Of a DNA stretch of 64,000 nt, positions 1 through 64,000 are shown piece by piece. The stretch is from assembly GCA_963799485.1 (NCBI GenBank), contig CAWCXJ010000006.1, forward strand, positions 96,001 to 160,000, given 5' to 3'. Made by a program: the position numbers and the translations under genes. Source of the stretch: an uncultured Trueperaceae bacterium (lineage in GTDB: Bacteria > Deinococcota > Deinococci > Deinococcales > Trueperaceae). A model generated the notes under the pieces. That model was given only the letters and a program-made list of their open reading frames with translations, was not told the DNA's origin and searched no databases. The number at the start of each line of letters is the position of its first letter. The first letter of the stretch is position 1.

Positions 1-158
1 GCGCCCGTAGCGTCTTTGGCTATCCACGCGCCGCGTAGAATAAGGGGATCGTTGGCAAAATCGACTCTGACATCTGGCTCGGTACATGCGCCGAGCAGCA
101 AGGCGCAGGCAGCCAAAGCCACCCGCGAGCCCGCTGTAGTCAGCTTATTTTTTAGCAC
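1..158 (-). CDS. Lipoprotein, hypothetical (5' part; runs off the window start)
   Basis: Manual translation from GTG 158: MLKNKLTTAGSRVALAACALLLGAC-TEPDVRVDF..., with an LGAC lipobox; overlaps the GH3 stop codon. Confidence 0.65.
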   Translation of the reverse strand, partial: MLKNKLTTAGSRVALAACALLLGACTEPDVRVDFANDPLILRGAWIAKDATG

Positions 159-2610
159 CGACAGGCTCCGTCCATGTTTCGCTCAAAGTGAATGACGCTT
201 TAGCCCGAATATCATCCGACGACGCGCCGACTAAAACCTCAAACTCACCCTTTTCGGCAACCCAGGCGTTTTGCTGGTCGTCGAAATAGGCCAGCGCCCG
301 CATGTTGAGGCTGAAGGTGGCGACTTTGGTTTCTTTGGGTTCCAAAGCTACCTTCACAAAGCCCTTGAGTTCTTTTTTGGGCCGCTCCAAGCTCGCTTCA
401 ACATCCTTCACGTAAAGCTGCAGAGCTTCCTGCCCCGCGCGGTCGCCGCTGTTGGTTACTGGAACGCTGACCTGAAGTGTTTCGCCCGCGCCTAGCTCAT
501 CGGCTGAAAGCGTTACGTCGCCATACTCAAAGGTCGTATACGACAGGCCAAAGCCAAACGGAAAGAGCGGTTTGATACCCTCGTGTTCAAAATGCCGGTA
601 GCCGATAAAGATACCCTCGCGGTAGAAGACCTGACCGTTTTCGCCCGGATAGGTCGAGGCTTGGCCGTCCATCACCGGCGAATCCGAGAGTTTTGCGGGG
701 AACGTTTGCGGCAGCTTGCCCGACGGGTTGACGTTGCCTAACAGCACGTCCGCCGCCGCGTTGCCGCACTCTTGACCGGGATACCAGAGCTGCACGACGG
801 CGGCGACCTCATCCAGCCACGGCATCGTCACCGGAGAGCCGGTTTGCAGCAGCACGACGGTATTGGGGTTGGCAGCCGCAACGCGGGAGACGAGTTCGTT
901 TTGTTCCCCGACCAGCGCCATATCAGCGCGGTCGTTGCCTTCGGTTTCCCACTCGCCGTTGAGTCCGACACAGACAATCGCCACGTCCGAAGCGGCAGCC
1001 AGCTTAGCGGCGCGGTCTAACGCGTCGTCCGGCAGCGGTTTGAATATCCCGGTACGAACGGCTGAAAGACCGAACTCACCGGCAGCTTTGGGGGCGAACT
1101 CGAGCCGCAGCTCATGCTCGCCCGCCTCCAACTGCACCTGTTCCAGTTTTTCCTCGCTCCCCGACCCGAAAAAGGCGTCGCCCTGCGTCCAGCCGTCCCA
1201 GTTGTCTACAACCAGTTCACCGTCTACAAACAACCGGCTCAAGCCTGCACTCACAAGGTCGAACTGATACGCGCCCGCGTCGTCCAGGTGAAGCGTTCCG
1301 CTAAAGCGCGCTGAAAATTCCTGCTCGACACCGTGACCGACCGAATCGAGCCACATCATCTGCGCGTCCGGCACTTGGGTCGTGTAGACCGGTTTACCGG
1401 AAAGCTCGGGGGAATTGAAGTATTCGACCTTCAGCTCACCGGCTAGCTGCTCGCTCAGAAGTGGCAACAGCTTGTGGTTGGTACACCCAAGTTCGTAACC
1501 CAGCTTGGCTTCACCTAGCTGTTCTTTGAGACCGTCAAACGGTGAGACGCGGTAGTGCGCGTTGACCTGCGCGCTGCCGCCGCCCATAATCTGCGCGGTC
1601 TTGGCGTTCGGCCCGATGATAGCGACCTTTTTTACGGTGTCTTTGTCGAGCGGCAACACACCGTTATTTTTAAGCAGCACTGCCCCTTCCGCTCCGGCCC
1701 GCCGGATGAGCGCGCGGTGTTCGGGTCTGTCGTCGGCACGCTCTTCGGGGATGTCGGGGTTTTCAAACGCCCCGACACGCTCAAAAAGTTTGAGGAGACG
1801 TTCACTGCTCCGTTTTACGGCGTCTTCATCGGCAGAACCGTTTTCGACGGCCTCCAAGAGCTTTTCCCCACGATATTTGGCCGGGCCGGGCATCTCGAGG
1901 TCTAACCCTGCGTTGATGGACGGCGCAGTCGAGTGCGTCGCAAACCAGTCGGACATCACCAGCCCGTCGAAGCCCCACTCGTCACGTAAAATCTCGGTCA
2001 AAAAGCGCTTGTTTTCACTTGCGTAGGTGCCGCCGAGCTTGTTGTACGAACACATCACCGCCCATACGCCCGCCCTGACCGCCGCTTCAAACGGCAGCAG
2101 ATAGAGCTCGCGGAGCGCCCGTTCGGGGATTTCCGACGAGATCGTCATCCGCTCGAACTCGGACTCGTTCCCGACGAAGTGCTTGAGGGTCGCGCTGACG
2201 CCCCGGCTCTGCAGACCCTCGATATACGCGACGCCCAAGCACGCCGTTAAAAACGGGTCTTCGGAGTAGCACTCGAAGTTGCGTCCGTTAAGCGCGCCCC
2301 GGTGCAGGTTGACCGTCGGCGCGAGTAGCACCCTAGCCCCTTTGGAGAGCGTTTCCTCCGCCAACGCCTGCCCAACCTCTTCGACGAGCGCCGTGTTCCA
2401 CGTTGCGGCGAGCGCAATTCCGGCGGGAAAACACGCCGCGCTTACGCCCCCGACGAGCGCCCCGCCACCCCTTGCCCCATTCGGCCCGTCCGAAACCTTG
2501 ACTGCCGGAACGCCCGCGCGTTCTACCGGAACCGTAATCCAAAATGAATCTCCCGCTAAAAGTGCAACCTGCTCTTCCAAGCTGAGCGCCTCTGCTGCTG
2601 CTCTGTCCAT
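145..2610 (-). CDS. GH3 beta-glucosidase with PA14 insert and Fn3-like C-terminal domain
   Basis: Motifs SDGPNG, GRNFECYSEDP, KHF, MSDW (nucleophile) and YREGIFIGYR. Start placed at ATG 2610 after AGAAAGGGG, not at the ORF-track start 2871. Confidence 0.93.
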   Translation of the reverse strand: MDRAAAEALSLEEQVALLAGDSFWITVPVERAGVPAVKVSDGPNGARGGGALVGGVSAACFPAGIALAATWNTALVEEVGQALAEETLSKGARVLLAPTVNLHRGALNGRNFECYSEDPFLTACLGVAYIEGLQSRGVSATLKHFVGNESEFERMTISSEIPERALRELYLLPFEAAVRAGVWAVMCSYNKLGGTYASENKRFLTEILRDEWGFDGLVMSDWFATHSTAPSINAGLDLEMPGPAKYRGEKLLEAVENGSADEDAVKRSSERLLKLFERVGAFENPDIPEERADDRPEHRALIRRAGAEGAVLLKNNGVLPLDKDTVKKVAIIGPNAKTAQIMGGGSAQVNAHYRVSPFDGLKEQLGEAKLGYELGCTNHKLLPLLSEQLAGELKVEYFNSPELSGKPVYTTQVPDAQMMWLDSVGHGVEQEFSARFSGTLHLDDAGAYQFDLVSAGLSRLFVDGELVVDNWDGWTQGDAFFGSGSEEKLEQVQLEAGEHELRLEFAPKAAGEFGLSAVRTGIFKPLPDDALDRAAKLAAASDVAIVCVGLNGEWETEGNDRADMALVGEQNELVSRVAAANPNTVVLLQTGSPVTMPWLDEVAAVVQLWYPGQECGNAAADVLLGNVNPSGKLPQTFPAKLSDSPVMDGQASTYPGENGQVFYREGIFIGYRHFEHEGIKPLFPFGFGLSYTTFEYGDVTLSADELGAGETLQVSVPVTNSGDRAGQEALQLYVKDVEASLERPKKELKGFVKVALEPKETKVATFSLNMRALAYFDDQQNAWVAEKGEFEVLVGASSDDIRAKASFTLSETWTEPVGAKK

Positions 2611-2852
2611 GTAATACCCCTTTCTGAGCTGTGCTGAGATTATACGGGGTAGAGCGGCGAGAAGGGCAGCAGGCGATAGCTTTGGGCGGGGCTCGAGCAA
2701 AAGCGCAACTACACTACGAGGTTGAACAGCAAATATTTTACTCACCTTACGCGGCGGCCTTGAACTGCAACCATCTAAGTTCACTAAAGGAGGCCTGTAA
2801 AGCTTTGAGATAAACAGCACTTCCAAAAGCAGCTGAACCAAAGTAAGCCACC

Positions 2853-3857
2853 ATGATGAAGGGCTATTCACTAGATTTACGAAGGTGGATTGTTACAGCT
2901 GTAGCAGCTGGGCAGAGCAAGACAGCTGTAAGTGAACGCTTTGGGGTAAGTCACTCTACGGTTAAACGTTATGTTAAACGGCAAGAGCAACGACGACCTG
3001 CGCCGAGCTAACGCCCTGGGCGGCGACGCCTGCTTGATAAAGCTTGTGAAGGGTTGCGGCAACGAGTCAAGACACATCAGAACTGGACGCCCGAGCAACA
3101 TGCTGAAGCGTTGACTGAAGAGACAGGTATCCCAATCAAGAAATCGTCGATAGGTAACTACCCAAAACGGCTGGGATCACGCGTAAGTTAAGTCCAAAGG
3201 CCCCCGGACTTATCCTCAAAAGAGCTTCATTGCCACAGAACGAGACGAAGGAACACGCGAAAGCTACCTCACCGAGGTAGTCGAAAAAGCTACCAGGACG
3301 CTGGTGTTTATAGACGAAACGAGCGCCTATGTTGTACTAGGCCCACTAGGGCCGGGCTCGTTCCCGTACTAGGACAGAGCCGCGAGTACGGCTGGGCAGC
3401 AAGCTGTGAGCGTGTTTGCAATACAAAAGCTAAAGGCCAGAAAGAACGGGTCAGCCTTATTGCTGCGACCAGCTTAGATGGTTCGGTGGCGGAGCAAGCT
3501 TTAGTTGTCTTAGACACGGTGAACAAAAACGCTTTCCTGAGCTTTCTCGAGTCCTTCCTACTCCCGACCCTTGCCGAGGGTAGCATTTTAGACTTGGACA
3601 ACTGGAGCGTGCATCATGGTGAGGAAGTCAGAGAGCTGGTCGAAACGTATGGCTGTGAGCTACGCTACCTCCCTACTTACTCGCCCGACCTAAATCTTAC
3701 CGAACACCTATTTGCCAAGCTCAAAGCCTTCATCAAAAGCCTGCGGCCTGAAACTGCTGAAAAACTCGCTGAAGCCTTTTGCAACGCCGTCAAAACGGTT
3801 ACACCTGAAAACGTCCTCAACTCATTCCAGCACTGCGGCTATGAAGCGGATCAGTAA
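2853..3857 (+). pseudogene. IS630-family transposase, degraded
   Basis: MMKGYSLDLRRWIV HTH N-terminus; in-frame TAA near 3009; frameshift near 3175; LVFIDET, LDNW and LPTYSPDLNLTE DDE motifs; two short hairpin inserts at 3187-3217 and 3331-3373. Confidence 0.9.
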
Positions 3858-3991
3858 ATCGTGGAGGTGCCAAAGCTAAAGAATTGGGGTGAGTATCGAT
3901 ACAACCGTGCGGTTGTAACGAAACTACCAACCGAAACCCCGAAAGCAAGCTGGGCCGCAGCCAAACCGGGCAAAATCTGCAAAAATAAGAC

Positions 3992-4216
3992 ATGAGCGAT
4001 CTTAAGCACACATCCGAAGATGTCCGTCAGATGATACGAGAAATTGAAAATACGCACGCCGACGTGATTCAGATGAGCACCGCCGAAATTGCCTGAAACA
4101 AAGATGTCGTCTACCAGCACGTCCGCTGTACCCGCTTTATCGAGATGGTCGATAGCTTGAGCTGGGTGTTGAGCGAAACGACCGACAAATCGAAGTATCC
4201 GTGTATGGAGGGTTAG
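3992..4216 (+). pseudogene. Possible small hypothetical gene with an internal TGA
   Basis: MSDLKHTSEDVRQMIREIENTHADVIQMSTAEIA*NKDVVYQHVRCTRFIEMVDSLSWVLSE...; protein-like on both sides of the stop at 4094-4096; no family recognised. Confidence 0.25.
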
Positions 4217-4390
4217 TCCGAGGCGTTGGCGAAAGCCGGAATCCCGCCGTGGGCCGAGAATGAACCCGCCTAAACAGCTTGTTGTAAGACGCTGAGACAA
4301 AAGTCAGGGCAAGCTCGAGCAAGAAGCTTGTATTTAGTCCATTCCTAACCCGCACCGACACCAAAAATTCTCCTAAAGAAGGGGCCAACG

Positions 4391-4627
4391 ATGTCGCAAC
4401 ATGAAGACTACACCGCCGACCAGATGGACGCGATCTGGGTCGCGTATCAAACTCAGGGGCGCGCGCTCTGCCCCTACTGTGACAACATTTTAGCGCTCAA
4501 GCTCGAGAGTGACCCGGCAGAAAACGGGGGGCACGACCCGCTTATCTCAGTTGACTGTACCGGTTGTGGGCGGCACGGGACCAACGATCCTGCCAAGCGC
4601 AACCACTCCGAGCAAGACCCGGTTTGA
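4391..4627 (+). CDS. Small zinc-ribbon protein (78 aa)
   Basis: CPYC ... CTGC knuckles; RBS-like AAGAAGGGG upstream of the ATG. Confidence 0.7.
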   Translation: MSQHEDYTADQMDAIWVAYQTQGRALCPYCDNILALKLESDPAENGGHDPLISVDCTGCGRHGTNDPAKRNHSEQDPV

Positions 4628-4747
4628 TTTTTTGTCGACCTACCAAGCGAAAGGCGTAGGATAAGCGGGCTCCAGCTTGTCATTGCGTATGTGAGTAGGT
4701 CGGCCTTTGGATATTAAAGTATTTCCGCCCCTAGTACGTGGACATCC

Positions 4748-4906
4748 AGCTTTGGCCTAGCTGCCATCTTGGTAGTTTGCGCGGCAGCCTGTTGTGACTG
4801 GCGTAGACTGCCTTTGTAGGCACGTAGGCACAACCCGTGTAACTTGGCGCGTTATTTTGGCGTGCTTTTCGCTGTAATAGGCGCCGTTATCTTGAAAGCG
4901 AGCTAA
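4748..4906 (+). pseudogene. Remnant of a small membrane transporter (SMR/DMT-like)
   Basis: Broken hydrophobic frames GLAAILVV... and ...FGVLFAVIGAVILKAS*. Confidence 0.25.
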
Positions 4907-5012
4907 AACCACATTTTACCTATGTTGCAGCAGTTTCCAGCTTGGCTTGTACCGTTTTGAATGCATCCATGAGGTCACACCTTACGCACCTTACGGTTTG
5001 ATACTATGATGT

Positions 5013-5720
5013 GTGCGTGCTGTATTATGTTGTCTTTTGTTTCTACTTGTCTCCGGCGTTTCAGCCGAGCGCTGGACGATTCAGGTGTTCGCCTACGGGC
5101 AGGGTTCGCGCGCCGAACAAATTGCCGAGCAGCTGCGCGGGGTCGGTTACGACGCTTACACGGACGCCGCGCCGGGGGGGACGCTCGAGCAGGTCAGGAT
5201 CGGCTGTTTCGGTGCGCAGGCCGACGCCGGCGCTTTGCTGCAAGATGTGCGGCAGCGGGTGGCACTCGACGCGCTCGTCGTGCCCCTCTCAGAAGACGCC
5301 GAGCCGACGGTTTGCATAGAGCGCGAGCTGGGGTTTATTCCGCCTGAAAACTGGGGGCTCGAGTCGAGCAGCCGGCGTCAAGTAACCTTCTGGTTGGAGG
5401 TCGGTTCAGACAGTGGGCGGCGCAGCATTACCTTCGACGGTGAACGCTGGATGCTAGGGCAGGCCGAAGGTGACCGTTCAGACGTGACGCCCAATGACCT
5501 CGACTGGTTGGACGTGCCGGTCGAGTTATCTGTAGCCCCGCCGTCCGGCCTCGCGGCAACGTTTCGTGCGACCCGGAGCCGGGGCTTGCCCCTTATCCGC
5601 GCCGACCTCGGCGGCGGGTCGCTGCTCGTCACCGCCGGAGAGCTGCTCTGGCGTTCGGCGCGGGCCGCTGTCGTGCAGCAAGGCGCAGATGTCTTTGCGC
5701 TCAGGCTCTACAGGCCGTAA
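5013..5720 (+). CDS. Secreted SPOR-domain protein
   Basis: Signal peptide, then WTIQVFAY...AEQLRGVGYDAY...VRIGCF SPOR pattern. Confidence 0.75.
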   Translation: MRAVLCCLLFLLVSGVSAERWTIQVFAYGQGSRAEQIAEQLRGVGYDAYTDAAPGGTLEQVRIGCFGAQADAGALLQDVRQRVALDALVVPLSEDAEPTVCIERELGFIPPENWGLESSSRRQVTFWLEVGSDSGRRSITFDGERWMLGQAEGDRSDVTPNDLDWLDVPVELSVAPPSGLAATFRATRSRGLPLIRADLGGGSLLVTAGELLWRSARAAVVQQGADVFALRLYRP

Positions 5721-5729
5721 GGTATAAGG

Positions 5730-6587
5730 GTGAGATTCGTCGTCTTATCGGGGCTTTCGGGGGCGGGCCGCACAACTGCGCTGGCCGCCCTTGAAGACCT
5801 CGGCTACTTTACCGCCGACAACGTGCCGCCCGCCCTGTGGGACGAGCTGGTCTCTCAGGCCGGCCCGGTACAACCACGGGTCGCTGTCGGCGTCGGGGTC
5901 CGCACGGCGGCTTTTTTACCCAAGCTCAGCGAGGCGCTGGGCTCGTTACGTTCACGCGATATTCATCCTGAAGTCGTCTTTTTAGACGCGTCCGACGAAG
6001 TGCTCGTCAAGCGTTACAACTTCACCCGCCGTACCCACCCGCTCGGTTACGCGCCGCTGCAACAAGATATCGCCCGTGAGCGCGTGGTGTTGGGTGACCT
6101 CAGGGCCGTTGCCGACACCGTACTCGATACCTCTAGCCTCTCGGCTCGAGAGCTAACTGAAGAACTTCGCCTGCGCTTCGGCGATGAGCGCAAGTTTCGC
6201 CTCAGGCTCTCATCGTTCGGGTTTAAGCGGGGCGTTCCAATCGACGCCGACAACGTGTTCGACCTGCGCTCATTGCCGAACCCCTACTACGACCCGGCCC
6301 TGCGTCACAAAAGCGGCAAAGACCCGGAGGTCGCCGCTTACGTTTTTACCGCCGAGGGATTGGCTTTTTACACCGAACTGCGCGAGTTCGTCAGGCTGCT
6401 GGCGACCCGCGCGCTGGTGACGGGGCGCTCGAGCTACACCGTCGCCGTCGGGTGTACAGGCGGTCAGCACCGCTCGGTCGCCTTTGCCGAACGCCTCAAG
6501 CATGACCTCGCCGACGTTTTTGCCACCTACGCCGAACACCGCGACCTGGCGCTGGCCCTAGCCGAACACGGGGTCGCGCGTGGCTAG
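5730..6587 (+). CDS. rapZ: RNase adapter RapZ/YvcJ P-loop protein
   Basis: SGLSGAGRT, DNVP, RRTHPL, SFGFKRG, DLRSLPNPY and GCTGGQHRSV motifs; precedes yvcK. Confidence 0.95.
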   Translation: MRFVVLSGLSGAGRTTALAALEDLGYFTADNVPPALWDELVSQAGPVQPRVAVGVGVRTAAFLPKLSEALGSLRSRDIHPEVVFLDASDEVLVKRYNFTRRTHPLGYAPLQQDIARERVVLGDLRAVADTVLDTSSLSARELTEELRLRFGDERKFRLRLSSFGFKRGVPIDADNVFDLRSLPNPYYDPALRHKSGKDPEVAAYVFTAEGLAFYTELREFVRLLATRALVTGRSSYTVAVGCTGGQHRSVAFAERLKHDLADVFATYAEHRDLALALAEHGVARG

Positions 6588-7932
6588 GCCGCTCAGTCCC
6601 GGAGAGCTTTCCCGCACACCGGAGAGGCGGTGGGGGCGTCTTGGCAACCTCCGCTACTGGCTGATGCCGGGGATGGGCGTCAAACGGCACATCGCCGTCA
6701 TCGGCGCGGGCGTCGGCGTGCTGCTTGTCGGGGTGCTGCTGGGCGCGTTCTGGCTTTGGGGCAACGGCTACCTGCTGAGCCCGCTCGGGCGCGCTAGCGA
6801 CAGTTTGGGGTGGCGACGTTGGGGCGGCCTGTTGGCACTTTTTCTGCTCATCGGCGGCAGCACACTGGCGATAGTGGCGGTAGGCCGCCTTAACCGCTCG
6901 CTCTTGTCTAACTGGATGCCCAAACCGCGTGACGCCGCCGTACTCTTGCACCGCCGCGTGTCGCTCGCCAAAGGGCCGCGCGTGGTGGCGTTCGGTGGCG
7001 GCACCGGACTTTCCAACCTTTTACGGGGGCTACGGCACTACACCTCGAACATTACGGCGGTGGTGTCGGTCAGCGACGACGGCGGCTCTTCGGGGCGGCT
7101 CCGGGAAGCCTACGGGATTCCGGCACCGGGCGACCTGACCGACTGTCTGGCGGCGCTCTCGGACAACGAACTTCACGTGTCGCAACTGCTCGAGTACCGC
7201 TACGCGCGCGGCGGTGAGCTTAAAGGCCACACCTTCGGCAACCTTTTGATCACTACCCTGACCGAGGTCGAAGGCGACTTTGCGCGGGCGGTGCGCGTCT
7301 TGAATTCGCTCCTGAATATCTGCGGCGCGGTCTACCCGGTTACGACCGAACCGACGACGCTCAAGGTGCTTAAACGCTCCGGCGAGACCGTATTGGGTGA
7401 GAGCAATGTTCGCAGCACGCCCGGAGCTGTAGCGCGGGTGGCGCTCGAGCCCCCAGGCCCCACGCTTGTTCCCGACGTCGGCTTGGCCCTCGCCGCCGCC
7501 GACGTGATCGTCTTGGGGCCGGGCAGTTTGTTTACCAGTACGCTCCCGCCGCTTTTGGTACCGGGCAGCCGCGAGGCTATCTTGGCGTCGCGGGCGTCGC
7601 TCGTTTATGTTTGCAACGTAATGACCGAGGCCGGCGAGACAGACGGTTTTAGCGCCTGGGAACACGTCGAGGCGCTCTACGCACATCTGGGGCGTTATCC
7701 CGACTGGGTGGTCATCAATACCGGTGAGGTCAACGCCGAACGTCTGCAGCGCTACCACGCCGAGGGTGCCGAGGTCGTCGTGTACGACCCGGCGCCTTTT
7801 AGGGCGGCGGATATCGAGGTAGCGACGCTCAACCTCTTAAGTGGCGGCCTCCAGGCCGGGCACGATTCGCAGCGGCTCGCCCGCTGGCTTTACGCGTTTT
7901 GCAAACAGGTGAGGACGAACGCGGGTGCTTGA
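6580..7932 (+). CDS. yvcK: YvcK/GlmR (UPF0052) gluconeogenesis and cell-wall factor with N-terminal TM segments
   Basis: GGGTGLS, DDGGSSGRLR, PGD, GHTFGN and GPGSLFTS motifs. Confidence 0.92.
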   Translation: MARPLSPGELSRTPERRWGRLGNLRYWLMPGMGVKRHIAVIGAGVGVLLVGVLLGAFWLWGNGYLLSPLGRASDSLGWRRWGGLLALFLLIGGSTLAIVAVGRLNRSLLSNWMPKPRDAAVLLHRRVSLAKGPRVVAFGGGTGLSNLLRGLRHYTSNITAVVSVSDDGGSSGRLREAYGIPAPGDLTDCLAALSDNELHVSQLLEYRYARGGELKGHTFGNLLITTLTEVEGDFARAVRVLNSLLNICGAVYPVTTEPTTLKVLKRSGETVLGESNVRSTPGAVARVALEPPGPTLVPDVGLALAAADVIVLGPGSLFTSTLPPLLVPGSREAILASRASLVYVCNVMTEAGETDGFSAWEHVEALYAHLGRYPDWVVINTGEVNAERLQRYHAEGAEVVVYDPAPFRAADIEVATLNLLSGGLQAGHDSQRLARWLYAFCKQVRTNAGA

Positions 7933-8818
7933 ACTTCTCGTCGCCGCCCTCTTGAGCGTCACCGACCCTGCCGGGGATGTAGGAACCAACCTTACCGCGC
8001 CGACAGCCACGATCTTCCGGCAAGGGGACGCGTTCGATATCCGCAGCGTAACGGTGTACGACGCGCCGACGCTGGGTTTTAGCATCGGTCTGGAGAGCCC
8101 GGCGCGTTTCCCGGGAGCGCTGCTCGAGCTTTATCTGGGCGGCCCGGCCTCCTCAACCGCCGGCACAGAATTACTCGCGGGCTCGGCGCTCCGGCTTCCT
8201 GAGGGCGCGTCGTGGCGCTACGCATTTCGCATCGCCGGGAATGACGTCAAGGTGTTTGAACAGCAGGGCGGTCGCCCCGTCGACATTACCGAGGCGAGTG
8301 GCGCGCAGCTCGGCGTCTCCGGCAACATGCTAAACGTCCGGACGATTCTGCCTGTGCCGGAACCCTTGAGCGTTTACGGCATGTCCGGTTCGTTCGATCC
8401 TTTTAGCCCCAGCGGTTGGCGAGAGGTTCGCGCGAAGCCGTCGCCGTGGGGTTTTTCAGGCCGTGCGGCGTCGCCTGTGCTCGATGTTTTAGCCGACACT
8501 CCCGAAGTGCAAGCGCGCGCCCTCGAGCAAGGCGTCTTGCCCGAAGTCCGCGCGTCGGTAAGTAAACCCGGGTGGTTGGCACTTGCCGGGGCCGGCGTCG
8601 TCGTCGCCTGTGCCGGGTTGTTTTTCCGCCTGAGCTCGGGGCGCCGAGTAGAGGTTCCGCCTGCGCTTCACCTAGCGCCCTTTACCGACAAAGACAGGCG
8701 GCGGCGCGCGCGTGTACTCCGCGACCTAAGCCGCGTGCAGGGCAAGCTTGTTTTGGCGAAAGAACCACCCAAAACCGACGCTGAACCTAAACCACCCCCT
8801 GAGCCCGTTCTCAACTAA
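7925..8818 (+). CDS. Hypothetical exported protein (glucodextranase C-terminal/DOMON-like) with a C-terminal TM helix
   Basis: Short signal, then DPAGD...PT...FDIRSV; late TM helix; overlaps the yvcK stop. Confidence 0.55.
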   Translation: MLELLVAALLSVTDPAGDVGTNLTAPTATIFRQGDAFDIRSVTVYDAPTLGFSIGLESPARFPGALLELYLGGPASSTAGTELLAGSALRLPEGASWRYAFRIAGNDVKVFEQQGGRPVDITEASGAQLGVSGNMLNVRTILPVPEPLSVYGMSGSFDPFSPSGWREVRAKPSPWGFSGRAASPVLDVLADTPEVQARALEQGVLPEVRASVSKPGWLALAGAGVVVACAGLFFRLSSGRRVEVPPALHLAPFTDKDRRRRARVLRDLSRVQGKLVLAKEPPKTDAEPKPPPEPVLN

Positions 8819-8832
8819 GCGCGTACTTCTCT

Positions 8833-8877
8833 TTGCGGGGCTGCTCCTTGCGGGGCTGCTCCTTGCGGGGCTGCTAC
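8833..8877. repeat. 15-bp tandem repeat x3 (TTGCGGGGCTGCTCC)
   Basis: Read directly; third copy has one mismatch; lies between convergent genes. Confidence 0.9.
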
Positions 8878-8956
8878 CGTGTCTTTACGGCAGGTGCTCC
8901 GGTTGAGCCGGTACCAGCGGTAACCGGGCCCCGCAGGGTTTGCTAGACCTCGTTTA

Positions 8957-9811
8957 CTAGACCTCATCGCGCCACGAGTGTTCCGGTTCGTACCCCAGCA
9001 CGCGGCGCGCTTTGTCGATAGACAAAAGCGTTTCGTTCGGCTCGACCTCGCGTTTTAGCGGTACCTCCGGAAAAATCTCGGCAAGCAGCTCCGCGTTGGG
9101 CCGGGTCATCACGGTGTCGGCGTTGGCGATGATAAAGACGTCGGCTCCTGTGCCTGCGTACTCGAGCGCGCGCCGCACTGCCTGCGCGCCGTCTCTGGCG
9201 TCGATGTAGCCCCACAAATTCCATTTACGGGTGGTCGCGTCGGCGTCGAAGCTCGGAAACTCGGCGTAATCTTCGGGGTTCATCACGTTGGAAAAGCGCA
9301 AACCGATAATTTTCAGCGCGGGTTCCCAGCGGCAGAACTGCTCTGCCATCGCCTCGCCGAGCGCTTTGGAAAGCGAATACGACGATTCGGGGCGTGCCGG
9401 GTAGTCTTCGTCGAGCGGAATATAGGGTGGCGGTTCGTCAAAGGGGAGACCGAGGAGGGTTTCCGAAGAGGCCCAGACGACATTGTTGATACCCAAAATG
9501 CGCGCGGCGGCAAAAACGTTGTAGGTACCGATCAGGTTGTTCTTAAACAGTGCGGCGTTGGTGACCAGACCCGGAGCCGGAAACGCTGCGAGGTGAACTA
9601 CGGCGTCTACTTTCGGATAGCGGTCGTCCGAGCCGGCAAAGGCGTCTAGCGTTGCGCCGAAATCGGCGAAATCGGTTTGGGTAAAGGGGCAGAGTTGCGG
9701 TTCGGGCGCGTTTACGTCTAGGTTAACGACGGTATAACCGTGCGCCAGCAAGTCCTTGATACAGGCGCGGCCCAGTTTGCCGCTGCCACCGGTTACGGCA
9801 ACTGTAGTCAT
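8957..9811 (-). CDS. NAD-dependent epimerase/dehydratase (extended SDR)
   Basis: TGGSGKLG, HLAA, ASS and YSLSK motifs. Confidence 0.92.
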   Translation of the reverse strand: MTTVAVTGGSGKLGRACIKDLLAHGYTVVNLDVNAPEPQLCPFTQTDFADFGATLDAFAGSDDRYPKVDAVVHLAAFPAPGLVTNAALFKNNLIGTYNVFAAARILGINNVVWASSETLLGLPFDEPPPYIPLDEDYPARPESSYSLSKALGEAMAEQFCRWEPALKIIGLRFSNVMNPEDYAEFPSFDADATTRKWNLWGYIDARDGAQAVRRALEYAGTGADVFIIANADTVMTRPNAELLAEIFPEVPLKREVEPNETLLSIDKARRVLGYEPEHSWRDEV

Positions 9812-9886
9812 GAGCTAGTTTACCCTGCGCCGCACACGAGATAGCCAAATACAAAGTATCCGCCTGGCTCCAGGTCGCGCGCCGGG

Positions 9887-10387
9887 CTATTCCGGTGAAT
9901 CTAGTGTCTGCGCGTCCGGCAAGGGTGCAGGGCCCAGCGGCGTTAAAGAAACCGGCATTAGCGAAGCTATCGCGACCATCAGCTCGAGCCCCTCCAGCAG
10001 CCCCTGTACGCGGGTGCTCGAACCGCCACACTCAACCGAGAGAAGCGCGCCCTCGAGCAAGAAAAGCCTGTCCGTCAGACGCTCTCGCACAACGTCTACC
10101 GCGTCGGCCTCTGCCGTCCCGGTCTTGCTGGCAGCGATTTTGAGGTAGTTGCACGCCATCTGCAGATGCCAGGTAGTGCGCTCCAAGTTGCTGCCGACAC
10201 TCCCCGCCGCCGCTTCCGAAAGGGCGCACAACACGCCCGAAAGTGCTGCCTGCAGGTGTCGGGACACCACCTCGTGACCCTTTGCCGGGGCGTGACCCAC
10301 GACGCTTATGCCCACGCCCATACCCGCCGATATTTGAACGGAAGCCGATACAATCTGTACTGGGTTGAGCCTTCGAAGATAGAACAC
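9887..10387 (-). CDS. Hypothetical protein
   Basis: 166-aa ORF filling the gap, helical-looking; no motif recognised. Confidence 0.45.
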   Translation of the reverse strand: MFYLRRLNPVQIVSASVQISAGMGVGISVVGHAPAKGHEVVSRHLQAALSGVLCALSEAAAGSVGSNLERTTWHLQMACNYLKIAASKTGTAEADAVDVVRERLTDRLFLLEGALLSVECGGSSTRVQGLLEGLELMVAIASLMPVSLTPLGPAPLPDAQTLDSPE

Positions 10388-10552
10388 CTCACCGGGCGGG
10401 TACCTTACCCGAGCCTATGGTATTTTTCACACTATAGCACCGCTATAAAAAATAAAACACTGTACTGCTCGTTAAAAGAACTAGACCTACAAGAACTAAC
10501 ATAAGACCTACGCAGCGCCGACGACCCCAAACGCCCCAAGACGTCCGTACAG

Positions 10553-12106
10553 CTAGCAGATACGCAGTTCGTGCTCGCCTTCGACCGGGAGCGTCAGAAG
10601 TGCGTCCATCACAGCTTTTGTGCCAAATTTGAGAAAAAAACCAAAGGGGCTCAAGAGACGTTCTTGCGGGACGCCGGTGGGGAGCAGGTGCGCGCGCAGT
10701 CGCCCGAACTGCCGGGTATAGACATCATCGCGCTCAGCGAGGGCGGCGGCACTTTTGGTCTCGAGCCTGCTGAAAATCACCTTCAACTCGGCCTCGGCGC
10801 GGCCTACCGTCCGGGAAAGGGTCGGATCGATAGCGGACACGTCGGCGCGGAGTGAAGCTGAAAGATTTTCAAGGGCGCGCAGGCGGTTGTCGAACGCGAG
10901 TTTGTGACCGTGCAAGGCCAAAAGCGTTTGCGTTTTTACGCCCTCCCAGTCCGTTTGCAACGCTCCGGCACTGAGGCCGAACTTGTCCAGAATCCGGGCG
11001 ACGGGTGGTTCCAAAACCGTAACGGTTGTTCGCGGCCAGATTAGCGGCATCGCTACGCCGTGCTGTTCATAAACGCCCCGAAGCTGAGCGATATAGCGCA
11101 GTTCCCCCGGCCCGACGACGGTTGCAGCTGTTGGCAGAACCGCATCTTGCGTGACGGGCCGAAGACCGGCAGCCGGGGTCAGACAGGTCGGGTCGGCGTC
11201 CAAGCGGGCGAGCAGGTCGTCGCGGCTGTAGTGACCTGCGTCTGTATAAAACGTCTGACCGTCAAACCGCAAGAGTTGCCTTTGCCCGTTCGCCGTAAGA
11301 AACACATTCGTCGCGTCGGCGGCCCGTCCGAGTTGCGGCGTGTAGCCCAGCTCGCGGAGGGTGTTAGCAGCAGCGTTGACGGCTCGGCCTGAGCGCAGTG
11401 GGTCACTGAGTTCGGCGCGCAGAACAGGGGAGAAGAGTTCGGCGGCGGCGGGCTCGAGCGGGTTCAGTACAATCAATCCTTGCTCACCTAAAAGCTCGTA
11501 AAGAAGCGCCCCGAACCAGTCGGCGAAGCTTTCGGCGCGTGCGGCGGTGCGGTGCAAGAGGTCGGTTGCCCCAAACTTGTGCGCGTCCGGCCCACGAAAC
11601 GCGTTCAGGTCACGGATCACCTTCTCGGGCCACGCTTCATCAAGCTTAATACGCCCTGCCGGGACGCCTTCGGGGAGCGGCAGCGAAAGGCGGTGGAGCG
11701 TTTCGTCCAAGTCGAGCAAGTAGGTGTGGTCGATTTCGGCGCTGTCGGCGTCTTGACTTGCCAGCCAAAAGATCGGGACGACCGGGCGGGCGTCGGTACC
11801 GAGTTCGGCGGCGAGTTTAAGCGCGCTGACGGCTTTGCTAAGCGTATAGAGTGGCCCCAGCAAAAGCCCTGTTTGCTGCCCGGTAACGACCGCGCGGCTT
11901 TCAGGGTGCGCCAGCTTCGCCAAAGACTCGAAGACCGCTTCGGGCGCGCCGAGCCTTTCCGCCTGCCGCCGCAACACTTGGCTGAGCCTGATTCGGTCAA
12001 CTGGGCGGGGCTGCGCTAGTGCCGCCCCGGTGTTGCCGGGCTCGAGTGCAAATAGCGAGGTCAAGGCGCGGTTTTTGTAGGCGGTTGCAAAAGGGGTCGG
12101 CGGCAC
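10553..12106 (-). CDS. bshC: Bacillithiol biosynthesis protein BshC
   Basis: VVTGQQTGLLLGPLYTLSKA, PIFWLASQDAD, LRPVTQD, GPGELRY and PQER motifs. Confidence 0.93.
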   Translation of the reverse strand: MPPTPFATAYKNRALTSLFALEPGNTGAALAQPRPVDRIRLSQVLRRQAERLGAPEAVFESLAKLAHPESRAVVTGQQTGLLLGPLYTLSKAVSALKLAAELGTDARPVVPIFWLASQDADSAEIDHTYLLDLDETLHRLSLPLPEGVPAGRIKLDEAWPEKVIRDLNAFRGPDAHKFGATDLLHRTAARAESFADWFGALLYELLGEQGLIVLNPLEPAAAELFSPVLRAELSDPLRSGRAVNAAANTLRELGYTPQLGRAADATNVFLTANGQRQLLRFDGQTFYTDAGHYSRDDLLARLDADPTCLTPAAGLRPVTQDAVLPTAATVVGPGELRYIAQLRGVYEQHGVAMPLIWPRTTVTVLEPPVARILDKFGLSAGALQTDWEGVKTQTLLALHGHKLAFDNRLRALENLSASLRADVSAIDPTLSRTVGRAEAELKVIFSRLETKSAAALAERDDVYTRQFGRLRAHLLPTGVPQERLLSPFGFFLKFGTKAVMDALLTLPVEGEHELRIC

Positions 12107-12470
12107 ACGCCAGCGTACCGTGCGGCGTTTGCGGGCGGCGTAGGATACGCTGCCAACGCGTATCGTTTTGCCGAGCGCGGAGCCGGTCCAAACGGATGTG
12201 TAGCCCTGCGGTTCGTTTGGTGCGGTAGTGTTTTACGGCGGGGTGAGGGGTAGCGCCCAGCGGTTTTTATAGCAGACTGACCGGAGCCGGTCGCGGGAAA
12301 GCAAAAATACGCTGGAGCAAAGCTCACGGGGCGACGTTCTAAAAGCTTTACGGTACTCTCGCGCCCTTTGTCCTCAGTTTGGCGAAACGCAAGTGTTAGG
12401 ATAGCAACTGTGTGTAATACCGCGTGCTGCCCCGCTGAAATCCGCAAGCTGACTGCCCCGGAAAGCTTCT

Positions 12471-13214
12471 ATGCACCTGCGCGTTGACCTGCGGCCTAGT
12501 GGCGATTTTCCCGGAGATTACTCCAGAGACTACCCCGACGTCGTGATCGTAATCGACGTGCTCAGATCGTGCACGCTCGCACCGATTCTATTTAGCCGGG
12601 GACTCGAGACCCTTTATGTGGGTCCGAGCATTCGCGCCGCCCGCCACCTGGCCGAAGCACGGGGGCTATTACTCTTTGGTGAGCGAGGCGGCCTGCCCCC
12701 CGAAGGCTTCAACTACGGCATCTCTCCGACCGAGGTCGCCCACGCCGACGTAGCAGGACGCTCCGCTGTTCTCGTTTCGGACAACGGCGCGCGCGTTTTG
12801 GGGTGCACCAAGAACGCAAAACACGTGCTGCTCGGTTCGCTTTACAATGCGGGCGCGGCGGCGGCGTTGGCGGCGTCTCTGGCAGAACAGGAGATCGCCC
12901 TGCTCTGCGCGGGCTTTAACGGCGACGAAGACCTGGACGACACACTCTGCGCCGGATTTTTGGCGGCGCAGCTTAAAAGGCGGTTGCCGGCGGCGAGTCT
13001 GGGCGGTGCGGCGCTCTACGCGATGGGCTTTTTGGGCGCGTTTCCGGCACCTGTGGGCGCGCTCTGGGGCTCGCGGGCCGGTCACGCCCTGCGCCGCTTT
13101 AACCTGACCGGCGACATCGCCCTGAGCAGTCTCGTGTCGCAAACAGATAAAGTGCCGCGCCTGGTCGCGCCCGACGACGACGCGCACTACCGCTTTACGG
13201 CGGCGACGCCCTAA
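12471..13214 (+). CDS. comB: 2-phosphosulfolactate phosphatase family (ComB-like)
   Basis: VIDVLR, GERGGLPPEGFNYG.SP and DDTLCAG motifs. Confidence 0.85.
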   Translation: MHLRVDLRPSGDFPGDYSRDYPDVVIVIDVLRSCTLAPILFSRGLETLYVGPSIRAARHLAEARGLLLFGERGGLPPEGFNYGISPTEVAHADVAGRSAVLVSDNGARVLGCTKNAKHVLLGSLYNAGAAAALAASLAEQEIALLCAGFNGDEDLDDTLCAGFLAAQLKRRLPAASLGGAALYAMGFLGAFPAPVGALWGSRAGHALRRFNLTGDIALSSLVSQTDKVPRLVAPDDDAHYRFTAATP

Positions 13215-13218
13215 CGAA

Positions 13219-13959
13219 GTGGCAGTAGCGGGCCTTGAAACAGTTCAAACAACCGCTGTACTCGGATTTGAGGTGGTCGGGGTGACGCTCGAGGAGGCGG
13301 CGACTTGGGCGCTACACGCAGCTAAAGGCAGCACACCTCACCTCCTCGTCACGCTGAACCCTGAAATCATCGTCCGGGCCACGTCACAAGCTGCGCTTGA
13401 AGAAGCCTTGAAACATGCCGACCTGAGCGTCGCCGACGGCGTAGGTATCTTGTGGGCGGCGCGGCGGCGCGGCGTGCGGTTGCCGGAGCGGGTTCCCGGT
13501 GTCGAGCTGATGACCCGGCTTTTGGAACGCGGCGGCCCGGACCTTCGCGTCTACTTTTTAGGGGCCAAACCCGGCGTCGCCGCGCGCGCCGCCGAGGTTG
13601 CCGGGGCGCGTTTCGGGACGACGGTCGCAGGCGTGCAGCACGGCTATTTCAAGCGGCCCGGAGATGTTCCGGAGGTGGTTCGGAAGGTTTCCGAAAGCGG
13701 CGCACAGCTCCTTTTGTGCGGCCTCGGTGAAGGCCAAGAGCTTTTCTTGCACACACACCGCGCTGAGTTGGGCGTGCCGCTCCTCATCGGTGTGGGCGGC
13801 GCGCTCGATGTGCTGGCAGGTGAAGTGAAGAGGACGCCGGAGTGGACGCACCGGCTGGGGCTCGAGTGGGCCTACCGCGTCGGCAGCGACCCCAAACGCT
13901 GGCACCGTTTTCCCAGACTGCTGCAGTTTGTCAAGCTGGTTTTGGCTGACCGCACGTAA
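13219..13959 (+). CDS. WecB/TagA/CpsF family glycosyltransferase
   Basis: TLNPE, ADGVG, RVPGVEL, HGYF, GVGGALD and LEWAYR motifs. Confidence 0.92.
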   Translation: MAVAGLETVQTTAVLGFEVVGVTLEEAATWALHAAKGSTPHLLVTLNPEIIVRATSQAALEEALKHADLSVADGVGILWAARRRGVRLPERVPGVELMTRLLERGGPDLRVYFLGAKPGVAARAAEVAGARFGTTVAGVQHGYFKRPGDVPEVVRKVSESGAQLLLCGLGEGQELFLHTHRAELGVPLLIGVGGALDVLAGEVKRTPEWTHRLGLEWAYRVGSDPKRWHRFPRLLQFVKLVLADRT

Positions 13960-13971
13960 ACGCCCGAGGCC

Positions 13972-13991
13972 GTCAAGTCGGCTTGACTTTT
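13972..13991 (+). terminator. Short hairpin plus T-tract between convergent genes
   Basis: GTCAAG-TCGG-CTTGAC-TTTT. Confidence 0.4.
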
Positions 13992-14058
13992 AACCCTAGC
14001 TACGCCGTTTGCGGCGAGTTTTACGTGTAGGGCTGCTTCGTCCGCTTGAAAATCTCGG

Positions 14059-14820
14059 TCATTCTGCGACAATCACCGCCCAGTGCCGCCCCGTCCGGCC
14101 CCGGTCGCGCCGGTGCGAAAAAAAGCGCTCCGGGTCGGCGTAGGTGCACACCCCGCTCTCCCACAGGTTTACCGGGTCGATACCGAGCTTTAGCAGTGCC
14201 CAGCGGTTTGCGGCGGCGACATCGAGCAGAAAACGTCCGTTGCCGTCGGGTTCATAGACAACTTCCGGAAACCCGGCCTCCTGAAACGTGCCGATAACCT
14301 CCGTGCCGACCTGATAGTTCGGCCGCGAGATACCCGGCCCAAATGCCACCCGTAAATCGGCAGGGTCGCTGCCGTAAAGTTCAGTGAGTTTCTGTACCGT
14401 CGCCGCAGCGATACCCTGCACGGTGCCGCGCCAGCCGCAGTGTGCCGCCCCGACCGCGCCCGTTGCGGGGTCGTAAAAAAGTACGGGCAAACAGTCGGCG
14501 GTACTGATGATGAGCGCCAAACCGGGCGTATTCGAGACTACCGCGTCGGCTTCTTCTGCAAACCAGCTCGGTCTGCCCCTGAGCACCCGCACCCCGTGAA
14601 CCTGACTAAACGCGCACGCGTGGTGTTCGTTTACGCCGAACAGCGCTAAAACGCGGCGGCGGTTTTCAGCGACGGACGCTTCGGCGTCCCCGCTCGAGAG
14701 CCCCAGGTTGAGGCACGAGTACCACCCTTCGCTGACGCCGCCCGCACGGGTCGTAAAACCGTGCGAGACCGGGATATTGGGGGATTGGAGGAGCTCGAGC
14801 GCTCCAACTGCTGCTATCAC
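14059..14820 (-). CDS. pgeF: Peptidoglycan editing factor PgeF/YfiH (laccase-domain purine nucleoside phosphorylase)
   Basis: HGFTTRAGGVS, QVHG, ADCLPV, HCGWRG and FFSHRRD motifs. True start is GTG 14820 (GTGA overlap with the upstream stop; GGAGG nearby). Confidence 0.92.
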   Translation of the reverse strand: MIAAVGALELLQSPNIPVSHGFTTRAGGVSEGWYSCLNLGLSSGDAEASVAENRRRVLALFGVNEHHACAFSQVHGVRVLRGRPSWFAEEADAVVSNTPGLALIISTADCLPVLFYDPATGAVGAAHCGWRGTVQGIAAATVQKLTELYGSDPADLRVAFGPGISRPNYQVGTEVIGTFQEAGFPEVVYEPDGNGRFLLDVAAANRWALLKLGIDPVNLWESGVCTYADPERFFSHRRDRGRTGRHWAVIVAE

Positions 14821-15182
14821 GCCTCCGCCAGCCAGACAAACAGCGCAATCAGTACAAACTGCAGCGCCAGCCGCCAGAAGAGCAGGTACGCCGAAAGCCC
14901 CTGCACGCCGACGCTCGCCGGGTCGAAGAGCATATTCAAGTGAACGGGAAAGAAGGCGATCATCAGGAGCGCCAGCCCGTAGGCCGCCCACCGGCGAAAG
15001 CGCCGGAGAAAGAGCCCGACGCCGCCTAAAATCTCTAAAAGACCGCTCAGCAAAACCCAAAAGAGCGGCGCGGCAAACCCCGGCGGCATAATCTGCACGT
15101 ACATACCCGGACGGACGAAGTGCAGCGCACCCGCCACGATAAAGACAACGCCTAGAAAAATACGCAAAACGGGTTTAAGCAT
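14817..15182 (-). CDS. DoxX family membrane protein
   Basis: FIVAGALHF, SGLLEILGG and FFPVHL motifs; four TM segments. Confidence 0.85.
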   Translation of the reverse strand: MLKPVLRIFLGVVFIVAGALHFVRPGMYVQIMPPGFAAPLFWVLLSGLLEILGGVGLFLRRFRRWAAYGLALLMIAFFPVHLNMLFDPASVGVQGLSAYLLFWRLALQFVLIALFVWLAEA

Positions 15183-15190
15183 CCCTGACC

Positions 15191-15472
15191 TTAGCAAGTT
15201 TGCCTCGGCAGGACGTTGCTTTCGGCCCCCAACAAGCTCAGTTTGCGCGCCCGTGAAAACTTTTTAATCGCCGCTTCACGCCGGAGGGCGTCGCCGTGCG
15301 TTGCAGCAGGCTCAAGATAGACGAGCTCACCGGGGCCGTTTCGCCGCATATACGCCGCGCCGCGTCCGCTGTTGTGCGCTTTGAGGCGGCGCGTCACGTC
15401 GGTCGTAATCCCCGTATAGAGCGTGCCCCTCTTGCAGCGCACGATATAAACCTGCCAGCTAGAGCTTTTCAC
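15191..15472 (-). CDS. GIY-YIG nuclease family protein (UPF0213)
   Basis: VYIVRC..GTLYTGIT.D..RRL..HN.G.GA and ALRREAAIKK; start placed at GTG 15472. Confidence 0.88.
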   Translation of the reverse strand: MKSSSWQVYIVRCKRGTLYTGITTDVTRRLKAHNSGRGAAYMRRNGPGELVYLEPAATHGDALRREAAIKKFSRARKLSLLGAESNVLPRQTC

Positions 15473-15962
15473 CGGCGTAGACGGGAACAAGCAAGGTATT
15501 TTCAGCGGGCGGCAAGGGGCAGCGGTAGCGTTCCGAGTAGGCGCAAAAAGGGTGATAGGCATAGTTAAAATCGAGCAGGATTTGCCCGTTTGAAAGAAGC
15601 GCCGCTTCCAGGTAACGCCCTGCGCCGTAGGTCTCCGAACCACTCGTCGCGTCTTTGAAAGGGACGAAAAAGCGGGCGCTGTCGGTTTCAAACGTCGGTT
15701 GGTAGAGCGTTAAGGTGCACGCCCGGCCCTCTAGTTCAAAGGTTGCACGGCCCATACGAAAATAAGGTTGTTCGTCGCCGCTGCTGGTGCCGAGCAGCAC
15801 GACTTCACGCCCTTCGGCACGCCTAAACTCCGCTGTTACGGTGTAGAGTTCCGCTTCGGCGTAGTAGGCGAGCCCGGAAAAGGGGGCACCGTAAAGGGGC
15901 GAGTCCGGGTCGGTCTCGAGGTAACGGTCTTTGTCGCGGCGGGTGCGCTCGAGTGGCGTCAT
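15459..15962 (-). CDS. DUF1684 family protein
   Basis: FKDATSGSETYGAGRYL, LDFNYAYHPFCAY and CPLPP.EN motifs. Confidence 0.9.
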   Translation of the reverse strand: MTPLERTRRDKDRYLETDPDSPLYGAPFSGLAYYAEAELYTVTAEFRRAEGREVVLLGTSSGDEQPYFRMGRATFELEGRACTLTLYQPTFETDSARFFVPFKDATSGSETYGAGRYLEAALLSNGQILLDFNYAYHPFCAYSERYRCPLPPAENTLLVPVYAGEKL

Positions 15963-15986
15963 GCCCCTTTACTATACCCGCGCCGT

Positions 15987-16020
15987 AAAACCAGCACCGC
16001 AAAACCAGCACCGCAAAACC
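15987..16020. repeat. 14-bp tandem repeat (AAAACCAGCACCGC x2 plus partial)
   Basis: Read directly in a divergent promoter region. Confidence 0.85.
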
Positions 16021-16093
16021 CGCTGCGCGAGTTCAAACTTGGTGGCTAAAACTCACCTGAACGTGCCTCTCGCCGTGCAAAACTAGGGAGAGT

Positions 16094-17566
16094 ATGCCAG
16101 TCTGTTTCCACATTCGCCCCGGTATTTACCTTGGTATTTACCTTGGTATTTACCTTGGTATTTGCCTTGGTACCGTTCTCGTCGGTGTCTTTTTTCCGGC
16201 CTCTGCAGTCCAAGCCTCCGCTGTTCAGGGGTTTACTGTTCAAGGTTCGGCGCCCGGAGTCGCCGTAACACCGCAGGGCGTCCAAACGCATATGGCGGCG
16301 CTGCAAAGGCTTGCCGAGGCGAACGGCGGCAACCGCGCTGCCGGGACACCCGGTTACGCCGCGTCGGTGCGGTACGTTGAAAAGACGTTGCGGGCCGCGG
16401 GTTATAAGGTGACGCGCCAGCCTTTTACTGTAACTACCGACACGCTCGCCGAAACCGGACGCGTACTCGGCGTGGGAGATGCGCTCGAGCCCAAGGTGAT
16501 GAGCGGCTCACCCAACACGCCGGCAGGTGGCCTCACGGCACCCCTGGTACGTCCCGCAGACCCGCTCGGCTGCGCGGCTGAAACTTCGGGTAAGCTGCGC
16601 GGCGCGGTCGTTTTGCTCGAACGCGGCGGCTGCACCTTTGCGGAAAAGTCACGTAACGCCGCCGCTGCGGGCGCGGTTGCCGCACTTGTTTATAACAACG
16701 AAGACAACAGTGACGAAAACAGCGACGAACCCGGCGGTTTTCCCCTGCTGGGCTCACTCGGTGACGCGCCCGCCGTAAACACCGCCGTAAACACCGTGCC
16801 TACTGCGGGTTTGACGCGCGCTGCGGGCGAACGGCTGCTTGAAAAACTGGCACGCGGCGGGGTGAAGGTAGAACTCGAGCTGCGCGTCTCGCGTACTACT
16901 CGCAAAACCGCCAATGTCATCGCCGAACTCGGTGCTGAACTAGGTGCCGCCGAAAACATCGTGATGCTCGGCGCACACCTCGACTCGGTATCCGCAGGCC
17001 CCGGCATCAACGACAACGGCAGCGGCGTGGCGCTGGTTCTAGAACTCGCCCGTCAGCTCGCCCGAACGGGTGACGCCCGGGGTGTCCGTTTCGCCTTCTG
17101 GGGTGCTGAAGAACTCGGTCTGCTGGGCTCGGAGTATTACGTCGCCAACCTTTCTCCGGCTGAACGCGCTGGTATTCGCGCGTACCTGAACTTCGATATG
17201 CTCAGCTCCCCCAACGCCGCCCCCTTCGCCTACGGCGACCCGGAACTGACGGAGCTTTTTGCCGGGGCTTTTACGGCGCAAGGGCTTGCGCTCCTTCCCG
17301 ACGCGGTGGGGGGCTGGAGCGACCACACCCCGTTCGCGGCGGCGGGTATCCCGGTGGCAGGGCTTTTTAGCGGCGCTGAGGGGGTCAAGCCGAGCGGCGA
17401 GGTCGAGACTTACGGCGGTGACGCGGCACCTTACGACGCGTGCTATCACCGGGCGTGCGACACCTTTGCCCACTCGAGTACGCCCGTCTCGGCGCGCTAC
17501 CTGGATATCCTGGCGGACGCGGCGGCGAACGCGTTGCAACGTCTGCTCAGCGAGCCGACCAGATAG
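16094..17566 (+). CDS. Secreted M28 aminopeptidase with PA domain
   Basis: GAHLDSV, GINDNGSG, AEELGL, NFDM, SDH and CYH motifs; PA-domain RGGCTF.EK. Confidence 0.92.
   Translation: MPVCFHIRPGIYLGIYLGIYLGICLGTVLVGVFFPASAVQASAVQGFTVQGSAPGVAVTPQGVQTHMAALQRLAEANGGNRAAGTPGYAASVRYVEKTLRAAGYKVTRQPFTVTTDTLAETGRVLGVGDALEPKVMSGSPNTPAGGLTAPLVRPADPLGCAAETSGKLRGAVVLLERGGCTFAEKSRNAAAAGAVAALVYNNEDNSDENSDEPGGFPLLGSLGDAPAVNTAVNTVPTAGLTRAAGERLLEKLARGGVKVELELRVSRTTRKTANVIAELGAELGAAENIVMLGAHLDSVSAGPGINDNGSGVALVLELARQLARTGDARGVRFAFWGAEELGLLGSEYYVANLSPAERAGIRAYLNFDMLSSPNAAPFAYGDPELTELFAGAFTAQGLALLPDAVGGWSDHTPFAAAGIPVAGLFSGAEGVKPSGEVETYGGDAAPYDACYHRACDTFAHSSTPVSARYLDILADAAANALQRLLSEPTR
16121..16168 (+). repeat. 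12-bp tandem repeat x4 (GGTATTTACCTT) encoding GIYL-GIYL-GIYL-GICL
   Basis: Read directly within the N-terminal signal region. Confidence 0.9.
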
Positions 17567-17690
17567 TGTGTGAGGTAGTATATGGCCCTGGCTTCGGGGG
17601 CAATTCAAAAAACTTACGCTAATAGCGTGCGCCGGGCGCACCGGTGACCGCGATGCCGACGACTGTGGTTCTGATGTAAGGAGCTTGTCG

Positions 17691-17790
17691 GTGCTGACTA
17701 TCGTTATTCTGGTCGTCTCCGGGGCTTTGCTGCTGGGCGCGGCCTGGAGTAACTAGAAACTTCCCCAAGGGCTCGAGGGCTTTCTCGAGC
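17691..17790 (+). pseudogene. N-terminal remnant of a membrane protein (ZIP transporter-like)
   Basis: AAGGAG RBS then MLTIVILVVSGALLLGAAWSN*KLPQGLEGFL. Confidence 0.3.
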
Positions 17791-17854
17791 TTACTCCTGG
17801 CGCTCTACCTAAACGGCTTGAAGTAACGCTTAGCAGGGCAACACCCCGGTTTGA

Positions 17855-18019
17855 ATTGCCTTTGGGACGCGGAGCCCGCACCGGCACGTATATCTTGAGA
17901 TGAAATTCGCCCACGCCCTGGGCAAGCCGATCGTCTACACCCGTATGGGCACGAGTGTGAACACGCCGCTTGGTTTTACGGCGCGGTGCAGGCCGCTATT
18001 CGGGTTCGTTACGCCCTGA
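17855..18019 (+). pseudogene. Remnant of a nucleoside 2-deoxyribosyltransferase-like protein
   Basis: HVYLEMKFAHALGKPIVY resembles the NVxxExGxAxAxGKP motif; no 5' part. Confidence 0.4.
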
Positions 18020-18079
18020 ATCGCCGACTAGCAGGAGATCGAAGTCGGAACGCGTATACGTATAGTCTATGCTGAAGTA

Positions 18080-18520
18080 CTAGGGCGTAAAACGGGTTTG
18101 TAGCGCCTGCTCGAGCCGTTCTAGAAACGCTCTGGTAAAGGGCGTCCCCCGCGCGGTGACGCGGGTACGCGGGGGCCTGCTGCTCTCAGGCGTAAGCTGC
18201 ACATTGACCCGGTGAACGTCCGGCGGCGCGCCTGAACCCACAAAGCCTGCCGCCCGTGACTTTGCCTCGGCCACGATGAGACCCGCCTCGCGGTCGCTTA
18301 CGGTGACGAGCCAGGGTGTCGACGCGCCCCGGCGGTAGCCGTTGACCCCGCCCGGACTGTAGGGGCCGACGCCGGGGTCGGCGGCGATGGTTTGCAAAAC
18401 AGCGGTAAACACCGTGTCATACGGTGCGGCGTAGGTCGCCGGCGTAATTTGGGCGTTTTTGAGGGTGGGCGCACACGACCCCAAAAAGAGCACAAGTAGC
18501 CCCGCGTAAAGGTAGTTCAT
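18080..18520 (-). CDS. Hypothetical lipoprotein
   Basis: Lipobox LGSC after a hydrophobic stretch. Confidence 0.75.
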   Translation of the reverse strand: MNYLYAGLLVLFLGSCAPTLKNAQITPATYAAPYDTVFTAVLQTIAADPGVGPYSPGGVNGYRRGASTPWLVTVSDREAGLIVAEAKSRAAGFVGSGAPPDVHRVNVQLTPESSRPPRTRVTARGTPFTRAFLERLEQALQTRFTP

Positions 18521-18533
18521 CGGTGCGGCGCGC

Positions 18534-18707
18534 TCAACGCAAAATTCCTATAACGAGTACCAGCACGAAGCTCCCCACGGAGACCAAAAACCCGTGTAGC
18601 ATCACCTGCGGGTAGCGCGCGCGTACTCCCGCAAACGCCGAAGCCGTTATCATCAGGACGCCGAGCAAAAAGACGAGCGAGCAGGCGAACAGCAGCGGAT
18701 CGTCCAC
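18534..18707 (-). CDS. Small two-TM membrane protein (57 aa, not in the ORF track)
   Basis: Manual translation MDDPLLFACSLVFLLGVLMITASAFAGVRARYPQVMLHGFLVSVGSFVLVLVIGILR; GGAG upstream; fits between its neighbours. Confidence 0.65.
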   Translation of the reverse strand: MDDPLLFACSLVFLLGVLMITASAFAGVRARYPQVMLHGFLVSVGSFVLVLVIGILR

Positions 18708-18712
18708 AAGGA

Positions 18713-18964
18713 TTATTCTCCGCTATCCTCAACGGCGTTGTCGACCGGGTTCTGATTGGCTCCGGGGACGGGGGTTGCCTGTCTTGCCGGGAGCAGCAGC
18801 GCCGCTCCTAAAAAAGCGATGACGAGCCCGACCATCAGCGTACCGAAACGCCCGATAAAGCCCTTTTCCTTGCGCCCGTCGTCGCGCCGACCCTGGATCA
18901 GCTTTTGCGCGATGAGGCTAACGCCTACAACTAAAATGATGATGCCTGAGACCGTCTGTACCAT
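18713..18964 (-). CDS. Small two-TM membrane protein (83 aa)
   Basis: MVQTVSGIIILVVGVSLIA...LMVGLVIAFLGAALLL; ATG 18964. Confidence 0.7.
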   Translation of the reverse strand: MVQTVSGIIILVVGVSLIAQKLIQGRRDDGRKEKGFIGRFGTLMVGLVIAFLGAALLLPARQATPVPGANQNPVDNAVEDSGE

Positions 18965-18981
18965 TCCTTTATTATGAAGGC

Positions 18982-19359
18982 GTGAACACCCGAAAGAGTG
19001 AAAGCTATCCTGCGGAGCCGGGCCGATTTCGACAAAGGGTTTTGGCGCTGGTCGCTGAAATTCCCGAGGGTTACGTAGCGACGTATGGGCAAATCGCGCT
19101 TTGGGCAGGCCGACCACGCGCGGCGCGTCAGGTGGGCGGCGTCTTGCACGGTCTTTCGGTAGCGGAAGCCGAGCGTGTGCCGTGGCACCGAGTTATCAAC
19201 GCACAGGGCGGGATTTCGACCTACAAGGTCGGTGCCGGCGAGCTGCAGCGCGCGCTCCTAGAGTCCGAGGGCGTGGTGTTTGGCGCGCAGGGGCGCTGCG
19301 ATTTAGAGCATTACCGTTTTGCCTTCGATGAGGGTTCCGGCTCTTCCGGTGCGACCTGA
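18982..19359 (+). CDS. Alkyltransferase-like protein (ATL/YbaZ, MGMT family)
   Basis: IPEGYVATYGQIA, ARQVG, PWHRV (Trp in place of the catalytic Cys) and QRALLESEGV. Confidence 0.9.
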   Translation: MNTRKSESYPAEPGRFRQRVLALVAEIPEGYVATYGQIALWAGRPRAARQVGGVLHGLSVAEAERVPWHRVINAQGGISTYKVGAGELQRALLESEGVVFGAQGRCDLEHYRFAFDEGSGSSGAT

Positions 19360-20300
19360 ACGCTGGCGTCGGGCGGCGTGGTGGGGTCGTAAGCTTCGGG
19401 AACGAGTACCCGGACACCGCCGGGGACGACCTCGACCTCGAGCGGTGTGTTGCCCAGTTCATCACCGTCGAGTTCGGTCGGCAGTTCTGGACGCGCAGCT
19501 ATTTTGACTTTCTTGGCTTTGAAGTAACGCAAATCCCGGTCGGCGCTGTAATCGCGGCGGAGTACCTTGAACGCGAGCCGGAGGTTGTCGCGGAGCCCTA
19601 CCGAGCCGATGGTTACGACGTTCAAAATGCCGTCGTGGTGCCAGATATCGGGGCCGATAGAGATGTTGGCGTTGTCGATACGCCCGATGTTGACGACCAT
19701 TGCGGTGTGCGCCCGGACTCGCTGGCGTTTACCGTCTAGCGTAAGGGTTAAAGAGCTGCGTTTAAGTCGGACGCTTTCTCTTAGCCCGACGAGAACATAG
19801 GCGAGAAATCCCAGACGGCGTTTGAGGTCGCGCGGGGACTGCTCGATGACCTTGGCGTCGAAACCGGCCCCGGTAATGAGCGCGAAGTAGCGGTCGGCGT
19901 TGGGTAAATAGCCTACGTCAAGTTCGACAATTTTCGCGGGCGCGTCGAAGAGAAGCTCGAGGGCCTCCCCCAAATCCTTGGAAATCTCGAGGGCCAGCGC
20001 GATCTGGCTCGCCGTCCCCGAGGGTAGCTGCGCCAGCGGGACGGGGTTCCCTGCGCGAATAAGCCCCGACATCGCCTCGACGACCGTGCCGTCACCGCCT
20101 GAGGTGAGGACGATATCGAAGCCTTCCTCAGCGGCACCTTGGGCCCACCCTTCGGCGTCGCCTGCGCCCGCCGTGCGGCGCACCTCTACCTCGACTCCGG
20201 CTTTTGCGGCGCGGTCTTCGATGAGTTTGGTGACTTCGTCCGGGTCTTGCTGCCCGGAAACCGGATTCATAATGACCAGAATTCGTTTGTAGGTGTTCAC
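19311..20300 (-). CDS. Diacylglycerol/lipid kinase family (YegS/BmrU-like)
   Basis: NPVSG, GGDGT, GAGFDA and ELDGD motifs; start placed at GTG 20300. Confidence 0.9.
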   Translation of the reverse strand: MNTYKRILVIMNPVSGQQDPDEVTKLIEDRAAKAGVEVEVRRTAGAGDAEGWAQGAAEEGFDIVLTSGGDGTVVEAMSGLIRAGNPVPLAQLPSGTASQIALALEISKDLGEALELLFDAPAKIVELDVGYLPNADRYFALITGAGFDAKVIEQSPRDLKRRLGFLAYVLVGLRESVRLKRSSLTLTLDGKRQRVRAHTAMVVNIGRIDNANISIGPDIWHHDGILNVVTIGSVGLRDNLRLAFKVLRRDYSADRDLRYFKAKKVKIAARPELPTELDGDELGNTPLEVEVVPGGVRVLVPEAYDPTTPPDASVQVAPEEPEPSSKAKR

Positions 20301-20385
20301 AGCGTCTGTGCCCACGTCGTAGCTCGTGTGTAACTGCCCATGCAAGCGTCCTCTTTCTCGGTTAAACGGGCCGTATAATAGCCCG

Positions 20386-21600
20386 ATGACGAGCCCATCG
20401 TATAACGAGCCGGACACAAACCAAGTTCGGGCTAAAGCCGTAGCCCGAGCCGAGGTCGCGCTGACAAGGCGTTTGATCGCCGCTTTCAGCCCCTCGAGTC
20501 GTGAACGCCCTGCCGCTGAGGTGCTGCTTTCCGCCTTTCGCGAGGCGGGCTTCGACGAGGCGTATCTGGACCCAGCCGGCAACGCCGTCGGCGTCTTGTA
20601 CGGCGGACTAGGTAAAACCGGGCGCACGGTGATGTTAAACGGACACATCGATACGGTGCCTTTAGGCGACGAACACGAGTGGCCTTATCCGCCGCTGTCG
20701 GGTGAACTTGCCGACGGGCGAATCTGGGGGCGCGGCGCGTGCGATATGAAAGCGGCCTTGGCCTGTATGGTTTACGCGGCGAAAGACGCACAGGCTGAGC
20801 TGGACGGTACGGTCATCGTGACCGGGGTCGTGCAAGAAGAGGTCGGTGGCCTCGGCGCACGCTACCTCAGCGAAACGCTGAAGGCCGATGTGGTGATTCT
20901 TGGCGAACCGAGCAAACTCAAGCTGATGCTCGGGCACCGGGGCCGGGTCGAGGTAGCGGTGAGTTTACCCGGCAAGATCGCCCACGCCGCTAGAAACGAG
21001 TTGGGCGACAACGCGCTTTACCGGGCGGGGCGGTTTTTGGCGGGCTTAGAGCACCTTGCCTTACCGACCGGCGGGCCGCTCGGGGGTTCGTCTTTAACGC
21101 CGACAAGTTTGACCTCGTACCCGGCAGACGGCAAAAACGTCGTCCCGGGACGCGCCGAGCTGACCATCGACTACCGCAACATCGCCGGCGATGAACCCGA
21201 AACGGTGCTGGCGCGGTTGGGGGCGCTCGAGCCCGCCGCCACCCTCACCATTCCCGACGAACACGCCGTCAGTGAAAGCGGTGAAGTGTCCTGCAGCTTC
21301 CCGCGTATCGTCCCGGTTTACGCCGCGCCGGGAGACCACCCGGATGTGGTGACGGCGCGGGGGGCGCTTGCCGGGGTCATGCAAGATGCGGGTCAAGCCT
21401 TTGGCGAAGATCACTGGTGGTTCGGCACCGACGCGCCGCATCTGGTCAAAACAACCACCGGCGGCGTCGTAATCGGTTTCGGCCCCGGTGAAGAAGAACT
21501 GGCGCACACGACGCGTGAGAGCGTCCCCGTAAAACATTTGCATTTGGCTAGGCAAGGGTACGCCGCGTTACTGCGCGCCTACCTTGGACAAAACGCATGA
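20386..21600 (+). CDS. M20/M25/M40 metallohydrolase (ArgE/DapE-like)
   Basis: GHIDTV, GRGACDMK, QEE, GEP, GTDA and AH motifs; TATAAT 6 nt before ATG 20386. Confidence 0.9.
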   Translation: MTSPSYNEPDTNQVRAKAVARAEVALTRRLIAAFSPSSRERPAAEVLLSAFREAGFDEAYLDPAGNAVGVLYGGLGKTGRTVMLNGHIDTVPLGDEHEWPYPPLSGELADGRIWGRGACDMKAALACMVYAAKDAQAELDGTVIVTGVVQEEVGGLGARYLSETLKADVVILGEPSKLKLMLGHRGRVEVAVSLPGKIAHAARNELGDNALYRAGRFLAGLEHLALPTGGPLGGSSLTPTSLTSYPADGKNVVPGRAELTIDYRNIAGDEPETVLARLGALEPAATLTIPDEHAVSESGEVSCSFPRIVPVYAAPGDHPDVVTARGALAGVMQDAGQAFGEDHWWFGTDAPHLVKTTTGGVVIGFGPGEEELAHTTRESVPVKHLHLARQGYAALLRAYLGQNA

Positions 21601-21917
21601 AAGGGGACACCGTAAGGCTCAACGGCGACCGCTGGACGGTAGTGGACGTAGCCCCGGCAGAGCCCCTTGCCGAGATGGTGGCGACGATTTTAGAAGCAGA
21701 AGGTTTTGTCGCCCTGGTGCGGGTCGCAGCAGGGATGGCGGACGTGCTGACACACCTGGGCGGGGTGAGCAGCGAAACGACGTTCGTGCTCGTCCCCGAA
21801 GCCGAGGCCGAAGCTGCGCTGGCGCTGATTGCCGAAACCGTAACCGACTATGAAGGCGAAGAACTCGAGGCCCTTCTCGCCGCTTCAGAACTCGGCGAGG
21901 ACAGCGAAAACCCCTGA
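21597..21917 (+). CDS. Hypothetical protein (DUF2007-like signalling domain)
   Basis: AEMVATILEAEG...VLVPEAEAEAA pattern; ATGA coupled to the upstream gene. Confidence 0.65.
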   Translation: MKGDTVRLNGDRWTVVDVAPAEPLAEMVATILEAEGFVALVRVAAGMADVLTHLGGVSSETTFVLVPEAEAEAALALIAETVTDYEGEELEALLAASELGEDSENP

Positions 21918-21919
21918 AT

Positions 21920-22846
21920 ATGTTTTACGGCGTGTTCTCTAAAGGCTCGCTCACGTCAGCGCAGGGGGCGTGGCTGAGCCTAATTCTCGCGGTTGTCGTC
22001 CTGACCCTTAAAATGGGCGCGTATCTGCTGAGCGGTTCCGTCGCGCTCTTGTCCGACGCAGCGGAATCTTTGGTCAACGTCGCGGCGGCGCTCGGGGTGA
22101 TGGTCTCGCTGAAAGTCGCGCGCACCCCGCCGGACTACGAGCACCCTTACGGACACGCCAAAGCCGAATACCTCTCGAGCGCCGTCGAAGGGTCGCTGAT
22201 TCTGGTCGCCGCTGCCGTGATCATCGCAACGTCCGGGTTCAGGCTGCTCACGCCGCAACCGCTCGAGAAGCCCTTCATCAGTGTGTCGGTCGCGTTCGCG
22301 GCAACGCTGCTAAATGGCAGCGGCGCGTTCTTGCTGGCGCGTTTAGCGCGCCATACCGGGTCGGCTGCGCTACGGGCGAACGCGCGGCATCTCTGGACAG
22401 ATGTTTGGACGTCGGTCGGGGTCGTCGTGGCGGTTTTGCTGGTAACCCTGACCGGCTGGCTCGCGCTCGACCCACTGATCGGTCTACTCGTCGGTTTGAA
22501 TATTGCGCGGGAGGGTTTGCACGTGCTCTCCGAGTCGTTTTCGGATTTGCTCGACGCGCGGCTGCCCGAAGCCGAGGAGCGCGAGATTATGAACGTGCTG
22601 GAAAGCCGCCCTGAAGTGCTGGGTTACCACCGGTTGCGCTCGCGGCGTTCCGGTTCGGGCCGTTTTGCCGAGGTCGATGTTTTCGTCGATCCGGCGATGA
22701 GCGTGGGCGCGGCGCACAAGCTGGTGAGTAGTCTCGAGGGGGCCTTGCAGCTTTCTCTCCCCGGCATCGTCACGACCGTTCACATCGAACCCGCCGAGGT
22801 CGGGGTACGCGAAGGCCCACGAACACCACACGACGAATACCGCTGA
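21920..22846 (+). CDS. Cation diffusion facilitator (FieF-like)
   Basis: SVALLSDAAES, HPYGHAKAE, HLWTD and HIEP motifs. Confidence 0.93.
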   Translation: MFYGVFSKGSLTSAQGAWLSLILAVVVLTLKMGAYLLSGSVALLSDAAESLVNVAAALGVMVSLKVARTPPDYEHPYGHAKAEYLSSAVEGSLILVAAAVIIATSGFRLLTPQPLEKPFISVSVAFAATLLNGSGAFLLARLARHTGSAALRANARHLWTDVWTSVGVVVAVLLVTLTGWLALDPLIGLLVGLNIAREGLHVLSESFSDLLDARLPEAEEREIMNVLESRPEVLGYHRLRSRRSGSGRFAEVDVFVDPAMSVGAAHKLVSSLEGALQLSLPGIVTTVHIEPAEVGVREGPRTPHDEYR

Positions 22847-23017
22847 GTGCGCTCAGGTCGGAGTTTTTGAGTGTTGCTCGGTTGTGAGAGACGTGCGTGA
22901 TTTGACACCGGCGTTCGGCAAGGATTCGGGGAAGGCGCCAGGGCAACCGGGACGGTGTTTTACGGCACTTTCAAGCCATCAAGCCAGCAGCGCCGCTCTA
23001 ACGCCGACAGTGCGGCG

Positions 23018-23923
23018 TCAGCTACGCACAACCTCACCACTGTAGTACTCGACGCGGGTCAGCCCGGCCCGTTTGACGCAGGTCAGCTCACCGTTATAGG
23101 GCGCGTCGAACGCGCCTGCCGTCGGCGGTACGTCGCTGTAGTCGCGCCCCAAGGCCACAATGATGTAGTCCAGACCGGGGCGACGGCGGTTTGTCGGGTC
23201 GAAGCCGTAAGCGGTAAACGCGTCGCCCTCGGGAACCAGCACTTCGGCCCAGGCGTGTGAGCCCCCTTCACCGAGCATGTGACCCGACACGTAACGCGCC
23301 GGAACGCCCGCCGCGCGGCACATCGCGACCATGATGTGGGCGTAATCCTGGCAGAGCCCGACGCCGCCGGCAAGCGCCACAGAAGCCGGGGTGCGGGTAT
23401 CGGTCGCGCCGAACCCGTAACGCACCGCGTGGTGTACCCATTCGTTCAGGCGCGCCGCAAACGCCAGCGTACCCGCGTAGGTGCCGCGCAGCTCCCGGGC
23501 AATCCCGCGCATCTTGGCGTCGGCTGCGGTAAGCGGGGTAACCTCCCGGAAGGGGGCGACCTCCGCCGCGCTAAAATGGGCCGGGGGCACGCCCGCACAG
23601 TTTTTTACGGTGCTGAAAAGCCTGAACTCGAGCCCTGTGTCTACCGTTTCGGCTTCGACCGCCAAGATGGTATTACCGAAAATGTCCGTATGCGTAGCAA
23701 CCTCGAACGGCGGCGTGACGCTCACGGCGGCGCTGCACAACTTTTGACCGCCGTAAACGTCTCTGGGCGTTACCGTCAGCTCGTGCCGGAGTTTATGAAT
23801 CGGCCCCGGATAGCGGTACGCAAAACTTTGATAAAGCGTGTGCTGGGCGCTTTTAACCTGCGACCACACGACACTTTTGCGGTCGATAAAGCCGGGCACC
23901 GTGTAGGGCGCGGTAGAGGTCAC
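23018..23923 (-). CDS. Transglutaminase-like protein with N-terminal Bact_transglu_N domain
   Basis: Intact triad GLCQDYAH / SHAW / FDPTN; GRDYSDVPP. Confidence 0.92.
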   Translation of the reverse strand: MTSTAPYTVPGFIDRKSVVWSQVKSAQHTLYQSFAYRYPGPIHKLRHELTVTPRDVYGGQKLCSAAVSVTPPFEVATHTDIFGNTILAVEAETVDTGLEFRLFSTVKNCAGVPPAHFSAAEVAPFREVTPLTAADAKMRGIARELRGTYAGTLAFAARLNEWVHHAVRYGFGATDTRTPASVALAGGVGLCQDYAHIMVAMCRAAGVPARYVSGHMLGEGGSHAWAEVLVPEGDAFTAYGFDPTNRRRPGLDYIIVALGRDYSDVPPTAGAFDAPYNGELTCVKRAGLTRVEYYSGEVVRS

Positions 23924-24165
23924 TGAAACCCGGCAACTGCCGGTCGGCAGTTGTAAGCATTTTGGGCCGTTCCGCCCAGCACGATAAAAGCCGCTGTCAC
24001 CGTGACGTCACCGTAGCAGGTATCATCACAAAACGTGCACGCCGTTCGGGTTTGTTTCCATATACAGCATCTTAAACCGAACGCCTCCCACCATCTCAAA
24101 AGCTGTACCGACCTGAACAATTCTACCGTAATTCCCGCGTCAGCCTGAACTGCAGGTCCGGTCAC
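23920..24165 (-). CDS. Cys-rich 81-aa ORF or inserted segment between the two transglutaminases
   Basis: GTGA overlaps with both neighbours; six Cys; bounded by a GGTCACT direct repeat. Confidence 0.35.
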   Translation of the reverse strand: MTGPAVQADAGITVELFRSVQLLRWWEAFGLRCCIWKQTRTACTFCDDTCYGDVTVTAAFIVLGGTAQNAYNCRPAVAGFQ

Positions 24166-24989
24166 TCCTGCGGCAACACAAAGTCATCGGCTACTTCGTC
24201 GGCCCAAACATTCATCTGCAAGAGCCGGGCGTTGCCGTAAACCGTCGAAAAGGCGGTATCGACGGCGTCGCGTCCGTAGGCAATCAGCACGCGCCCGATA
24301 CGCGGGCGGTTATGCCGCGCGTCGAAGGTGCGCCACTCACCGCCGATAAACGCCTCGAACCAGGCGTGAAAGTCCATCGGCCTGCCGTCCGGGGGTACAT
24401 CGATGTCGGGCAGGTAGCCGCACACGTAACGCGCCGGGATATTGAGCGCGCGGCAAAAAACAATGCCCAAGTGCGCGAAATCGCGGCAGACGCCGCAGCG
24501 TCCCAGATAAGCTTCGTGACTGCTCGTCACCGTGGTGCTGCCCGCGCCGTAGCTGATATTTTCATGCAACCAGTCGCAGATCGCCTGCACCTGATCCCAA
24601 CCGGGTCGGAGGTTGCCGAACAGCTGCCAGGCGTCGTCGCTAAAGGGCTCGAGCTGACAGTAGCGGCTCGGCAGGGTGTAGATCATCACCTCGTCGGGCA
24701 GCGCCGCAACCGGCGTCGCGGCGAGTCCCGGCAGTACGGCGTCGGGCGTCGGCGGCACCTCGGCGAGCACGTCGTGCCGGACACTAAAGGTTCCCGGCCC
24801 GACGACGGTGCGCCAGACCTCGTTGCCGTAAAGGTCGCGGTACTCGCTCAGCGTCCTCTGCGGCGTGGCTACGCGCGCTTCTGCGAGTGTTTGGTGGTAG
24901 CGGCTGCCAGGCCGCGTGCGGACGCTCAACAGTATCGGCGTCTCATACTCCGACCTATAGGTAAGTTCACAACCTGCACGGACTTTCAT
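24162..24989 (-). CDS. Transglutaminase-like protein
   Basis: PSRYC, GVCRDFAH, MDFHAW, FDARHN and GRDAVD motifs. Confidence 0.93.
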   Translation of the reverse strand: MKVRAGCELTYRSEYETPILLSVRTRPGSRYHQTLAEARVATPQRTLSEYRDLYGNEVWRTVVGPGTFSVRHDVLAEVPPTPDAVLPGLAATPVAALPDEVMIYTLPSRYCQLEPFSDDAWQLFGNLRPGWDQVQAICDWLHENISYGAGSTTVTSSHEAYLGRCGVCRDFAHLGIVFCRALNIPARYVCGYLPDIDVPPDGRPMDFHAWFEAFIGGEWRTFDARHNRPRIGRVLIAYGRDAVDTAFSTVYGNARLLQMNVWADEVADDFVLPQE

Positions 24990-25031
24990 GGTGTCCCCCT
25001 TGGGATGCCAGCTCGGTTAAAGCCAGCTTCG

Positions 25032-26099
25032 TTACTTCCGGCCTTGACGCTGACTCTGGCTCCCATACCCCCGACTCTGGCTTTGACGCTGACTCTGACC
25101 GGTGCTGGGGCCGAAACCCTGTTGCAGCTGGCTCTGCACGAGCCGCTGCGCCTCGGGTGCATTTTCAAAGTAGGCGCGCCGGGTGGCGTCGGATATTTTG
25201 GCGAGCGCGACGAGGAGCGCTTCTAAACTCGGGTCTTCGCGTTCGATAATCTGCTCGGCCCCGCGCATATAGGTCAGCTGCGCGTTCAGCCACCCCGACT
25301 GCCTGAGCGGTTCGGACGACACCTCGGGATTTTGCGCGTTGATACTTTCCAGACTCTGAAAAAGCCGTTTGACACTGTAACGCAAACTGCGCGGAAAAAG
25401 CGGGTCGAGCAGCAAAAAGGCGGCGATGCGGTTCGGCTCGAGAGCGTTGTGATGGCTTTTACGAAACGCTTCAAAGGCGCTACACGACTTGAGCAGGGCG
25501 GTTGCCCGGTGCAGTTCGATACCGCGCGCGACCGGCTCATTGCCACGGTACTGACGGTAGCGCACCTGAAGAATCCGCAAAACATTGTCTGAACGTTCCA
25601 AATGCCGTCCGGCGCGCAGAAAAAGCCAACCCTGGTCGTGCGGCATGGTCGCTCCGGCCAGCCCGAAAAAGAGTGCGCTCACCTCGCGCACGGCCTCGCA
25701 GTAGTCGTGCAGCGTCATATTGTCGTCGTAACCGACGCAGAGCGCTAGGTACGCGCGGTTGAGCGATCCCCACATCTCCGACGAGATACGGTCGCGGAGC
25801 GTCCGGGCGTTTTCGCGGGCGTGGGTCAGGCTCGAGCGGATGCTGCTCGGGTTGCTGTCATGGTTGGTCAACCACGCCGGCACGGTGTTGCGGTCGGCTT
25901 TGCTGAAGTGCGCCTTAAAACCCTCCGCGTCGCCGGTAATCTGCAATAGGGGTGCCCACTGTTCGGTCAGGATGCCCTTTGAGAGGTACGGCGCTTCGAC
26001 CATCGCGTGGTAGTTCACATCCAAGAGCCTGGCGGTATTTTCGGCCCGCTCTATATAGCGGCCCATCCAGTAGAGGTTTTCGGCAATCCGGCTAAGCAC
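25032..26099 (-). CDS. Alpha-E domain protein (DUF403) with a Gln/Ser-rich tail
   Basis: LSRIAENLYWMGRYIERAEN and GRHLERSDN (paired ER motifs), ARENAR..R..IS.EMW and FPRS. Confidence 0.92.
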   Translation of the reverse strand: MLSRIAENLYWMGRYIERAENTARLLDVNYHAMVEAPYLSKGILTEQWAPLLQITGDAEGFKAHFSKADRNTVPAWLTNHDSNPSSIRSSLTHARENARTLRDRISSEMWGSLNRAYLALCVGYDDNMTLHDYCEAVREVSALFFGLAGATMPHDQGWLFLRAGRHLERSDNVLRILQVRYRQYRGNEPVARGIELHRATALLKSCSAFEAFRKSHHNALEPNRIAAFLLLDPLFPRSLRYSVKRLFQSLESINAQNPEVSSEPLRQSGWLNAQLTYMRGAEQIIEREDPSLEALLVALAKISDATRRAYFENAPEAQRLVQSQLQQGFGPSTGQSQRQSQSRGYGSQSQRQGRK

Positions 26100-27621
26100 C
26101 GGGCGCACCGTCCTGAGCGCTGTCCGACAGTTCTCGGCCCGTGCCGTCGTCTTCTAAAACCCAGGTGTCTTTCGACCCGCCCCCCTGCGACGAATTGACC
26201 ACCAGCGAACCGCGTTTAAGTGCGACGCGGGTGAGGCCGCCGGGGATGACCGTCGGCGTTTCGCCCCACAAGATGTAGGGCCGCAGATCGACGTGGCACG
26301 GCTCGAACACCTCGGAATCGGCGTAGTAGGTCGGGTGGCTCGAGAGCTGCACAATCGGCTGGGCGATATAGTTATGCGGATTTTTGCGCACCTGCGCCAC
26401 AAACGCCTTACAGAGCTCGGGCGACGCCTCGCTGCCGACGAGCATCCCGTAGCCCCCGGCTCCGCCGACCTCTTTAATGACCAAGCTCGGAGCCTGCTCG
26501 CAGATATGCTCGAGCATCTCGGGGTCGGCCCCCAAGTACGTTTCGACGTTTGGAAGGATTGGTGTTTCACCCAGATAGTATTCGATCATCTTCGGCACAT
26601 ACGCGTACATCGCCTTGTCGTCGGCGACGCCCGTACCGACTGCGTTGGCGAGCGCGACCCGACCCTCTTTGTAGACGTCCATCAATCCCGGTACACCCAA
26701 CGTCGACTCACGGCGGAAGGCGTGCGGGTCTAGAAAATCGTCGTCGATACGGCGGTAGATCACGTCAACTTGCTGTTTCCCCTGCGTGGTGCGCATCCAT
26801 ACGCGCCCGTCGGCCACGAACAAGTCGCGCCCCTCGACGAGTTCGACGCCCATCTGCTGCGCCAAATAGCTGTGTTCGTAGTAGGCGCTGTTGTACTGCC
26901 CCGGCGTCAGAACGACCACGGTCGGTTCACCGTCACGGGGCGACAGGCTCTGGAGCGTCTCGAAGAGCGCCGTGGTGTAGTGCGTAATCGGGCGCACCCG
27001 CTGGCGCATCATCAGCTTCGGAAACGAGCGCGCCATCACGGCGCGGTTGGCGAGCATGTACGACACGCCGCTGGGATTACGGAGGTTGTCTTCCAGCACG
27101 CGGTACTGACCTTCGCTGTCGCGGATAAGGTCGCAGCCGACGACGTGCGTATATGCGCCGTGCGGCAACGCCACACCCGACATCTGCGGGCGAAAATGGG
27201 CGTTTTTACGGACTAAAGCTTCGGGCACTACGCCGTCTTTTAGGATTTCCTCGCCGTGATAGAGGTCGTGCAAAAACAGGTTGAGGGCGCGAACCCGCTG
27301 GATCAGGCCGCGCTCGAGCGTATCCCACTCAGCTGCCGGAATCACCCGCGGAAACGGGTCGAAGGGGAAGGGGCGTTCGGTACCCTCGGCGTCGCCGTAA
27401 ACGGTAAAGGTGATGCCCTGATTGCGCAAGGTCAGTTCGATAAGGCCCCGCCGCCGCCGAAATTCGTCCTTGCCGAGCGCCCGGAAGCCGTCGGCGAGCG
27501 CTGCGTAGTGGGGCCGCACGGTGCTACCCGTAGAGCCGCCGGAGGCGAACGCTTCGTCGAACCCCCGCACCGGATAGTCGCCGAACACATCAGAAGCAGG
27601 ATTTTCGGGAGCGGGTTGCAT
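26092..27621 (-). CDS. Circularly permuted type 2 ATP-grasp protein (DUF404/DUF407)
   Basis: GITFTVY, PFDP.PR, VLEDN.R.PSGVSY, YRRIDD, GGYG and VVNSSQGGGSKDTWV motifs; TAGACT 5 nt before ATG 27621. Confidence 0.95.
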   Translation of the reverse strand: MQPAPENPASDVFGDYPVRGFDEAFASGGSTGSTVRPHYAALADGFRALGKDEFRRRRGLIELTLRNQGITFTVYGDAEGTERPFPFDPFPRVIPAAEWDTLERGLIQRVRALNLFLHDLYHGEEILKDGVVPEALVRKNAHFRPQMSGVALPHGAYTHVVGCDLIRDSEGQYRVLEDNLRNPSGVSYMLANRAVMARSFPKLMMRQRVRPITHYTTALFETLQSLSPRDGEPTVVVLTPGQYNSAYYEHSYLAQQMGVELVEGRDLFVADGRVWMRTTQGKQQVDVIYRRIDDDFLDPHAFRRESTLGVPGLMDVYKEGRVALANAVGTGVADDKAMYAYVPKMIEYYLGETPILPNVETYLGADPEMLEHICEQAPSLVIKEVGGAGGYGMLVGSEASPELCKAFVAQVRKNPHNYIAQPIVQLSSHPTYYADSEVFEPCHVDLRPYILWGETPTVIPGGLTRVALKRGSLVVNSSQGGGSKDTWVLEDDGTGRELSDSAQDGAPGA

Positions 27622-28031
27622 AAAAAAGTCTATCACGCAAGCCGCAAGCTACCGCAAGTTTGCCGTAGCGCCGTAAAGATACCGTAAAATGTCGCCAAAA
27701 TGTTTGACATTTTGCAGGAGTTAACGATGTTTCGCGCTCGACTCGCAACGATCACCACACTGCCGTCCAAACGGCGCCAACCGCCCGCAGCCTGGTCTCG
27801 GATTGACAAACGTCCGGCCCAGACCGCATACTTAAGACCGCTTTGGAGGTGACGTATGGCCTACAATTTGGTAATTGCCTACACGCGCCTCGAGCCCCGT
27901 TGTTACTAAAGCCACCCCGCTCGAGTCGCCTGCACCCGCTGCGCACCTGTACTACCTACCTGTACCAGGTATTTGCAAATAGTGCATGTTTGTAGACAGG
28001 TCAGCTCGAACCGCGACCCGTTGGAGGGGAT

Positions 28032-28868
28032 TTGAAGAATTTTGACGAATTAGCCGACCCAAAAGAAAGTTTTTCCAAACGCAAAGACCGCCGTAAACCC
28101 AGGGGGCGGCGCTCGGTCAATCAGCTTCGTACGAGTGTCGGCTTCGACGACGCCGGACTGCAAGGGTTACTCGAGCGCGGCCTCATCACCGAACTCGTTG
28201 GCGAGCTTAAAAGCGGCAAGGAAGCCACCGTTTATCTTGCCCGTGGCCCGGGGGGACTCATGGCCGCCAAACTCTACCGCGACGCCGCCGTGCGCTCGTT
28301 CAAGAACGACGGGCACTACCGCGAAGGGCGCTTTATCAGCGACGCCCGCGTGAAAAAAGCCATCGAACAGCGGAGCAAAACGGGCGTAAGTGCGCAGCAG
28401 GCGCTCTGGGTGATGCACGAATATACCCAGCTCTGGGCGCTCTATGAGGCCGGCATACCCGTCCCGAAGCCGCTCGTCGGCCCCGGCGCAGACGACTGTG
28501 CCCGCGCGGGCCGCGTTGTGCTGATGGACTTTATCGGTAACGACGAGGGGGCCGCGCCGCGCCTCGCCGACCTGCGCTTAAGCCCGGAGGAAGCTGAAGC
28601 CGCCTTTTCCCAGAGCGTCGAACTGCTCGGCGCGCTACTCAAACTCGGCAAAGTCCACGGCGATTTTTCAGCCTACAACCTGCTCTGGTGGGAGGGCCGG
28701 GTCATCGTTATCGACGTGCCGCAGATGGTCGAGGTGCGCGAAAATCCGCACGCTGCCGGGCTGTTAGCGCGCGACGTTACGTCGCTTTGCCGTTCACTTA
28801 AAGGTATCCGCGCCGACCCCGGTAAGGTTTTGATAAACGTAAAACGGCTTGCCGCACACCCTATGTGA
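28032..28868 (+). CDS. RIO1-family atypical Ser/Thr kinase/ATPase
   Basis: KSGKEATVY, AAKLY, PVPKP, HGDFSAYN and IDVPQ motifs; GGAGG RBS. Confidence 0.92.
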   Translation: MKNFDELADPKESFSKRKDRRKPRGRRSVNQLRTSVGFDDAGLQGLLERGLITELVGELKSGKEATVYLARGPGGLMAAKLYRDAAVRSFKNDGHYREGRFISDARVKKAIEQRSKTGVSAQQALWVMHEYTQLWALYEAGIPVPKPLVGPGADDCARAGRVVLMDFIGNDEGAAPRLADLRLSPEEAEAAFSQSVELLGALLKLGKVHGDFSAYNLLWWEGRVIVIDVPQMVEVRENPHAAGLLARDVTSLCRSLKGIRADPGKVLINVKRLAAHPM

Positions 28869-29100
28869 CGCAACTTTGTATAATCCAGTGCGTAGCGCAA
28901 ACAGTGCCTAAAAACACAATACTTTGTCACCGAGGCGCAAATCCTTTTGGTGACTTTTCAGTATGGTATTGCTACGGCACATGGAGGGGCACGGCCTCTA
29001 GGTTTCGGCGGCTACTGCGTGTTACTGCACTGTATTACTACACCGTGTCCGCTCACGCTGTCTTCGGGCGTTTTAAGACCCAAGCTACAAGGAGGATTTT

Positions 29101-29547
29101 ATGGCAGATACGAACGATACGATCAAAGCGCTGAACTACCTGATCGGTACCTGCATCGACGGTGAGAACGGCTACCGCGAAGCTGCTGAAGAGGCAGGCA
29201 GCAGCGAGCTGAAAACGCAGTTGGCCCGGTTCGGTCAGCAGCGCACGCAGTTCCGCGGCGAGCTGGAGCAAGAGGTTATTCGTTTGGGCGGCGACCCCAA
29301 AGAGAGTGGCAGCGCCGGGGCCAGCTTGCACCGCACCTGGCTGAACGTCCGTGACGCTGTCACGGGCAAGGGCGACGCCGCCATTATTAAAGAGAGTCAG
29401 CGCGGCGAAAAAGTGGCGCTCGACAACTACGACGATGTTTTGGGTCGTGACTTGCCCGCCGACCTGACCGAAACCGTAAAACGCCAGCGCGACGCCATTG
29501 CGCACGTTTACGGCGAACTCGAGGAGTTGGAAAAAGTCTCCAGCTAA
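29101..29547 (+). CDS. PA2169/DUF2383 ferritin-like four-helix bundle
   Basis: LN.LI..C.DG..GY..AAE, LGG.P..SGS..A.LHR.W and RGE..A...Y motifs; AAGGAGG RBS. Confidence 0.9.
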   Translation: MADTNDTIKALNYLIGTCIDGENGYREAAEEAGSSELKTQLARFGQQRTQFRGELEQEVIRLGGDPKESGSAGASLHRTWLNVRDAVTGKGDAAIIKESQRGEKVALDNYDDVLGRDLPADLTETVKRQRDAIAHVYGELEELEKVSS

Positions 29548-29584
29548 GTCTCTAGCTAAAAAAGTTCATACCGGAGGTAACGCC

Positions 29585-30022
29585 ATGGCTACCGTAGCTG
29601 CAATTTTCGACGATTCTGACGCGCTCGAGAAGGCCGTAAACGCGCTGCAAAGCGCCGGTCTGGGCGACGACATCACCGAGGTTGCTGAAAATACGCATTC
29701 GGACACTGCCCCTGAAGCGAGCAGAAGTGCCGACGACGCGGAAACAGCCGAAGCCGGCGCGATTCCCATCGCGGGTGCAGGTCTCGCCGGGGGTGGTGCG
29801 GTCGGCGGGCGCGGCGCGGCGCCGCTCGGCGGCTTGAGCATTTTCGGCGGCGACAACGATCCGACCGACGGTCAGCTAGACAAGCTCGGGGGCGACGCCG
29901 AACCGTTCCGGCAAGCCCTCGAGCACGGCGGCAAGGTCTTGATGTTAGAGACCAGCGACGTAAACACTGCCGTCTCGACGCTGCAGAGCGCGGGCGCACA
30001 AAGGGTTTACGACCCACGTTAA
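29585..30022 (+). CDS. Hypothetical general-stress-type acidic protein
   Basis: GGAGGT RBS; MATVAAIFDD..ALEKAV..LQSAG; Gly-rich middle. Confidence 0.7.
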   Translation: MATVAAIFDDSDALEKAVNALQSAGLGDDITEVAENTHSDTAPEASRSADDAETAEAGAIPIAGAGLAGGGAVGGRGAAPLGGLSIFGGDNDPTDGQLDKLGGDAEPFRQALEHGGKVLMLETSDVNTAVSTLQSAGAQRVYDPR

Positions 30023-30045
30023 AAAGTACGCTTCAAACACAGCAA

Positions 30046-30072
30046 AAAAGGGCTCGAGTCTCGAGCCCTTTT
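30046..30072. terminator. Bidirectional intrinsic terminator
   Basis: AAAAGGGCTCGAG-T-CTCGAGCCCTTTT perfect inverted repeat between convergent genes. Confidence 0.9.
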
Positions 30073-30090
30073 CTTAATTACTGCTGCGCG

Positions 30091-30483
30091 CTACTCTTTG
30101 GCCCCTTCGCTTAAAAACGCTGCCGAATCGTAGTAGGTACGAAAACTCTTGACCTTTTCGTCCTCGAAGCCGAGCGAGCTGACCCCTTTGTAGTGAATCG
30201 CCTTGCCGCTTGCGAGCTCGCCCTGCGATTCCCACTCGAGCACCGCCCCGTCGTCGTCTTCGGTGACGTTGTAAAACTCGGTAGAGATTTCGTTAAAGGG
30301 CTCCAAATATTCGCCCCAAAACTTCTCGGCGTCGGCCTTGCCTTCGTAAGTCTTGTGTGTGAGCCGCTCCAAGGTGGCGTCATCAGAGAAAAGCGCGACG
30401 ATGCCAGCCGGGTTTTGGCTCGACTCAAGGTCTTGAAGCGCGTCCATAAAAGCTTGCGTGCGTTCGGTCGCCGTTGTTTTCAT
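30091..30483 (-). CDS. SnoaL/NTF2-like protein
   Basis: ALFSDDA, FW.EY, LEW, Y.GVS.L and FRTYYDS motifs; TAGAAT 7 nt before ATG. Confidence 0.85.
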   Translation of the reverse strand: MKTTATERTQAFMDALQDLESSQNPAGIVALFSDDATLERLTHKTYEGKADAEKFWGEYLEPFNEISTEFYNVTEDDDGAVLEWESQGELASGKAIHYKGVSSLGFEDEKVKSFRTYYDSAAFLSEGAKE

Positions 30484-30555
30484 GAGACTCATTCTAAAGC
30501 TGTCACGAGCGGCCTTTTAGTTCTAGCCCTACAGTTTTGGGCTTCTCGGTACCTT

Positions 30556-31332
30556 TTAGCCCTGAAGCAGCGACTGCGCGCCGTCGATCCAGACTTCGGT
30601 GCCGGTGATGTGGCTCGCGGCGTCCGACGCCAGAAACAGCACGAGCTGCGCGACCTGCTCGGACTTGCCGGGTTGACCGCCGGTCAAGGGCACTTTCCCT
30701 CCCGGAAACTCGACCTTGACGCCGACGCCACTGCCCTTTTGCTCGGTGTTGTCGTCGATTTCGGTGTCGATAGCACCCGGACAGATGACGTTGACACGGA
30801 TTTTTTGGGGGGCCAGCTCGAGCGCCAGCATCTTGGTCAGTGCCACCTGCGCCGCCTTGGTACTCGCATACGCCGACGCACCCGAATTGGAAAACATCCG
30901 CGTACCGTTGACCGACGCCGTAACGACCACCGAACCACCCTGCTTTTTAAGGTGCGGCACCGTGTGTTTGATGGTCAGAAACGTCCCGACGAGATTGATA
31001 TCGACCGTTTTGCGAAAATCTTCCTCGCTTAAGTCTTCGATTCCGGCCCAGGTGCCGTTGACCCCGGCGTTGGCAAACACCACGTCGAGCCGACCATATT
31101 TTGAAACCGTCTCGTCGATTGCCTTTTTTAAGGTTTCACTGTCGCTGATGTCGGCTTCAAGCGCCGTCGCCTCCCCGCCCGCATCCTCAATTTCCTGAAC
31201 GACCTGCTCGAGTTCTTCTTTTGTCCGGCTGATGAGCACGACCTTCGCACCCTCGCGCGCCAAAAGCCGACCCGCCGCTTCACCGATGCCCGACCCGCCA
31301 CCTGTTATAAACGCAACTTTGTCTTTTAACAT
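30556..31332 (-). CDS. SDR family oxidoreductase
   Basis: TGGGSGIG, NAG, YASTK and IRVN.ICPG motifs; AGGAGG RBS. Confidence 0.95.
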   Translation of the reverse strand: MLKDKVAFITGGGSGIGEAAGRLLAREGAKVVLISRTKEELEQVVQEIEDAGGEATALEADISDSETLKKAIDETVSKYGRLDVVFANAGVNGTWAGIEDLSEEDFRKTVDINLVGTFLTIKHTVPHLKKQGGSVVVTASVNGTRMFSNSGASAYASTKAAQVALTKMLALELAPQKIRVNVICPGAIDTEIDDNTEQKGSGVGVKVEFPGGKVPLTGGQPGKSEQVAQLVLFLASDAASHITGTEVWIDGAQSLLQG

Positions 31333-31401
31333 AAAAACCTCCTGCCTCTATGCTAAAAAGCCGTAGGGTTACAAACTGAAAGATGCCCCACAGGTATGCG
31401 T

Positions 31402-31830
31402 TTAGTTGGGATGAATTTGGGCGGCGCGGGCTTCTTGCTCGAGGCTGATTTCGTAATAAGCACGGAAAAAATTGCGGGTGCGGGCAAGTCCCAAAAGCCA
31501 TTCTCCAAGATAACGAAGCCAAAAACCGAGACTTGTATACCGCCGGTACTGCGTCACATGGCACGCTTCGTGCGCCACCGTCACCGTAAACTGCGGGTGC
31601 CGTAAAAGCTCCGGGGTGACCAGCACCGTTTCGCCCCACGTTTGCGCCGAGGCCCGGAAGCCGAAAGCGGGCAGTACCGGGACTTCGTAAAGCTGAACGT
31701 CTAAACGCCGTCCGCCCAGAAAAAGACCGAAGAGTACCCCGAAACGCGTTGCTAAAAAGGGACGCTGAGTTAGCAGCTCGAGGCCGACAGTCAAAATCAG
31801 CAGCAGGAACATCCAAATCATCACTGTCAC
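31402..31830 (-). CDS. Membrane-anchored DUF4157-like HExxH zincin protein
   Basis: AQTWG..V, AHEACHV.QY and Y..I.LE.EAR motifs; N-terminal hydrophobic segment. Confidence 0.7.
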   Translation of the reverse strand: MTVMIWMFLLLILTVGLELLTQRPFLATRFGVLFGLFLGGRRLDVQLYEVPVLPAFGFRASAQTWGETVLVTPELLRHPQFTVTVAHEACHVTQYRRYTSLGFWLRYLGEWLLGLARTRNFFRAYYEISLEQEARAAQIHPN

Positions 31831-31848
31831 ACACCCTATAATGCCCGT

Positions 31849-32790
31849 ATGCCACGCCCCTGCATTATCTTAGACTGCGACCCCGGTCACGACGACGCGC
31901 TCGCGCTCCTGTTTGCCGTAAAACACTGCGACCTGCTAGGCGTCACGACCGTCAGCGGCAACGCGCCGCTTACCGACACCACGCGCAACGCCCTGTTGAC
32001 CTTGCAGATTGCCGGGGCCGACGTTCCGGTCTACGCCGGAGCTGCACGCCCGCTCGTTGCCGAAGCGCAGCACGCGCCCGACATTCACGGCGAATCGGGT
32101 CTTGGCGGCCCGGTGTTACCCAAGCTAAACCGTAAACCGGCAGGTCACGACGCCGTGCGTTTTATCGTCGATACCGTAAGACAAACACCAGACGTGTGGC
32201 TCGTCGCGGTCGGGCCGCTGACCAACGTCGCGCTGGCGTTACGAGAAGCCCCGGACATCGCCCTCAAACTTGCAGGAATTTCAATTATGGGCGGCAGCAC
32301 CGGCCCCGGCAACCGCACCCCGACCGCCGAGTTCAATATCTGGGCCGACCCCGAAGCGGCGCAAGTCGTCTTCGGCAGCGGCGTCCCGCTCGTCATGTGC
32401 GGCCTCAACGTCACGCATCAATTCATGATTTTAGAGGCCGACGTCGCCCGGATTCGGGCGCTGAATAATCCTGCCGCGTCGTTTGCCGCCGAGCTGTTGG
32501 GCTTTTACGGTCAAGCCTACGCCGACGCCTTTTTCGGTCGCGCCGAAGGGCCGCTGCACGACCCCTGCGCCGTGTTAGCGCTGACACATCCGGAGTTGTT
32601 TAGGCTCGAGCCCCGTCACGTCACCGTCGAACTACGCGGCGAGCATACGCGCGGGATGACGGTCGTAGACGAACGCGGTAACCGGGCAAGGGACGCCGCC
32701 CCGCCGAATGTTCAGGTCGCCTACACCCTTGACCGGGACGCGGCGTTAGAGATGCTTGTCCAAACCCTCGAGCTATACGCCTCAGTCTAA
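31849..32790 (+). CDS. Inosine-uridine-preferring nucleoside hydrolase
   Basis: DCDPGHDD, HGESGL, GPLTN, AEFNIWADPEAA and LHDP motifs. Confidence 0.95.
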   Translation: MPRPCIILDCDPGHDDALALLFAVKHCDLLGVTTVSGNAPLTDTTRNALLTLQIAGADVPVYAGAARPLVAEAQHAPDIHGESGLGGPVLPKLNRKPAGHDAVRFIVDTVRQTPDVWLVAVGPLTNVALALREAPDIALKLAGISIMGGSTGPGNRTPTAEFNIWADPEAAQVVFGSGVPLVMCGLNVTHQFMILEADVARIRALNNPAASFAAELLGFYGQAYADAFFGRAEGPLHDPCAVLALTHPELFRLEPRHVTVELRGEHTRGMTVVDERGNRARDAAPPNVQVAYTLDRDAALEMLVQTLELYASV

Positions 32791-32810
32791 AAAGGTAGAC
32801 TAAAAGCCTC

Positions 32811-33491
32811 GTGATTGAGTTTCGCCACGTTACCAAAACCTATCCGCGCACCCACACCCACGCGCTTAAAAACGTCGACTTCAGCATTCAAAAAGGCGAG
32901 TTTTTGTATATCATCGGGCATTCCGGGGCCGGAAAATCGACGCTTTTGTCGCTTATCTTGCGCCGCATCACCCCCAGCGAAGGCAGCGTATACATTTTGG
33001 GTCAGGATTTGGCCCGGTTGCGCGAGCGCAGACTGCCACTCTTGCGCCGCCGCATCGGGATGGTGTTTCAAAATCACCGTTTGCTGCCCAACATGAGCGC
33101 GTCGGAAAACCTCGTCTTTGCGCTCCGGGCCACCGGCGAGAAGGGAAACCTCGAGCACCGCGCCCTCGTTGCCCTGCGTCAGGTCGCCCTGGCCCACAAA
33201 CGCAAAGCCTATCCGGTCGAGCTTTCTTTAGGTGAGCAGCAGCGCGTGGCGATTGCCCGCGCGATGGTCACGAACCCGCCGCTGCTCTTATGCGACGAAC
33301 CGACCGGCAACCTCGACCCGGACACCGCGCAAGAGATTTTAGAACTTTTGAACGACATCAATATCAAGGGGACGACGGTTGTCGTAGCGACGCACGCCAA
33401 GGAACTCGTCGACCGCTTGCGGCTCCGGACGATTGTGCTGCGCGGCGGACAGGTGGTGCGCGATGACGAAGCCGGGGGTTATTCGCTCTAG
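32811..33491 (+). CDS. ftsE: Cell division ATP-binding protein FtsE
   Basis: [38 protein letters not shown] and GTTVVVATH motifs. Confidence 0.88.
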
Positions 33492-33496
33492 CAACT

Positions 33497-33647
33497 ATGC
33501 GTGACGCGGAGCTAAACCGGCGGCAAGAGCTGAGCCGCAAGGTAGCCGACGCCCTCGAGCCCGGTGTTTAGCAATTTTGGTTCATCAGCTGCCGGATAGC
33601 TGGGCGCAGCTTTCGACATCGACTTTGCCGTATTTACGCAGGCGTAG
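33497..33647 (+). pseudogene. Remnant of a minimal nucleotidyltransferase (Pol-beta fold)
   Basis: MRDAELNRRQELSRKVADAL..., then FGSSAAG*LGAAFDIDFAVF (GS...DxD motif) with stops and a frameshift. Confidence 0.45.
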
Positions 33648-33882
33648 AAGGCTTGCCCGGGCATTTGCGACCAGCCTCGAGCCCAACCGCGTCTGTCAAG
33701 CTCAGCTCGTTGTGTGTGCTTAACGCGGCGTCTAACACTGTGCCCAATACTGTGCCTAACGTGTGCGTTATGGTCAAAGATTCTACACCATTTCTTAATC
33801 CATCACAGTTAAACTCATAAAGGACGTTATACTATCTTAAAATACCGGATATATCCTAGCTACGTCTCTGGGGGGACGACCT

Positions 33883-34365
33883 ATGACCATGCCTACGTCT
33901 TCTACACCTAACTTGCACACCCGGCCTGCTACAGTGGTCGATGCCGGACACGTCTTCAACCTCTACTGCGGGGCACCCCGCTACTTTGAGTTTTTATCTG
34001 TCCCGCTGCCAACCCTGCCTGAAGTCGCGCGCGAGCTAGAAGCCGCCGCCCAAGACCCCAAGCGCTACGTCGAACTGCTCCTCGAGGACGGTCACATGGT
34101 GGGGTATCTCGACTACAAGCTCGATTACCCGGAACCCGGCGACGCGACCGTAAACCTGCTGCTCATCCCCGAAGCGCTGCAAAGCCGTGGTTACGGGCGG
34201 CGTTCGATAGTGCTTTTAGAGGCGGGGTTGCAAGGCCGGGCCAAACGCATTCTGGCAAGTATTTACGGCAGCAACCTGCGCGCCAAACGTTTCTGGCGTT
34301 CGCTCGGCTACCGCTTTGCTATCGACGCGCGACCGATTTTGGAGTGGTACGCGAAGGAGCTGTAA
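33883..34365 (+). CDS. GNAT acetyltransferase
   Basis: LLLIP...QSRGYGR and N.RAKRFW.SLGY motifs. Confidence 0.88.
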   Translation: MTMPTSSTPNLHTRPATVVDAGHVFNLYCGAPRYFEFLSVPLPTLPEVARELEAAAQDPKRYVELLLEDGHMVGYLDYKLDYPEPGDATVNLLLIPEALQSRGYGRRSIVLLEAGLQGRAKRILASIYGSNLRAKRFWRSLGYRFAIDARPILEWYAKEL

Positions 34366-34491
34366 AGCAGCGAGTAAAAAATAACGAGTAACGAGGAGCG
34401 CGCTTTTTCACTGCTCGGTACTCATTGCTGCTTCACTTGCAGCAAGAACGCCTACTGTGGTCTACTGACTTTTACCCACGCCCCGCCGTGG

Positions 34492-34610
34492 AACTATCAA
34501 GAGCAGCCGAGGGACCTGGCCCCGAGACGTTGCAGCAACCAGCCTTCATCTAGGCGGGTGCTCCCTCCAGCCGAGGTCGGCTTACGATGACGCGCCCCGG
34601 AGAGATAGAG
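34492..34610 (+). ncRNA. SAM-I (S-box) riboswitch
   Basis: CTATC-AAGAG...GAGGGAC-CTGGCCC...GCAACC...GGTGCT..TCC...GAGATAG core with P1 CTATC/GATAG; directly upstream of methionine genes. Confidence 0.92.
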
Positions 34611-34829
34611 GCGCAACCGCCTCACTGAAATGGAGGCGACGGTGCAGAACCCAAAACGCCCAAATAAAAAACGCCCAAGTGCAAAACGCCCAAATTCAGG
34701 ACGAACGCCCTAGCGCAAGCGGGCTAGGGCCGGGTCGTCGATTTTTCTCAGCCCGGTGGCGACTGCTCGAGGCTTTACATTGGCCTAACCGGATTCACCG
34801 TAAAGATTTCACGAAAGGAGCACAGCACC

Positions 34830-36164
34830 GTGCCCAAACTCCCTGTAGAGACGCCCGCGCCGACTACGGAAGAACCGCAGACGCCCGACACGTCTCGCCA
34901 ACCCCTCGCCTTCGATACCTTGAGCGTTCATGCCGGACAAACGCCCGACCCGCTAACGGGCTCGCGCGCCGTACCCATCTATGCGACCGCTTCGTTTACC
35001 TTTGAGAGCGCCGAGCACGCCGCCAACCTCTTTGCCGGTGAAGCGCCCGGCAATCAGTACGGTCGGATGCACAACCCGACGGTCGATGTATTTGTTGCGC
35101 GGTTGGTGGCGCTCGAGGCCGGGGTTGCCGGGTTGGGCCTCGCTTCGGGGCAAGCAGCGACGACCGCGACGCTCTTGGCGCTGGCGCGTCCGGGGGCACA
35201 CCTGGTGGTCTCGAGCGAGTGCTTCGGCGGGACGTTCAGCGTGCTGCGGAAGGTACTCGAGCCGTGGGGCTGCGAGGTTTCCACCGTTTCGCCAAACCCG
35301 GACGCCATTCAAGCGGCGATTCGTGACGAAACAGTGGGTGTTTGGGCCGAGACGATTGCCAATCCGAGCTGCAGCGTTCCGGACATTTCTGCGATTGCCG
35401 AGCTGTGCCAAAGTGCCAAAGTGCCGTTTATCGTCGACAACACCTGGGGTTGCGGCGGTTACTTGTGCCGTCCACTGACGCTCGGCGCGGACATCGTGGT
35501 GCATTCGGCGACGAAGTGGATCGGCGGACACGGCACCTTTATCGGCGGCGCGGTGGTCGAGGCGGGACGGTTCGACTGGGCGGCGCAACCGGGGAGGTTT
35601 CCGGCATTCGTCAAACCCGATACGAGAGGCCGCACCTACGTTTCGCGTGCGCCTGAAACGGCTTTTACGCTGCGCGCCTACGATTTGGGACTTTTTACGA
35701 TGGGGATGACGCTTTCGCCTTACGCGGCGTCTTTAGCGCTACAAGGTCTGGAAACGTTGCCTCTGAGAGTACAGCGTTCGTGCGACACCACCGTAAAACT
35801 GGCGCAGTGGCTCGCGCGTCAACCTGAAGTCAAACGGGTACTTTACCCCGGCTTGCCGTCGCACCCGTCATTTGAAACGGCGCAAAAAACGCTTTCACAC
35901 GGTTTCGGCGCGGTGCTTTCGTTTGAGGCGCAGTCAGCCGAACTCGCACAGGGGTTTTTGAACCGCGTGCAGCTCGCTTCGCATCTCGCCAATATCGGCG
36001 ACGCCAAAACGGTCGTCATCAGCCCCTGGACGACGACGCACGCCGGACTGAGCGAGGCCGCTCGCCGGGAAGCCGGGGTGACGCCGGAGCTGGTGCGGGT
36101 CTCGGTGGGCCTCGAGGCTCCCGCTGACCTCGCGGCCGACTTTAGCCAAGCTTTACGGGGTTAG
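34830..36164 (+). CDS. metY: O-acetylhomoserine aminocarboxypropyltransferase (sulfhydrylase)
   Basis: AVPIY.T.SF.F, Y.R..NPT, ASGQAA, VDNT, HSATKW.GGHG and ANIGDAK motifs; AAGGAG RBS. Confidence 0.9.
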   Translation: MPKLPVETPAPTTEEPQTPDTSRQPLAFDTLSVHAGQTPDPLTGSRAVPIYATASFTFESAEHAANLFAGEAPGNQYGRMHNPTVDVFVARLVALEAGVAGLGLASGQAATTATLLALARPGAHLVVSSECFGGTFSVLRKVLEPWGCEVSTVSPNPDAIQAAIRDETVGVWAETIANPSCSVPDISAIAELCQSAKVPFIVDNTWGCGGYLCRPLTLGADIVVHSATKWIGGHGTFIGGAVVEAGRFDWAAQPGRFPAFVKPDTRGRTYVSRAPETAFTLRAYDLGLFTMGMTLSPYAASLALQGLETLPLRVQRSCDTTVKLAQWLARQPEVKRVLYPGLPSHPSFETAQKTLSHGFGAVLSFEAQSAELAQGFLNRVQLASHLANIGDAKTVVISPWTTTHAGLSEAARREAGVTPELVRVSVGLEAPADLAADFSQALRG

Positions 36165-36176
36165 TACGGCTTTATT

Positions 36177-37355
36177 GTGACCACGCTTGTACACGAAACC
36201 TGGGGCGACCACGCCGCGCTGCTCGCCCGCTCACAAGACAGTAGCGCAGGCGTCGGCGTCGTCAAACCCCGGACGCTGCGCGTAGCGACGCCGGAAAATC
36301 CGCTGAAGCTCGAGTACGGCGGCACTCTTTCTGAGGTGTGCGTTACTTTTGAGACCTACGGCGAGCTGAACGCTGCCAAAGACAACACGGTTTTGCTCTG
36401 CCACGCGCTGACCGGCTCAGCGCACGCGGCTGGCGTTCAAGGTTCTGCACCGGGCGAAGTTCCGGGGTGGTGGGATCCGCTCATCGGCCCCGGCAAAGCT
36501 ATCGATACGCGCAAGCATTTTGTCGTGTGCCCGAACGTACTGGGCGGTTGTTACGGGACGACCGGCCCGGGCAGCCCGAACCCCGAAACGGGCGAGCCTT
36601 ACCGGTTGCATTTTCCGCGCTACACGGTGCGCGATATGGTGGCGGTGCAAGCGCGACTTTTAGATGTTCTTGGGATTGACTCGGTGCGGGCGGTAATCGG
36701 CGGCAGTATGGGCGGGATGCAGGCGCTCGAGTGGGCCGCCTTATACCCTGAACGAGTTCGGAGCTTGGTCAGTATCGCTGTCGGCGCACGGCATTCGGCG
36801 TGGGCGATTGGCCTAAACGAGGTGGCGCGGCGCGCAATTACCAGCGACCCGGTTTGGAATGGGGGAGACTACGCGCCTGGTGCGCAACCAGAGACGGGGC
36901 TCGGTTTAGCTCGAGCGGTGGCGATGCTCTCATACCGTTCGGTCGATTCTTTGGAGGCCAAGTTCGGGCGTGAGCGCGTTTCAGCCTCTCGTGACTTGCT
37001 CGCGCATTCGTTTGAAATCGAGTCGTATCTGGCCTATCAGGGCGTTAAACTCGTGAAACGCTTCGACGCCAACACCTACCTTTACCTGACCAAGGCGATG
37101 GACGACTTTGATTTGTCCGAAGGGCGGGGCCGACTTAAAAACGTCCTCAAAAAGATGACGATGCCGTCCTTGATTATGGGGATTACCAGCGACGTGCTCT
37201 ATCCGGAACCCGAACAGTTGGCGCTCGTCGAAGGTCTGCCAAATGCTGAATACGCCCGCATCAGTTCACCGCACGGTCACGACGCGTTTTTAATCGAGTT
37301 TCCGCAACTAGCGGCGCGGCTGAGGCGGTTTTTGGGGGGGCCAGGGTCAGCTTAA
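36177..37355 (+). CDS. metX: Homoserine O-acetyltransferase
   Basis: CHALTG, GWW, GGSMGG, RFDANTY and HGHDAFL motifs. Confidence 0.95.
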   Translation: MTTLVHETWGDHAALLARSQDSSAGVGVVKPRTLRVATPENPLKLEYGGTLSEVCVTFETYGELNAAKDNTVLLCHALTGSAHAAGVQGSAPGEVPGWWDPLIGPGKAIDTRKHFVVCPNVLGGCYGTTGPGSPNPETGEPYRLHFPRYTVRDMVAVQARLLDVLGIDSVRAVIGGSMGGMQALEWAALYPERVRSLVSIAVGARHSAWAIGLNEVARRAITSDPVWNGGDYAPGAQPETGLGLARAVAMLSYRSVDSLEAKFGRERVSASRDLLAHSFEIESYLAYQGVKLVKRFDANTYLYLTKAMDDFDLSEGRGRLKNVLKKMTMPSLIMGITSDVLYPEPEQLALVEGLPNAEYARISSPHGHDAFLIEFPQLAARLRRFLGGPGSA

Positions 37356-37970
37356 AGTAATACCTGCTTCTGCGACTTGACCCGTTTTGCGTCCTGAAAC
37401 GCCCTGTGTTGCTTTGTGACTTCATAAAGGACGTGCTCGTTGAGGTGCCTAAGTTGAGGCTTTCGACAATGCCGTACATCGGGCCGTACATCGGGATACT
37501 GACGCACAGTTCGCTTTGTCCGACCGCAAAACCGCTGACGCCGGACACTTCATTGCCGAACCACACCGCCAGCTTTTTGTACCTGGTAAAATCCCCCGTC
37601 GTAAGCGAAACATAATGCTTGCCTTTGACGTGCGGAGACGTGACCACGGACTTAAACCCGTTTTCCTGGAGGTGACTTGCACAAGTTTCCGAGTTTTCAA
37701 AGCGTTTTACAAAGCTCCATTTAACCGCGGACGCAGATTTTTTAAGAGTGTTTTGTTCTCCCGCATGTCGTGCCAGTCTTCAGGTAGTTTTCCCAACCTG
37801 TCTACAACGTAGACCTTTTCTGCACCGAGGGCGTTGACGTTTCTGATAACAGTGCCGATATCTTTCCGGTCGTGAGGGTTCTCGAGCACCACAATCAGGT
37901 TTTTACACGTAAAATCCTTGATTTCGTCGGCCCTAAGTCTCAGGGTGGTTTTGCCCGTCTTTGCGTCCAT
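37352..37970 (-). pseudogene. TrmH/SpoU RNA methyltransferase, frameshifted
   Basis: VVLENP....IGTVIRN, WFGNE..G and ESLNLG motifs split over three frames (shifts near 37740 and 37435); 12-bp duplication PMYG-PMYG. Confidence 0.85.
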
Positions 37971-37975
37971 TTGAC

Positions 37976-38560
37976 TTATTTCTGCCGTAAAGGTTTAGCT
38001 AAAGCTGTACTCATTAGGGCGGGACCGTCTACGTTTGACTGAACCGTTTGTTTCAGTGCGCGCTTGCGCTCGATAGTCTCGCGCAAGTAGCCGACTTGAA
38101 TCCCTAAAAACGTAATCCGTCCGATGTTGTCGATGGTTTTGCCGCCGGGTTTTAGCGTCAGGGTTTGGTGCATGGTGAGGCCGCCCGGCAGCGCATATAT
38201 AAGACGAAACTGCGGGCCTACGGTACGCCCTTTTACGGAACCTTCGGCGTCGCTCAGCGTACCCGCATAGTTTCCCGGTGAGACCTCCCGTAAAAGCCAG
38301 TGCCTAGTCTGAGGCGGTTTTCCGGCGAACGTTACGGTCTGCTCGAGGCGAAAACTGCCGTCGGCCTGGGCAAAGCCGCGACTTTCAACGTGAAAGGGTT
38401 GCGGTTTCTGAAAGATTACGCTGAGCATGCCGTCACCGTGGCTACGGCCCGCAAATACCTGAACGGGATCGAACGTAAGCCGCGCGGCGGCAGGCGTAGC
38501 GGTTGGGGCGCACGCGCCGAGACCCAAAACGAGTAGTCCAAGCGCCGTAAACACCAACAT
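37976..38560 (-). CDS. DUF3833-like lipoprotein
   Basis: LGAC lipobox; FDP..F.GR..G.G, R.W and Y.GT.SDA.G motifs; start uncertain. Confidence 0.75.
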   Translation of the reverse strand: MLVFTALGLLVLGLGACAPTATPAAARLTFDPVQVFAGRSHGDGMLSVIFQKPQPFHVESRGFAQADGSFRLEQTVTFAGKPPQTRHWLLREVSPGNYAGTLSDAEGSVKGRTVGPQFRLIYALPGGLTMHQTLTLKPGGKTIDNIGRITFLGIQVGYLRETIERKRALKQTVQSNVDGPALMSTALAKPLRQK

Positions 38561-38636
38561 TTTGTCCTGCGCACTTTGGACCAACCGCCGAACGCCAAAG
38601 GCAGCAGCTTGTAGCAAGTCGGCATACACACTCACA

Positions 38637-40019
38637 TCAGACCGTTTTCGGTTCAAATTCACTCCCCGCCGCATACGCCTGCATCGGCACCTCGTCCGCT
38701 TTCCACGCCGCTAAAATCGGGGTCATGATGCGCCACGCTTCTTCGGCTTCGTCGGCGCGAATCGACAAGGTGTTATCGCCCTCCAGAATGTCCAGGAGCA
38801 AGCGGGCATACGCGCCCATCTCTTGCGGGGCCAGCTTCAGGTCGAGTTCGGCAGGTTCCAGGTGAAACGGGTCGCCCGCGCCGTTTAGGTTGAGGTCCAA
38901 ACTCAGCTCGTCGGGCCGAAAATGGACGCGCAGAACGTTGGGCCGGGGGTGCGAGTCGTGCCACAAGGTCAGCGCGGGTACCTTGCGGAAGGTGATCGCG
39001 GCCTCCTGACAGGTATCGCCGAGCGCTTTGCCCGAACGCAGCACAAAGGGTACGCTGCCCCAGCGCCAGGTATCGACGTAAAGCGTAATCTGCGCGAACG
39101 TCTCGGTGTTGCGTTCCGGTTTGACGCCCACTTCATCGATGTATGAAGGTACTTTACGGTCGCCGATGGTTCCAGCGGTGTAACGCGCCCGGACAGTCTG
39201 TTTTTTTACGTCGTTGGGTGAGAGGTCGCGGACGTTGCGCAAGACCTCGACCTTTTTGTCGCGCAAATCGCGGGCGCTGAGCGAGGCGGGCGGCTCCAAG
39301 GCAATCATGCACAGGATTTGCAACAGGTGGTTTTGCAGCATGTCGCGGAGCGCCCCGGCGCGGTCGTAGTAGCTCGCGCGGCCCTCGAGCGTCAGGGTCT
39401 CGTCCCAGATAATATCGACACGTTCGATGTGTTCACCCGTCCAGAGCGGTTCGAACAGCCGGTTGGCGAAGCGCAACCCCAATACGTTTTGCACGGTTTG
39501 TTTGCCTAAAAAGTGGTCGATTCTAAACACACAGTCCTCGGTGTAGGTTTCGCTTAAGAGGGCGTTGAGCCGTTTTGTGCCCTCGAGGTCGGTGCCGTGC
39601 GGCTTTTCGATGACGATGCGGCTGTCTTGCCCGACTCCGGCCTCGGCGATAGCTTTTACGGCAGGCTCAAAGATCGGTGCGGGCAGCGCCAGATACACCA
39701 CCAGCGGCCCCGCTTCGGGTTTGAGCGCCGTTTTAAGCGCCTCGGCGTCGGTTACGTCGGCCTGAACGTAGCTAAGCGTTTCGACCAGCTTATTCCGCAC
39801 CGCTTCAGGAATGGGGGCGGCAAATTCAGCGAGTGCGTCTTTGATGTGCTTGCGAAAGCTTTGGGTGGTGAGGGGCTCGAGCCCCACGCCCAAAACCGTA
39901 AACCCTTCCGGCAAACGACCGTCTTGCAGCAGGTTGGCGAGCGCGGGCAAGAGGAGTCTCGAGGTCAGGTCGCCCGCCGCGCCCAGAATGGCAAACTTGT
40001 CAAGCATCGGCCCGCTCAC
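38637..40019 (-). CDS. zwf: Glucose-6-phosphate 1-dehydrogenase
   Basis: GAAGDL, EKP.G, RIDHFLGK, RDMLQNHLLQ and TETF motifs. Confidence 0.95.
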   Translation of the reverse strand: MSGPMLDKFAILGAAGDLTSRLLLPALANLLQDGRLPEGFTVLGVGLEPLTTQSFRKHIKDALAEFAAPIPEAVRNKLVETLSYVQADVTDAEALKTALKPEAGPLVVYLALPAPIFEPAVKAIAEAGVGQDSRIVIEKPHGTDLEGTKRLNALLSETYTEDCVFRIDHFLGKQTVQNVLGLRFANRLFEPLWTGEHIERVDIIWDETLTLEGRASYYDRAGALRDMLQNHLLQILCMIALEPPASLSARDLRDKKVEVLRNVRDLSPNDVKKQTVRARYTAGTIGDRKVPSYIDEVGVKPERNTETFAQITLYVDTWRWGSVPFVLRSGKALGDTCQEAAITFRKVPALTLWHDSHPRPNVLRVHFRPDELSLDLNLNGAGDPFHLEPAELDLKLAPQEMGAYARLLLDILEGDNTLSIRADEAEEAWRIMTPILAAWKADEVPMQAYAAGSEFEPKTV

Positions 40020-41844
40020 TATATTCTCTTTTCCTCTTGACCAGATTCGTCGCGCTCGTAATGATGCCGATATGCGAAAACGCTTGCGGGAAATTGCCTA
40101 AAAACCGCCCGGTTTCAGGGTCGATCTCTTCAGACAAAAGTCCGAGATGGTTGACCCGGTTGCAAAGCGAGTCAAATAGCGCTTCAGCTTCTTCAAAACG
40201 TCCCTGTTCGGTCAGATTGTCGACGAGCCAGAACGACGGCAAGATAAACGCACCCTCGTCACCGTTAAGACCGTCCGGTGATTCGGCGGGCAGATAGCGG
40301 TATAAAAGCCCGTCACCGTGGGCACCTTTTGCGCCTAGATGCTTGGCGACGGCTTCGGTCGTCGCTTTCATCTTCGGATGGTTCGCGTCTATGACGCGGC
40401 GCAAGGGGAGCGCCAGCAAACTCGCGTCGATGCCCCCGCCCGGGCCGATATGTTCGGTGAGCGAGTTTCGCTCTTCGTCCCAAGCCTCATCTAAAATGGT
40501 CTGCCGAATCTTTGCGGCGTCGGCGCGCCAACCCTCAACGTCGCCGGGGAGGTGGTAGCGTTCGGCGAGTTTCGCCCCCCGGTCGAGCGCCACGTGAGAC
40601 ATCGCCACCGAATAGGTAAACTGCCGCCCTTTTGACCTCACCTCCCAGATGCCCTGGTCGGGCTCGCGCCACGCCACCCGGGCCCGCTCGATAAGTTTAC
40701 GGAGTTCGTCCCACAAGGGCGCGTCGATGGTGCCGCCGCCGAGTGCCCACAAGTAGGCGCAGTCGATAATCTCGCCGTAAACGTCGTGCTGCACCTGCTC
40801 GGCTGCGCCGTTGTACCAGCGTACCGGGCTCGAGTTGCGGTAGCCGCTCAGCTTTAGGTCGAGCTGTTCGGTCGGTGGCAGTTCGCCGTCAACCGTGTAG
40901 AGGATCTTCGGGCCGCCGTGACGCTCCAAATTGTCCAGCACCCAACCTAAAAACGCCCACGCTTCTTCGGTAATCCCGACCTGCCGCAGGGCGTAAACCG
41001 AAAACGCGGCGTCGCGCACCCAGGCGTAGCGGTAGTCCCAGTTGCGTCCGCCGCCGATTTTTTCCGGCAACGACGAAGTGGGCGCGGCGACGATAGCCCC
41101 CGTGCGGTTGTAATCCAAGAGTTGCAGGGTAATCGCTGAACGGCGTACCAGTTCGGCGTGTGGCCCGTCGTAGCTGAAACAAGTCAGCCAGCGCCGCCAC
41201 GAATCGACGGTACTTTTTAAGATTTTGTCCGGATGAATGGGTTGGTGGCGGTGCGGCGGGTGGCCCCAGGTGAGTTGCAGGTACATCTCTTCGCCTTCAG
41301 CGAGGGTGTACGCTGTGCTGAGACCAAAAAAGGGTCTCGAGGCCAGTAAGCTCAAGTCCAACTCGGGCCGCTGCGTAAGCTTGATAAGCAGTCCACCGCT
41401 CCGCCGCTCGGTTTCCGCGCCGCCCCGTGGCGTACAGCTCACCGTAAACGTGACCGTCCCTGAAACCACCTTGATGCAGCGGAGCAGTTCGCTCCGCTCG
41501 ACCGGTGTGCCCTCACTGAGGTCAGCCCCGGCACGGAGCGTGAGCGCGTCGGTGACGCGAATCACGCCACTCTCGCAGCGCATTTCGGTGACCAAAACAC
41601 CGCTGTCCTCGAGGTAGAACTGCCGCGACGCTGCGAGACCCTCCGGCGTTACCGAAAAAGCGCCGCCTTGGTCTTTATCCAGAACGCCGCAAAATACCGG
41701 TGGCGAATCGAAATGCGGGAGGCAGAGCCAGGGAATGCTGCCGTCACGCCCGACGAGGGCCGCCGTCGCCAGGTCGCCGATAAGACCAAAGTCTTCGATG
41801 GGGAGGTAGCCGTCCAGATAGGTCAGTGGGGCAAAAGTACTCAC
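40000..41844 (-). CDS. Glycoside hydrolase family 15 (trehalase/glucoamylase-like)
   Basis: AAPTSSLPE..GG.RNWDYRYAWVRD, GIWEVR, LLSEE and GNFPQAFSH motifs; start uncertain. Confidence 0.93.
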   Translation of the reverse strand: MSTFAPLTYLDGYLPIEDFGLIGDLATAALVGRDGSIPWLCLPHFDSPPVFCGVLDKDQGGAFSVTPEGLAASRQFYLEDSGVLVTEMRCESGVIRVTDALTLRAGADLSEGTPVERSELLRCIKVVSGTVTFTVSCTPRGGAETERRSGGLLIKLTQRPELDLSLLASRPFFGLSTAYTLAEGEEMYLQLTWGHPPHRHQPIHPDKILKSTVDSWRRWLTCFSYDGPHAELVRRSAITLQLLDYNRTGAIVAAPTSSLPEKIGGGRNWDYRYAWVRDAAFSVYALRQVGITEEAWAFLGWVLDNLERHGGPKILYTVDGELPPTEQLDLKLSGYRNSSPVRWYNGAAEQVQHDVYGEIIDCAYLWALGGGTIDAPLWDELRKLIERARVAWREPDQGIWEVRSKGRQFTYSVAMSHVALDRGAKLAERYHLPGDVEGWRADAAKIRQTILDEAWDEERNSLTEHIGPGGGIDASLLALPLRRVIDANHPKMKATTEAVAKHLGAKGAHGDGLLYRYLPAESPDGLNGDEGAFILPSFWLVDNLTEQGRFEEAEALFDSLCNRVNHLGLLSEEIDPETGRFLGNFPQAFSHIGIITSATNLVKRKREYSERADA

Positions 41845-41936
41845 ACCTTCATTTATACCTATTTCAGCGCTGACGTATGCACCCTTTTCTACAGTTCTCG
41901 CTGCGGCTAAAGGGGACAAGCGGCTCGTCCGGTCGG

Positions 41937-43541
41937 CTACTGCGGCATGTTGGGCGGGGTCCGAGGTTCTGCGCCAAACACCCTCACTGCGCCTGCGTCT
42001 GTACGGTCTGCGCTCGAGCCCGCCATCATCAGCCCCAGCTTTTCGGCGGTCGCCTCGGCTTGAGAGAGTTCACCCATCACCCGACCTTCAAACAACACGA
42101 TAATGCGGTCGGACAAACTCATCACCTCGTTGAGGTCGGCGGAAACCAGCAAGACTGCCAGCCCATCGTCGCGCGCCGCGACGATGCGTCCGTGAATAAA
42201 CTCGATTGCGCCGATATCGACCCCGCGCGTCGGTTGCGAGGCGACGAGCAGTTTCGGGTTCGACGACAGCTCGCGGGCGACGATGAGTTTTTGTGCGTTA
42301 CCGCCCGAATAGCTCAGCGCGCTCACTTCCGTCGAAGTCGGGCGCACATCAAAGTCGCGGATACAGCGCTCGGCGTGCGCTTCGATGGCGTTATCTTGCA
42401 AAAATCCGTAGCGGCTGAACGGCGCTTTGTACACGTCGCCTAAAACGCTGTTTAGGGCCGCGCTGTACTCCCCGACAAGGCCGCGTTCAAGGCGGTCTTC
42501 AGGGATGTGCGACATGCCCGCCTCGCGCACCTCGCGCGCACTCCGTCCCGCCAGGTCTTGCCCGTCCAAGCGGATGCTGCCCTCGTCTACCGGGCGCAGC
42601 CCGGTCAAGGTTTCGACGAGTTCGGACTGACCGTTGCCGTCGATTCCGGCAATCCCCAGGATTTCACCCGCGCGGAGTTCAAAAGAAATGTCGTTTAAGA
42701 GCGGTTTTTGCCTGCCCGCTTGCCGGAGGGTGACGTGCTGAACCGCGAGCCTCACCTCTCGCGGCTCCGCATGGGTTTTCTCCACGCTCAAAAGCACCTC
42801 GCGCCCGACCATCATGTTCGCTAACTCGCGCTGACTCGTCTCTTCGCGCGTCACCGTCCCAATCATCTTGCCGTCGCGCATCACGCTCATCCGGTCGCAG
42901 ATTTCGATGACTTCACCGAGTTTATGCGAGATAAAAATCACCGCGTTGCCCCTAGCGGCAAATTCGCGGACGAAAGCGAACAGGCCGCGCGTCTCTTGCG
43001 GCGTCAGCACAGCGGTCGGTTCATCCATGATGAGGATACGCGCCCCCCGGTACAGCGTTTTTAAGATTTCGACCTGTTGCTGCAACCCGACCGGCAGGTC
43101 TTCGATTTTGCTGTTCGGGTCGATGTCGAAACCGAACTGTTTGATGAGTTCTTGCGCTTTACGGCGCGCCTCACGGATGTTCAGGCTCGGGCCGGTGTGC
43201 GGTTCCGCACCTAAAATCAGGTTTTCGGTGACGCTTAGGGGCTCGATGAGCATAAAGTGCTGGTGCACCATCCCGATACCGAGGCCGAAGGCATCTTTGG
43301 CGCTGGCAATCGCTACGGGTTTACCGTCGATTAAGATTGCGCCTTCGTCGGGTTGTTGCACGCCGCCCAGAATTTTCATCAGGGTGGACTTGCCCGCGCC
43401 GTTCTCGCCGATCAGCGCGTGAACCTCGCCCCAGTTGACCTCGAGGTTGACATGGTCGTTGGCGAGTACCAGCGGAAACCGTTTGACGATAGCTTGCATG
43501 TGTACGGCGGGTGTGACGCTATTTTGGGTTGAGGCCGTCAT
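41937..43541 (-). CDS. ABC transporter ATP-binding protein, two-domain nucleoside/sugar type (NupA/YufO-like)
   Basis: [34 protein letters not shown] and QPTRGVD motifs. Confidence 0.93.
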
Positions 43542-43640
43542 GAGGTTTAGTGTAGCAGTCGGCGGCCTAGAGTGTGTTTGCTTTGGGGCTCGAGCCGGCT
43601 CTCACATCATCAAACCTGCCACTACGCAACTTCAAGCTTG

Positions 43641-43694
43641 ACCGTACTGTCGCAAACCCTCCATAATACCGTACTGTCCCAAACCCTCCATAAT
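43641..43694. repeat. 27-bp tandem duplication
   Basis: ACCGTACTGTC(G/C)CAAACCCTCCATAAT x2, one mismatch. Confidence 0.9.
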
Positions 43695-43978
43695 GAGGTG
43701 TTTTCCGTTAGGTGTAACCCGAAGGGGAGAGGCGTATGCACCAGGTCTTTACTCATTATTATGCTGGTGCCGGGTGCTGGTCAGCCGGCACCAGCGGCAC
43801 AAAATGCGCCCGCCGGAGGTCTCGGTTTACGGGGCTGCGGACTCGGCGCGAGTTTGGCGGCAGCTTTTCGGGCTTGACAAAGTGGGGTTGCGCCGTAGCA
43901 TGAGAAAAACTTAAGGGCGGCCTCAAGTGCTGTTTCATGCTGTCTCTGCTACGCTTAAGGTGAAGTGGGAGGTCGTTA

Positions 43979-44332
43979 GTGAAAACCAGGATTATTTTCC
44001 ATCATGTGCTGCAAGACGGGCTCGAGCTTGGTGGTGACGAAACGCACGCGGTGTCGCGGGTGCATTTCGACCTCGAGCAGGGCGAAGAGCACTATCCGGG
44101 GCTTTTTGTCGACCTTACGGAGCCGGTCAATACCCTTCACGAAGCGAGCGACGTTCAAGTCGGCGCGTTCGCGAGCCCGGTAAAGCTGAGCCGTAAAGCG
44201 TTTGAAGAGGCCGTTTGTACCTATTACCAGAGCCTGGTTCGCTCGGCAGGGTACGGCAAGCACCTCGCCAAAGACAAGGGTTTTCGTAGCCACGGCGACG
44301 TACTCGGGCGCGAGCAAGTCGTTGAACTCTAG
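43979..44332 (+). CDS. Hypothetical protein
   Basis: GGGAGG RBS; 117-aa globular-looking ORF. Confidence 0.6.
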   Translation: MKTRIIFHHVLQDGLELGGDETHAVSRVHFDLEQGEEHYPGLFVDLTEPVNTLHEASDVQVGAFASPVKLSRKAFEEAVCTYYQSLVRSAGYGKHLAKDKGFRSHGDVLGREQVVEL

Positions 44333-44640
44333 CTTGTTTGCGCTCTAGCTTGCTTGCGCTACGCACCGCGAAGAAGGTTCCAGCCTTTTAACGTAGCTTT
44401 AAGGTATAGCTGTATCAACTACCCGACTGGGATAGGCGCTTTTTCGTATTCAACGCTGATGCGTAGCGGCTTTTGGTCTTCTGGAAAAATGCGCCCGCTC
44501 GTATTCACCGTGCCCCCGTTGCCCTCAAACCTGCAAGCAAGCAGCGCCGGCGTGAGAATTGGCAACGCTGGAAGACTTTCTCGGCGTTGCCCTGGTCGGG
44601 TTCGTAAAACTGCCGGGCATGGGCGCGTCTCCTGCGCCGC

Positions 44641-46792
44641 TCAACCGTTCTTTTCGCCTGCTAACACACAGCGCAACACGCCGTAGTCGTAGCGCTCCCC
44701 CAAACGCTCGAAAAGCGGTTTGAGTTTGCCCTGTGCGTCCGCCGGCAGATTCCTGTAGGCAGCTTCGATCTCATAGACTTCCTTGGCCGACAAACCCGTC
44801 GCAACTGAAACGCCGATAGTACCCGCCGCGACCAGCGCAGCGCAGTGTTGCAACACGGTTCCGTGGGTCAACGACCGTTTTTCGGCAACTTCCGCAGGTG
44901 TCAAGCCTTGTTGAATGAGTTTGTGGGTCTCGCGGTACGTTTCACTCAGCTGCGAGGTTGGCTGTTCGGTTAGGACTTCTAAAAACTGCTTGCCGTAACG
45001 CTCGAGCTTCACCTCACCCACACCCGGTACACGCCGTAATTCGGCGAGTGAACGCGGTTTTAGTTCAGCCATTTTGACGAGCGTTTTGTTGTCGAAGACG
45101 ACGTAAGCCGGGACTTCTTGCTCTTTGGCTATCGTGGCGCGAAGTGACCTCAGCGCCTCGAAGAGTGACGCTTCACCGTCGCCCAAGGTCGCACCCGGAC
45201 TCGCCACCCGGCCTTTCGGGACAGTAACGGCTTTTTGCGGCGTCGGGTCTTGACGAAGCTGAACTTTTTCCTGCCCCTTCAAGACAGGCGTGCTGCGCGG
45301 TGAAAGTTTGAGCGTGCCGTACCCGTCCGGGTCGGTGGTGAGGTAACCGCCTGCGACGAGTTGCCGCATGACGCCGCGCCACGCGCGTTCGCTGCGTTCT
45401 TTGCCGATACCGTAAGTGCTCAAGGTTTGATGGTTTAGCGAATGAACCTTGGGCGTTTCTTTGCCTAGCAGCACGTCGATGACGTGACCTGCGCCGAAGC
45501 GCTGCCCGGTACGCACGACCGTCGAAAGCGCCTTTTGCGCGGCGACGGTGCCGTCCCAGGTCTCGACGGGCGAGAGGCAGGTGTCGCAATTACCGCACGG
45601 TTCCGGCAAGGTTTCACCAAAATACGCGAGCAAAACCTGACGGCGGCAGCGGGCCGATTCGCAGTAGCCCAAGAGCGCCTCGAGCTTCCCCGCTTCGATC
45701 CGTTTGACCGCCTCGGGCGCAGCCCCACCCGCCAGCATCCGCCGGAGCGACACGACATCTTCCAAACCATACGTCATAAAGGCGTCGGCGGCTTCCCCGT
45801 CACGGCCCGCCCGCCCGGTTTCCTGGTAGTAACTCTCCAAACTTTTGGGCAAATCCAGATGGGCCACAAAACGCACGTCGGGTTTGTCGATACCCATGCC
45901 GAAGGCAATCGTCGCAACCATGACCAGGCCGTCTTCACGCAGAAACCGCGCCTGATGCCGTTGCCGCACCGCCGCCGCGAGTCCTGCGTGATAGGGCAGC
46001 GCGTTGACGCCCTGCTTTCGTCAGCCAGCTTGCCGTTTCGTCTACACTGCGGCGCGACAAGCAGTAGACGATGCCTGCGTTACCCGCGTGTCCGGCACGG
46101 TAAAACGTCAGAAGTTGCTGTTTCGCGCCCCCTTTGGGCACGACCGTATAACGGATATTGGGCCGGTCGAACGACGAGACGAACTGTTGTGCGCGCCCCA
46201 AACTCAGCTTTTCTACCATCTCGCGCCGGGTGGCGTCGTCGGCGGTGGCGGTCAGGGCGATACGCGGGACCTTGGGAAAACGCTCAGCCAAGAGCGACAA
46301 GCCGATATATTCGGGCCGGAAGTCGTGACCCCACTGTGAGACGCAGTGCGCTTCGTCGATGGCAAAAAGGGCGATACGGCTGCGGGTCAAGAGGTCTAAA
46401 AAACGCGGCGTCAGCAGGCGTTCGGGGGCGACGTAAAGGAGGTCGATGTCACCTGAGAGCAAGTCGCGTTCAACTTGGGAGGCTTCTTGAAGGGTGAGGC
46501 TCGAGTTCAAAAAAGCCGCTTTGACCCCGAGCTGCAAGAGTGCGTCTACCTGGTCTTGCATCAAGGCAATCAGCGGCGACACGACGATCCCGACACCGGG
46601 ACGAAGGAGCGCCGGAATCTGGTAGCAGAGCGATTTGCCGCCGCCCGTCGGCATCAACACGAGCGCGTCGCCGCCACCGACAACCTGCTCGATAATGGCC
46701 CCCTGCGCCCCGCGAAAGTCGCCGTAGCCGAAGGTCTTTTGTAAAACAGCCCGTGCGCGGCTGTAACTGTCTGCGTGTGTATCTATCTGCAT
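44641..46792 (-). pseudogene. recQ: DNA helicase RecQ (helicase, RQC, one HRDC, C-terminal HTH-like domain) split by a +1 frameshift
   Basis: [38 protein letters not shown] and [12 protein letters not shown] motifs. One extra base near 46010-46018 breaks [15 protein letters not shown]; may be a sequencing error. Confidence 0.92.
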
Positions 46793-46928
46793 CTAAAAGG
46801 TCTCACCTTGGATACGGCTCGGTTTGCCGGTGCGGGCCATACTATAGTGATGACAAGCGGCGATGATGACAAGCGGCGCAAAGAGAGCAAGCAGCAAAAA
46901 CCTCGGCATCAGACGAACAGTCTACCGC

Positions 46929-47951
46929 TTACCCTGCGGCCTTCACCGCCTGCCGCCCGACCCACGCGACCGAAGACGGCAAGACAATCCGCTCGGCGGG
47001 AGTTTCGGAGCCTTCCATCCGGCTTAGCAACAACTCCGCCGCCTTTTTGCCGATGTCGTACGCCGGTTGGATGACGCTCAGCATTTCGGGGGCGCTGGGA
47101 AACCACTCGAGCGCGTCGAACGAGGCCAGTGCGACATCTTCCGGAATCCGCAGGTCATGCTCGAAAAGGTAGCGCAGCACGCTCAGGGTCAGCAGTTTCG
47201 AGCCGGTAAAAAGCGCGGTCGGCGGTTTTACGCTTTGCATCACGGTCTCGGCGAGCCGGTAGCCTTCAGCCTCGACGGGTTTACCGAACACCGCCAGCTC
47301 AGGATGAAACGGCAATCCTGCGTCTGCCAGCGCCTGTTTGTACCCCGTAAACCGTTGCCGTCCGGTAGGAATCGACAAATCCGACAAGACGGCCCCGATA
47401 CGCGTGTGTCCCCCTGCAATAAGCTGCGCTACGGCCCGCCGCGAGGCTTCCTGGTTGTCCGACACGACCGTATCGACCGCCAGTCCGGTCACTTCACGGT
47501 CGATAATCGTCAGCGGGATTCCGGCGTCCAGAAACGTGCGGTACGCCTCGGCATCGGTTTGCGCCGGGGTCAAGATGACGCCCGCGACCTGTTCGTCTAA
47601 AAACAGCTCGAGGTAACGCATTTCGCGCTCACTGTTTTCGTCGGTGTTGCACAAAAAAACCACGAAACCGTGCGGCAACACCGCGTCTTCGACGGCGCGC
47701 ACAATCTGGTTAAAAAAAGGGTTTTGAATGTCGGAGACGACCAGCCCGATAAACCGCGAACGCTGCGTCCGCAGGGAACGGGCGATACGGTTGGGGCGGT
47801 AGTGAAGGCTCTGGGCCGCCGCGAGTACCCGCGCCCTGACCGCCGCGCTGACGTGCGGTTTCCCGGCCAAGACCCGCGACACCGTAGCCGACGAAACGCC
47901 CGCCCGCTTTGCCACATCGCCGATCCGACTGACTCCCTCTGTTTTTGCCAT
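46929..47951 (-). CDS. LacI family transcriptional regulator
   Basis: I.DVAKRAGVS.ATVSRV, Y.PN..ARSL and IPEDVALASFD motifs. Confidence 0.95.
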   Translation of the reverse strand: MAKTEGVSRIGDVAKRAGVSSATVSRVLAGKPHVSAAVRARVLAAAQSLHYRPNRIARSLRTQRSRFIGLVVSDIQNPFFNQIVRAVEDAVLPHGFVVFLCNTDENSEREMRYLELFLDEQVAGVILTPAQTDAEAYRTFLDAGIPLTIIDREVTGLAVDTVVSDNQEASRRAVAQLIAGGHTRIGAVLSDLSIPTGRQRFTGYKQALADAGLPFHPELAVFGKPVEAEGYRLAETVMQSVKPPTALFTGSKLLTLSVLRYLFEHDLRIPEDVALASFDALEWFPSAPEMLSVIQPAYDIGKKAAELLLSRMEGSETPAERIVLPSSVAWVGRQAVKAAG

Positions 47952-47961
47952 CTGCCCTGAC

Positions 47962-47975
47962 TGTAATCGATTTTA
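47962..47975. promoter_or_regulatory. LacI-family operator 1 (TGTAATCGATTTTA)
   Basis: Near-palindrome with a central CG; one mismatch from the reverse complement of operator 2. Confidence 0.75.
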
Positions 47976-47991
47976 GCCGCTACCGCCAGGG

Positions 47992-48020
47992 TTGACAAAC
48001 CTATCCCTTTAGGCTAGGCT
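47992..48020 (+). promoter_or_regulatory. Sigma70-type promoter of the sugar ABC operon
   Basis: TTGACA-17 bp-TAGGCT. Confidence 0.75.
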
Positions 48021-48031
48021 CTGATAGGAAC

Positions 48032-48045
48032 TGAAATCGATTACA
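48032..48045. promoter_or_regulatory. LacI-family operator 2 (TGAAATCGATTACA)
   Basis: TGwAATCGATTwCA palindrome just downstream of the predicted -10. Confidence 0.8.
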
Positions 48046-48174
48046 TAACCGCAGGAGGTTGAACGCGGCGCAGGTGTGTGCTGCACCCGAGTAGACACAG
48101 GCTGACGTCGGCCTCGAAAAGACGTGTATCTACGCGTGTCTCTAGATACGCAGCGCAACCAAGGAGATTACTGG

Positions 48175-49176
48175 ATGAACGCCAAACTCGCCGCCGCCAC
48201 GCTGTTGCTGGGTGCTTCGCTCGTTACGGGCAGTGCAGTAGCCCAAGATGAACCCATCGTCGGGCTGATTACCAAAACCGAAACCAACCCGTTTTTCGTC
48301 AAGATGCGCGAGGGCGCGCAGGCCAAAGCCGACGAGCTGGGCTTGCAGCTGCTGACTGCAGCAGGTAGTTTCGACGGTGACAACGAAGCGCAGGTCACGG
48401 CGATTGAAAACATGGTCAACGCCGGAGCCGCCGGGATTTTGCTGGTACCGAGCGACTCGAGCGCCATCGTCCCGTCGGTGCAGCGTGCCCGCGACCAGGG
48501 CGTGATTGTGATCGCCTTAGACACCCCGCTCAACCCGCAAGACGCCAGCGACGCGCTTTTCGCCACCGACAACTTCGAGGCCGGAAGACTCATCGGCGAG
48601 TACGCAGCGGCAGTGATGGGCGACACCGAACCGGTGATTGCTACGCTCGACCTGAACCCCGGGATTACCGTCGGAACCCTGCGGCATAACGGCTTTTTGG
48701 CAGGTTACGGCCTCACCGACGTGACCGCCGACTCGTCCGATCAGGTCAATACCGCCGAAGTCGTCTGCAGCCAGGATACGCAGGGCGACCAGACCAAAGG
48801 CCAGACCGCGATGGAAAACTGCCTGACGTCCAACCCGGACATCAACCTGGTCTACACCATCAACGAACCCGCTGCGTTCGGCGCAGCGACCGCAATTCGT
48901 AACGCCGGACTTGCCGACCAGATTACGGTCGTTTCGGTTGACGGCGGCTGCGCCGGGGTTCGTGGTGTCGAGGTCGGACAGATTGCCGCAACGTCGCAGC
49001 AGTACCCGCTTGAGATGGCCTCTTTGGGTGTTGAAGCTGTGGCTGAATATATCCAGACCGGTACCGCACCTTCAGGCTACACCGACACCGGTGTTACGCT
49101 GATTACCGACAACCCTGTTGACGGTGTTGACAGCGAAGATACCGCGTTCGGCCTCGAGAACTGCTGGGGCGAATAG
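48175..49176 (+). CDS. Sugar ABC substrate-binding protein (fructose/FrcB-like)
   Basis: Signal peptide; GLITKTETNPFFVKM, ATDN, INEPAA.G, DGGC.G and QQYP motifs; AAGGAG RBS before ATG 48175. Confidence 0.9.
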   Translation: MNAKLAAATLLLGASLVTGSAVAQDEPIVGLITKTETNPFFVKMREGAQAKADELGLQLLTAAGSFDGDNEAQVTAIENMVNAGAAGILLVPSDSSAIVPSVQRARDQGVIVIALDTPLNPQDASDALFATDNFEAGRLIGEYAAAVMGDTEPVIATLDLNPGITVGTLRHNGFLAGYGLTDVTADSSDQVNTAEVVCSQDTQGDQTKGQTAMENCLTSNPDINLVYTINEPAAFGAATAIRNAGLADQITVVSVDGGCAGVRGVEVGQIAATSQQYPLEMASLGVEAVAEYIQTGTAPSGYTDTGVTLITDNPVDGVDSEDTAFGLENCWGE

Positions 49177-49250
49177 ATTATAGGTTCGACCGCGCAGACT
49201 CAAGGTGCTGTGAGGTTTGGGCACATGCTTTAGATACAGCAGTTTAGAGC

Positions 49251-49281
49251 CGGTGCAGCGGAAGTCACTTCCGCTGCACCG
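49251..49281. other. Intercistronic stem-loop (likely stabilises the SBP mRNA or attenuates read-through)
   Basis: CGGTGCAGCGGAAGT-C-ACTTCCGCTGCACCG perfect 15-bp inverted repeat. Confidence 0.75.
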
Positions 49282-49313
49282 CTTGTCAGCTTTTACCCGT
49301 CTCGAGGAGGAAT

Positions 49314-50294
49314 ATGATCACGACAAGTTCAGGGCGGAGCGCTTCAAGCCGTATTGTCGGCTTTTTAGCCGCGCCCGCCGTAAGTCCACTTATCGCGCTG
49401 ATTATCGCGGTCGTCATTTTTTCAACGCAGTCCGACCGCTTTTTGACGGGCCGGAACTTTTCCTTGATCGTTCAACAAGTGATGGTCGTCGGCACCCTCG
49501 CTATCGGTCAAACGCTGATTATTTTAACCGCCGGAATCGACCTTTCCAACGGCCTTATCAGCGCGCTCGGCGGCGTCGTGATGACCAAAATCGCCGTTGT
49601 CAACGGTATCAATCCGGTGCTGGCGATTCTCGTCGGGATTTTGGTGTGTACCATCTTCGGCGCGCTGAACGGCCTGCTGATTACTCGCCTCAGGTTGCCG
49701 CCGTTTATCGTTACGCTGGGCACACTCAACATCGCCTTCGCGCTCGTGCGTATCTATTCGACCCAGACGATTACCGGCCTCTCACCGGTACAAACGGCGC
49801 TCGGCAAAACCTTTTTGGTCGGCGGCACCGCCATCTCTTACGGCTCGGTTCTGGTCTTTCTCCTCTACCTGGTGGTCTGGTATATGCTGCAAAGCACCGC
49901 TTTCGGAAGGCATATCTACGCCGTCGGCGACGACCCCGAAGCGGCGCGGCTGACGGGCATTCCGGTCAACCGGGTGTTGATGGCGGTCTATACACTGGCA
50001 GGCGCGACCTACGGGATTGCGGCGCTGATGCTGATCGCCCGTACCGGCGTCGGCGACCCGCAGGCGGGGCAAGACGCGAACTTGGAGAGTATTACCGCCG
50101 TCGTTTTGGGTGGGACGAGTCTTTTCGGCGGACGCGGCAACATCATGGGAACACTGCTCGGAGTCTTGATTGTCGGCGTGTTTCGCAACGGTTTGCAGCT
50201 GACCGGCGTCCCGTCAATCTATCAGGTACTGATCACCGGGATTTTGGTTATTCTGGCGGTTGCCGTCGATCAACTCTCGAGGAGGAGTTCATGA
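49314..50294 (+). CDS. Sugar ABC permease (RbsC/FrcC-like)
   Basis: GIDLS, PPFIVTLG, GRHIYAVG...EAARLTG and AVVLGGTSLFGG motifs. Confidence 0.93.
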   Translation: MITTSSGRSASSRIVGFLAAPAVSPLIALIIAVVIFSTQSDRFLTGRNFSLIVQQVMVVGTLAIGQTLIILTAGIDLSNGLISALGGVVMTKIAVVNGINPVLAILVGILVCTIFGALNGLLITRLRLPPFIVTLGTLNIAFALVRIYSTQTITGLSPVQTALGKTFLVGGTAISYGSVLVFLLYLVVWYMLQSTAFGRHIYAVGDDPEAARLTGIPVNRVLMAVYTLAGATYGIAALMLIARTGVGDPQAGQDANLESITAVVLGGTSLFGGRGNIMGTLLGVLIVGVFRNGLQLTGVPSIYQVLITGILVILAVAVDQLSRRSS

Positions 50295-51121
50295 GCCAAC
50301 AAGTCAGCGTTACCTCAGCAAAACCCCCGTTGGGGGTCACCGACAGGGTGAGTCAAACGCCGATTTTAGAGGCCAAGGGACTCGTCAAACACTACGGTCA
50401 CGTCGTCGCCATCGACGGAGCCGACTTCGACCTCTTTCCCGGCGAGATTTTAGCCGTCATCGGCGATAACGGCGCGGGCAAATCGACGCTCATCAAGGCG
50501 CTTTCCGGCGCAGTCATCCCCGACAAGGGCAAGATTTTTTTGAACGGTGAAGAGGTTCACCTCCGCAGCCCTTTAGACGCGCGGCATTACGGTATCGAAA
50601 CGGTGCACCAGTCGCTCGCCGTCGCGCCCGCACTCAATATCGTCGACAACATGTTCATGGGGCGCGAAATCCGCAAACCCGGCGTTTTGGGTTCGGTCTT
50701 CCGGATGCTCGACAAGAAAAAGATGCTCGCCGACGCGACCCTTTACATGCAAGACCTCAAGTTCCGTATCCAGTCGATGCAGCAGCCGGTCGAAACGCTC
50801 TCGGGTGGGCAGCGCCAGGGGGTCGCCGTCGCCCGCGCCGCCGCCTTCGCCCGCAACGTGATTATCTTAGACGAGCCCACCGCCGCGTTGGGCGTTAAAG
50901 AATCGGGAATGGTGCTAGAACTTATCCGCAAGGTGCGCGACCGTGGGTTGCCGGTTATCTTAATCAGCCACAACATGCCGCACGTTTTTGAAATCGCCGA
51001 CCGGATTCACGTCCACCGGATGGGCAAACGCGCCGCCATCGTGCGGCCCCAAGATTACAGTATGTCGGACGTCGTAGCGATCATGACGGGCGCGCTCGAG
51101 GTCGAAAAGCAGGACAACTAG
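50291..51121 (+). CDS. Sugar ABC ATP-binding protein (FrcA-like)
   Basis: [25 protein letters not shown] and ISHN motifs; ATGA overlap and GGAGGAG RBS. Confidence 0.93.
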   Translation: MSQQVSVTSAKPPLGVTDRVSQTPILEAKGLVKHYGHVVAIDGADFDLFPGEILAVIGDNGAGKSTLIKALSGAVIPDKGKIFLNGEEVHLRSPLDARHYGIETVHQSLAVAPALNIVDNMFMGREIRKPGVLGSVFRMLDKKKMLADATLYMQDLKFRIQSMQQPVETLSGGQRQGVAVARAAAFARNVIILDEPTAALGVKESGMVLELIRKVRDRGLPVILISHNMPHVFEIADRIHVHRMGKRAAIVRPQDYSMSDVVAIMTGALEVEKQDN

Positions 51122-51136
51122 CGGCGTAAAAGGCAG

Positions 51137-51180
51137 CAACTACAACCCACCGGCGTAGTCAAGGCGGCGGGCTGTAGTTG
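51137..51180. terminator. Probable terminator hairpin between convergent genes
   Basis: CAACTACAACCC ... GGGCTGTAGTTG (12 bp, one mismatch). Confidence 0.5.
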
Positions 51181-51249
51181 TTCGGGCTCGAGCTGCAAAG
51201 CTTTGATTGTCTTTGCTAGAACCCCGCTTTAGTACATCTTTTACGTTCT

Positions 51250-51711
51250 CTACAGATGAAGGTTGATACCCGCCCGCAAGAACAAAAGCCCGGTTTCGGT
51301 CGTCAGGTTGTAACGCGGCTGCACCTCGGCGAATACGCTGATGAGGCTGCCCGCGTCGAGGTCCAAGCCGGCAGTTCCAGAGGCGTAGAGCGATTCGGCT
51401 CCGGCGGCGCTGGCGTAGCCGCCCCCGGCACCGACGTAAAAGACGGTATTCTCGCCGGTCGTGTAGAGCAGGTCGCCGCCGACCTGATAGTCAAGGGGCG
51501 AGGCCGGTTTGAACTCGAGCCCACCCCGAACACCGAACTTGCCCCACAGGTCATACGTTCCCAGCGTAAACCCCAAGTAAGAGCTGACCGAGGTCTCGTC
51601 AACTTGCGACGCAACGGGAAAACCGATAAAAACCCGGGCCTGGGCTGTATTCCAGAAAGCTGTGCTCCAGAACAGTCCGGCTAGTAGCCATAAAGTGTAA
51701 CCACGCTTCAT
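51250..51711 (-). CDS. Small outer-membrane beta-barrel-like protein
   Basis: Signal peptide (AQA); alternating strands YVGAGGGY, VFAEVQPRY and RAGINLHL; AGGAG RBS. Confidence 0.7.
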   Translation of the reverse strand: MKRGYTLWLLAGLFWSTAFWNTAQARVFIGFPVASQVDETSVSSYLGFTLGTYDLWGKFGVRGGLEFKPASPLDYQVGGDLLYTTGENTVFYVGAGGGYASAAGAESLYASGTAGLDLDAGSLISVFAEVQPRYNLTTETGLLFLRAGINLHL

Positions 51712-51878
51712 AATCGTCTCCTGGTAGGGTGCTAGAGTTACCCGACTAAACACACCTCGCAACGTAGCACACGACAACTCGCACCTTGACGTTTTTACGC
51801 TTGACAGGGCATTTTTGTGCACTTTTGTCGCAAGCATGAAGCTAACTCGCCCCCTCGAGGTTTAGGCTTGAAAGCAAG

Positions 51879-52049
51879 ATGGATACCCTACTTACCGCCT
51901 TACTATTTTCCCTCTACCTGAGTGTGCCGGCAGCTATCTTTGCGCTCTTTGTGCGAGGACGCAAGCGGCGTCTGGCGTTCGGCGGCGCGGTGGCGCTCGC
52001 GCTTATCGGTGCGCTGGGAGCGATTCTGGTACGCACCTTACCGGGATAA
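51879..52049 (+). CDS. Small two-TM membrane protein (56 aa, not in the ORF track)
   Basis: MDTLLTALLFSLYLSVPAAIFALFVRGRKRRLAFGGAVALALIGALGAILVRTLPG. Confidence 0.7.
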   Translation: MDTLLTALLFSLYLSVPAAIFALFVRGRKRRLAFGGAVALALIGALGAILVRTLPG

Positions 52050-52051
52050 AC

Positions 52052-52225
52052 ATGAACGATCACAATCTCGCCCGCTCCGCCTGCCGCATCTTCGGGCACC
52101 GGTGGGAAAACGTCAAGTACCGAGCCTTCCGCGCCGCCGACCCGCTGCGCGGCGCACGCACCCTCACCATTCAGCGGCAACGGGTATGCTCGCGGTGCGG
52201 CGAAGTCGAGGTCGTCAAACGCTGA
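52052..52225 (+). CDS. Small CHCC zinc-finger protein (DUF1660-like, 57 aa, not in the ORF track)
   Basis: CRIFGHRW ... VCSRCG; starts 2 nt after the upstream stop. Confidence 0.7.
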   Translation: MNDHNLARSACRIFGHRWENVKYRAFRAADPLRGARTLTIQRQRVCSRCGEVEVVKR

Positions 52226-52323
52226 CCTGCTACCACGGTGGCAATTTCAAAACACCGGCTCGACTACCGACTCGGTTTTCAAAGCCGAGCCGACACGCAA
52301 AACTAGGAGCTTTAGAGGTATTT

Positions 52324-52923
52324 GTGTTCGACTGGATTCAACAAACGATGACGACGCTCGGGTATCCGGGCGTCGCCCTGCTGATGTTTTTAGAAAACGT
52401 CTTTCCGCCGATTCCCAGCGAGCTGATCATGCCGCTCGCCGGGTTTAGCGCTGCCAGCGGCGACCTCTCGTTTATCGGCGTGGTGATTGCGGGAGCAGTC
52501 GGGTCGCTTTTAGGGCAATTACCGCTCTACTACCTGGGCCGCTGGGCTCACGAAGACAGGCTCGTCGCGTGGGCCGACCGTTACGGCAAATGGCTTACGC
52601 TTTCAGGTAAAGACATCAAAAAAGCCGACGACTGGTTCGACCGGCACGGACACAAAGCGGTATTTTTGGCCCGCCTGGTACCGGGACTGCGTTCGCTCAT
52701 CTCCATTCCTGCCGGGATGAGCGAGATGCCGCTTACGACCTTTTGGCTCTACTCGGCGCTCGGCACCACCTTGTGGGTGCTGCTGTTGACGGCCTTGGGC
52801 GGGCTTTTAGGGCAAAACTACCAGCTCGTCGATACCTACCTCGGGCCGGTCTCGCTCGTCGTGCTCGGGGGGCTGTCGGTCTTTGCGGTTGTCTGGATTT
52901 TACGGCGCAGGGCGCAGCGGTAA
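52324..52923 (+). CDS. DedA family membrane protein
   Basis: LENVFPPIPSELIMPLAG and ARLVPGLRSLISIPAG motifs; start placed at GTG 52324. Confidence 0.93.
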   Translation: MFDWIQQTMTTLGYPGVALLMFLENVFPPIPSELIMPLAGFSAASGDLSFIGVVIAGAVGSLLGQLPLYYLGRWAHEDRLVAWADRYGKWLTLSGKDIKKADDWFDRHGHKAVFLARLVPGLRSLISIPAGMSEMPLTTFWLYSALGTTLWVLLLTALGGLLGQNYQLVDTYLGPVSLVVLGGLSVFAVVWILRRRAQR

Positions 52924-52957
52924 GTCAGGGGCACACTCCCAGTGTTACCGCGCCGCA

Positions 52958-54685
52958 TCACCGTAGAAGGTAGACGCGCGCCTCGTAAGGCTCGAGCATA
53001 AACGACCCGCTAGCCGCCGCCTCGTCTACGGCGTAGTTGCCGATGACAACTTCGGCATTTTCGTAAGCTACCGTCGGCGGCAGCGCGAACTTGGGAGTAT
53101 GACCGCTGAAGTTGGTCACGACCAGCAGCCGCTCGTCCCCCAGTGTCCGGAGGTAAGCGTAAATCTCGGGGTGTTCGGCCAAAATCAGCGTGTAGCTGCC
53201 GTGTACGATGACCGGCAGCTCGTGGCGGAGTTGAATCAGCCGCTGATAATAGTAAAAGACCGAATCCGGGTCGGCTAACGCCGCTGCGACGTTGATCTCT
53301 TTGTAGTTGGGGTTGAGCTTAAGCCACGGCGTTCCGGTCGTAAATCCGGCGTTTTCGCTGCTGTCCCACTGCACCGGCGTCCGGGCGTTGTCGCGGCTTT
53401 TGGCGTAGATCATGTTCATAACCGTTTCGGGTTCCAGCCCCCGGCGCTCGACAAACTCACGGTACATGTTGCGCGTTTCGATGTCGCGGTAGTCGTCAAT
53501 AGACCCGAAGGTGACGTTGGTCATGCCGATCTCTTCACCCTGATAGATGTACGGCGTGCCTTTGAGCAGATGCAAAAATGTCGCCAGCATCTTTGCTGCT
53601 TGTATGCGGTAGGGGCCGTCGTCGGCAAAACGCGAGAGCGCACGGGGCTGATCGTGATTGCTCAGGTAGAGGCTGTTCCACCCGCCCGCCTCGAGTTCTG
53701 TTTGCCAGCGGCTCATCGACCGCTTCAGCGCGCGCAAATCCAGCGCCGTAAAATCCCACTTGCCCAGACCTGTACCGGGTTTGGTATCCAAATCGACGTG
53801 TTCGAACTGAAAGAGCATGTTGAGCTGCCCGGTCTCCTCGTGGGTGATGTCTAACGCATGTTCGACGGTCGCGCCGGGCATCTCGCCAACCGTGAGGATG
53901 TCGTAATGAGAGAGCACCTGTTCTTTCATCTCGGTCAAGAATTCCGGCAACCGTGGCCCGTGCATCACCAGCGCGCCGGGGGGTTGGAACAAGCTGTTGC
54001 TGATGATCGGCGCGTCGGGGAGGCCGGACGCTTTGGAGATGAGGTTGATGACGTCCATCCGGAAACCGTCGATGCCTTTGTCTAGCCACCACCGCATCAT
54101 CTCGTAGATTTCGTTACGGACAGCCGGATTCTCCCAGTTGAGGTCGGGTTGCTTGGGTGAAAACAGGTGCAGGTAGTACTCGTCCGTGGTTTCGTCGTAT
54201 TCCCACGCCGAACCGCCGAAAAACGATTCCCAGTTGTTCGGCGGGCCGCCGTTTTTGCCAGGACGCCAGATGTACCAGTCGCGTTTGGGGTTGTCTCTGG
54301 ATTTGCGCGATTCGGTGAACCACGGGTGTTCGTCGGAGGTGTGGTTGACTACCAAATCCATCAGCAGTTTGATGCCGCGTTCGTGCAACCCGGCGAGCAG
54401 CTCTTCCCAATCTTTGAGCGTCCCGAATTCGTCGGCAATCGCCCTATAGTCGCTGATGTCGTAGCCGTTGTCGTCGTTGGGGCTTTTGTACACCGGGGAA
54501 AGCCAAAGGGCGGTAATACCGAGCTTTTGCAAGTAGTCGAGTTTCTGGGTAATCCCGCGCAAATCGCCGATGCCGTCGCCGTTTGAATCCTTAAAGCTGC
54601 GCGGGTAAATCTGATAGACGACGCCTTCTTTCCACCACAGCTTTCGGGCCGTCGGGGGCTGTATCCCTTTTTCGGTTTGCGTCAT
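52958..54685 (-). CDS. GH13 oligo-1,6-glucosidase/alpha-glucosidase
   Basis: YQIYPRSF.DSNGDGIGDL, DLVVNH, GFRMDVIN, VGE, NHDQPR and SRDNARTP motifs. Confidence 0.95.
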   Translation of the reverse strand: MTQTEKGIQPPTARKLWWKEGVVYQIYPRSFKDSNGDGIGDLRGITQKLDYLQKLGITALWLSPVYKSPNDDNGYDISDYRAIADEFGTLKDWEELLAGLHERGIKLLMDLVVNHTSDEHPWFTESRKSRDNPKRDWYIWRPGKNGGPPNNWESFFGGSAWEYDETTDEYYLHLFSPKQPDLNWENPAVRNEIYEMMRWWLDKGIDGFRMDVINLISKASGLPDAPIISNSLFQPPGALVMHGPRLPEFLTEMKEQVLSHYDILTVGEMPGATVEHALDITHEETGQLNMLFQFEHVDLDTKPGTGLGKWDFTALDLRALKRSMSRWQTELEAGGWNSLYLSNHDQPRALSRFADDGPYRIQAAKMLATFLHLLKGTPYIYQGEEIGMTNVTFGSIDDYRDIETRNMYREFVERRGLEPETVMNMIYAKSRDNARTPVQWDSSENAGFTTGTPWLKLNPNYKEINVAAALADPDSVFYYYQRLIQLRHELPVIVHGSYTLILAEHPEIYAYLRTLGDERLLVVTNFSGHTPKFALPPTVAYENAEVVIGNYAVDEAAASGSFMLEPYEARVYLLR

Positions 54686-54818
54686 AACTAAGCCTACCCC
54701 ATAAGAATTTTTTAGCGTCGATTTTTTGATGTTAGCCGTTCGGAGCATGGCAGGGCAAAGGGTTTGCAAACCGCAGCCGTGTCGTCACGCACCGCCTACT
54801 TCGTTGGGAGTTGGAAAG

Positions 54819-55505
54819 TCAACCGGGCTGCCGCAGCGAGAAGCTTTGAAGCTGCCCGGAATAGGGCGTAACCCGCGCGCCTTGCTGCAACAAAAGCAGC
54901 CCGGAAGCGTCGACCCCGGCCCCGACGCCTTGCTCGAGCCCTCCTGCCGAGAGTAGCTCGAGGCGTTCCCCCAAGAGCAGGTCGAAAGGTGCGTAGGCTT
55001 CGCCCAAGTTAAACGTTTTATCTTCCAGATGAGCCAATCCGCGCCCCAGGCCTTCTAACACAACCATCTGCGCGCCTTGCACGTCCCACCCGCGTAACCC
55101 CACCGCGCCGTCCGGTACCTCGTTATTGACGTTTAAGCCGACGCCGATTAAAAGGTGTCCCTGCACCTGTTCGACCAGCAGCCCTGCCAGTTTTTTGCCT
55201 CGGTAAAAGAGGTCGTTAGGCCACTTGAGCCCAGCCTTTACGCCGTAAGTCGGCAGCACCTCGGCAAGACCGAGCGCGAATACCAGCGCCGCGTAGGGGG
55301 GTGCAGCCTCGAAACGCACGGCGAGGGTTTGGTAGCTGCCGCCCCGCCCCGCCGACCAGTCGCGTGTCCGTCGTCCCCGCCCCGCCGTCTGACACGCCGC
55401 CTGCACCACCAGCCCGTGAACGTCTTCACCCACTGTTAAACGCCGCCGCATCTCGTCTTGCGTCGAGGGCAGAGTATCGAACGAGACAAGCTTGTAGGGA
55501 ATCAT
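54819..55505 (-). CDS. birA: Biotin--protein ligase (no N-terminal HTH)
   Basis: STQ, QTAGRGR, KWPND, KLAG.L.E and G.GLNV motifs. Confidence 0.92.
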   Translation of the reverse strand: MIPYKLVSFDTLPSTQDEMRRRLTVGEDVHGLVVQAACQTAGRGRRTRDWSAGRGGSYQTLAVRFEAAPPYAALVFALGLAEVLPTYGVKAGLKWPNDLFYRGKKLAGLLVEQVQGHLLIGVGLNVNNEVPDGAVGLRGWDVQGAQMVVLEGLGRGLAHLEDKTFNLGEAYAPFDLLLGERLELLSAGGLEQGVGAGVDASGLLLLQQGARVTPYSGQLQSFSLRQPG

Positions 55506-58500
55506 GTGACGAATGCGCCTTCAGCTTCACGGCGAATGCTAAAGACCCGGCTGACGCCCCCTTGCGTCGTGACGCCCCACAACGACGAGGCGACCTCCAT
55601 CGTCGCTTTTTGGTGGGTAATCAGCACAAACTGTGTGCCCCGCTGCGAAAGTTCGCCTAAAAAAGCGCAGAAGCGGCGGATATTGGCCTCGTCCAAGGGC
55701 GCGTCTACCTCATCCAAGATAGCGAGCGGCAAGCCCGAGGTCGGGTTTTCCGGTGTCTCCCCCGAAGTCATCAGCGCAAACAAAAAGGCGAGCGCGCCCA
55801 TCGTTCTTTCGCCGACCGACAAGAGCGAAAGCGCCCGCGTCTGCTTCGTCGGGGGTTGCAAACCGAGTTTGAGCCCTGCCGGACGGCCCTCTTCCCAGAC
55901 AAGTTCGGCGCTCGCCTGTGCGCCTGCGCCGAAAAGCCTCTCGGCGTACCCGGCAAAACCTTTTGCCAGCGCTTCCGTCCCGCTCACCAGCCGAACCCGC
56001 ACGGCGTCGTCCAGGTCGCTCAAGACTTTGGAGAGTTCGGCGGCGGCGTTTTGCGCGTCGCTCATCTGCTTTAGGAGGTCGTCCAGCCGCGCCTGCTGCG
56101 CAGCGTACTCCTGAGCGGCGCGGTGATTGACGGGGCCGAGGGTCGCTAGTTCGGCGTCTACTTCGCCGAGGCGGTCGCGTAAAGCCTTGAGGCCGCTTGG
56201 TAGCGCCGCCACGCCAGCCGGAAAGCCCCGGTGTTCGCTCTCGGCAAGTTCAAACGCGGCCTCGCGGCGTGCCAGCGTGAGATTCAAGGTTTCCAGTTCA
56301 CCTGCGAGCGCGGCCTGCTGACGGGTGAGCGTCTCCAGCAGCGCGTCCGCGTCCGCTTCGGCCCGCTGCGCGGTTTCATATTGCACTTGTTCGGGCGCGT
56401 TTTCGGTGGGCAAGGCGGCTTCGGCAGTTTGGAGCGTGGCCGCAGCCACGTCTCGAGCGGTCACTGCTTCGGCTATCCCTGCCTCCAGTGTACCCAACTG
56501 TGTGCGGAGCGCCGTAAAACGCGTCTGCGCTTCGGCGAAACGCCGCTCGGCGGCGCCAAAGGCGCGCCTTCGTTCGCGCCACAGGGCCAGCGCGCCGTGC
56601 GCCGCCGCGACCTGCGCCCGCGCGTCGCCAAGTAAACCCTGCAACCTTTCCTCCTCGGTTCGTACCGTCTCGAGGGCTGTTTGCAGGGGGGGCAGGTGGG
56701 GGCCGTCCGGTTCGGGGGGAGCCTCGAGCGTCTCCAACGCACCCCGAAGCCCCGCCGCGCGCCGGGTCAACTCAGCCTCAAGTGAAGCGCTCGCCGCCGC
56801 CCTTTCACGGGCCGTCGCCAGCGCTTTGGCGGCAGCTTGCTGCCGAGACTGCGCCGTAGCGAACACCTCACGCTGCGCCTTGACCTCGGTTTGCCGGGCT
56901 GTCAGCGTTTGCGTCAGCGTGTCGGCGAGCATCTGGGCGGTTTCCGCGTCCTGCTCGGCGCGCCTTAGGTCGGCGGCGGCCCCCAGCAGCAACCCGGCAG
57001 CTCCCGCGCGGCCCCCGGAGATTGCGCCGTAAGCCTCGAGCACATCCCCCGTCAGCGTCACAAACCGGGGCCGGGTACGGTGCTTTTTAGCAAGTGATAC
57101 GGCGTCGGGTAGCGTCGTCACGAGCGCCGTCCCGCTTAAAAGCCCCTGCACGAGCCCCCGAAAGCGCGCGTCGCTCCCCGTTACATCACTTGCCAGCGCG
57201 ATTATGCTCTCCTCGGCGGCGAGCGCGGGCGGCAACGCCTGAATACGGTTTTGCATGAGGTCGAGCGGCAAGAGCGTTACCCAGCCTCCGGCTTGCCGGA
57301 CATGCGCCAAAACCTGCTGGGCCGCTGCTGACGACTCGACGACGACGTGTTCGGCGCGCCGACCCAGCGCGCCACCGACCGCCTGCGCGTACTCGGGCGG
57401 CACCGTAATCAGGTCGGCGACCGAACCGATAACCCCGGCGATCCCTGAAGTCAAGGCGCTTTTCGGTCCCTGCGCGTAACCGCGCCGCGCCTCGAACGCC
57501 GCGCGCTGCCGTAAAAGCGCCTGCGTTCGCGCCTGCGCGTCGGCAAAGGCGGCGGCGTGCTCACGCTGGACGGCTACGAGCATTTCTTGAAGGGTCTCGA
57601 GGCCCTCCCGCAACGCTGCCAACGCACCGTCCGCCTCGGCAAAAGTCGTTTCCGCGCCGTAAGTATCGGCCTGGGTCAGGGTTCGCTTTTGTGTTTCGAC
57701 CTCGGCAAGCTGTGCGAGGAGTCCCTCCCGGTTTGCCGTATAGCGGGCTCGAGCCTGGGCCGCTTCAGCGTCGGCGCGCCTTGCGGCCTCGAGCCTCTGA
57801 CCTGCCGCGACGACTTCAGCGCGCACTTTGCTCAGGCGACGCTGAAGCTCGGTCTCTCGTTCCTGCGCCACAGACAAGGTTTCTGCGTGAACGGCTTCAG
57901 TTCCCTCTAAAGGTTCGGGCGGGGTCAGCGCCGCCAGCACGTGGAGCTCTTCAGCGACCCTCGCCCGGTCACGTTGCACCCCTGCCAGTTGACCCTCTGC
58001 TCCCCGGAGCTTTTCAGCCGCGACGCGCACATCACCCCGGCGCGCCTCCGCGTCGGTCATAAACTGCCGGTAGCGGCCCTCGGCCCGGGTGAGGTTGTCT
58101 TTGATAACGCGGCGAGCCTCTTGCGCGTCGGCGAGCGCTTCGCGGCCCTCGAGGAGGTGCGCCCCCAACCCTGCCCCCTTCTCACGTAGCCCCGCCAGCT
58201 CCGCGCTGAGCCCTTCGACCCGCCGCAGTGAGAGCGTAAACCGGAGCCGGAGTTGCTCACGGGTCAGCGCCCCGGCACGTTCGGCTTCGGCGGCCTCGAG
58301 CGCAAGCGCTTCGGCCCGTTCACGCAGTGTCCCGCAGAGGTCGTCCAAGCGGGTGAGGTGGGTTTGGGCTTGCTCGAGGCTCCCGAGCGTCGCCTCGCGC
58401 CGCGACGCGAGCTTCGCCACGCCGACGCTCTCCGCCACATACGCGAGCAATTTCGGCGGGTCGGCCATCAAGACACTGCTGACCTCGCCCTGTCCGATGA

Positions 58501-58897
58501 CCGCCAGGCCGCCGCGCCCGAGGCCGGTACCGGAGAGTTCATCCTCCAGATCCAAAAACCGCGCCGGGCGCCCGCCGACTTTGAGTTTGCTCTCGCCGTC
58601 GCTTGTCAGGGTGCGCGCCACGTTGATATGGCGGCCTTCGTGCTCGAGACCCAAAGTCACCTCGGCAAACCCCAGACTGCGTTTGCCCGCCGAACCGTGA
58701 AAGATGAGTTCGCGTTTGTCCGAGGCCCGGAATTCACCGGCTCGGCCTCCGCTCGAGGCCCACCGGAGCGCGTCGATCAGGTTCGACTTGCCCGAACCGT
58801 TCGGCCCGACAATCGCCGTTACCGGGTCGGTAAACTCGACGGTCGTTTTGTCGGCAAAGCTCTTAAAACCCTGGAGCGTGAGGGAAACGAGGCGCAC
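55502..58897 (-). CDS. smc: Chromosome partition protein SMC
   Basis: GFKSF, GPNGSGKSN, IGQG, coiled coils, hinge (G.IGSV.DL, VTL.GD...GAI.GG), LGPVN, LDEVDAPLDEAN and ITH. Confidence 0.95.
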   Translation of the reverse strand: MRLVSLTLQGFKSFADKTTVEFTDPVTAIVGPNGSGKSNLIDALRWASSGGRAGEFRASDKRELIFHGSAGKRSLGFAEVTLGLEHEGRHINVARTLTSDGESKLKVGGRPARFLDLEDELSGTGLGRGGLAVIGQGEVSSVLMADPPKLLAYVAESVGVAKLASRREATLGSLEQAQTHLTRLDDLCGTLRERAEALALEAAEAERAGALTREQLRLRFTLSLRRVEGLSAELAGLREKGAGLGAHLLEGREALADAQEARRVIKDNLTRAEGRYRQFMTDAEARRGDVRVAAEKLRGAEGQLAGVQRDRARVAEELHVLAALTPPEPLEGTEAVHAETLSVAQERETELQRRLSKVRAEVVAAGQRLEAARRADAEAAQARARYTANREGLLAQLAEVETQKRTLTQADTYGAETTFAEADGALAALREGLETLQEMLVAVQREHAAAFADAQARTQALLRQRAAFEARRGYAQGPKSALTSGIAGVIGSVADLITVPPEYAQAVGGALGRRAEHVVVESSAAAQQVLAHVRQAGGWVTLLPLDLMQNRIQALPPALAAEESIIALASDVTGSDARFRGLVQGLLSGTALVTTLPDAVSLAKKHRTRPRFVTLTGDVLEAYGAISGGRAGAAGLLLGAAADLRRAEQDAETAQMLADTLTQTLTARQTEVKAQREVFATAQSRQQAAAKALATARERAAASASLEAELTRRAAGLRGALETLEAPPEPDGPHLPPLQTALETVRTEEERLQGLLGDARAQVAAAHGALALWRERRRAFGAAERRFAEAQTRFTALRTQLGTLEAGIAEAVTARDVAAATLQTAEAALPTENAPEQVQYETAQRAEADADALLETLTRQQAALAGELETLNLTLARREAAFELAESEHRGFPAGVAALPSGLKALRDRLGEVDAELATLGPVNHRAAQEYAAQQARLDDLLKQMSDAQNAAAELSKVLSDLDDAVRVRLVSGTEALAKGFAGYAERLFGAGAQASAELVWEEGRPAGLKLGLQPPTKQTRALSLLSVGERTMGALAFLFALMTSGETPENPTSGLPLAILDEVDAPLDEANIRRFCAFLGELSQRGTQFVLITHQKATMEVASSLWGVTTQGGVSRVFSIRREAEGAFVT

Positions 58898-59070
58898 AGG
58901 GGTGAGTCTACCAAGCTTGAAGCGAGAAGGCGCTCAGGCCAGGGCGAGCAGGACAACGCAACCTTTAGAGGCTATCGTCACCGAGCATTCTGATAACGTG
59001 GCGAGCAAACCGGTCTTTGACTTCACGGTGTCTGGGGATAGGCTGCGACATCTTTGTACGCGGATTTATG

Positions 59071-60172
59071 TGAGGGGTGTGCACATAAAGGAATAAGGGG
59101 TGAGCCTCCGTTAGTCTGGAACTGCTATGAACGAGAAAACGAAGGCTCAAGACACGGTAACACTCTCCTTAAACGCAGTGCTGAATATAGTGGATGAGCT
59201 GGCGCTCCCGGCTGACTCGGGCAACACCGAGTATTCGACCCGGAGTAAGCTGAAGCTTTACCTGTACATGCTTGTCAAGCACGTTATGGGCTTCAAAACA
59301 CTCGCTAAGCAGTTGCGACTTAAAGACGGGCTGCTAAGCCAGTTCGGTTTGACGGCCCCTCCTCACAGAACGACCCTGAGTCGGCGCTTCAAACAGTTGC
59401 CCTTGGTGTTGCGCGCACAGGTGCGTACCATCCATGCCGACTTTGTGGCCGAGGGCGTCACCCCGGTAGACGCGATGAGTGTCGATTCGAGTCTGATGCA
59501 CGCACAGGTTAAGGCTGAAAGCCTCAGCATTTTCAATGCTCACCTGTTGGCAACGTCTGGCACAAGAAGCAGCGAGCCAAAGGGGAGCTGCCGAGCTGTG
59601 GCAACATCGACCAGGAGGCGCATTGGGGCAAGAGCGGCTGTGGGGAGTGGGTCTACGGCTACCGGCTTCACTGTTTGGTGAGCGGCTGTTCTGCTGCTTT
59701 ACCCTGTGATGTAGAAGTCGCTGCGGCTAACGTCAAAGATGCGCGCGTGTCTAAGGACCTTCTCGCCCCCTCTATACCTGAAGCAACCCAAGTCCTCTTG
59801 GATGACGGCGGTTTTGATGAAGGAGAATGCTACACGCTTTGTGACGAAAAGGATGTCAGCCTCGTTGCGCCCATCAAAGTTAAAGCCAGCACCCCGCCGG
59901 AACGACTCGAACGTGCTCGTCTCTACCACGACCCCGAAGTGCGCGCAACCTTCGCCTTGAGAAAAACCACCGTCGAACCTTTTCAGGGTCGGCTTAAAGC
60001 TCTGTTCGAGCTCGAACATCTTTGCATGAAAGGTATCAAATGTTAGAACCCTCGTTATTCTTGCCACCCTCGCTTACCTACTGCTCGCTAAGCTCAATCA
60101 CCGGCTGGGCCTCGACCTCCTCAAGCTCCAAGACACCCTTATCGCCGTCAGGTGAACCTTGCACACCCCTCA
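59071..60172 (+). mobile_element. Insertion sequence with a DDE transposase (IS4/IS5/IS982-like), inactivated
   Basis: Perfect 13-bp terminal inverted repeats TGAGGGGTGTGCA (59071-59083) and TGCACACCCCTCA (60160-60172); no clear target duplication. Confidence 0.88.
59127..60155 (+). pseudogene. DDE transposase pseudogene
   Basis: PHRTTLSRR, VDSS, D.EA.WG, YGYRLH, DDGG and RKTTVEP motifs; broken by a 41-bp insert near 59508 and a frameshift near 60038. Confidence 0.9.
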
Positions 60173-61242
60173 GGTAGGTACAAAAAATTCCTGATACCCT
60201 CAGTTGTCGAGCTCAACGAGGATGGGAAAAGCGTCCCCTATGGGAATGCTGTTGTCTAGTGAGGTAATGGTGAGGGCCGGTTCGTCTTCACCATGCTGCA
60301 GCTCAACGGATTGTTGAACTCTTGGAGAGTCTGGAATTGCCCTACATGCGGATAGAACTGCCAACCCTACGCAAAGCTATAAGTACGCACTAGACTTCAC
60401 GCTGTCACCCTTCGTCCTGCCTAGAGATATCAAACCCGCGGAACTCGTTTGTCTACCGTATTTGAGACCCGTAGCATAAACTATAAACTCGTACAAATGC
60501 AACAAATCTTTTCTTAACCGAGTTTTAATTTCGCAGCTATTTTTTGCTGATAGTTTATGCTGTTAAATCAACGCGGCGAACCGTCATCAACGCCAACGTA
60601 AGTTTGTATCAGCTCCCCTAGCACCCTTCTCATGTCCGCCCTTCCGGGCTCACCTTTGCCTTGAACTGGCGGGGTAGTCATGTCGGTATCGTGCCTGCTA
60701 CCTGGCTGTAATCCGTGTCGCCCCGTTTGCCGCGCTGGTCGGGCTTCGGCTCGGCGTATCGGTTTGCGACTGGCTAACCTTCGGCTCAAAGGCTACGCAG
60801 CACCTCCGCTGCAATCGTCCCGAACTCTTCCCATGCTCTCGCACTACCGCGTGCCCGGCGGCCTCGACGTTCTTCCCCGCGAGCCGCGCGAACTCATTTA
60901 TACGCTTTATAAGCGTGCAAGCCGGTGACGTAGGTTGTAAGGCCATTATTCTCGAGAGCAGCGCGGGTGTCCTCACGGTTCGCTAGGTGGGACGGGGTGC
61001 CCGGTTGACCAACGCCAAGACCTTCGTCTTGCCGCTCGAGAGCGCTGAACCGTCATTAGCGCAGCATTAATGGCGATTTTTCCACGCAGCCTTCCGGCCC
61101 GTCACGCGCACAAGAAGCCTGACTGGTTGAAATGCGCTTCACCCTGATACTCCCGTTCTGATTCCGAGTCGGCTTAGAGCAGGTAAGCCAGCTAAAGTAT
61201 GTCACTGCCTAAGCCTCGCCTATCCGACTGCGCGTTGCCGCT

Positions 61243-62394
61243 TTAGAAGTCCGCTAATTCCTTCGCTGCCGGCAGCGCCGTCGCCCCCTCGAACGCGTTG
61301 ACCTCTTCGATAAACCGTTTGAACGAATACGACGCGTCGTGCGGGCCGGGGCTGGCTTCGGGGTGGTACTGCACGCTAAAAACCGGGTAACGGGTGTGCG
61401 CCATGCCCTCTAACGTCCCGTCGTTTAAGTTCACATGCGTCGCACGAAACTGCCCGCTCGGAATCGAAGCGATGTCTACGGCGTAGTTGTGGTTTTGGCT
61501 GGTGATTTCAACCTCACCGGTAACGAGGTTTTTCACCGGCGTGTTGGCCCCGTGATGCCCGTGTTTGAGCTTGTAGGTGCTGCCGCCGACCGCCAAACCC
61601 AAAAGCTGATGACCCAGACAGATGCCGTAAGTCGGCAAGAGCCCCAACATCTGCCAGACCGTATCGTGGGCGTATTTGGGGCCCGCCGGGTCGCCGGGGC
61701 CGTTGGCGATCACCAGGCCGTAGGGGTTCAAGGCCATAATCTGCGCGGGCGTCGTTTGGGCCGGAACGACGATGACTTCAGCGTTGGCCTGCTCGAGCTT
61801 GTACACAATCGAGTGCTTGATGCCGAAATCCATGACGACGACCCTGGGGTTGTCCTTAAAGGTAGGCCGCGCGTAAGGGAGCGGCGTTGTAACCTCGGGC
61901 GTCAGGTCGCGCCCGTCGATGTCTTCGTGCGCTCTTGCCTGCTCGACGAGCGCCTCACCGCCCGCTTTGTCCAGCTCGCCGTGCCGGATGACGCCCTTGA
62001 CCACGCCGCCCTGTCGCAGCCGCCGGGTCAGCGCGCGGGTGTCGATGCCTTCGATGCCGACGATTTTATGCTCTTCCATAAAGCTCTGCAGGTCTTGGTT
62101 GGCGCGGTGGTTTGAGGCCGTGCGCGAAAACTCCCGGACGATAAACCCTTTGGCAAACGGCCTGTTCGACTCCATATCGTAGACCGACACGCCGTAGTTG
62201 CCGATGTGCGGGTACGTCATGGTGACGATCTGCCCGTGATAGCTGGGGTCGGTCAAAATCTCCTGATAGCCGGTCATCGAGGTGTTGAAGACGATTTCGC
62301 CGACCGTTTCGCCGTGATAGCCGAACGCGTAGCCGTAATAGACGGTGCCGTCTTCTAGCGCGAGCGCGGCGGGGGGTTTGTTTAGGAGCGGCAT
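61243..62394 (-). CDS. carA: Carbamoyl-phosphate synthase small subunit
   Basis: [35 protein letters not shown] and [10 protein letters not shown] motifs; ATG 62394. Confidence 0.96.
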
Positions 62395-62598
62395 AGAAAC
62401 CTCATAGGGATAACCTAGCATTTATACCAAGCACCGTCCGGTTTAGAGCAGTCTAAAGCGGTAGGACGCTCGGCAGTACGCGTATGACGATGACCTGCGT
62501 CCGCCGAAAGTACACCGTCGGAGCAAGCCGCGAGATTCGCCCCCGGTTTTTGTGAAGGTCGCCGTAAAAGCGCCGAGGAGCGGGGCCTGTACGTCACC

Positions 62599-62802
62599 CT
62601 ACTCTGCCGCCGCCGTAAACGGGTAGCCGGTTTGAGAAAGCTGCTGCTCGAGCCGCCCCTGCATCATCTGAGTTACCTCGGCGTATTCCGGCACATTGAT
62701 GAGGTTACGCAGTTCACCGGGGTCGGCCTGAAGGTCGTAAAGTTCGCTGATGTCGTCGAGCAAATCCGGATAGGTCACGTATTTCCAGCGCTCCGTGCGT
62801 AG
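62599..62802 (-). pseudogene. C-terminal fragment of a sulfatase
   Basis: LRTERWKYVTY...ELYDLQADPGELRNL...*; no upstream coding part. Confidence 0.75.
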
Positions 62803-62862
62803 TTTGATTTGTCCATATCGGAGACATTATGTAAGCTCCTTTCTAAGTGTTAATCTAGCCTG

Positions 62863-64000
62863 GTGTTTAGAGCTACTTCGTCAACTAAAGTTCGTCACTT
62901 TTTGCAGCGGTTTATCGCTGCTCTCCTCCTCAGCGTTTTTACCGTCTCATGTTTTCGGAATGTCCCGACCGTTGATTCTGCTCGACCTAACATCGTTTTA
63001 GTTGTTACCGACGACCAAAATGCCGACACCCTTATGTTTATGCCTACCGTGCAAAGGCTTCTGGTCGGCCAGGGTACGAGTTTCACGAGTGCCTACGCGA
63101 CGACGCCCCTTTGCTCTCCTAGCCGGGCGAGCATCTTGACAGGTCAGTACGCGCACAACCACGGCGTCCGTTCAAACGACGGGACGAGCGGCGGTTTCCC
63201 CGAGTTTTTTGCCTCCGGCGCTGAAACCTCGACGCTGGCAGCCTCTTTGCAAAGTAGCGGCTACCGCACCGCGCTGATGGGCAAATATTTCAACGCCTAC
63301 CCCGAGGGCAAGGTGCCGCCCGAGGGATTTTCCTCTCCCGGTAAACGTTACGTTCCCCCCGGCTGGGACGAGTGGTTTGGATTTCTCGACTTTTTTGAAG
63401 ATGGACGTGGCAGCGGCCCTTACGCAATGTATGACTATTCGGTCAACCATAACGGTCGGGTCAGGCGTTACGGCAACCTCCCGCGCGACTACCAGACCGA
63501 CGTGCTGAGTGACGCCGCAACGGACTTTGTAACGCGCAACTCGAAAAAGTCCGAACCGTTCTTTCTATACCTCGCCCCGACTGCCCCGCACCTGCCCGCC
63601 GTTCCTGCCCCCCGGCACCAAGCTATGTTTGCGGGCCTTCAGGCCCCACGTCCACCTTCATTTAACGAAGCGGATATGTCCGACAAACCTATGTGGCTTA
63701 CCGGAGCGCCCCTGCTGTCCTCCGAGCATATCGCTAACCTCGATGAGACCTACCGTAAGCAGGCGCAGATGCTCCTAGCGGTAGACGAAATGATTGCCTC
63801 GCTTGTTGATGCGCTCGAGGCAACCGGTGAACTCGAGTCCACCTACTTGGTCTTTACCTCCGACCAAGGCCTGCATAACGGCGAACACCGGCTTGTAAGC
63901 AAAAAGCTCACACCTTACGACGCGTCAGCACGCGTTCCCTTAGTGGTGCGAGGCCCCGGCGTTCCTGCCGGAAGAGAGGTTGACGCCTTGTCGCTGCTTT
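62863..64000 (+). CDS. Sulfatase (N-acetylglucosamine-6-sulfatase-like), probable lipoprotein; runs off the window end
   Basis: Manual translation: signal with VSC, RPNIVLVVTDDQ, LCSPSRASILTGQYAHNHG, GKY, APTAPH, AVDE and FTSDQG. Confidence 0.92.
   Translation, partial: MFRATSSTKVRHFLQRFIAALLLSVFTVSCFRNVPTVDSARPNIVLVVTDDQNADTLMFMPTVQRLLVGQGTSFTSAYATTPLCSPSRASILTGQYAHNHGVRSNDGTSGGFPEFFASGAETSTLAASLQSSGYRTALMGKYFNAYPEGKVPPEGFSSPGKRYVPPGWDEWFGFLDFFEDGRGSGPYAMYDYSVNHNGRVRRYGNLPRDYQTDVLSDAATDFVTRNSKKSEPFFLYLAPTAPHLPAVPAPRHQAMFAGLQAPRPPSFNEADMSDKPMWLTGAPLLSSEHIANLDETYRKQAQMLLAVDEMIASLVDALEATGELESTYLVFTSDQGLHNGEHRLVSKKLTPYDASARVPLVVRGPGVPAGREVDALSLL

Follow-up and report, generated by a model that had tools for sequence, protein, structure and literature searches.

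Two repeat families with a covarying three-helix fold and their concentration in transposase genes of a Trueperaceae bacterium

Short pieces of extra DNA interrupt two dead insertion sequences (IS) in the window, the 64,000-nucleotide stretch analysed here (G000:C6:96001-160000, where G000 is the genome under study). We found that two of the three inserts, ins2 and ins3, belong to dispersed families of small repeats, named family A and family B, and that the third, ins1, could be placed in neither. The explanation we prefer, with a probability of roughly 0.55, is that the inserts descend from non-autonomous, REP-like miniature elements moved in trans, of which they are old copies in partial decay, and that their bias towards IS genes arose from tolerance, amplification and gene conversion.

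Three inserts in two dead insertion sequences

A sequence-only reading of this DNA had proposed that three short extra pieces lie in two dead IS, and comparison with paralogues in the same genome bore this out (Table 1). Its boundaries were exact for ins1, and those of ins2 and ins3 each had to be moved by 3 bp. None of the lengths (31, 38 and 41 bp) is divisible by three, so that all measured inserts break the reading frame. The host of ins1 and ins2, whose ends are approximate and were taken from the start and stop of the paralogue alignment, matched the Pfam models HTH_Tnp_IS630 (2853-3008) and DDE_3 (3486-3854), and has several frame breaks, a private 1-nt deletion near 3176 and in-frame stops. 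The host of ins3 has a DDE_Tnp_1 match at 59519-60043 and 12-bp terminal inverted repeats, and was aligned with paralogues on C2, on C12 and at the end of C6. We found ins1 to be missing in the paralogues C7:19000-20350 and C6:635000-636300 and carried by C6:536200-537500 (at C6:536671). The right part of ins2 is also present in the copy at C6:609 onward, where it is cut by an IS5-like element.

Table 1. Insertion sequences and inserts in the window, with the insert positions first proposed
Feature	Position	Strand	First proposed	Description and basis
IS630-family copy, dead	2815..3880	+		Host of ins1 and ins2; Pfam, alignment with four paralogues
ins1	3187..3217	+	3187-3217	31 bp, one hairpin with a 7-bp stem, no family; empty versus filled paralogues
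ins2	3334..3371	+	3331-3368	Net 38 bp, family A; empty in three paralogues
IS4/IS5-type copy (DDE_Tnp_1), dead	59072..60171	+		Host of ins3; Pfam, paralogue alignment
ins3	59511..59551	+	59508-59548	Net 41 bp, family B; empty in paralogue C2:73625-74348

When the inserts were folded as DNA, ins1 gave its one 7-bp hairpin (z -2.2, equalled by 5 of 200 shuffles), and both ins2 (z -1.1, 29 of 200 shuffles) and ins3 (z -2.7, 1 of 200) gave a closing stem and two hairpins, the second of which is decayed in ins2. The sequence-only reading had regarded the inserts as unrelated internally; this is true of their sequences and not of their architecture, which ins2 and ins3 have in common. These single-sequence folds are only moderately unusual, and the weight rests on covariation within the families. 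In ins2, the closing stem (GTAC/GTAC) is joined by TA, hairpin 1 (GGCCC-ACTA-GGGCC), the partly decayed hairpin 2 and a CTAG tail. The three-helix fold of ins3 spans 59505-59549, its closing stem borrowing the host bases ACAGG at 59505-59509. The GTT start once thought to be shared by all inserts turned out to be a mere matter of placement, as the GTT ahead of ins2 belongs to the host and family A elsewhere follows varied bases.

The remaining insert, ins1, interrupts an A-run between TAA and AAAAG, where ORF A and ORF B of this IS630-like family switch frame; copies without ins1 have A6 or A7 there. It is confined to one IS630 lineage, with three diverged copies at the same site, one of them in a 78%-identical IS630 copy on metagenome contig L149, which was the only match in a metagenome scan. 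Outside that lineage, ins1 was found in none of 61 family genomes, nor in this genome or the one metagenome scan, and it was missed by the family A and family B models and by nhmmer across the whole genome. Its likeness to A', a variant of family A, is a 10-nt identity only, equalled by 4 of 2000 shuffles and 16 of 2000 random genomic 31-mers. Among the copies, 27-30 of 31 positions of ins1 are identical, compared with 69-78% for the surrounding IS (P about 0.004-0.02 per pair, the pairs not being independent). In our reading of the alignment, the ORF A frame stays open through ins1 in each of the three copies, and of the four substitutions two are synonymous in that frame; all three copies also bear further frame breaks. 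Under the explanation we prefer, ins1 is either a strongly decayed relative from within the same superfamily or an old insertion of separate origin that became fixed in a single IS630 lineage.

Two families defined by fold

Family A, to which ins2 belongs, is a 37-42 bp repeat; ins2 was the top match of its model R1 (60.8 bits, the match extending to 3375) and likewise of nhmmer. A 24-nt pattern of this family, allowing up to two mismatches, matched in 8 of 251 genomes of the order, compared with 1 for the reversed control. Recent bursts have taken place in two genomes and are seen in none of 24 congeners: G127 has 33 copies, the highest count seen, in intergenic, tandem, head-to-tail arrays with a 37-bp period and no spacers, and G187 has many arrays. 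The flanks are unrelated from copy to copy, with aa, ga, tt, ag, tg, cg, at or gg preceding the unit, and CTAG stands ahead of hairpin 1 in 21 of 21 aligned copies. In the flipped variant A', GTAG or ATAG was seen in two copies. An A' insert of 39 bp, carried by an IS5-like element, was delimited by comparison with two empty copies that are 99% identical. We also observed an IS5-like element inserted in the CTAG of two family A copies.

Family B, with its variant B', includes ins3, which was the top match of model R2 at 75.2 bits. It is present in this genome, in three genus relatives and in Trueperaceae MAGs (six copies across two records), with 17 matches in 4 of 6 genomes of the genus. An ins3-like 44-bp sequence with one mismatch lies at an unrelated intergenic site of G055, which holds three copies in total, and G005 has a B' copy in an IS3, at the point where orfA and orfB meet. 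Family B shows TTAAG in place of the CTAG of family A, and is preceded by CA in 8 of 10 copies and by GCA in 7 of 10.

In both families the unit measures about 37-44 bp and consists of a 4-6 bp closing stem joining both ends, TA and two short hairpins. The conserved trait is this fold and not the sequence, and compensatory changes support the fold. For family A (21 sequences, 13 pairs), 96.3% of cells were paired compared with 14-45% when the partners were slid, one closing-stem pair was seen as TA, AT and CG, and the covariation was above that of 500 of 500 shuffles. For family B (9 sequences, 15 pairs), the corresponding values were 94.1% and 25-41%, with double changes at four pairs and a score reached by 0 of 500 shuffles. 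The impression of the first reading that no common target duplication exists was confirmed, with none detected at six sites that have a paralogous empty site; the 8-bp direct repeat around ins2 is part of the element, since in other copies it behaves as a covarying stem. The same six sites led us to reject a miniature derivative (MITE) of a DDE transposon, which would have terminal inverted repeats and a target-site duplication.

Furthermore, we found that the elements are nested in one another's hairpin loops. The valS gene of G002 contains a 120-nt in-frame block, equal to 40 residues, that is missing from valS of this genome (the ValRS proteins of the two species are 64% identical). This block is made of three elements, each seated in the hairpin loop of the outer one, and a nest resembling it is found in the tyrS leader. 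As single units are not multiples of three, the frame is restored only by the nest of three.

Concentration in transposase genes and its explanation

Enrichment of the inserts in transposases, which the sequence-only reading had put forward for testing, was seen across this genome: of 13 independent insertions, 12 are in genes derived from IS, identified by Pfam on the flanks as IS630, IS1, IS5-type, IS4-type, IS200 or IS630/IS3 remnants. A model census, which scored 150 of 1745 first-pass candidates for family A and 150 of 483 for family B, gave 11 and 5 matches, respectively, nearly all in IS genes, and an exhaustive, sequence-only nhmmer census of the genome agreed with it and left the picture unchanged. 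Copy numbers in this genome are low (1-11 per family), unlike those of classical REPs. Repeated DNA amounts to 9.9% of the genome; the binomial tail for 12 of 13 is 1e-11 against this fraction and 5e-6 even on the assumption that 30% of permissive DNA is IS. The GC content of the flanks at the 13 sites averages 52%, compared with 59% for the genome. Among genus relatives, 9 of 13 family B loci are in IS630, IS5 or IS3 genes, and in G001, G005 and G058 together transposase ORFs contain or adjoin 5 of the 7 distinct family A sites, whereas none of the 6 family A sites in G002 is in an IS gene (hicAB, three in valS, the tyrS leader and upstream of a PIN gene). These data show a genuine and strong link between the inserts and transposase genes. 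Two or three paralogous IS copies share the same insert at the same site in the cases of ins1, ins2 and an IS1-borne family A copy, and the ins2 pair is 100% identical for 60 bp past the insert and 73-87% beyond. Where an insert is shared, it is better conserved than the dead IS surrounding it, which is not predicted by passive decay.

We propose that the closing stem and two hairpins would form a three-way junction on one strand, and that an enzyme encoded outside the window would recognize this folded single strand and paste the unit into other DNA without target duplication, frequently into the single-stranded loop of another hairpin. A unit landing in an IS copy would disrupt the transposase frame and could then be copied passively upon duplication, conversion or transfer of that IS sequence. 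The IS bias would most likely have three joint causes, namely the tolerance of IS and other low-GC foreign DNA for insertions, IS amplification, and conversion between IS paralogues. Since inserts are carried along as IS copies multiply, tolerance and hitch-hiking can yield such a bias, and these two, with a preference for low GC, account for it more simply than a dedicated anti-IS function, which is most likely not required; the same elements are also intergenic and, in a relative, inside valS. Given the tail of 5e-6, 12 of 13 is poorly accounted for by tolerance alone, so some real preference may exist.

A structure-recognizing enzyme elsewhere in the genome had been suggested for the inserts. 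The recurrence of ins2 and ins3 in unrelated places makes a trans-acting, structure-dependent process the natural reading, although integron-type recombination and a HUH/Y1 or RAYT enzyme found no support. We infer transposition rather than having seen it, because no mobilizing enzyme was found. For a HUH/Y1 or RAYT mobilizer, PF01797 matches occurred in five genomes, no Y1 gene was flanked by elements, and G187, rich in family A, had 0 matches. The 12 loci around Y1 genes held no family A or B unit with both motif ends, only isolated short-motif matches, and no parent IS with these hairpins lay beside the 12 Y1 genes examined. The low-scoring PF01797 match of this genome is an IS200 tnpA cut by an IS5-like element. 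As to the idea that CRISPR repeats might match the inserts, a short-word BLAST search of the whole genome with the three inserts detected no array and no further copies.

It is possible, though in our judgement unlikely, that the elements are truly targeted, that is, that they or their enzyme prefer transposase genes or intermediates of transposition or transfer, and act as hyperparasites or as an IS-sterilizing system. The 12 of 13 events with their small tails fall in at least six IS types, the family B loci of the genus relatives and the family A sites of G001, G005 and G058 lean the same way, two IS copies (the IS630 of the window and an IS1 at C9:89 kb) each hold two different elements, and every measured insert breaks the frame. 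However, the family A sites of G002 and the intergenic arrays of G127 lie outside IS genes, no motif is common to the insertion sites within IS genes, no associated gene was found, and IS identity is confounded with low GC and with the main neutral, amplifying and horizontally moving DNA. We likewise give a low probability to the wider idea that a class of three-way-junction elements of about 40 bp in Deinococcota, so far undescribed, prefers the transposase genes of many IS families and its own hairpin loops, is served by an enzyme other than Y1/RAYT, and comprises IS hyperparasites or sterilizers exploited by the host. Gene conversion, as a homing-like copying between IS paralogues with little or no true transposition, IS being the only multi-copy homologous DNA, would account for identical inserts and sites in diverged paralogues, for the fully identical tract beside ins2 and for inserts that are better conserved than their flanks. 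We nevertheless regard it as improbable, since it cannot put one unit into different IS families, into unique genes such as valS or into unrelated intergenic sites. In addition, the better-conserved right flank of ins1 is, by reading of the alignment, equally conserved in a paralogue without ins1, and so no co-conversion tract is shown there.

Little probability likewise goes to unique local mutations, with the inserts as template-switch or slippage products or footprints of excised IS and no element family. The restriction of ins1 to one IS630 lineage among the genomes and metagenome searched agrees with this, other indels of 18-80 bp exist between IS copies of this genome, and the use of host bases in the closing stem of ins3 would fit microhomology; for ins2 and ins3, however, such an origin is ruled out by near-identical copies in unrelated flanks of other genomes and by the covarying folds. 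That the inserts are functional IS parts, RNA or recoding signals, with ins1 for example modulating the change from ORF A to ORF B, seems to us highly improbable. The precise location of ins1 in the frame-change A-run, its open frame and synonymous substitutions, its conservation above the flanks and the B' copy at the IS3 junction would suit a signal, but all three ins1 copies have extra frame breaks, no standard slippery heptamer adjoins the hairpin on reading of the sequence, and both families are spread over numerous genes and intergenic sites that are unrelated to one another. Rfam searches gave no match to the inserts: the whole window at the gathering score yielded only a SAM riboswitch elsewhere, and three loci rich in family A and B copies yielded 0 matches at E up to 1. 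In translational bypass, as in T4 gene 60 and the mitochondrial byps, matching take-off and landing codons restore the frame. By the same kind of reading, ins1 and ins3 lack a codon pair at the right spacing; in ins2 a pair could be formed by the 8-bp repeats (GTA, CTA), but the take-off codon is not followed by a stop or a rare codon.

Relation to known small repeats

Passages of Di Nocera et al. 2013 (PMC3733652) describe REPs as dispersed, non-coding imperfect palindromes of 20-40 bp, sometimes tandem or clustered, that are presumed to act as folded single strands and have a head of unpaired GTAG or CGTC at one end. They sometimes lie in ORFs, including tRNA synthetase genes, or within other small palindromes, and IS insert into them (PMC3733652). 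In the main text of that paper, Deinococcus, Thermus, Meiothermus and Truepera do not occur. REP and REPIN elements are mobilized by RAYT (Y1 HUH) transposases, whose gene is flanked by the repeats; no RAYT-like gene in such a setting was found here. The elements described here resemble REPs in being short (37-44 bp), non-coding imperfect palindromes that are dispersed or in tandem, repeated within and between genomes, nested, found in ORFs, among them a tRNA synthetase gene, and entered by IS. They differ in joining a closing stem to two different hairpins, where a REP has one hairpin or forms a REP dimer, and in the unpaired head, which is CTAG in family A and absent in family B, with GTAG or ATAG only in A'. 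Furthermore, they number 1-33 copies per genome and not hundreds, and the copies of this genome are mostly in transposase genes, whereas REPs are mostly extragenic.

The SDR of heterocystous cyanobacteria, reportedly described by Elhai et al. in 2008, are said to be hairpin-forming units of 21-27 nt that seem mobile and nest. Our elements come from another phylum and differ in sequence, in length (37-44 bp) and in their three-helix junction. Rickettsia palindromic elements (RPE) are palindromic repeats of about 100-150 bp that lie in frame in essential protein genes. The 120-nt triple nest in valS of G002 shows a similar in-frame tolerance in an essential gene, but the sequences are unrelated, and the single units here are 37-44 bp and not multiples of three. 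SDR are cited in a passage of PMC5861425, and RPE are mentioned in a passage of PMC3733652. From what is known of SDR, a bias towards IS genes cannot be attributed to them.

Miniature elements derived from IS200/IS605 (PATE) move by single-strand 'peel and paste', which depends on hairpins, leaves no target duplication and inserts 3' of a short motif, a fixed tetra- or pentanucleotide; their parent IS has the same end hairpins. The absent duplication, the hairpins and the CA or GCA ahead of most family B copies are reminiscent of this, but the units here are far smaller than the two ends needed, and family A is without a conserved flank. Integron attC sites are folded single-strand substrates that are found in cassette arrays next to the integrase and recombine between the G and TT of GTT. 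Our units would resemble them as recombination substrates in folded single-stranded form, but are shorter and form no cassette arrays. Integron-type recombination, suggested earlier on the strength of GTT, does not agree with our data, as GTT is not a shared boundary (family A follows eight different dinucleotides) and the copies are dispersed.

Very small mobile-looking repeats, such as REP, SDR and RPE, were already known, and for most of them the mode of movement is unknown; none has been described in Deinococcota in the literature that could be searched. What is new is that two families are defined by a covarying three-helix fold and nest in each other's loops, that such elements can ride in frame in an essential gene, and that their concentration in transposase genes, which spans at least six IS types, is striking. 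If real targeting is true, transposons would be subject to parasitism or control at a further, new level; if hitch-hiking is true, IS elements would serve as vehicles for still smaller passengers. The bursts of family A in G127 and G187, set against the 24 congeners without them, offer a concrete starting point in the search for the mobilizing enzyme.

Extra segments in two dead IS copies

The window (C6:96001-160000) lies in a genome (G000) of 3.66 Mb, 59% GC and 15 contigs. To set the borders of the extra segments, we aligned each dead IS copy to its paralogues within the same genome. These alignments confirmed the observation of the sequence-only reading that two dead IS copies of the window carry three extra segments (ins1, ins2 and ins3); the boundaries proposed for ins1 were exact, and those of the two others had to be shifted by 3 bp. 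When folded as a single DNA strand, ins2 and ins3 each form a closing stem with two hairpins and ins1 forms one hairpin, with folding z-scores of −1.1, −2.7 and −2.2 for ins2, ins3 and ins1, respectively.

Host IS copies in the window and the inserts that they carry, with the state of paralogous copies in G000
Feature	Position in window	Type or length	Pfam matches, ends or paralogues
First host element	~2815-3880	IS630-family copy, pseudogene	HTH_Tnp_IS630 and DDE_3 matches
ins1	3187-3217	31 bp exactly	Missing from two paralogues; carried by a third, C6:536671
ins2	3334-3371	38 bp net	Three paralogues without it; right part kept at C6:609
Second host element	59072-60171	DDE_Tnp_1 (IS4/IS5-type), pseudogene	12-bp terminal inverted repeats
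ins3	59511-59551	41 bp net	C2 paralogue without it

Two repeat families with a conserved fold

Searching the whole IS630 copy against related genomes returned many 40-bp matches confined to the ins2 interval. When 251 genomes of the order were searched for a 24-nt pattern of this repeat, family A (37-42 bp, with a flipped variant, A'), with up to two mismatches allowed, eight matched, compared with 1 for the reversed control. Genomes of the window's genus hold 1 to 6 copies each, and G127, from another family of the order, holds 33, arranged in head-to-tail arrays with a 37-bp period. The flanks vary among the copies. G127 and G187 both have many near-identical family A copies, and 24 congeners showed none; recent bursts of the elements were noted in G127, G187, G002 and G005. 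No orthologous empty site of these arrays could be aligned, the congeners being 70-76% identical and their intergenic DNA not aligning. In addition, a 44-bp stretch at an intergenic site of the related genome G055 matched ins3 with one mismatch, in flanks that are unrelated; this defines family B, of which G055 has three copies. A two-anchor family B pattern occurred in 28 stretches among 185,579 species genomes; six, from two Trueperaceae MAG records, show the fold, and none of five inspected among the other 22 does. The proposal of a mobile micro-element family was supported for two of the three inserts; ins1 was matched by neither covariance model (R1 for family A, R2 for family B) and is left without a family. 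Its reading as a decayed A' copy was not convincing on a 10-nt identity alone. In a census of G000, no 14-mer exceeded 24 copies; the commonest, GC-rich triplet runs aside, contain GCTCGAGC (CTCGAG).

The conserved feature of both families is their fold. In an alignment of 21 family A copies, three helices totalling 13 pairs were paired in 96.3% of cells, compared with 14-45% when the partners were slid. The closing stem has T-A, A-T or C-G at its second pair, and GGGC/GCCC of hairpin 2 is swapped to CCGC/GCGG in one copy. Nine family B copies gave 15 pairs, 94.1% paired against 25-41% slid, with double changes at four pairs. For each family, none of 500 shuffles reached the covariation score. 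Both follow a common plan of closing stem, TA, hairpin 1, hairpin 2 and closing stem. An 8-bp direct repeat in ins2 resembled a target duplication, as expected if the segment were the footprint of an excised IS; this reading was rejected because the two repeat halves form a covarying stem in other genomes, and because the repeat is missing from the empty paralogues. No known RNA family in Rfam matches the elements; at gathering score, the window yields a single Rfam match, a SAM riboswitch (RF00162, 34491-34611, plus strand, 55 bits).

Insertion sites and nesting

On G000, R1 gave 11 matches and R2 five among the first-look candidates, of which 150 of 1745 (family A) and 150 of 483 (family B) were scored; an exhaustive nhmmer run returned the same strong matches and nothing new. 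Furthermore, an independent scan for indels of 18-80 bp between repeated sequences picked out one IS1-type copy that carries an element of each family, the two being separated by 350 bp. We assigned the sites by Pfam scans of the flanks and by alignments, counting independent events. Four events, including ins1, fell in IS630-type genes, three in IS5-type genes, two in the one IS1-type gene (one of each family), and one each in an IS4-type copy, an IS200 tnpA (W-A-R, then 40 nt, then G-Y-F), an IS630/IS3 remnant and low-GC DNA with no Pfam match. IS-derived DNA thus holds 12 of the 13 independent insertions, with a binomial tail of 1e-11 against repeated DNA as 9.9% of the genome and 5e-6 if IS make up 30% of permissive DNA. 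The flanks of the 13 sites average 52% GC compared with 59% for the genome, and therefore IS identity and low GC are confounded.

Of the family B loci in relatives from the genus, 13 in all, nine are within IS630, IS5 or IS3 genes, two are intergenic and two have an unknown context. Family A copies are within or abut transposase ORFs at five of seven distinct sites in the related genomes G001, G005 and G058 and at none of six in a further relative, G002; those of G127 are intergenic. In G002, a minus-strand valS, the essential valyl-tRNA synthetase gene, contains a 120-nt in-frame block (L045:2085-2205) encoding 40 extra residues, and valS of G000 is without it. In this block, an A' unit is lodged in a hairpin loop of a family A unit, which is itself lodged in a hairpin loop of a B-like unit. 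Two further copies lie at the 5' end of the gene and just past its stop codon. A second triple nest is found in a tyrS leader, and one MAG has a B copy within a hairpin loop of B', the variant of family B.

Other IS-associated arrangements were also seen in G000. An IS110-family element (DEDD_Tnp_IS110, Transposase_20; C1:22602-23739) lies inside an IS5-like copy that bears a 39-bp A' insert, making the nesting at this locus three layers deep. Between recO and an EAL-domain gene, an isolated 133-bp fragment (C7:377581-377713) shows homology to the IS1-type copy, with the family A insert included. The ins2 counterpart at C6:609 is cut by an IS5-like element with eight near-identical copies (C6:1-608 and seven other places), the end of which directly precedes CTAG or CTAA. 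Two family A copies, at C6:606 and at C11:1803 (within C11:~1790-1806), have this element or a relative inserted in their first CTAG, and the mini-elements are therefore landing sites for a CTAG-targeting IS. Two segments that separate near-identical IS copies may be other mini-element types: one of 36 bp with a GAACA/TGTTC stem (C13:484614-484649 and C10:22744-22779; absent from a 95%-identical copy) and one of 26 bp (C6:714215-714240 and C9:158871-158896; absent from a copy 96-98% identical).

The ins1 segment lies inside an A-run where ORF A and ORF B of the IS630-like family change frame; copies without ins1 have A6 or A7. In several diverged copies (window ~3183-3225, C7:19xxx, C6:635xxx, and loci L022 and L026), the frame changes between the HTH ORF and the DDE ORF at a stretch of 6 or 7 A's, which suggests programmed slippage at this run; ins1 splits it. 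All three ins1-bearing copies have additional frame breaks. Translational bypass or programmed frameshifting across the inserts was rejected, as a search for matched codons gave none. At one position of ins1, three different stop codons occur; they were dropped as a signal, since the frame is non-homologous and stops make up three of the four A/G combinations.

Proposed movement, known relatives and persistence

No target duplication was found at any site having an empty paralogue. GCA directly precedes seven of ten family B copies, and ins3 draws half of its closing stem from the host sequence (ACAGG). Taken together, the missing duplication, the nesting in loops and this use of GCA and host stem bases point to a trans-acting enzyme that would insert a folded single strand into exposed single-stranded DNA. 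The sequence-only reading had looked to structure-recognising enzymes of the HUH/Y1 and integron kinds. Y1 genes are present in the five genomes examined, but no family A or B unit flanks any of these genes, and G187, with many family A arrays, has no PF01797 match (99% completeness, 240 contigs). A RAYT/IS200 mobiliser was thus rejected as far as tested, and the Y1 mechanism was not supported. Neither was the integron-like mechanism with a shared GTT start, there being no conserved base ahead of family A copies.

The nearest known kinds are the cyanobacterial SDRs, the Rickettsia RPEs and the REP/REPIN elements, the last as described in PMC3733652. Families A and B behave like them in being tiny palindromes that nest, occasionally reside in frame within genes and take up IS insertions. 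In contrast, the traits that define REPs fail in families A and B: the head (GTAG or CGTC), the RAYT gene flanked by the repeats, the high copy number and the extragenic location. Our literature search returned no account of such elements in Deinococcus-Thermus, nor of mini-repeats concentrated in transposase genes; the supplements of PMC3733652, with their lists of species and intragenic REPs, may bear on novelty.

Hitch-hiking and conversion of the inserts can both be seen. In three cases (ins1, ins2 and the IS1-borne family A copy), two or three diverged paralogues carry the insert at a single position, which for ins1 is also the position in an IS630 copy of 78% identity from a metagenome contig. 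The two ins2 copies show complete identity over 60 bp beyond the insert and 73-87% thereafter. The ins1 copies match at 27-30 of 31 positions, compared with 69-78% for the surrounding dead IS, and a family A pair at 37 of 42, compared with about 70%. This higher conservation of common inserts than of the dead IS around them is not predicted by passive decay. An anti-IS function of the elements, as proposed from the sequence, is possible.
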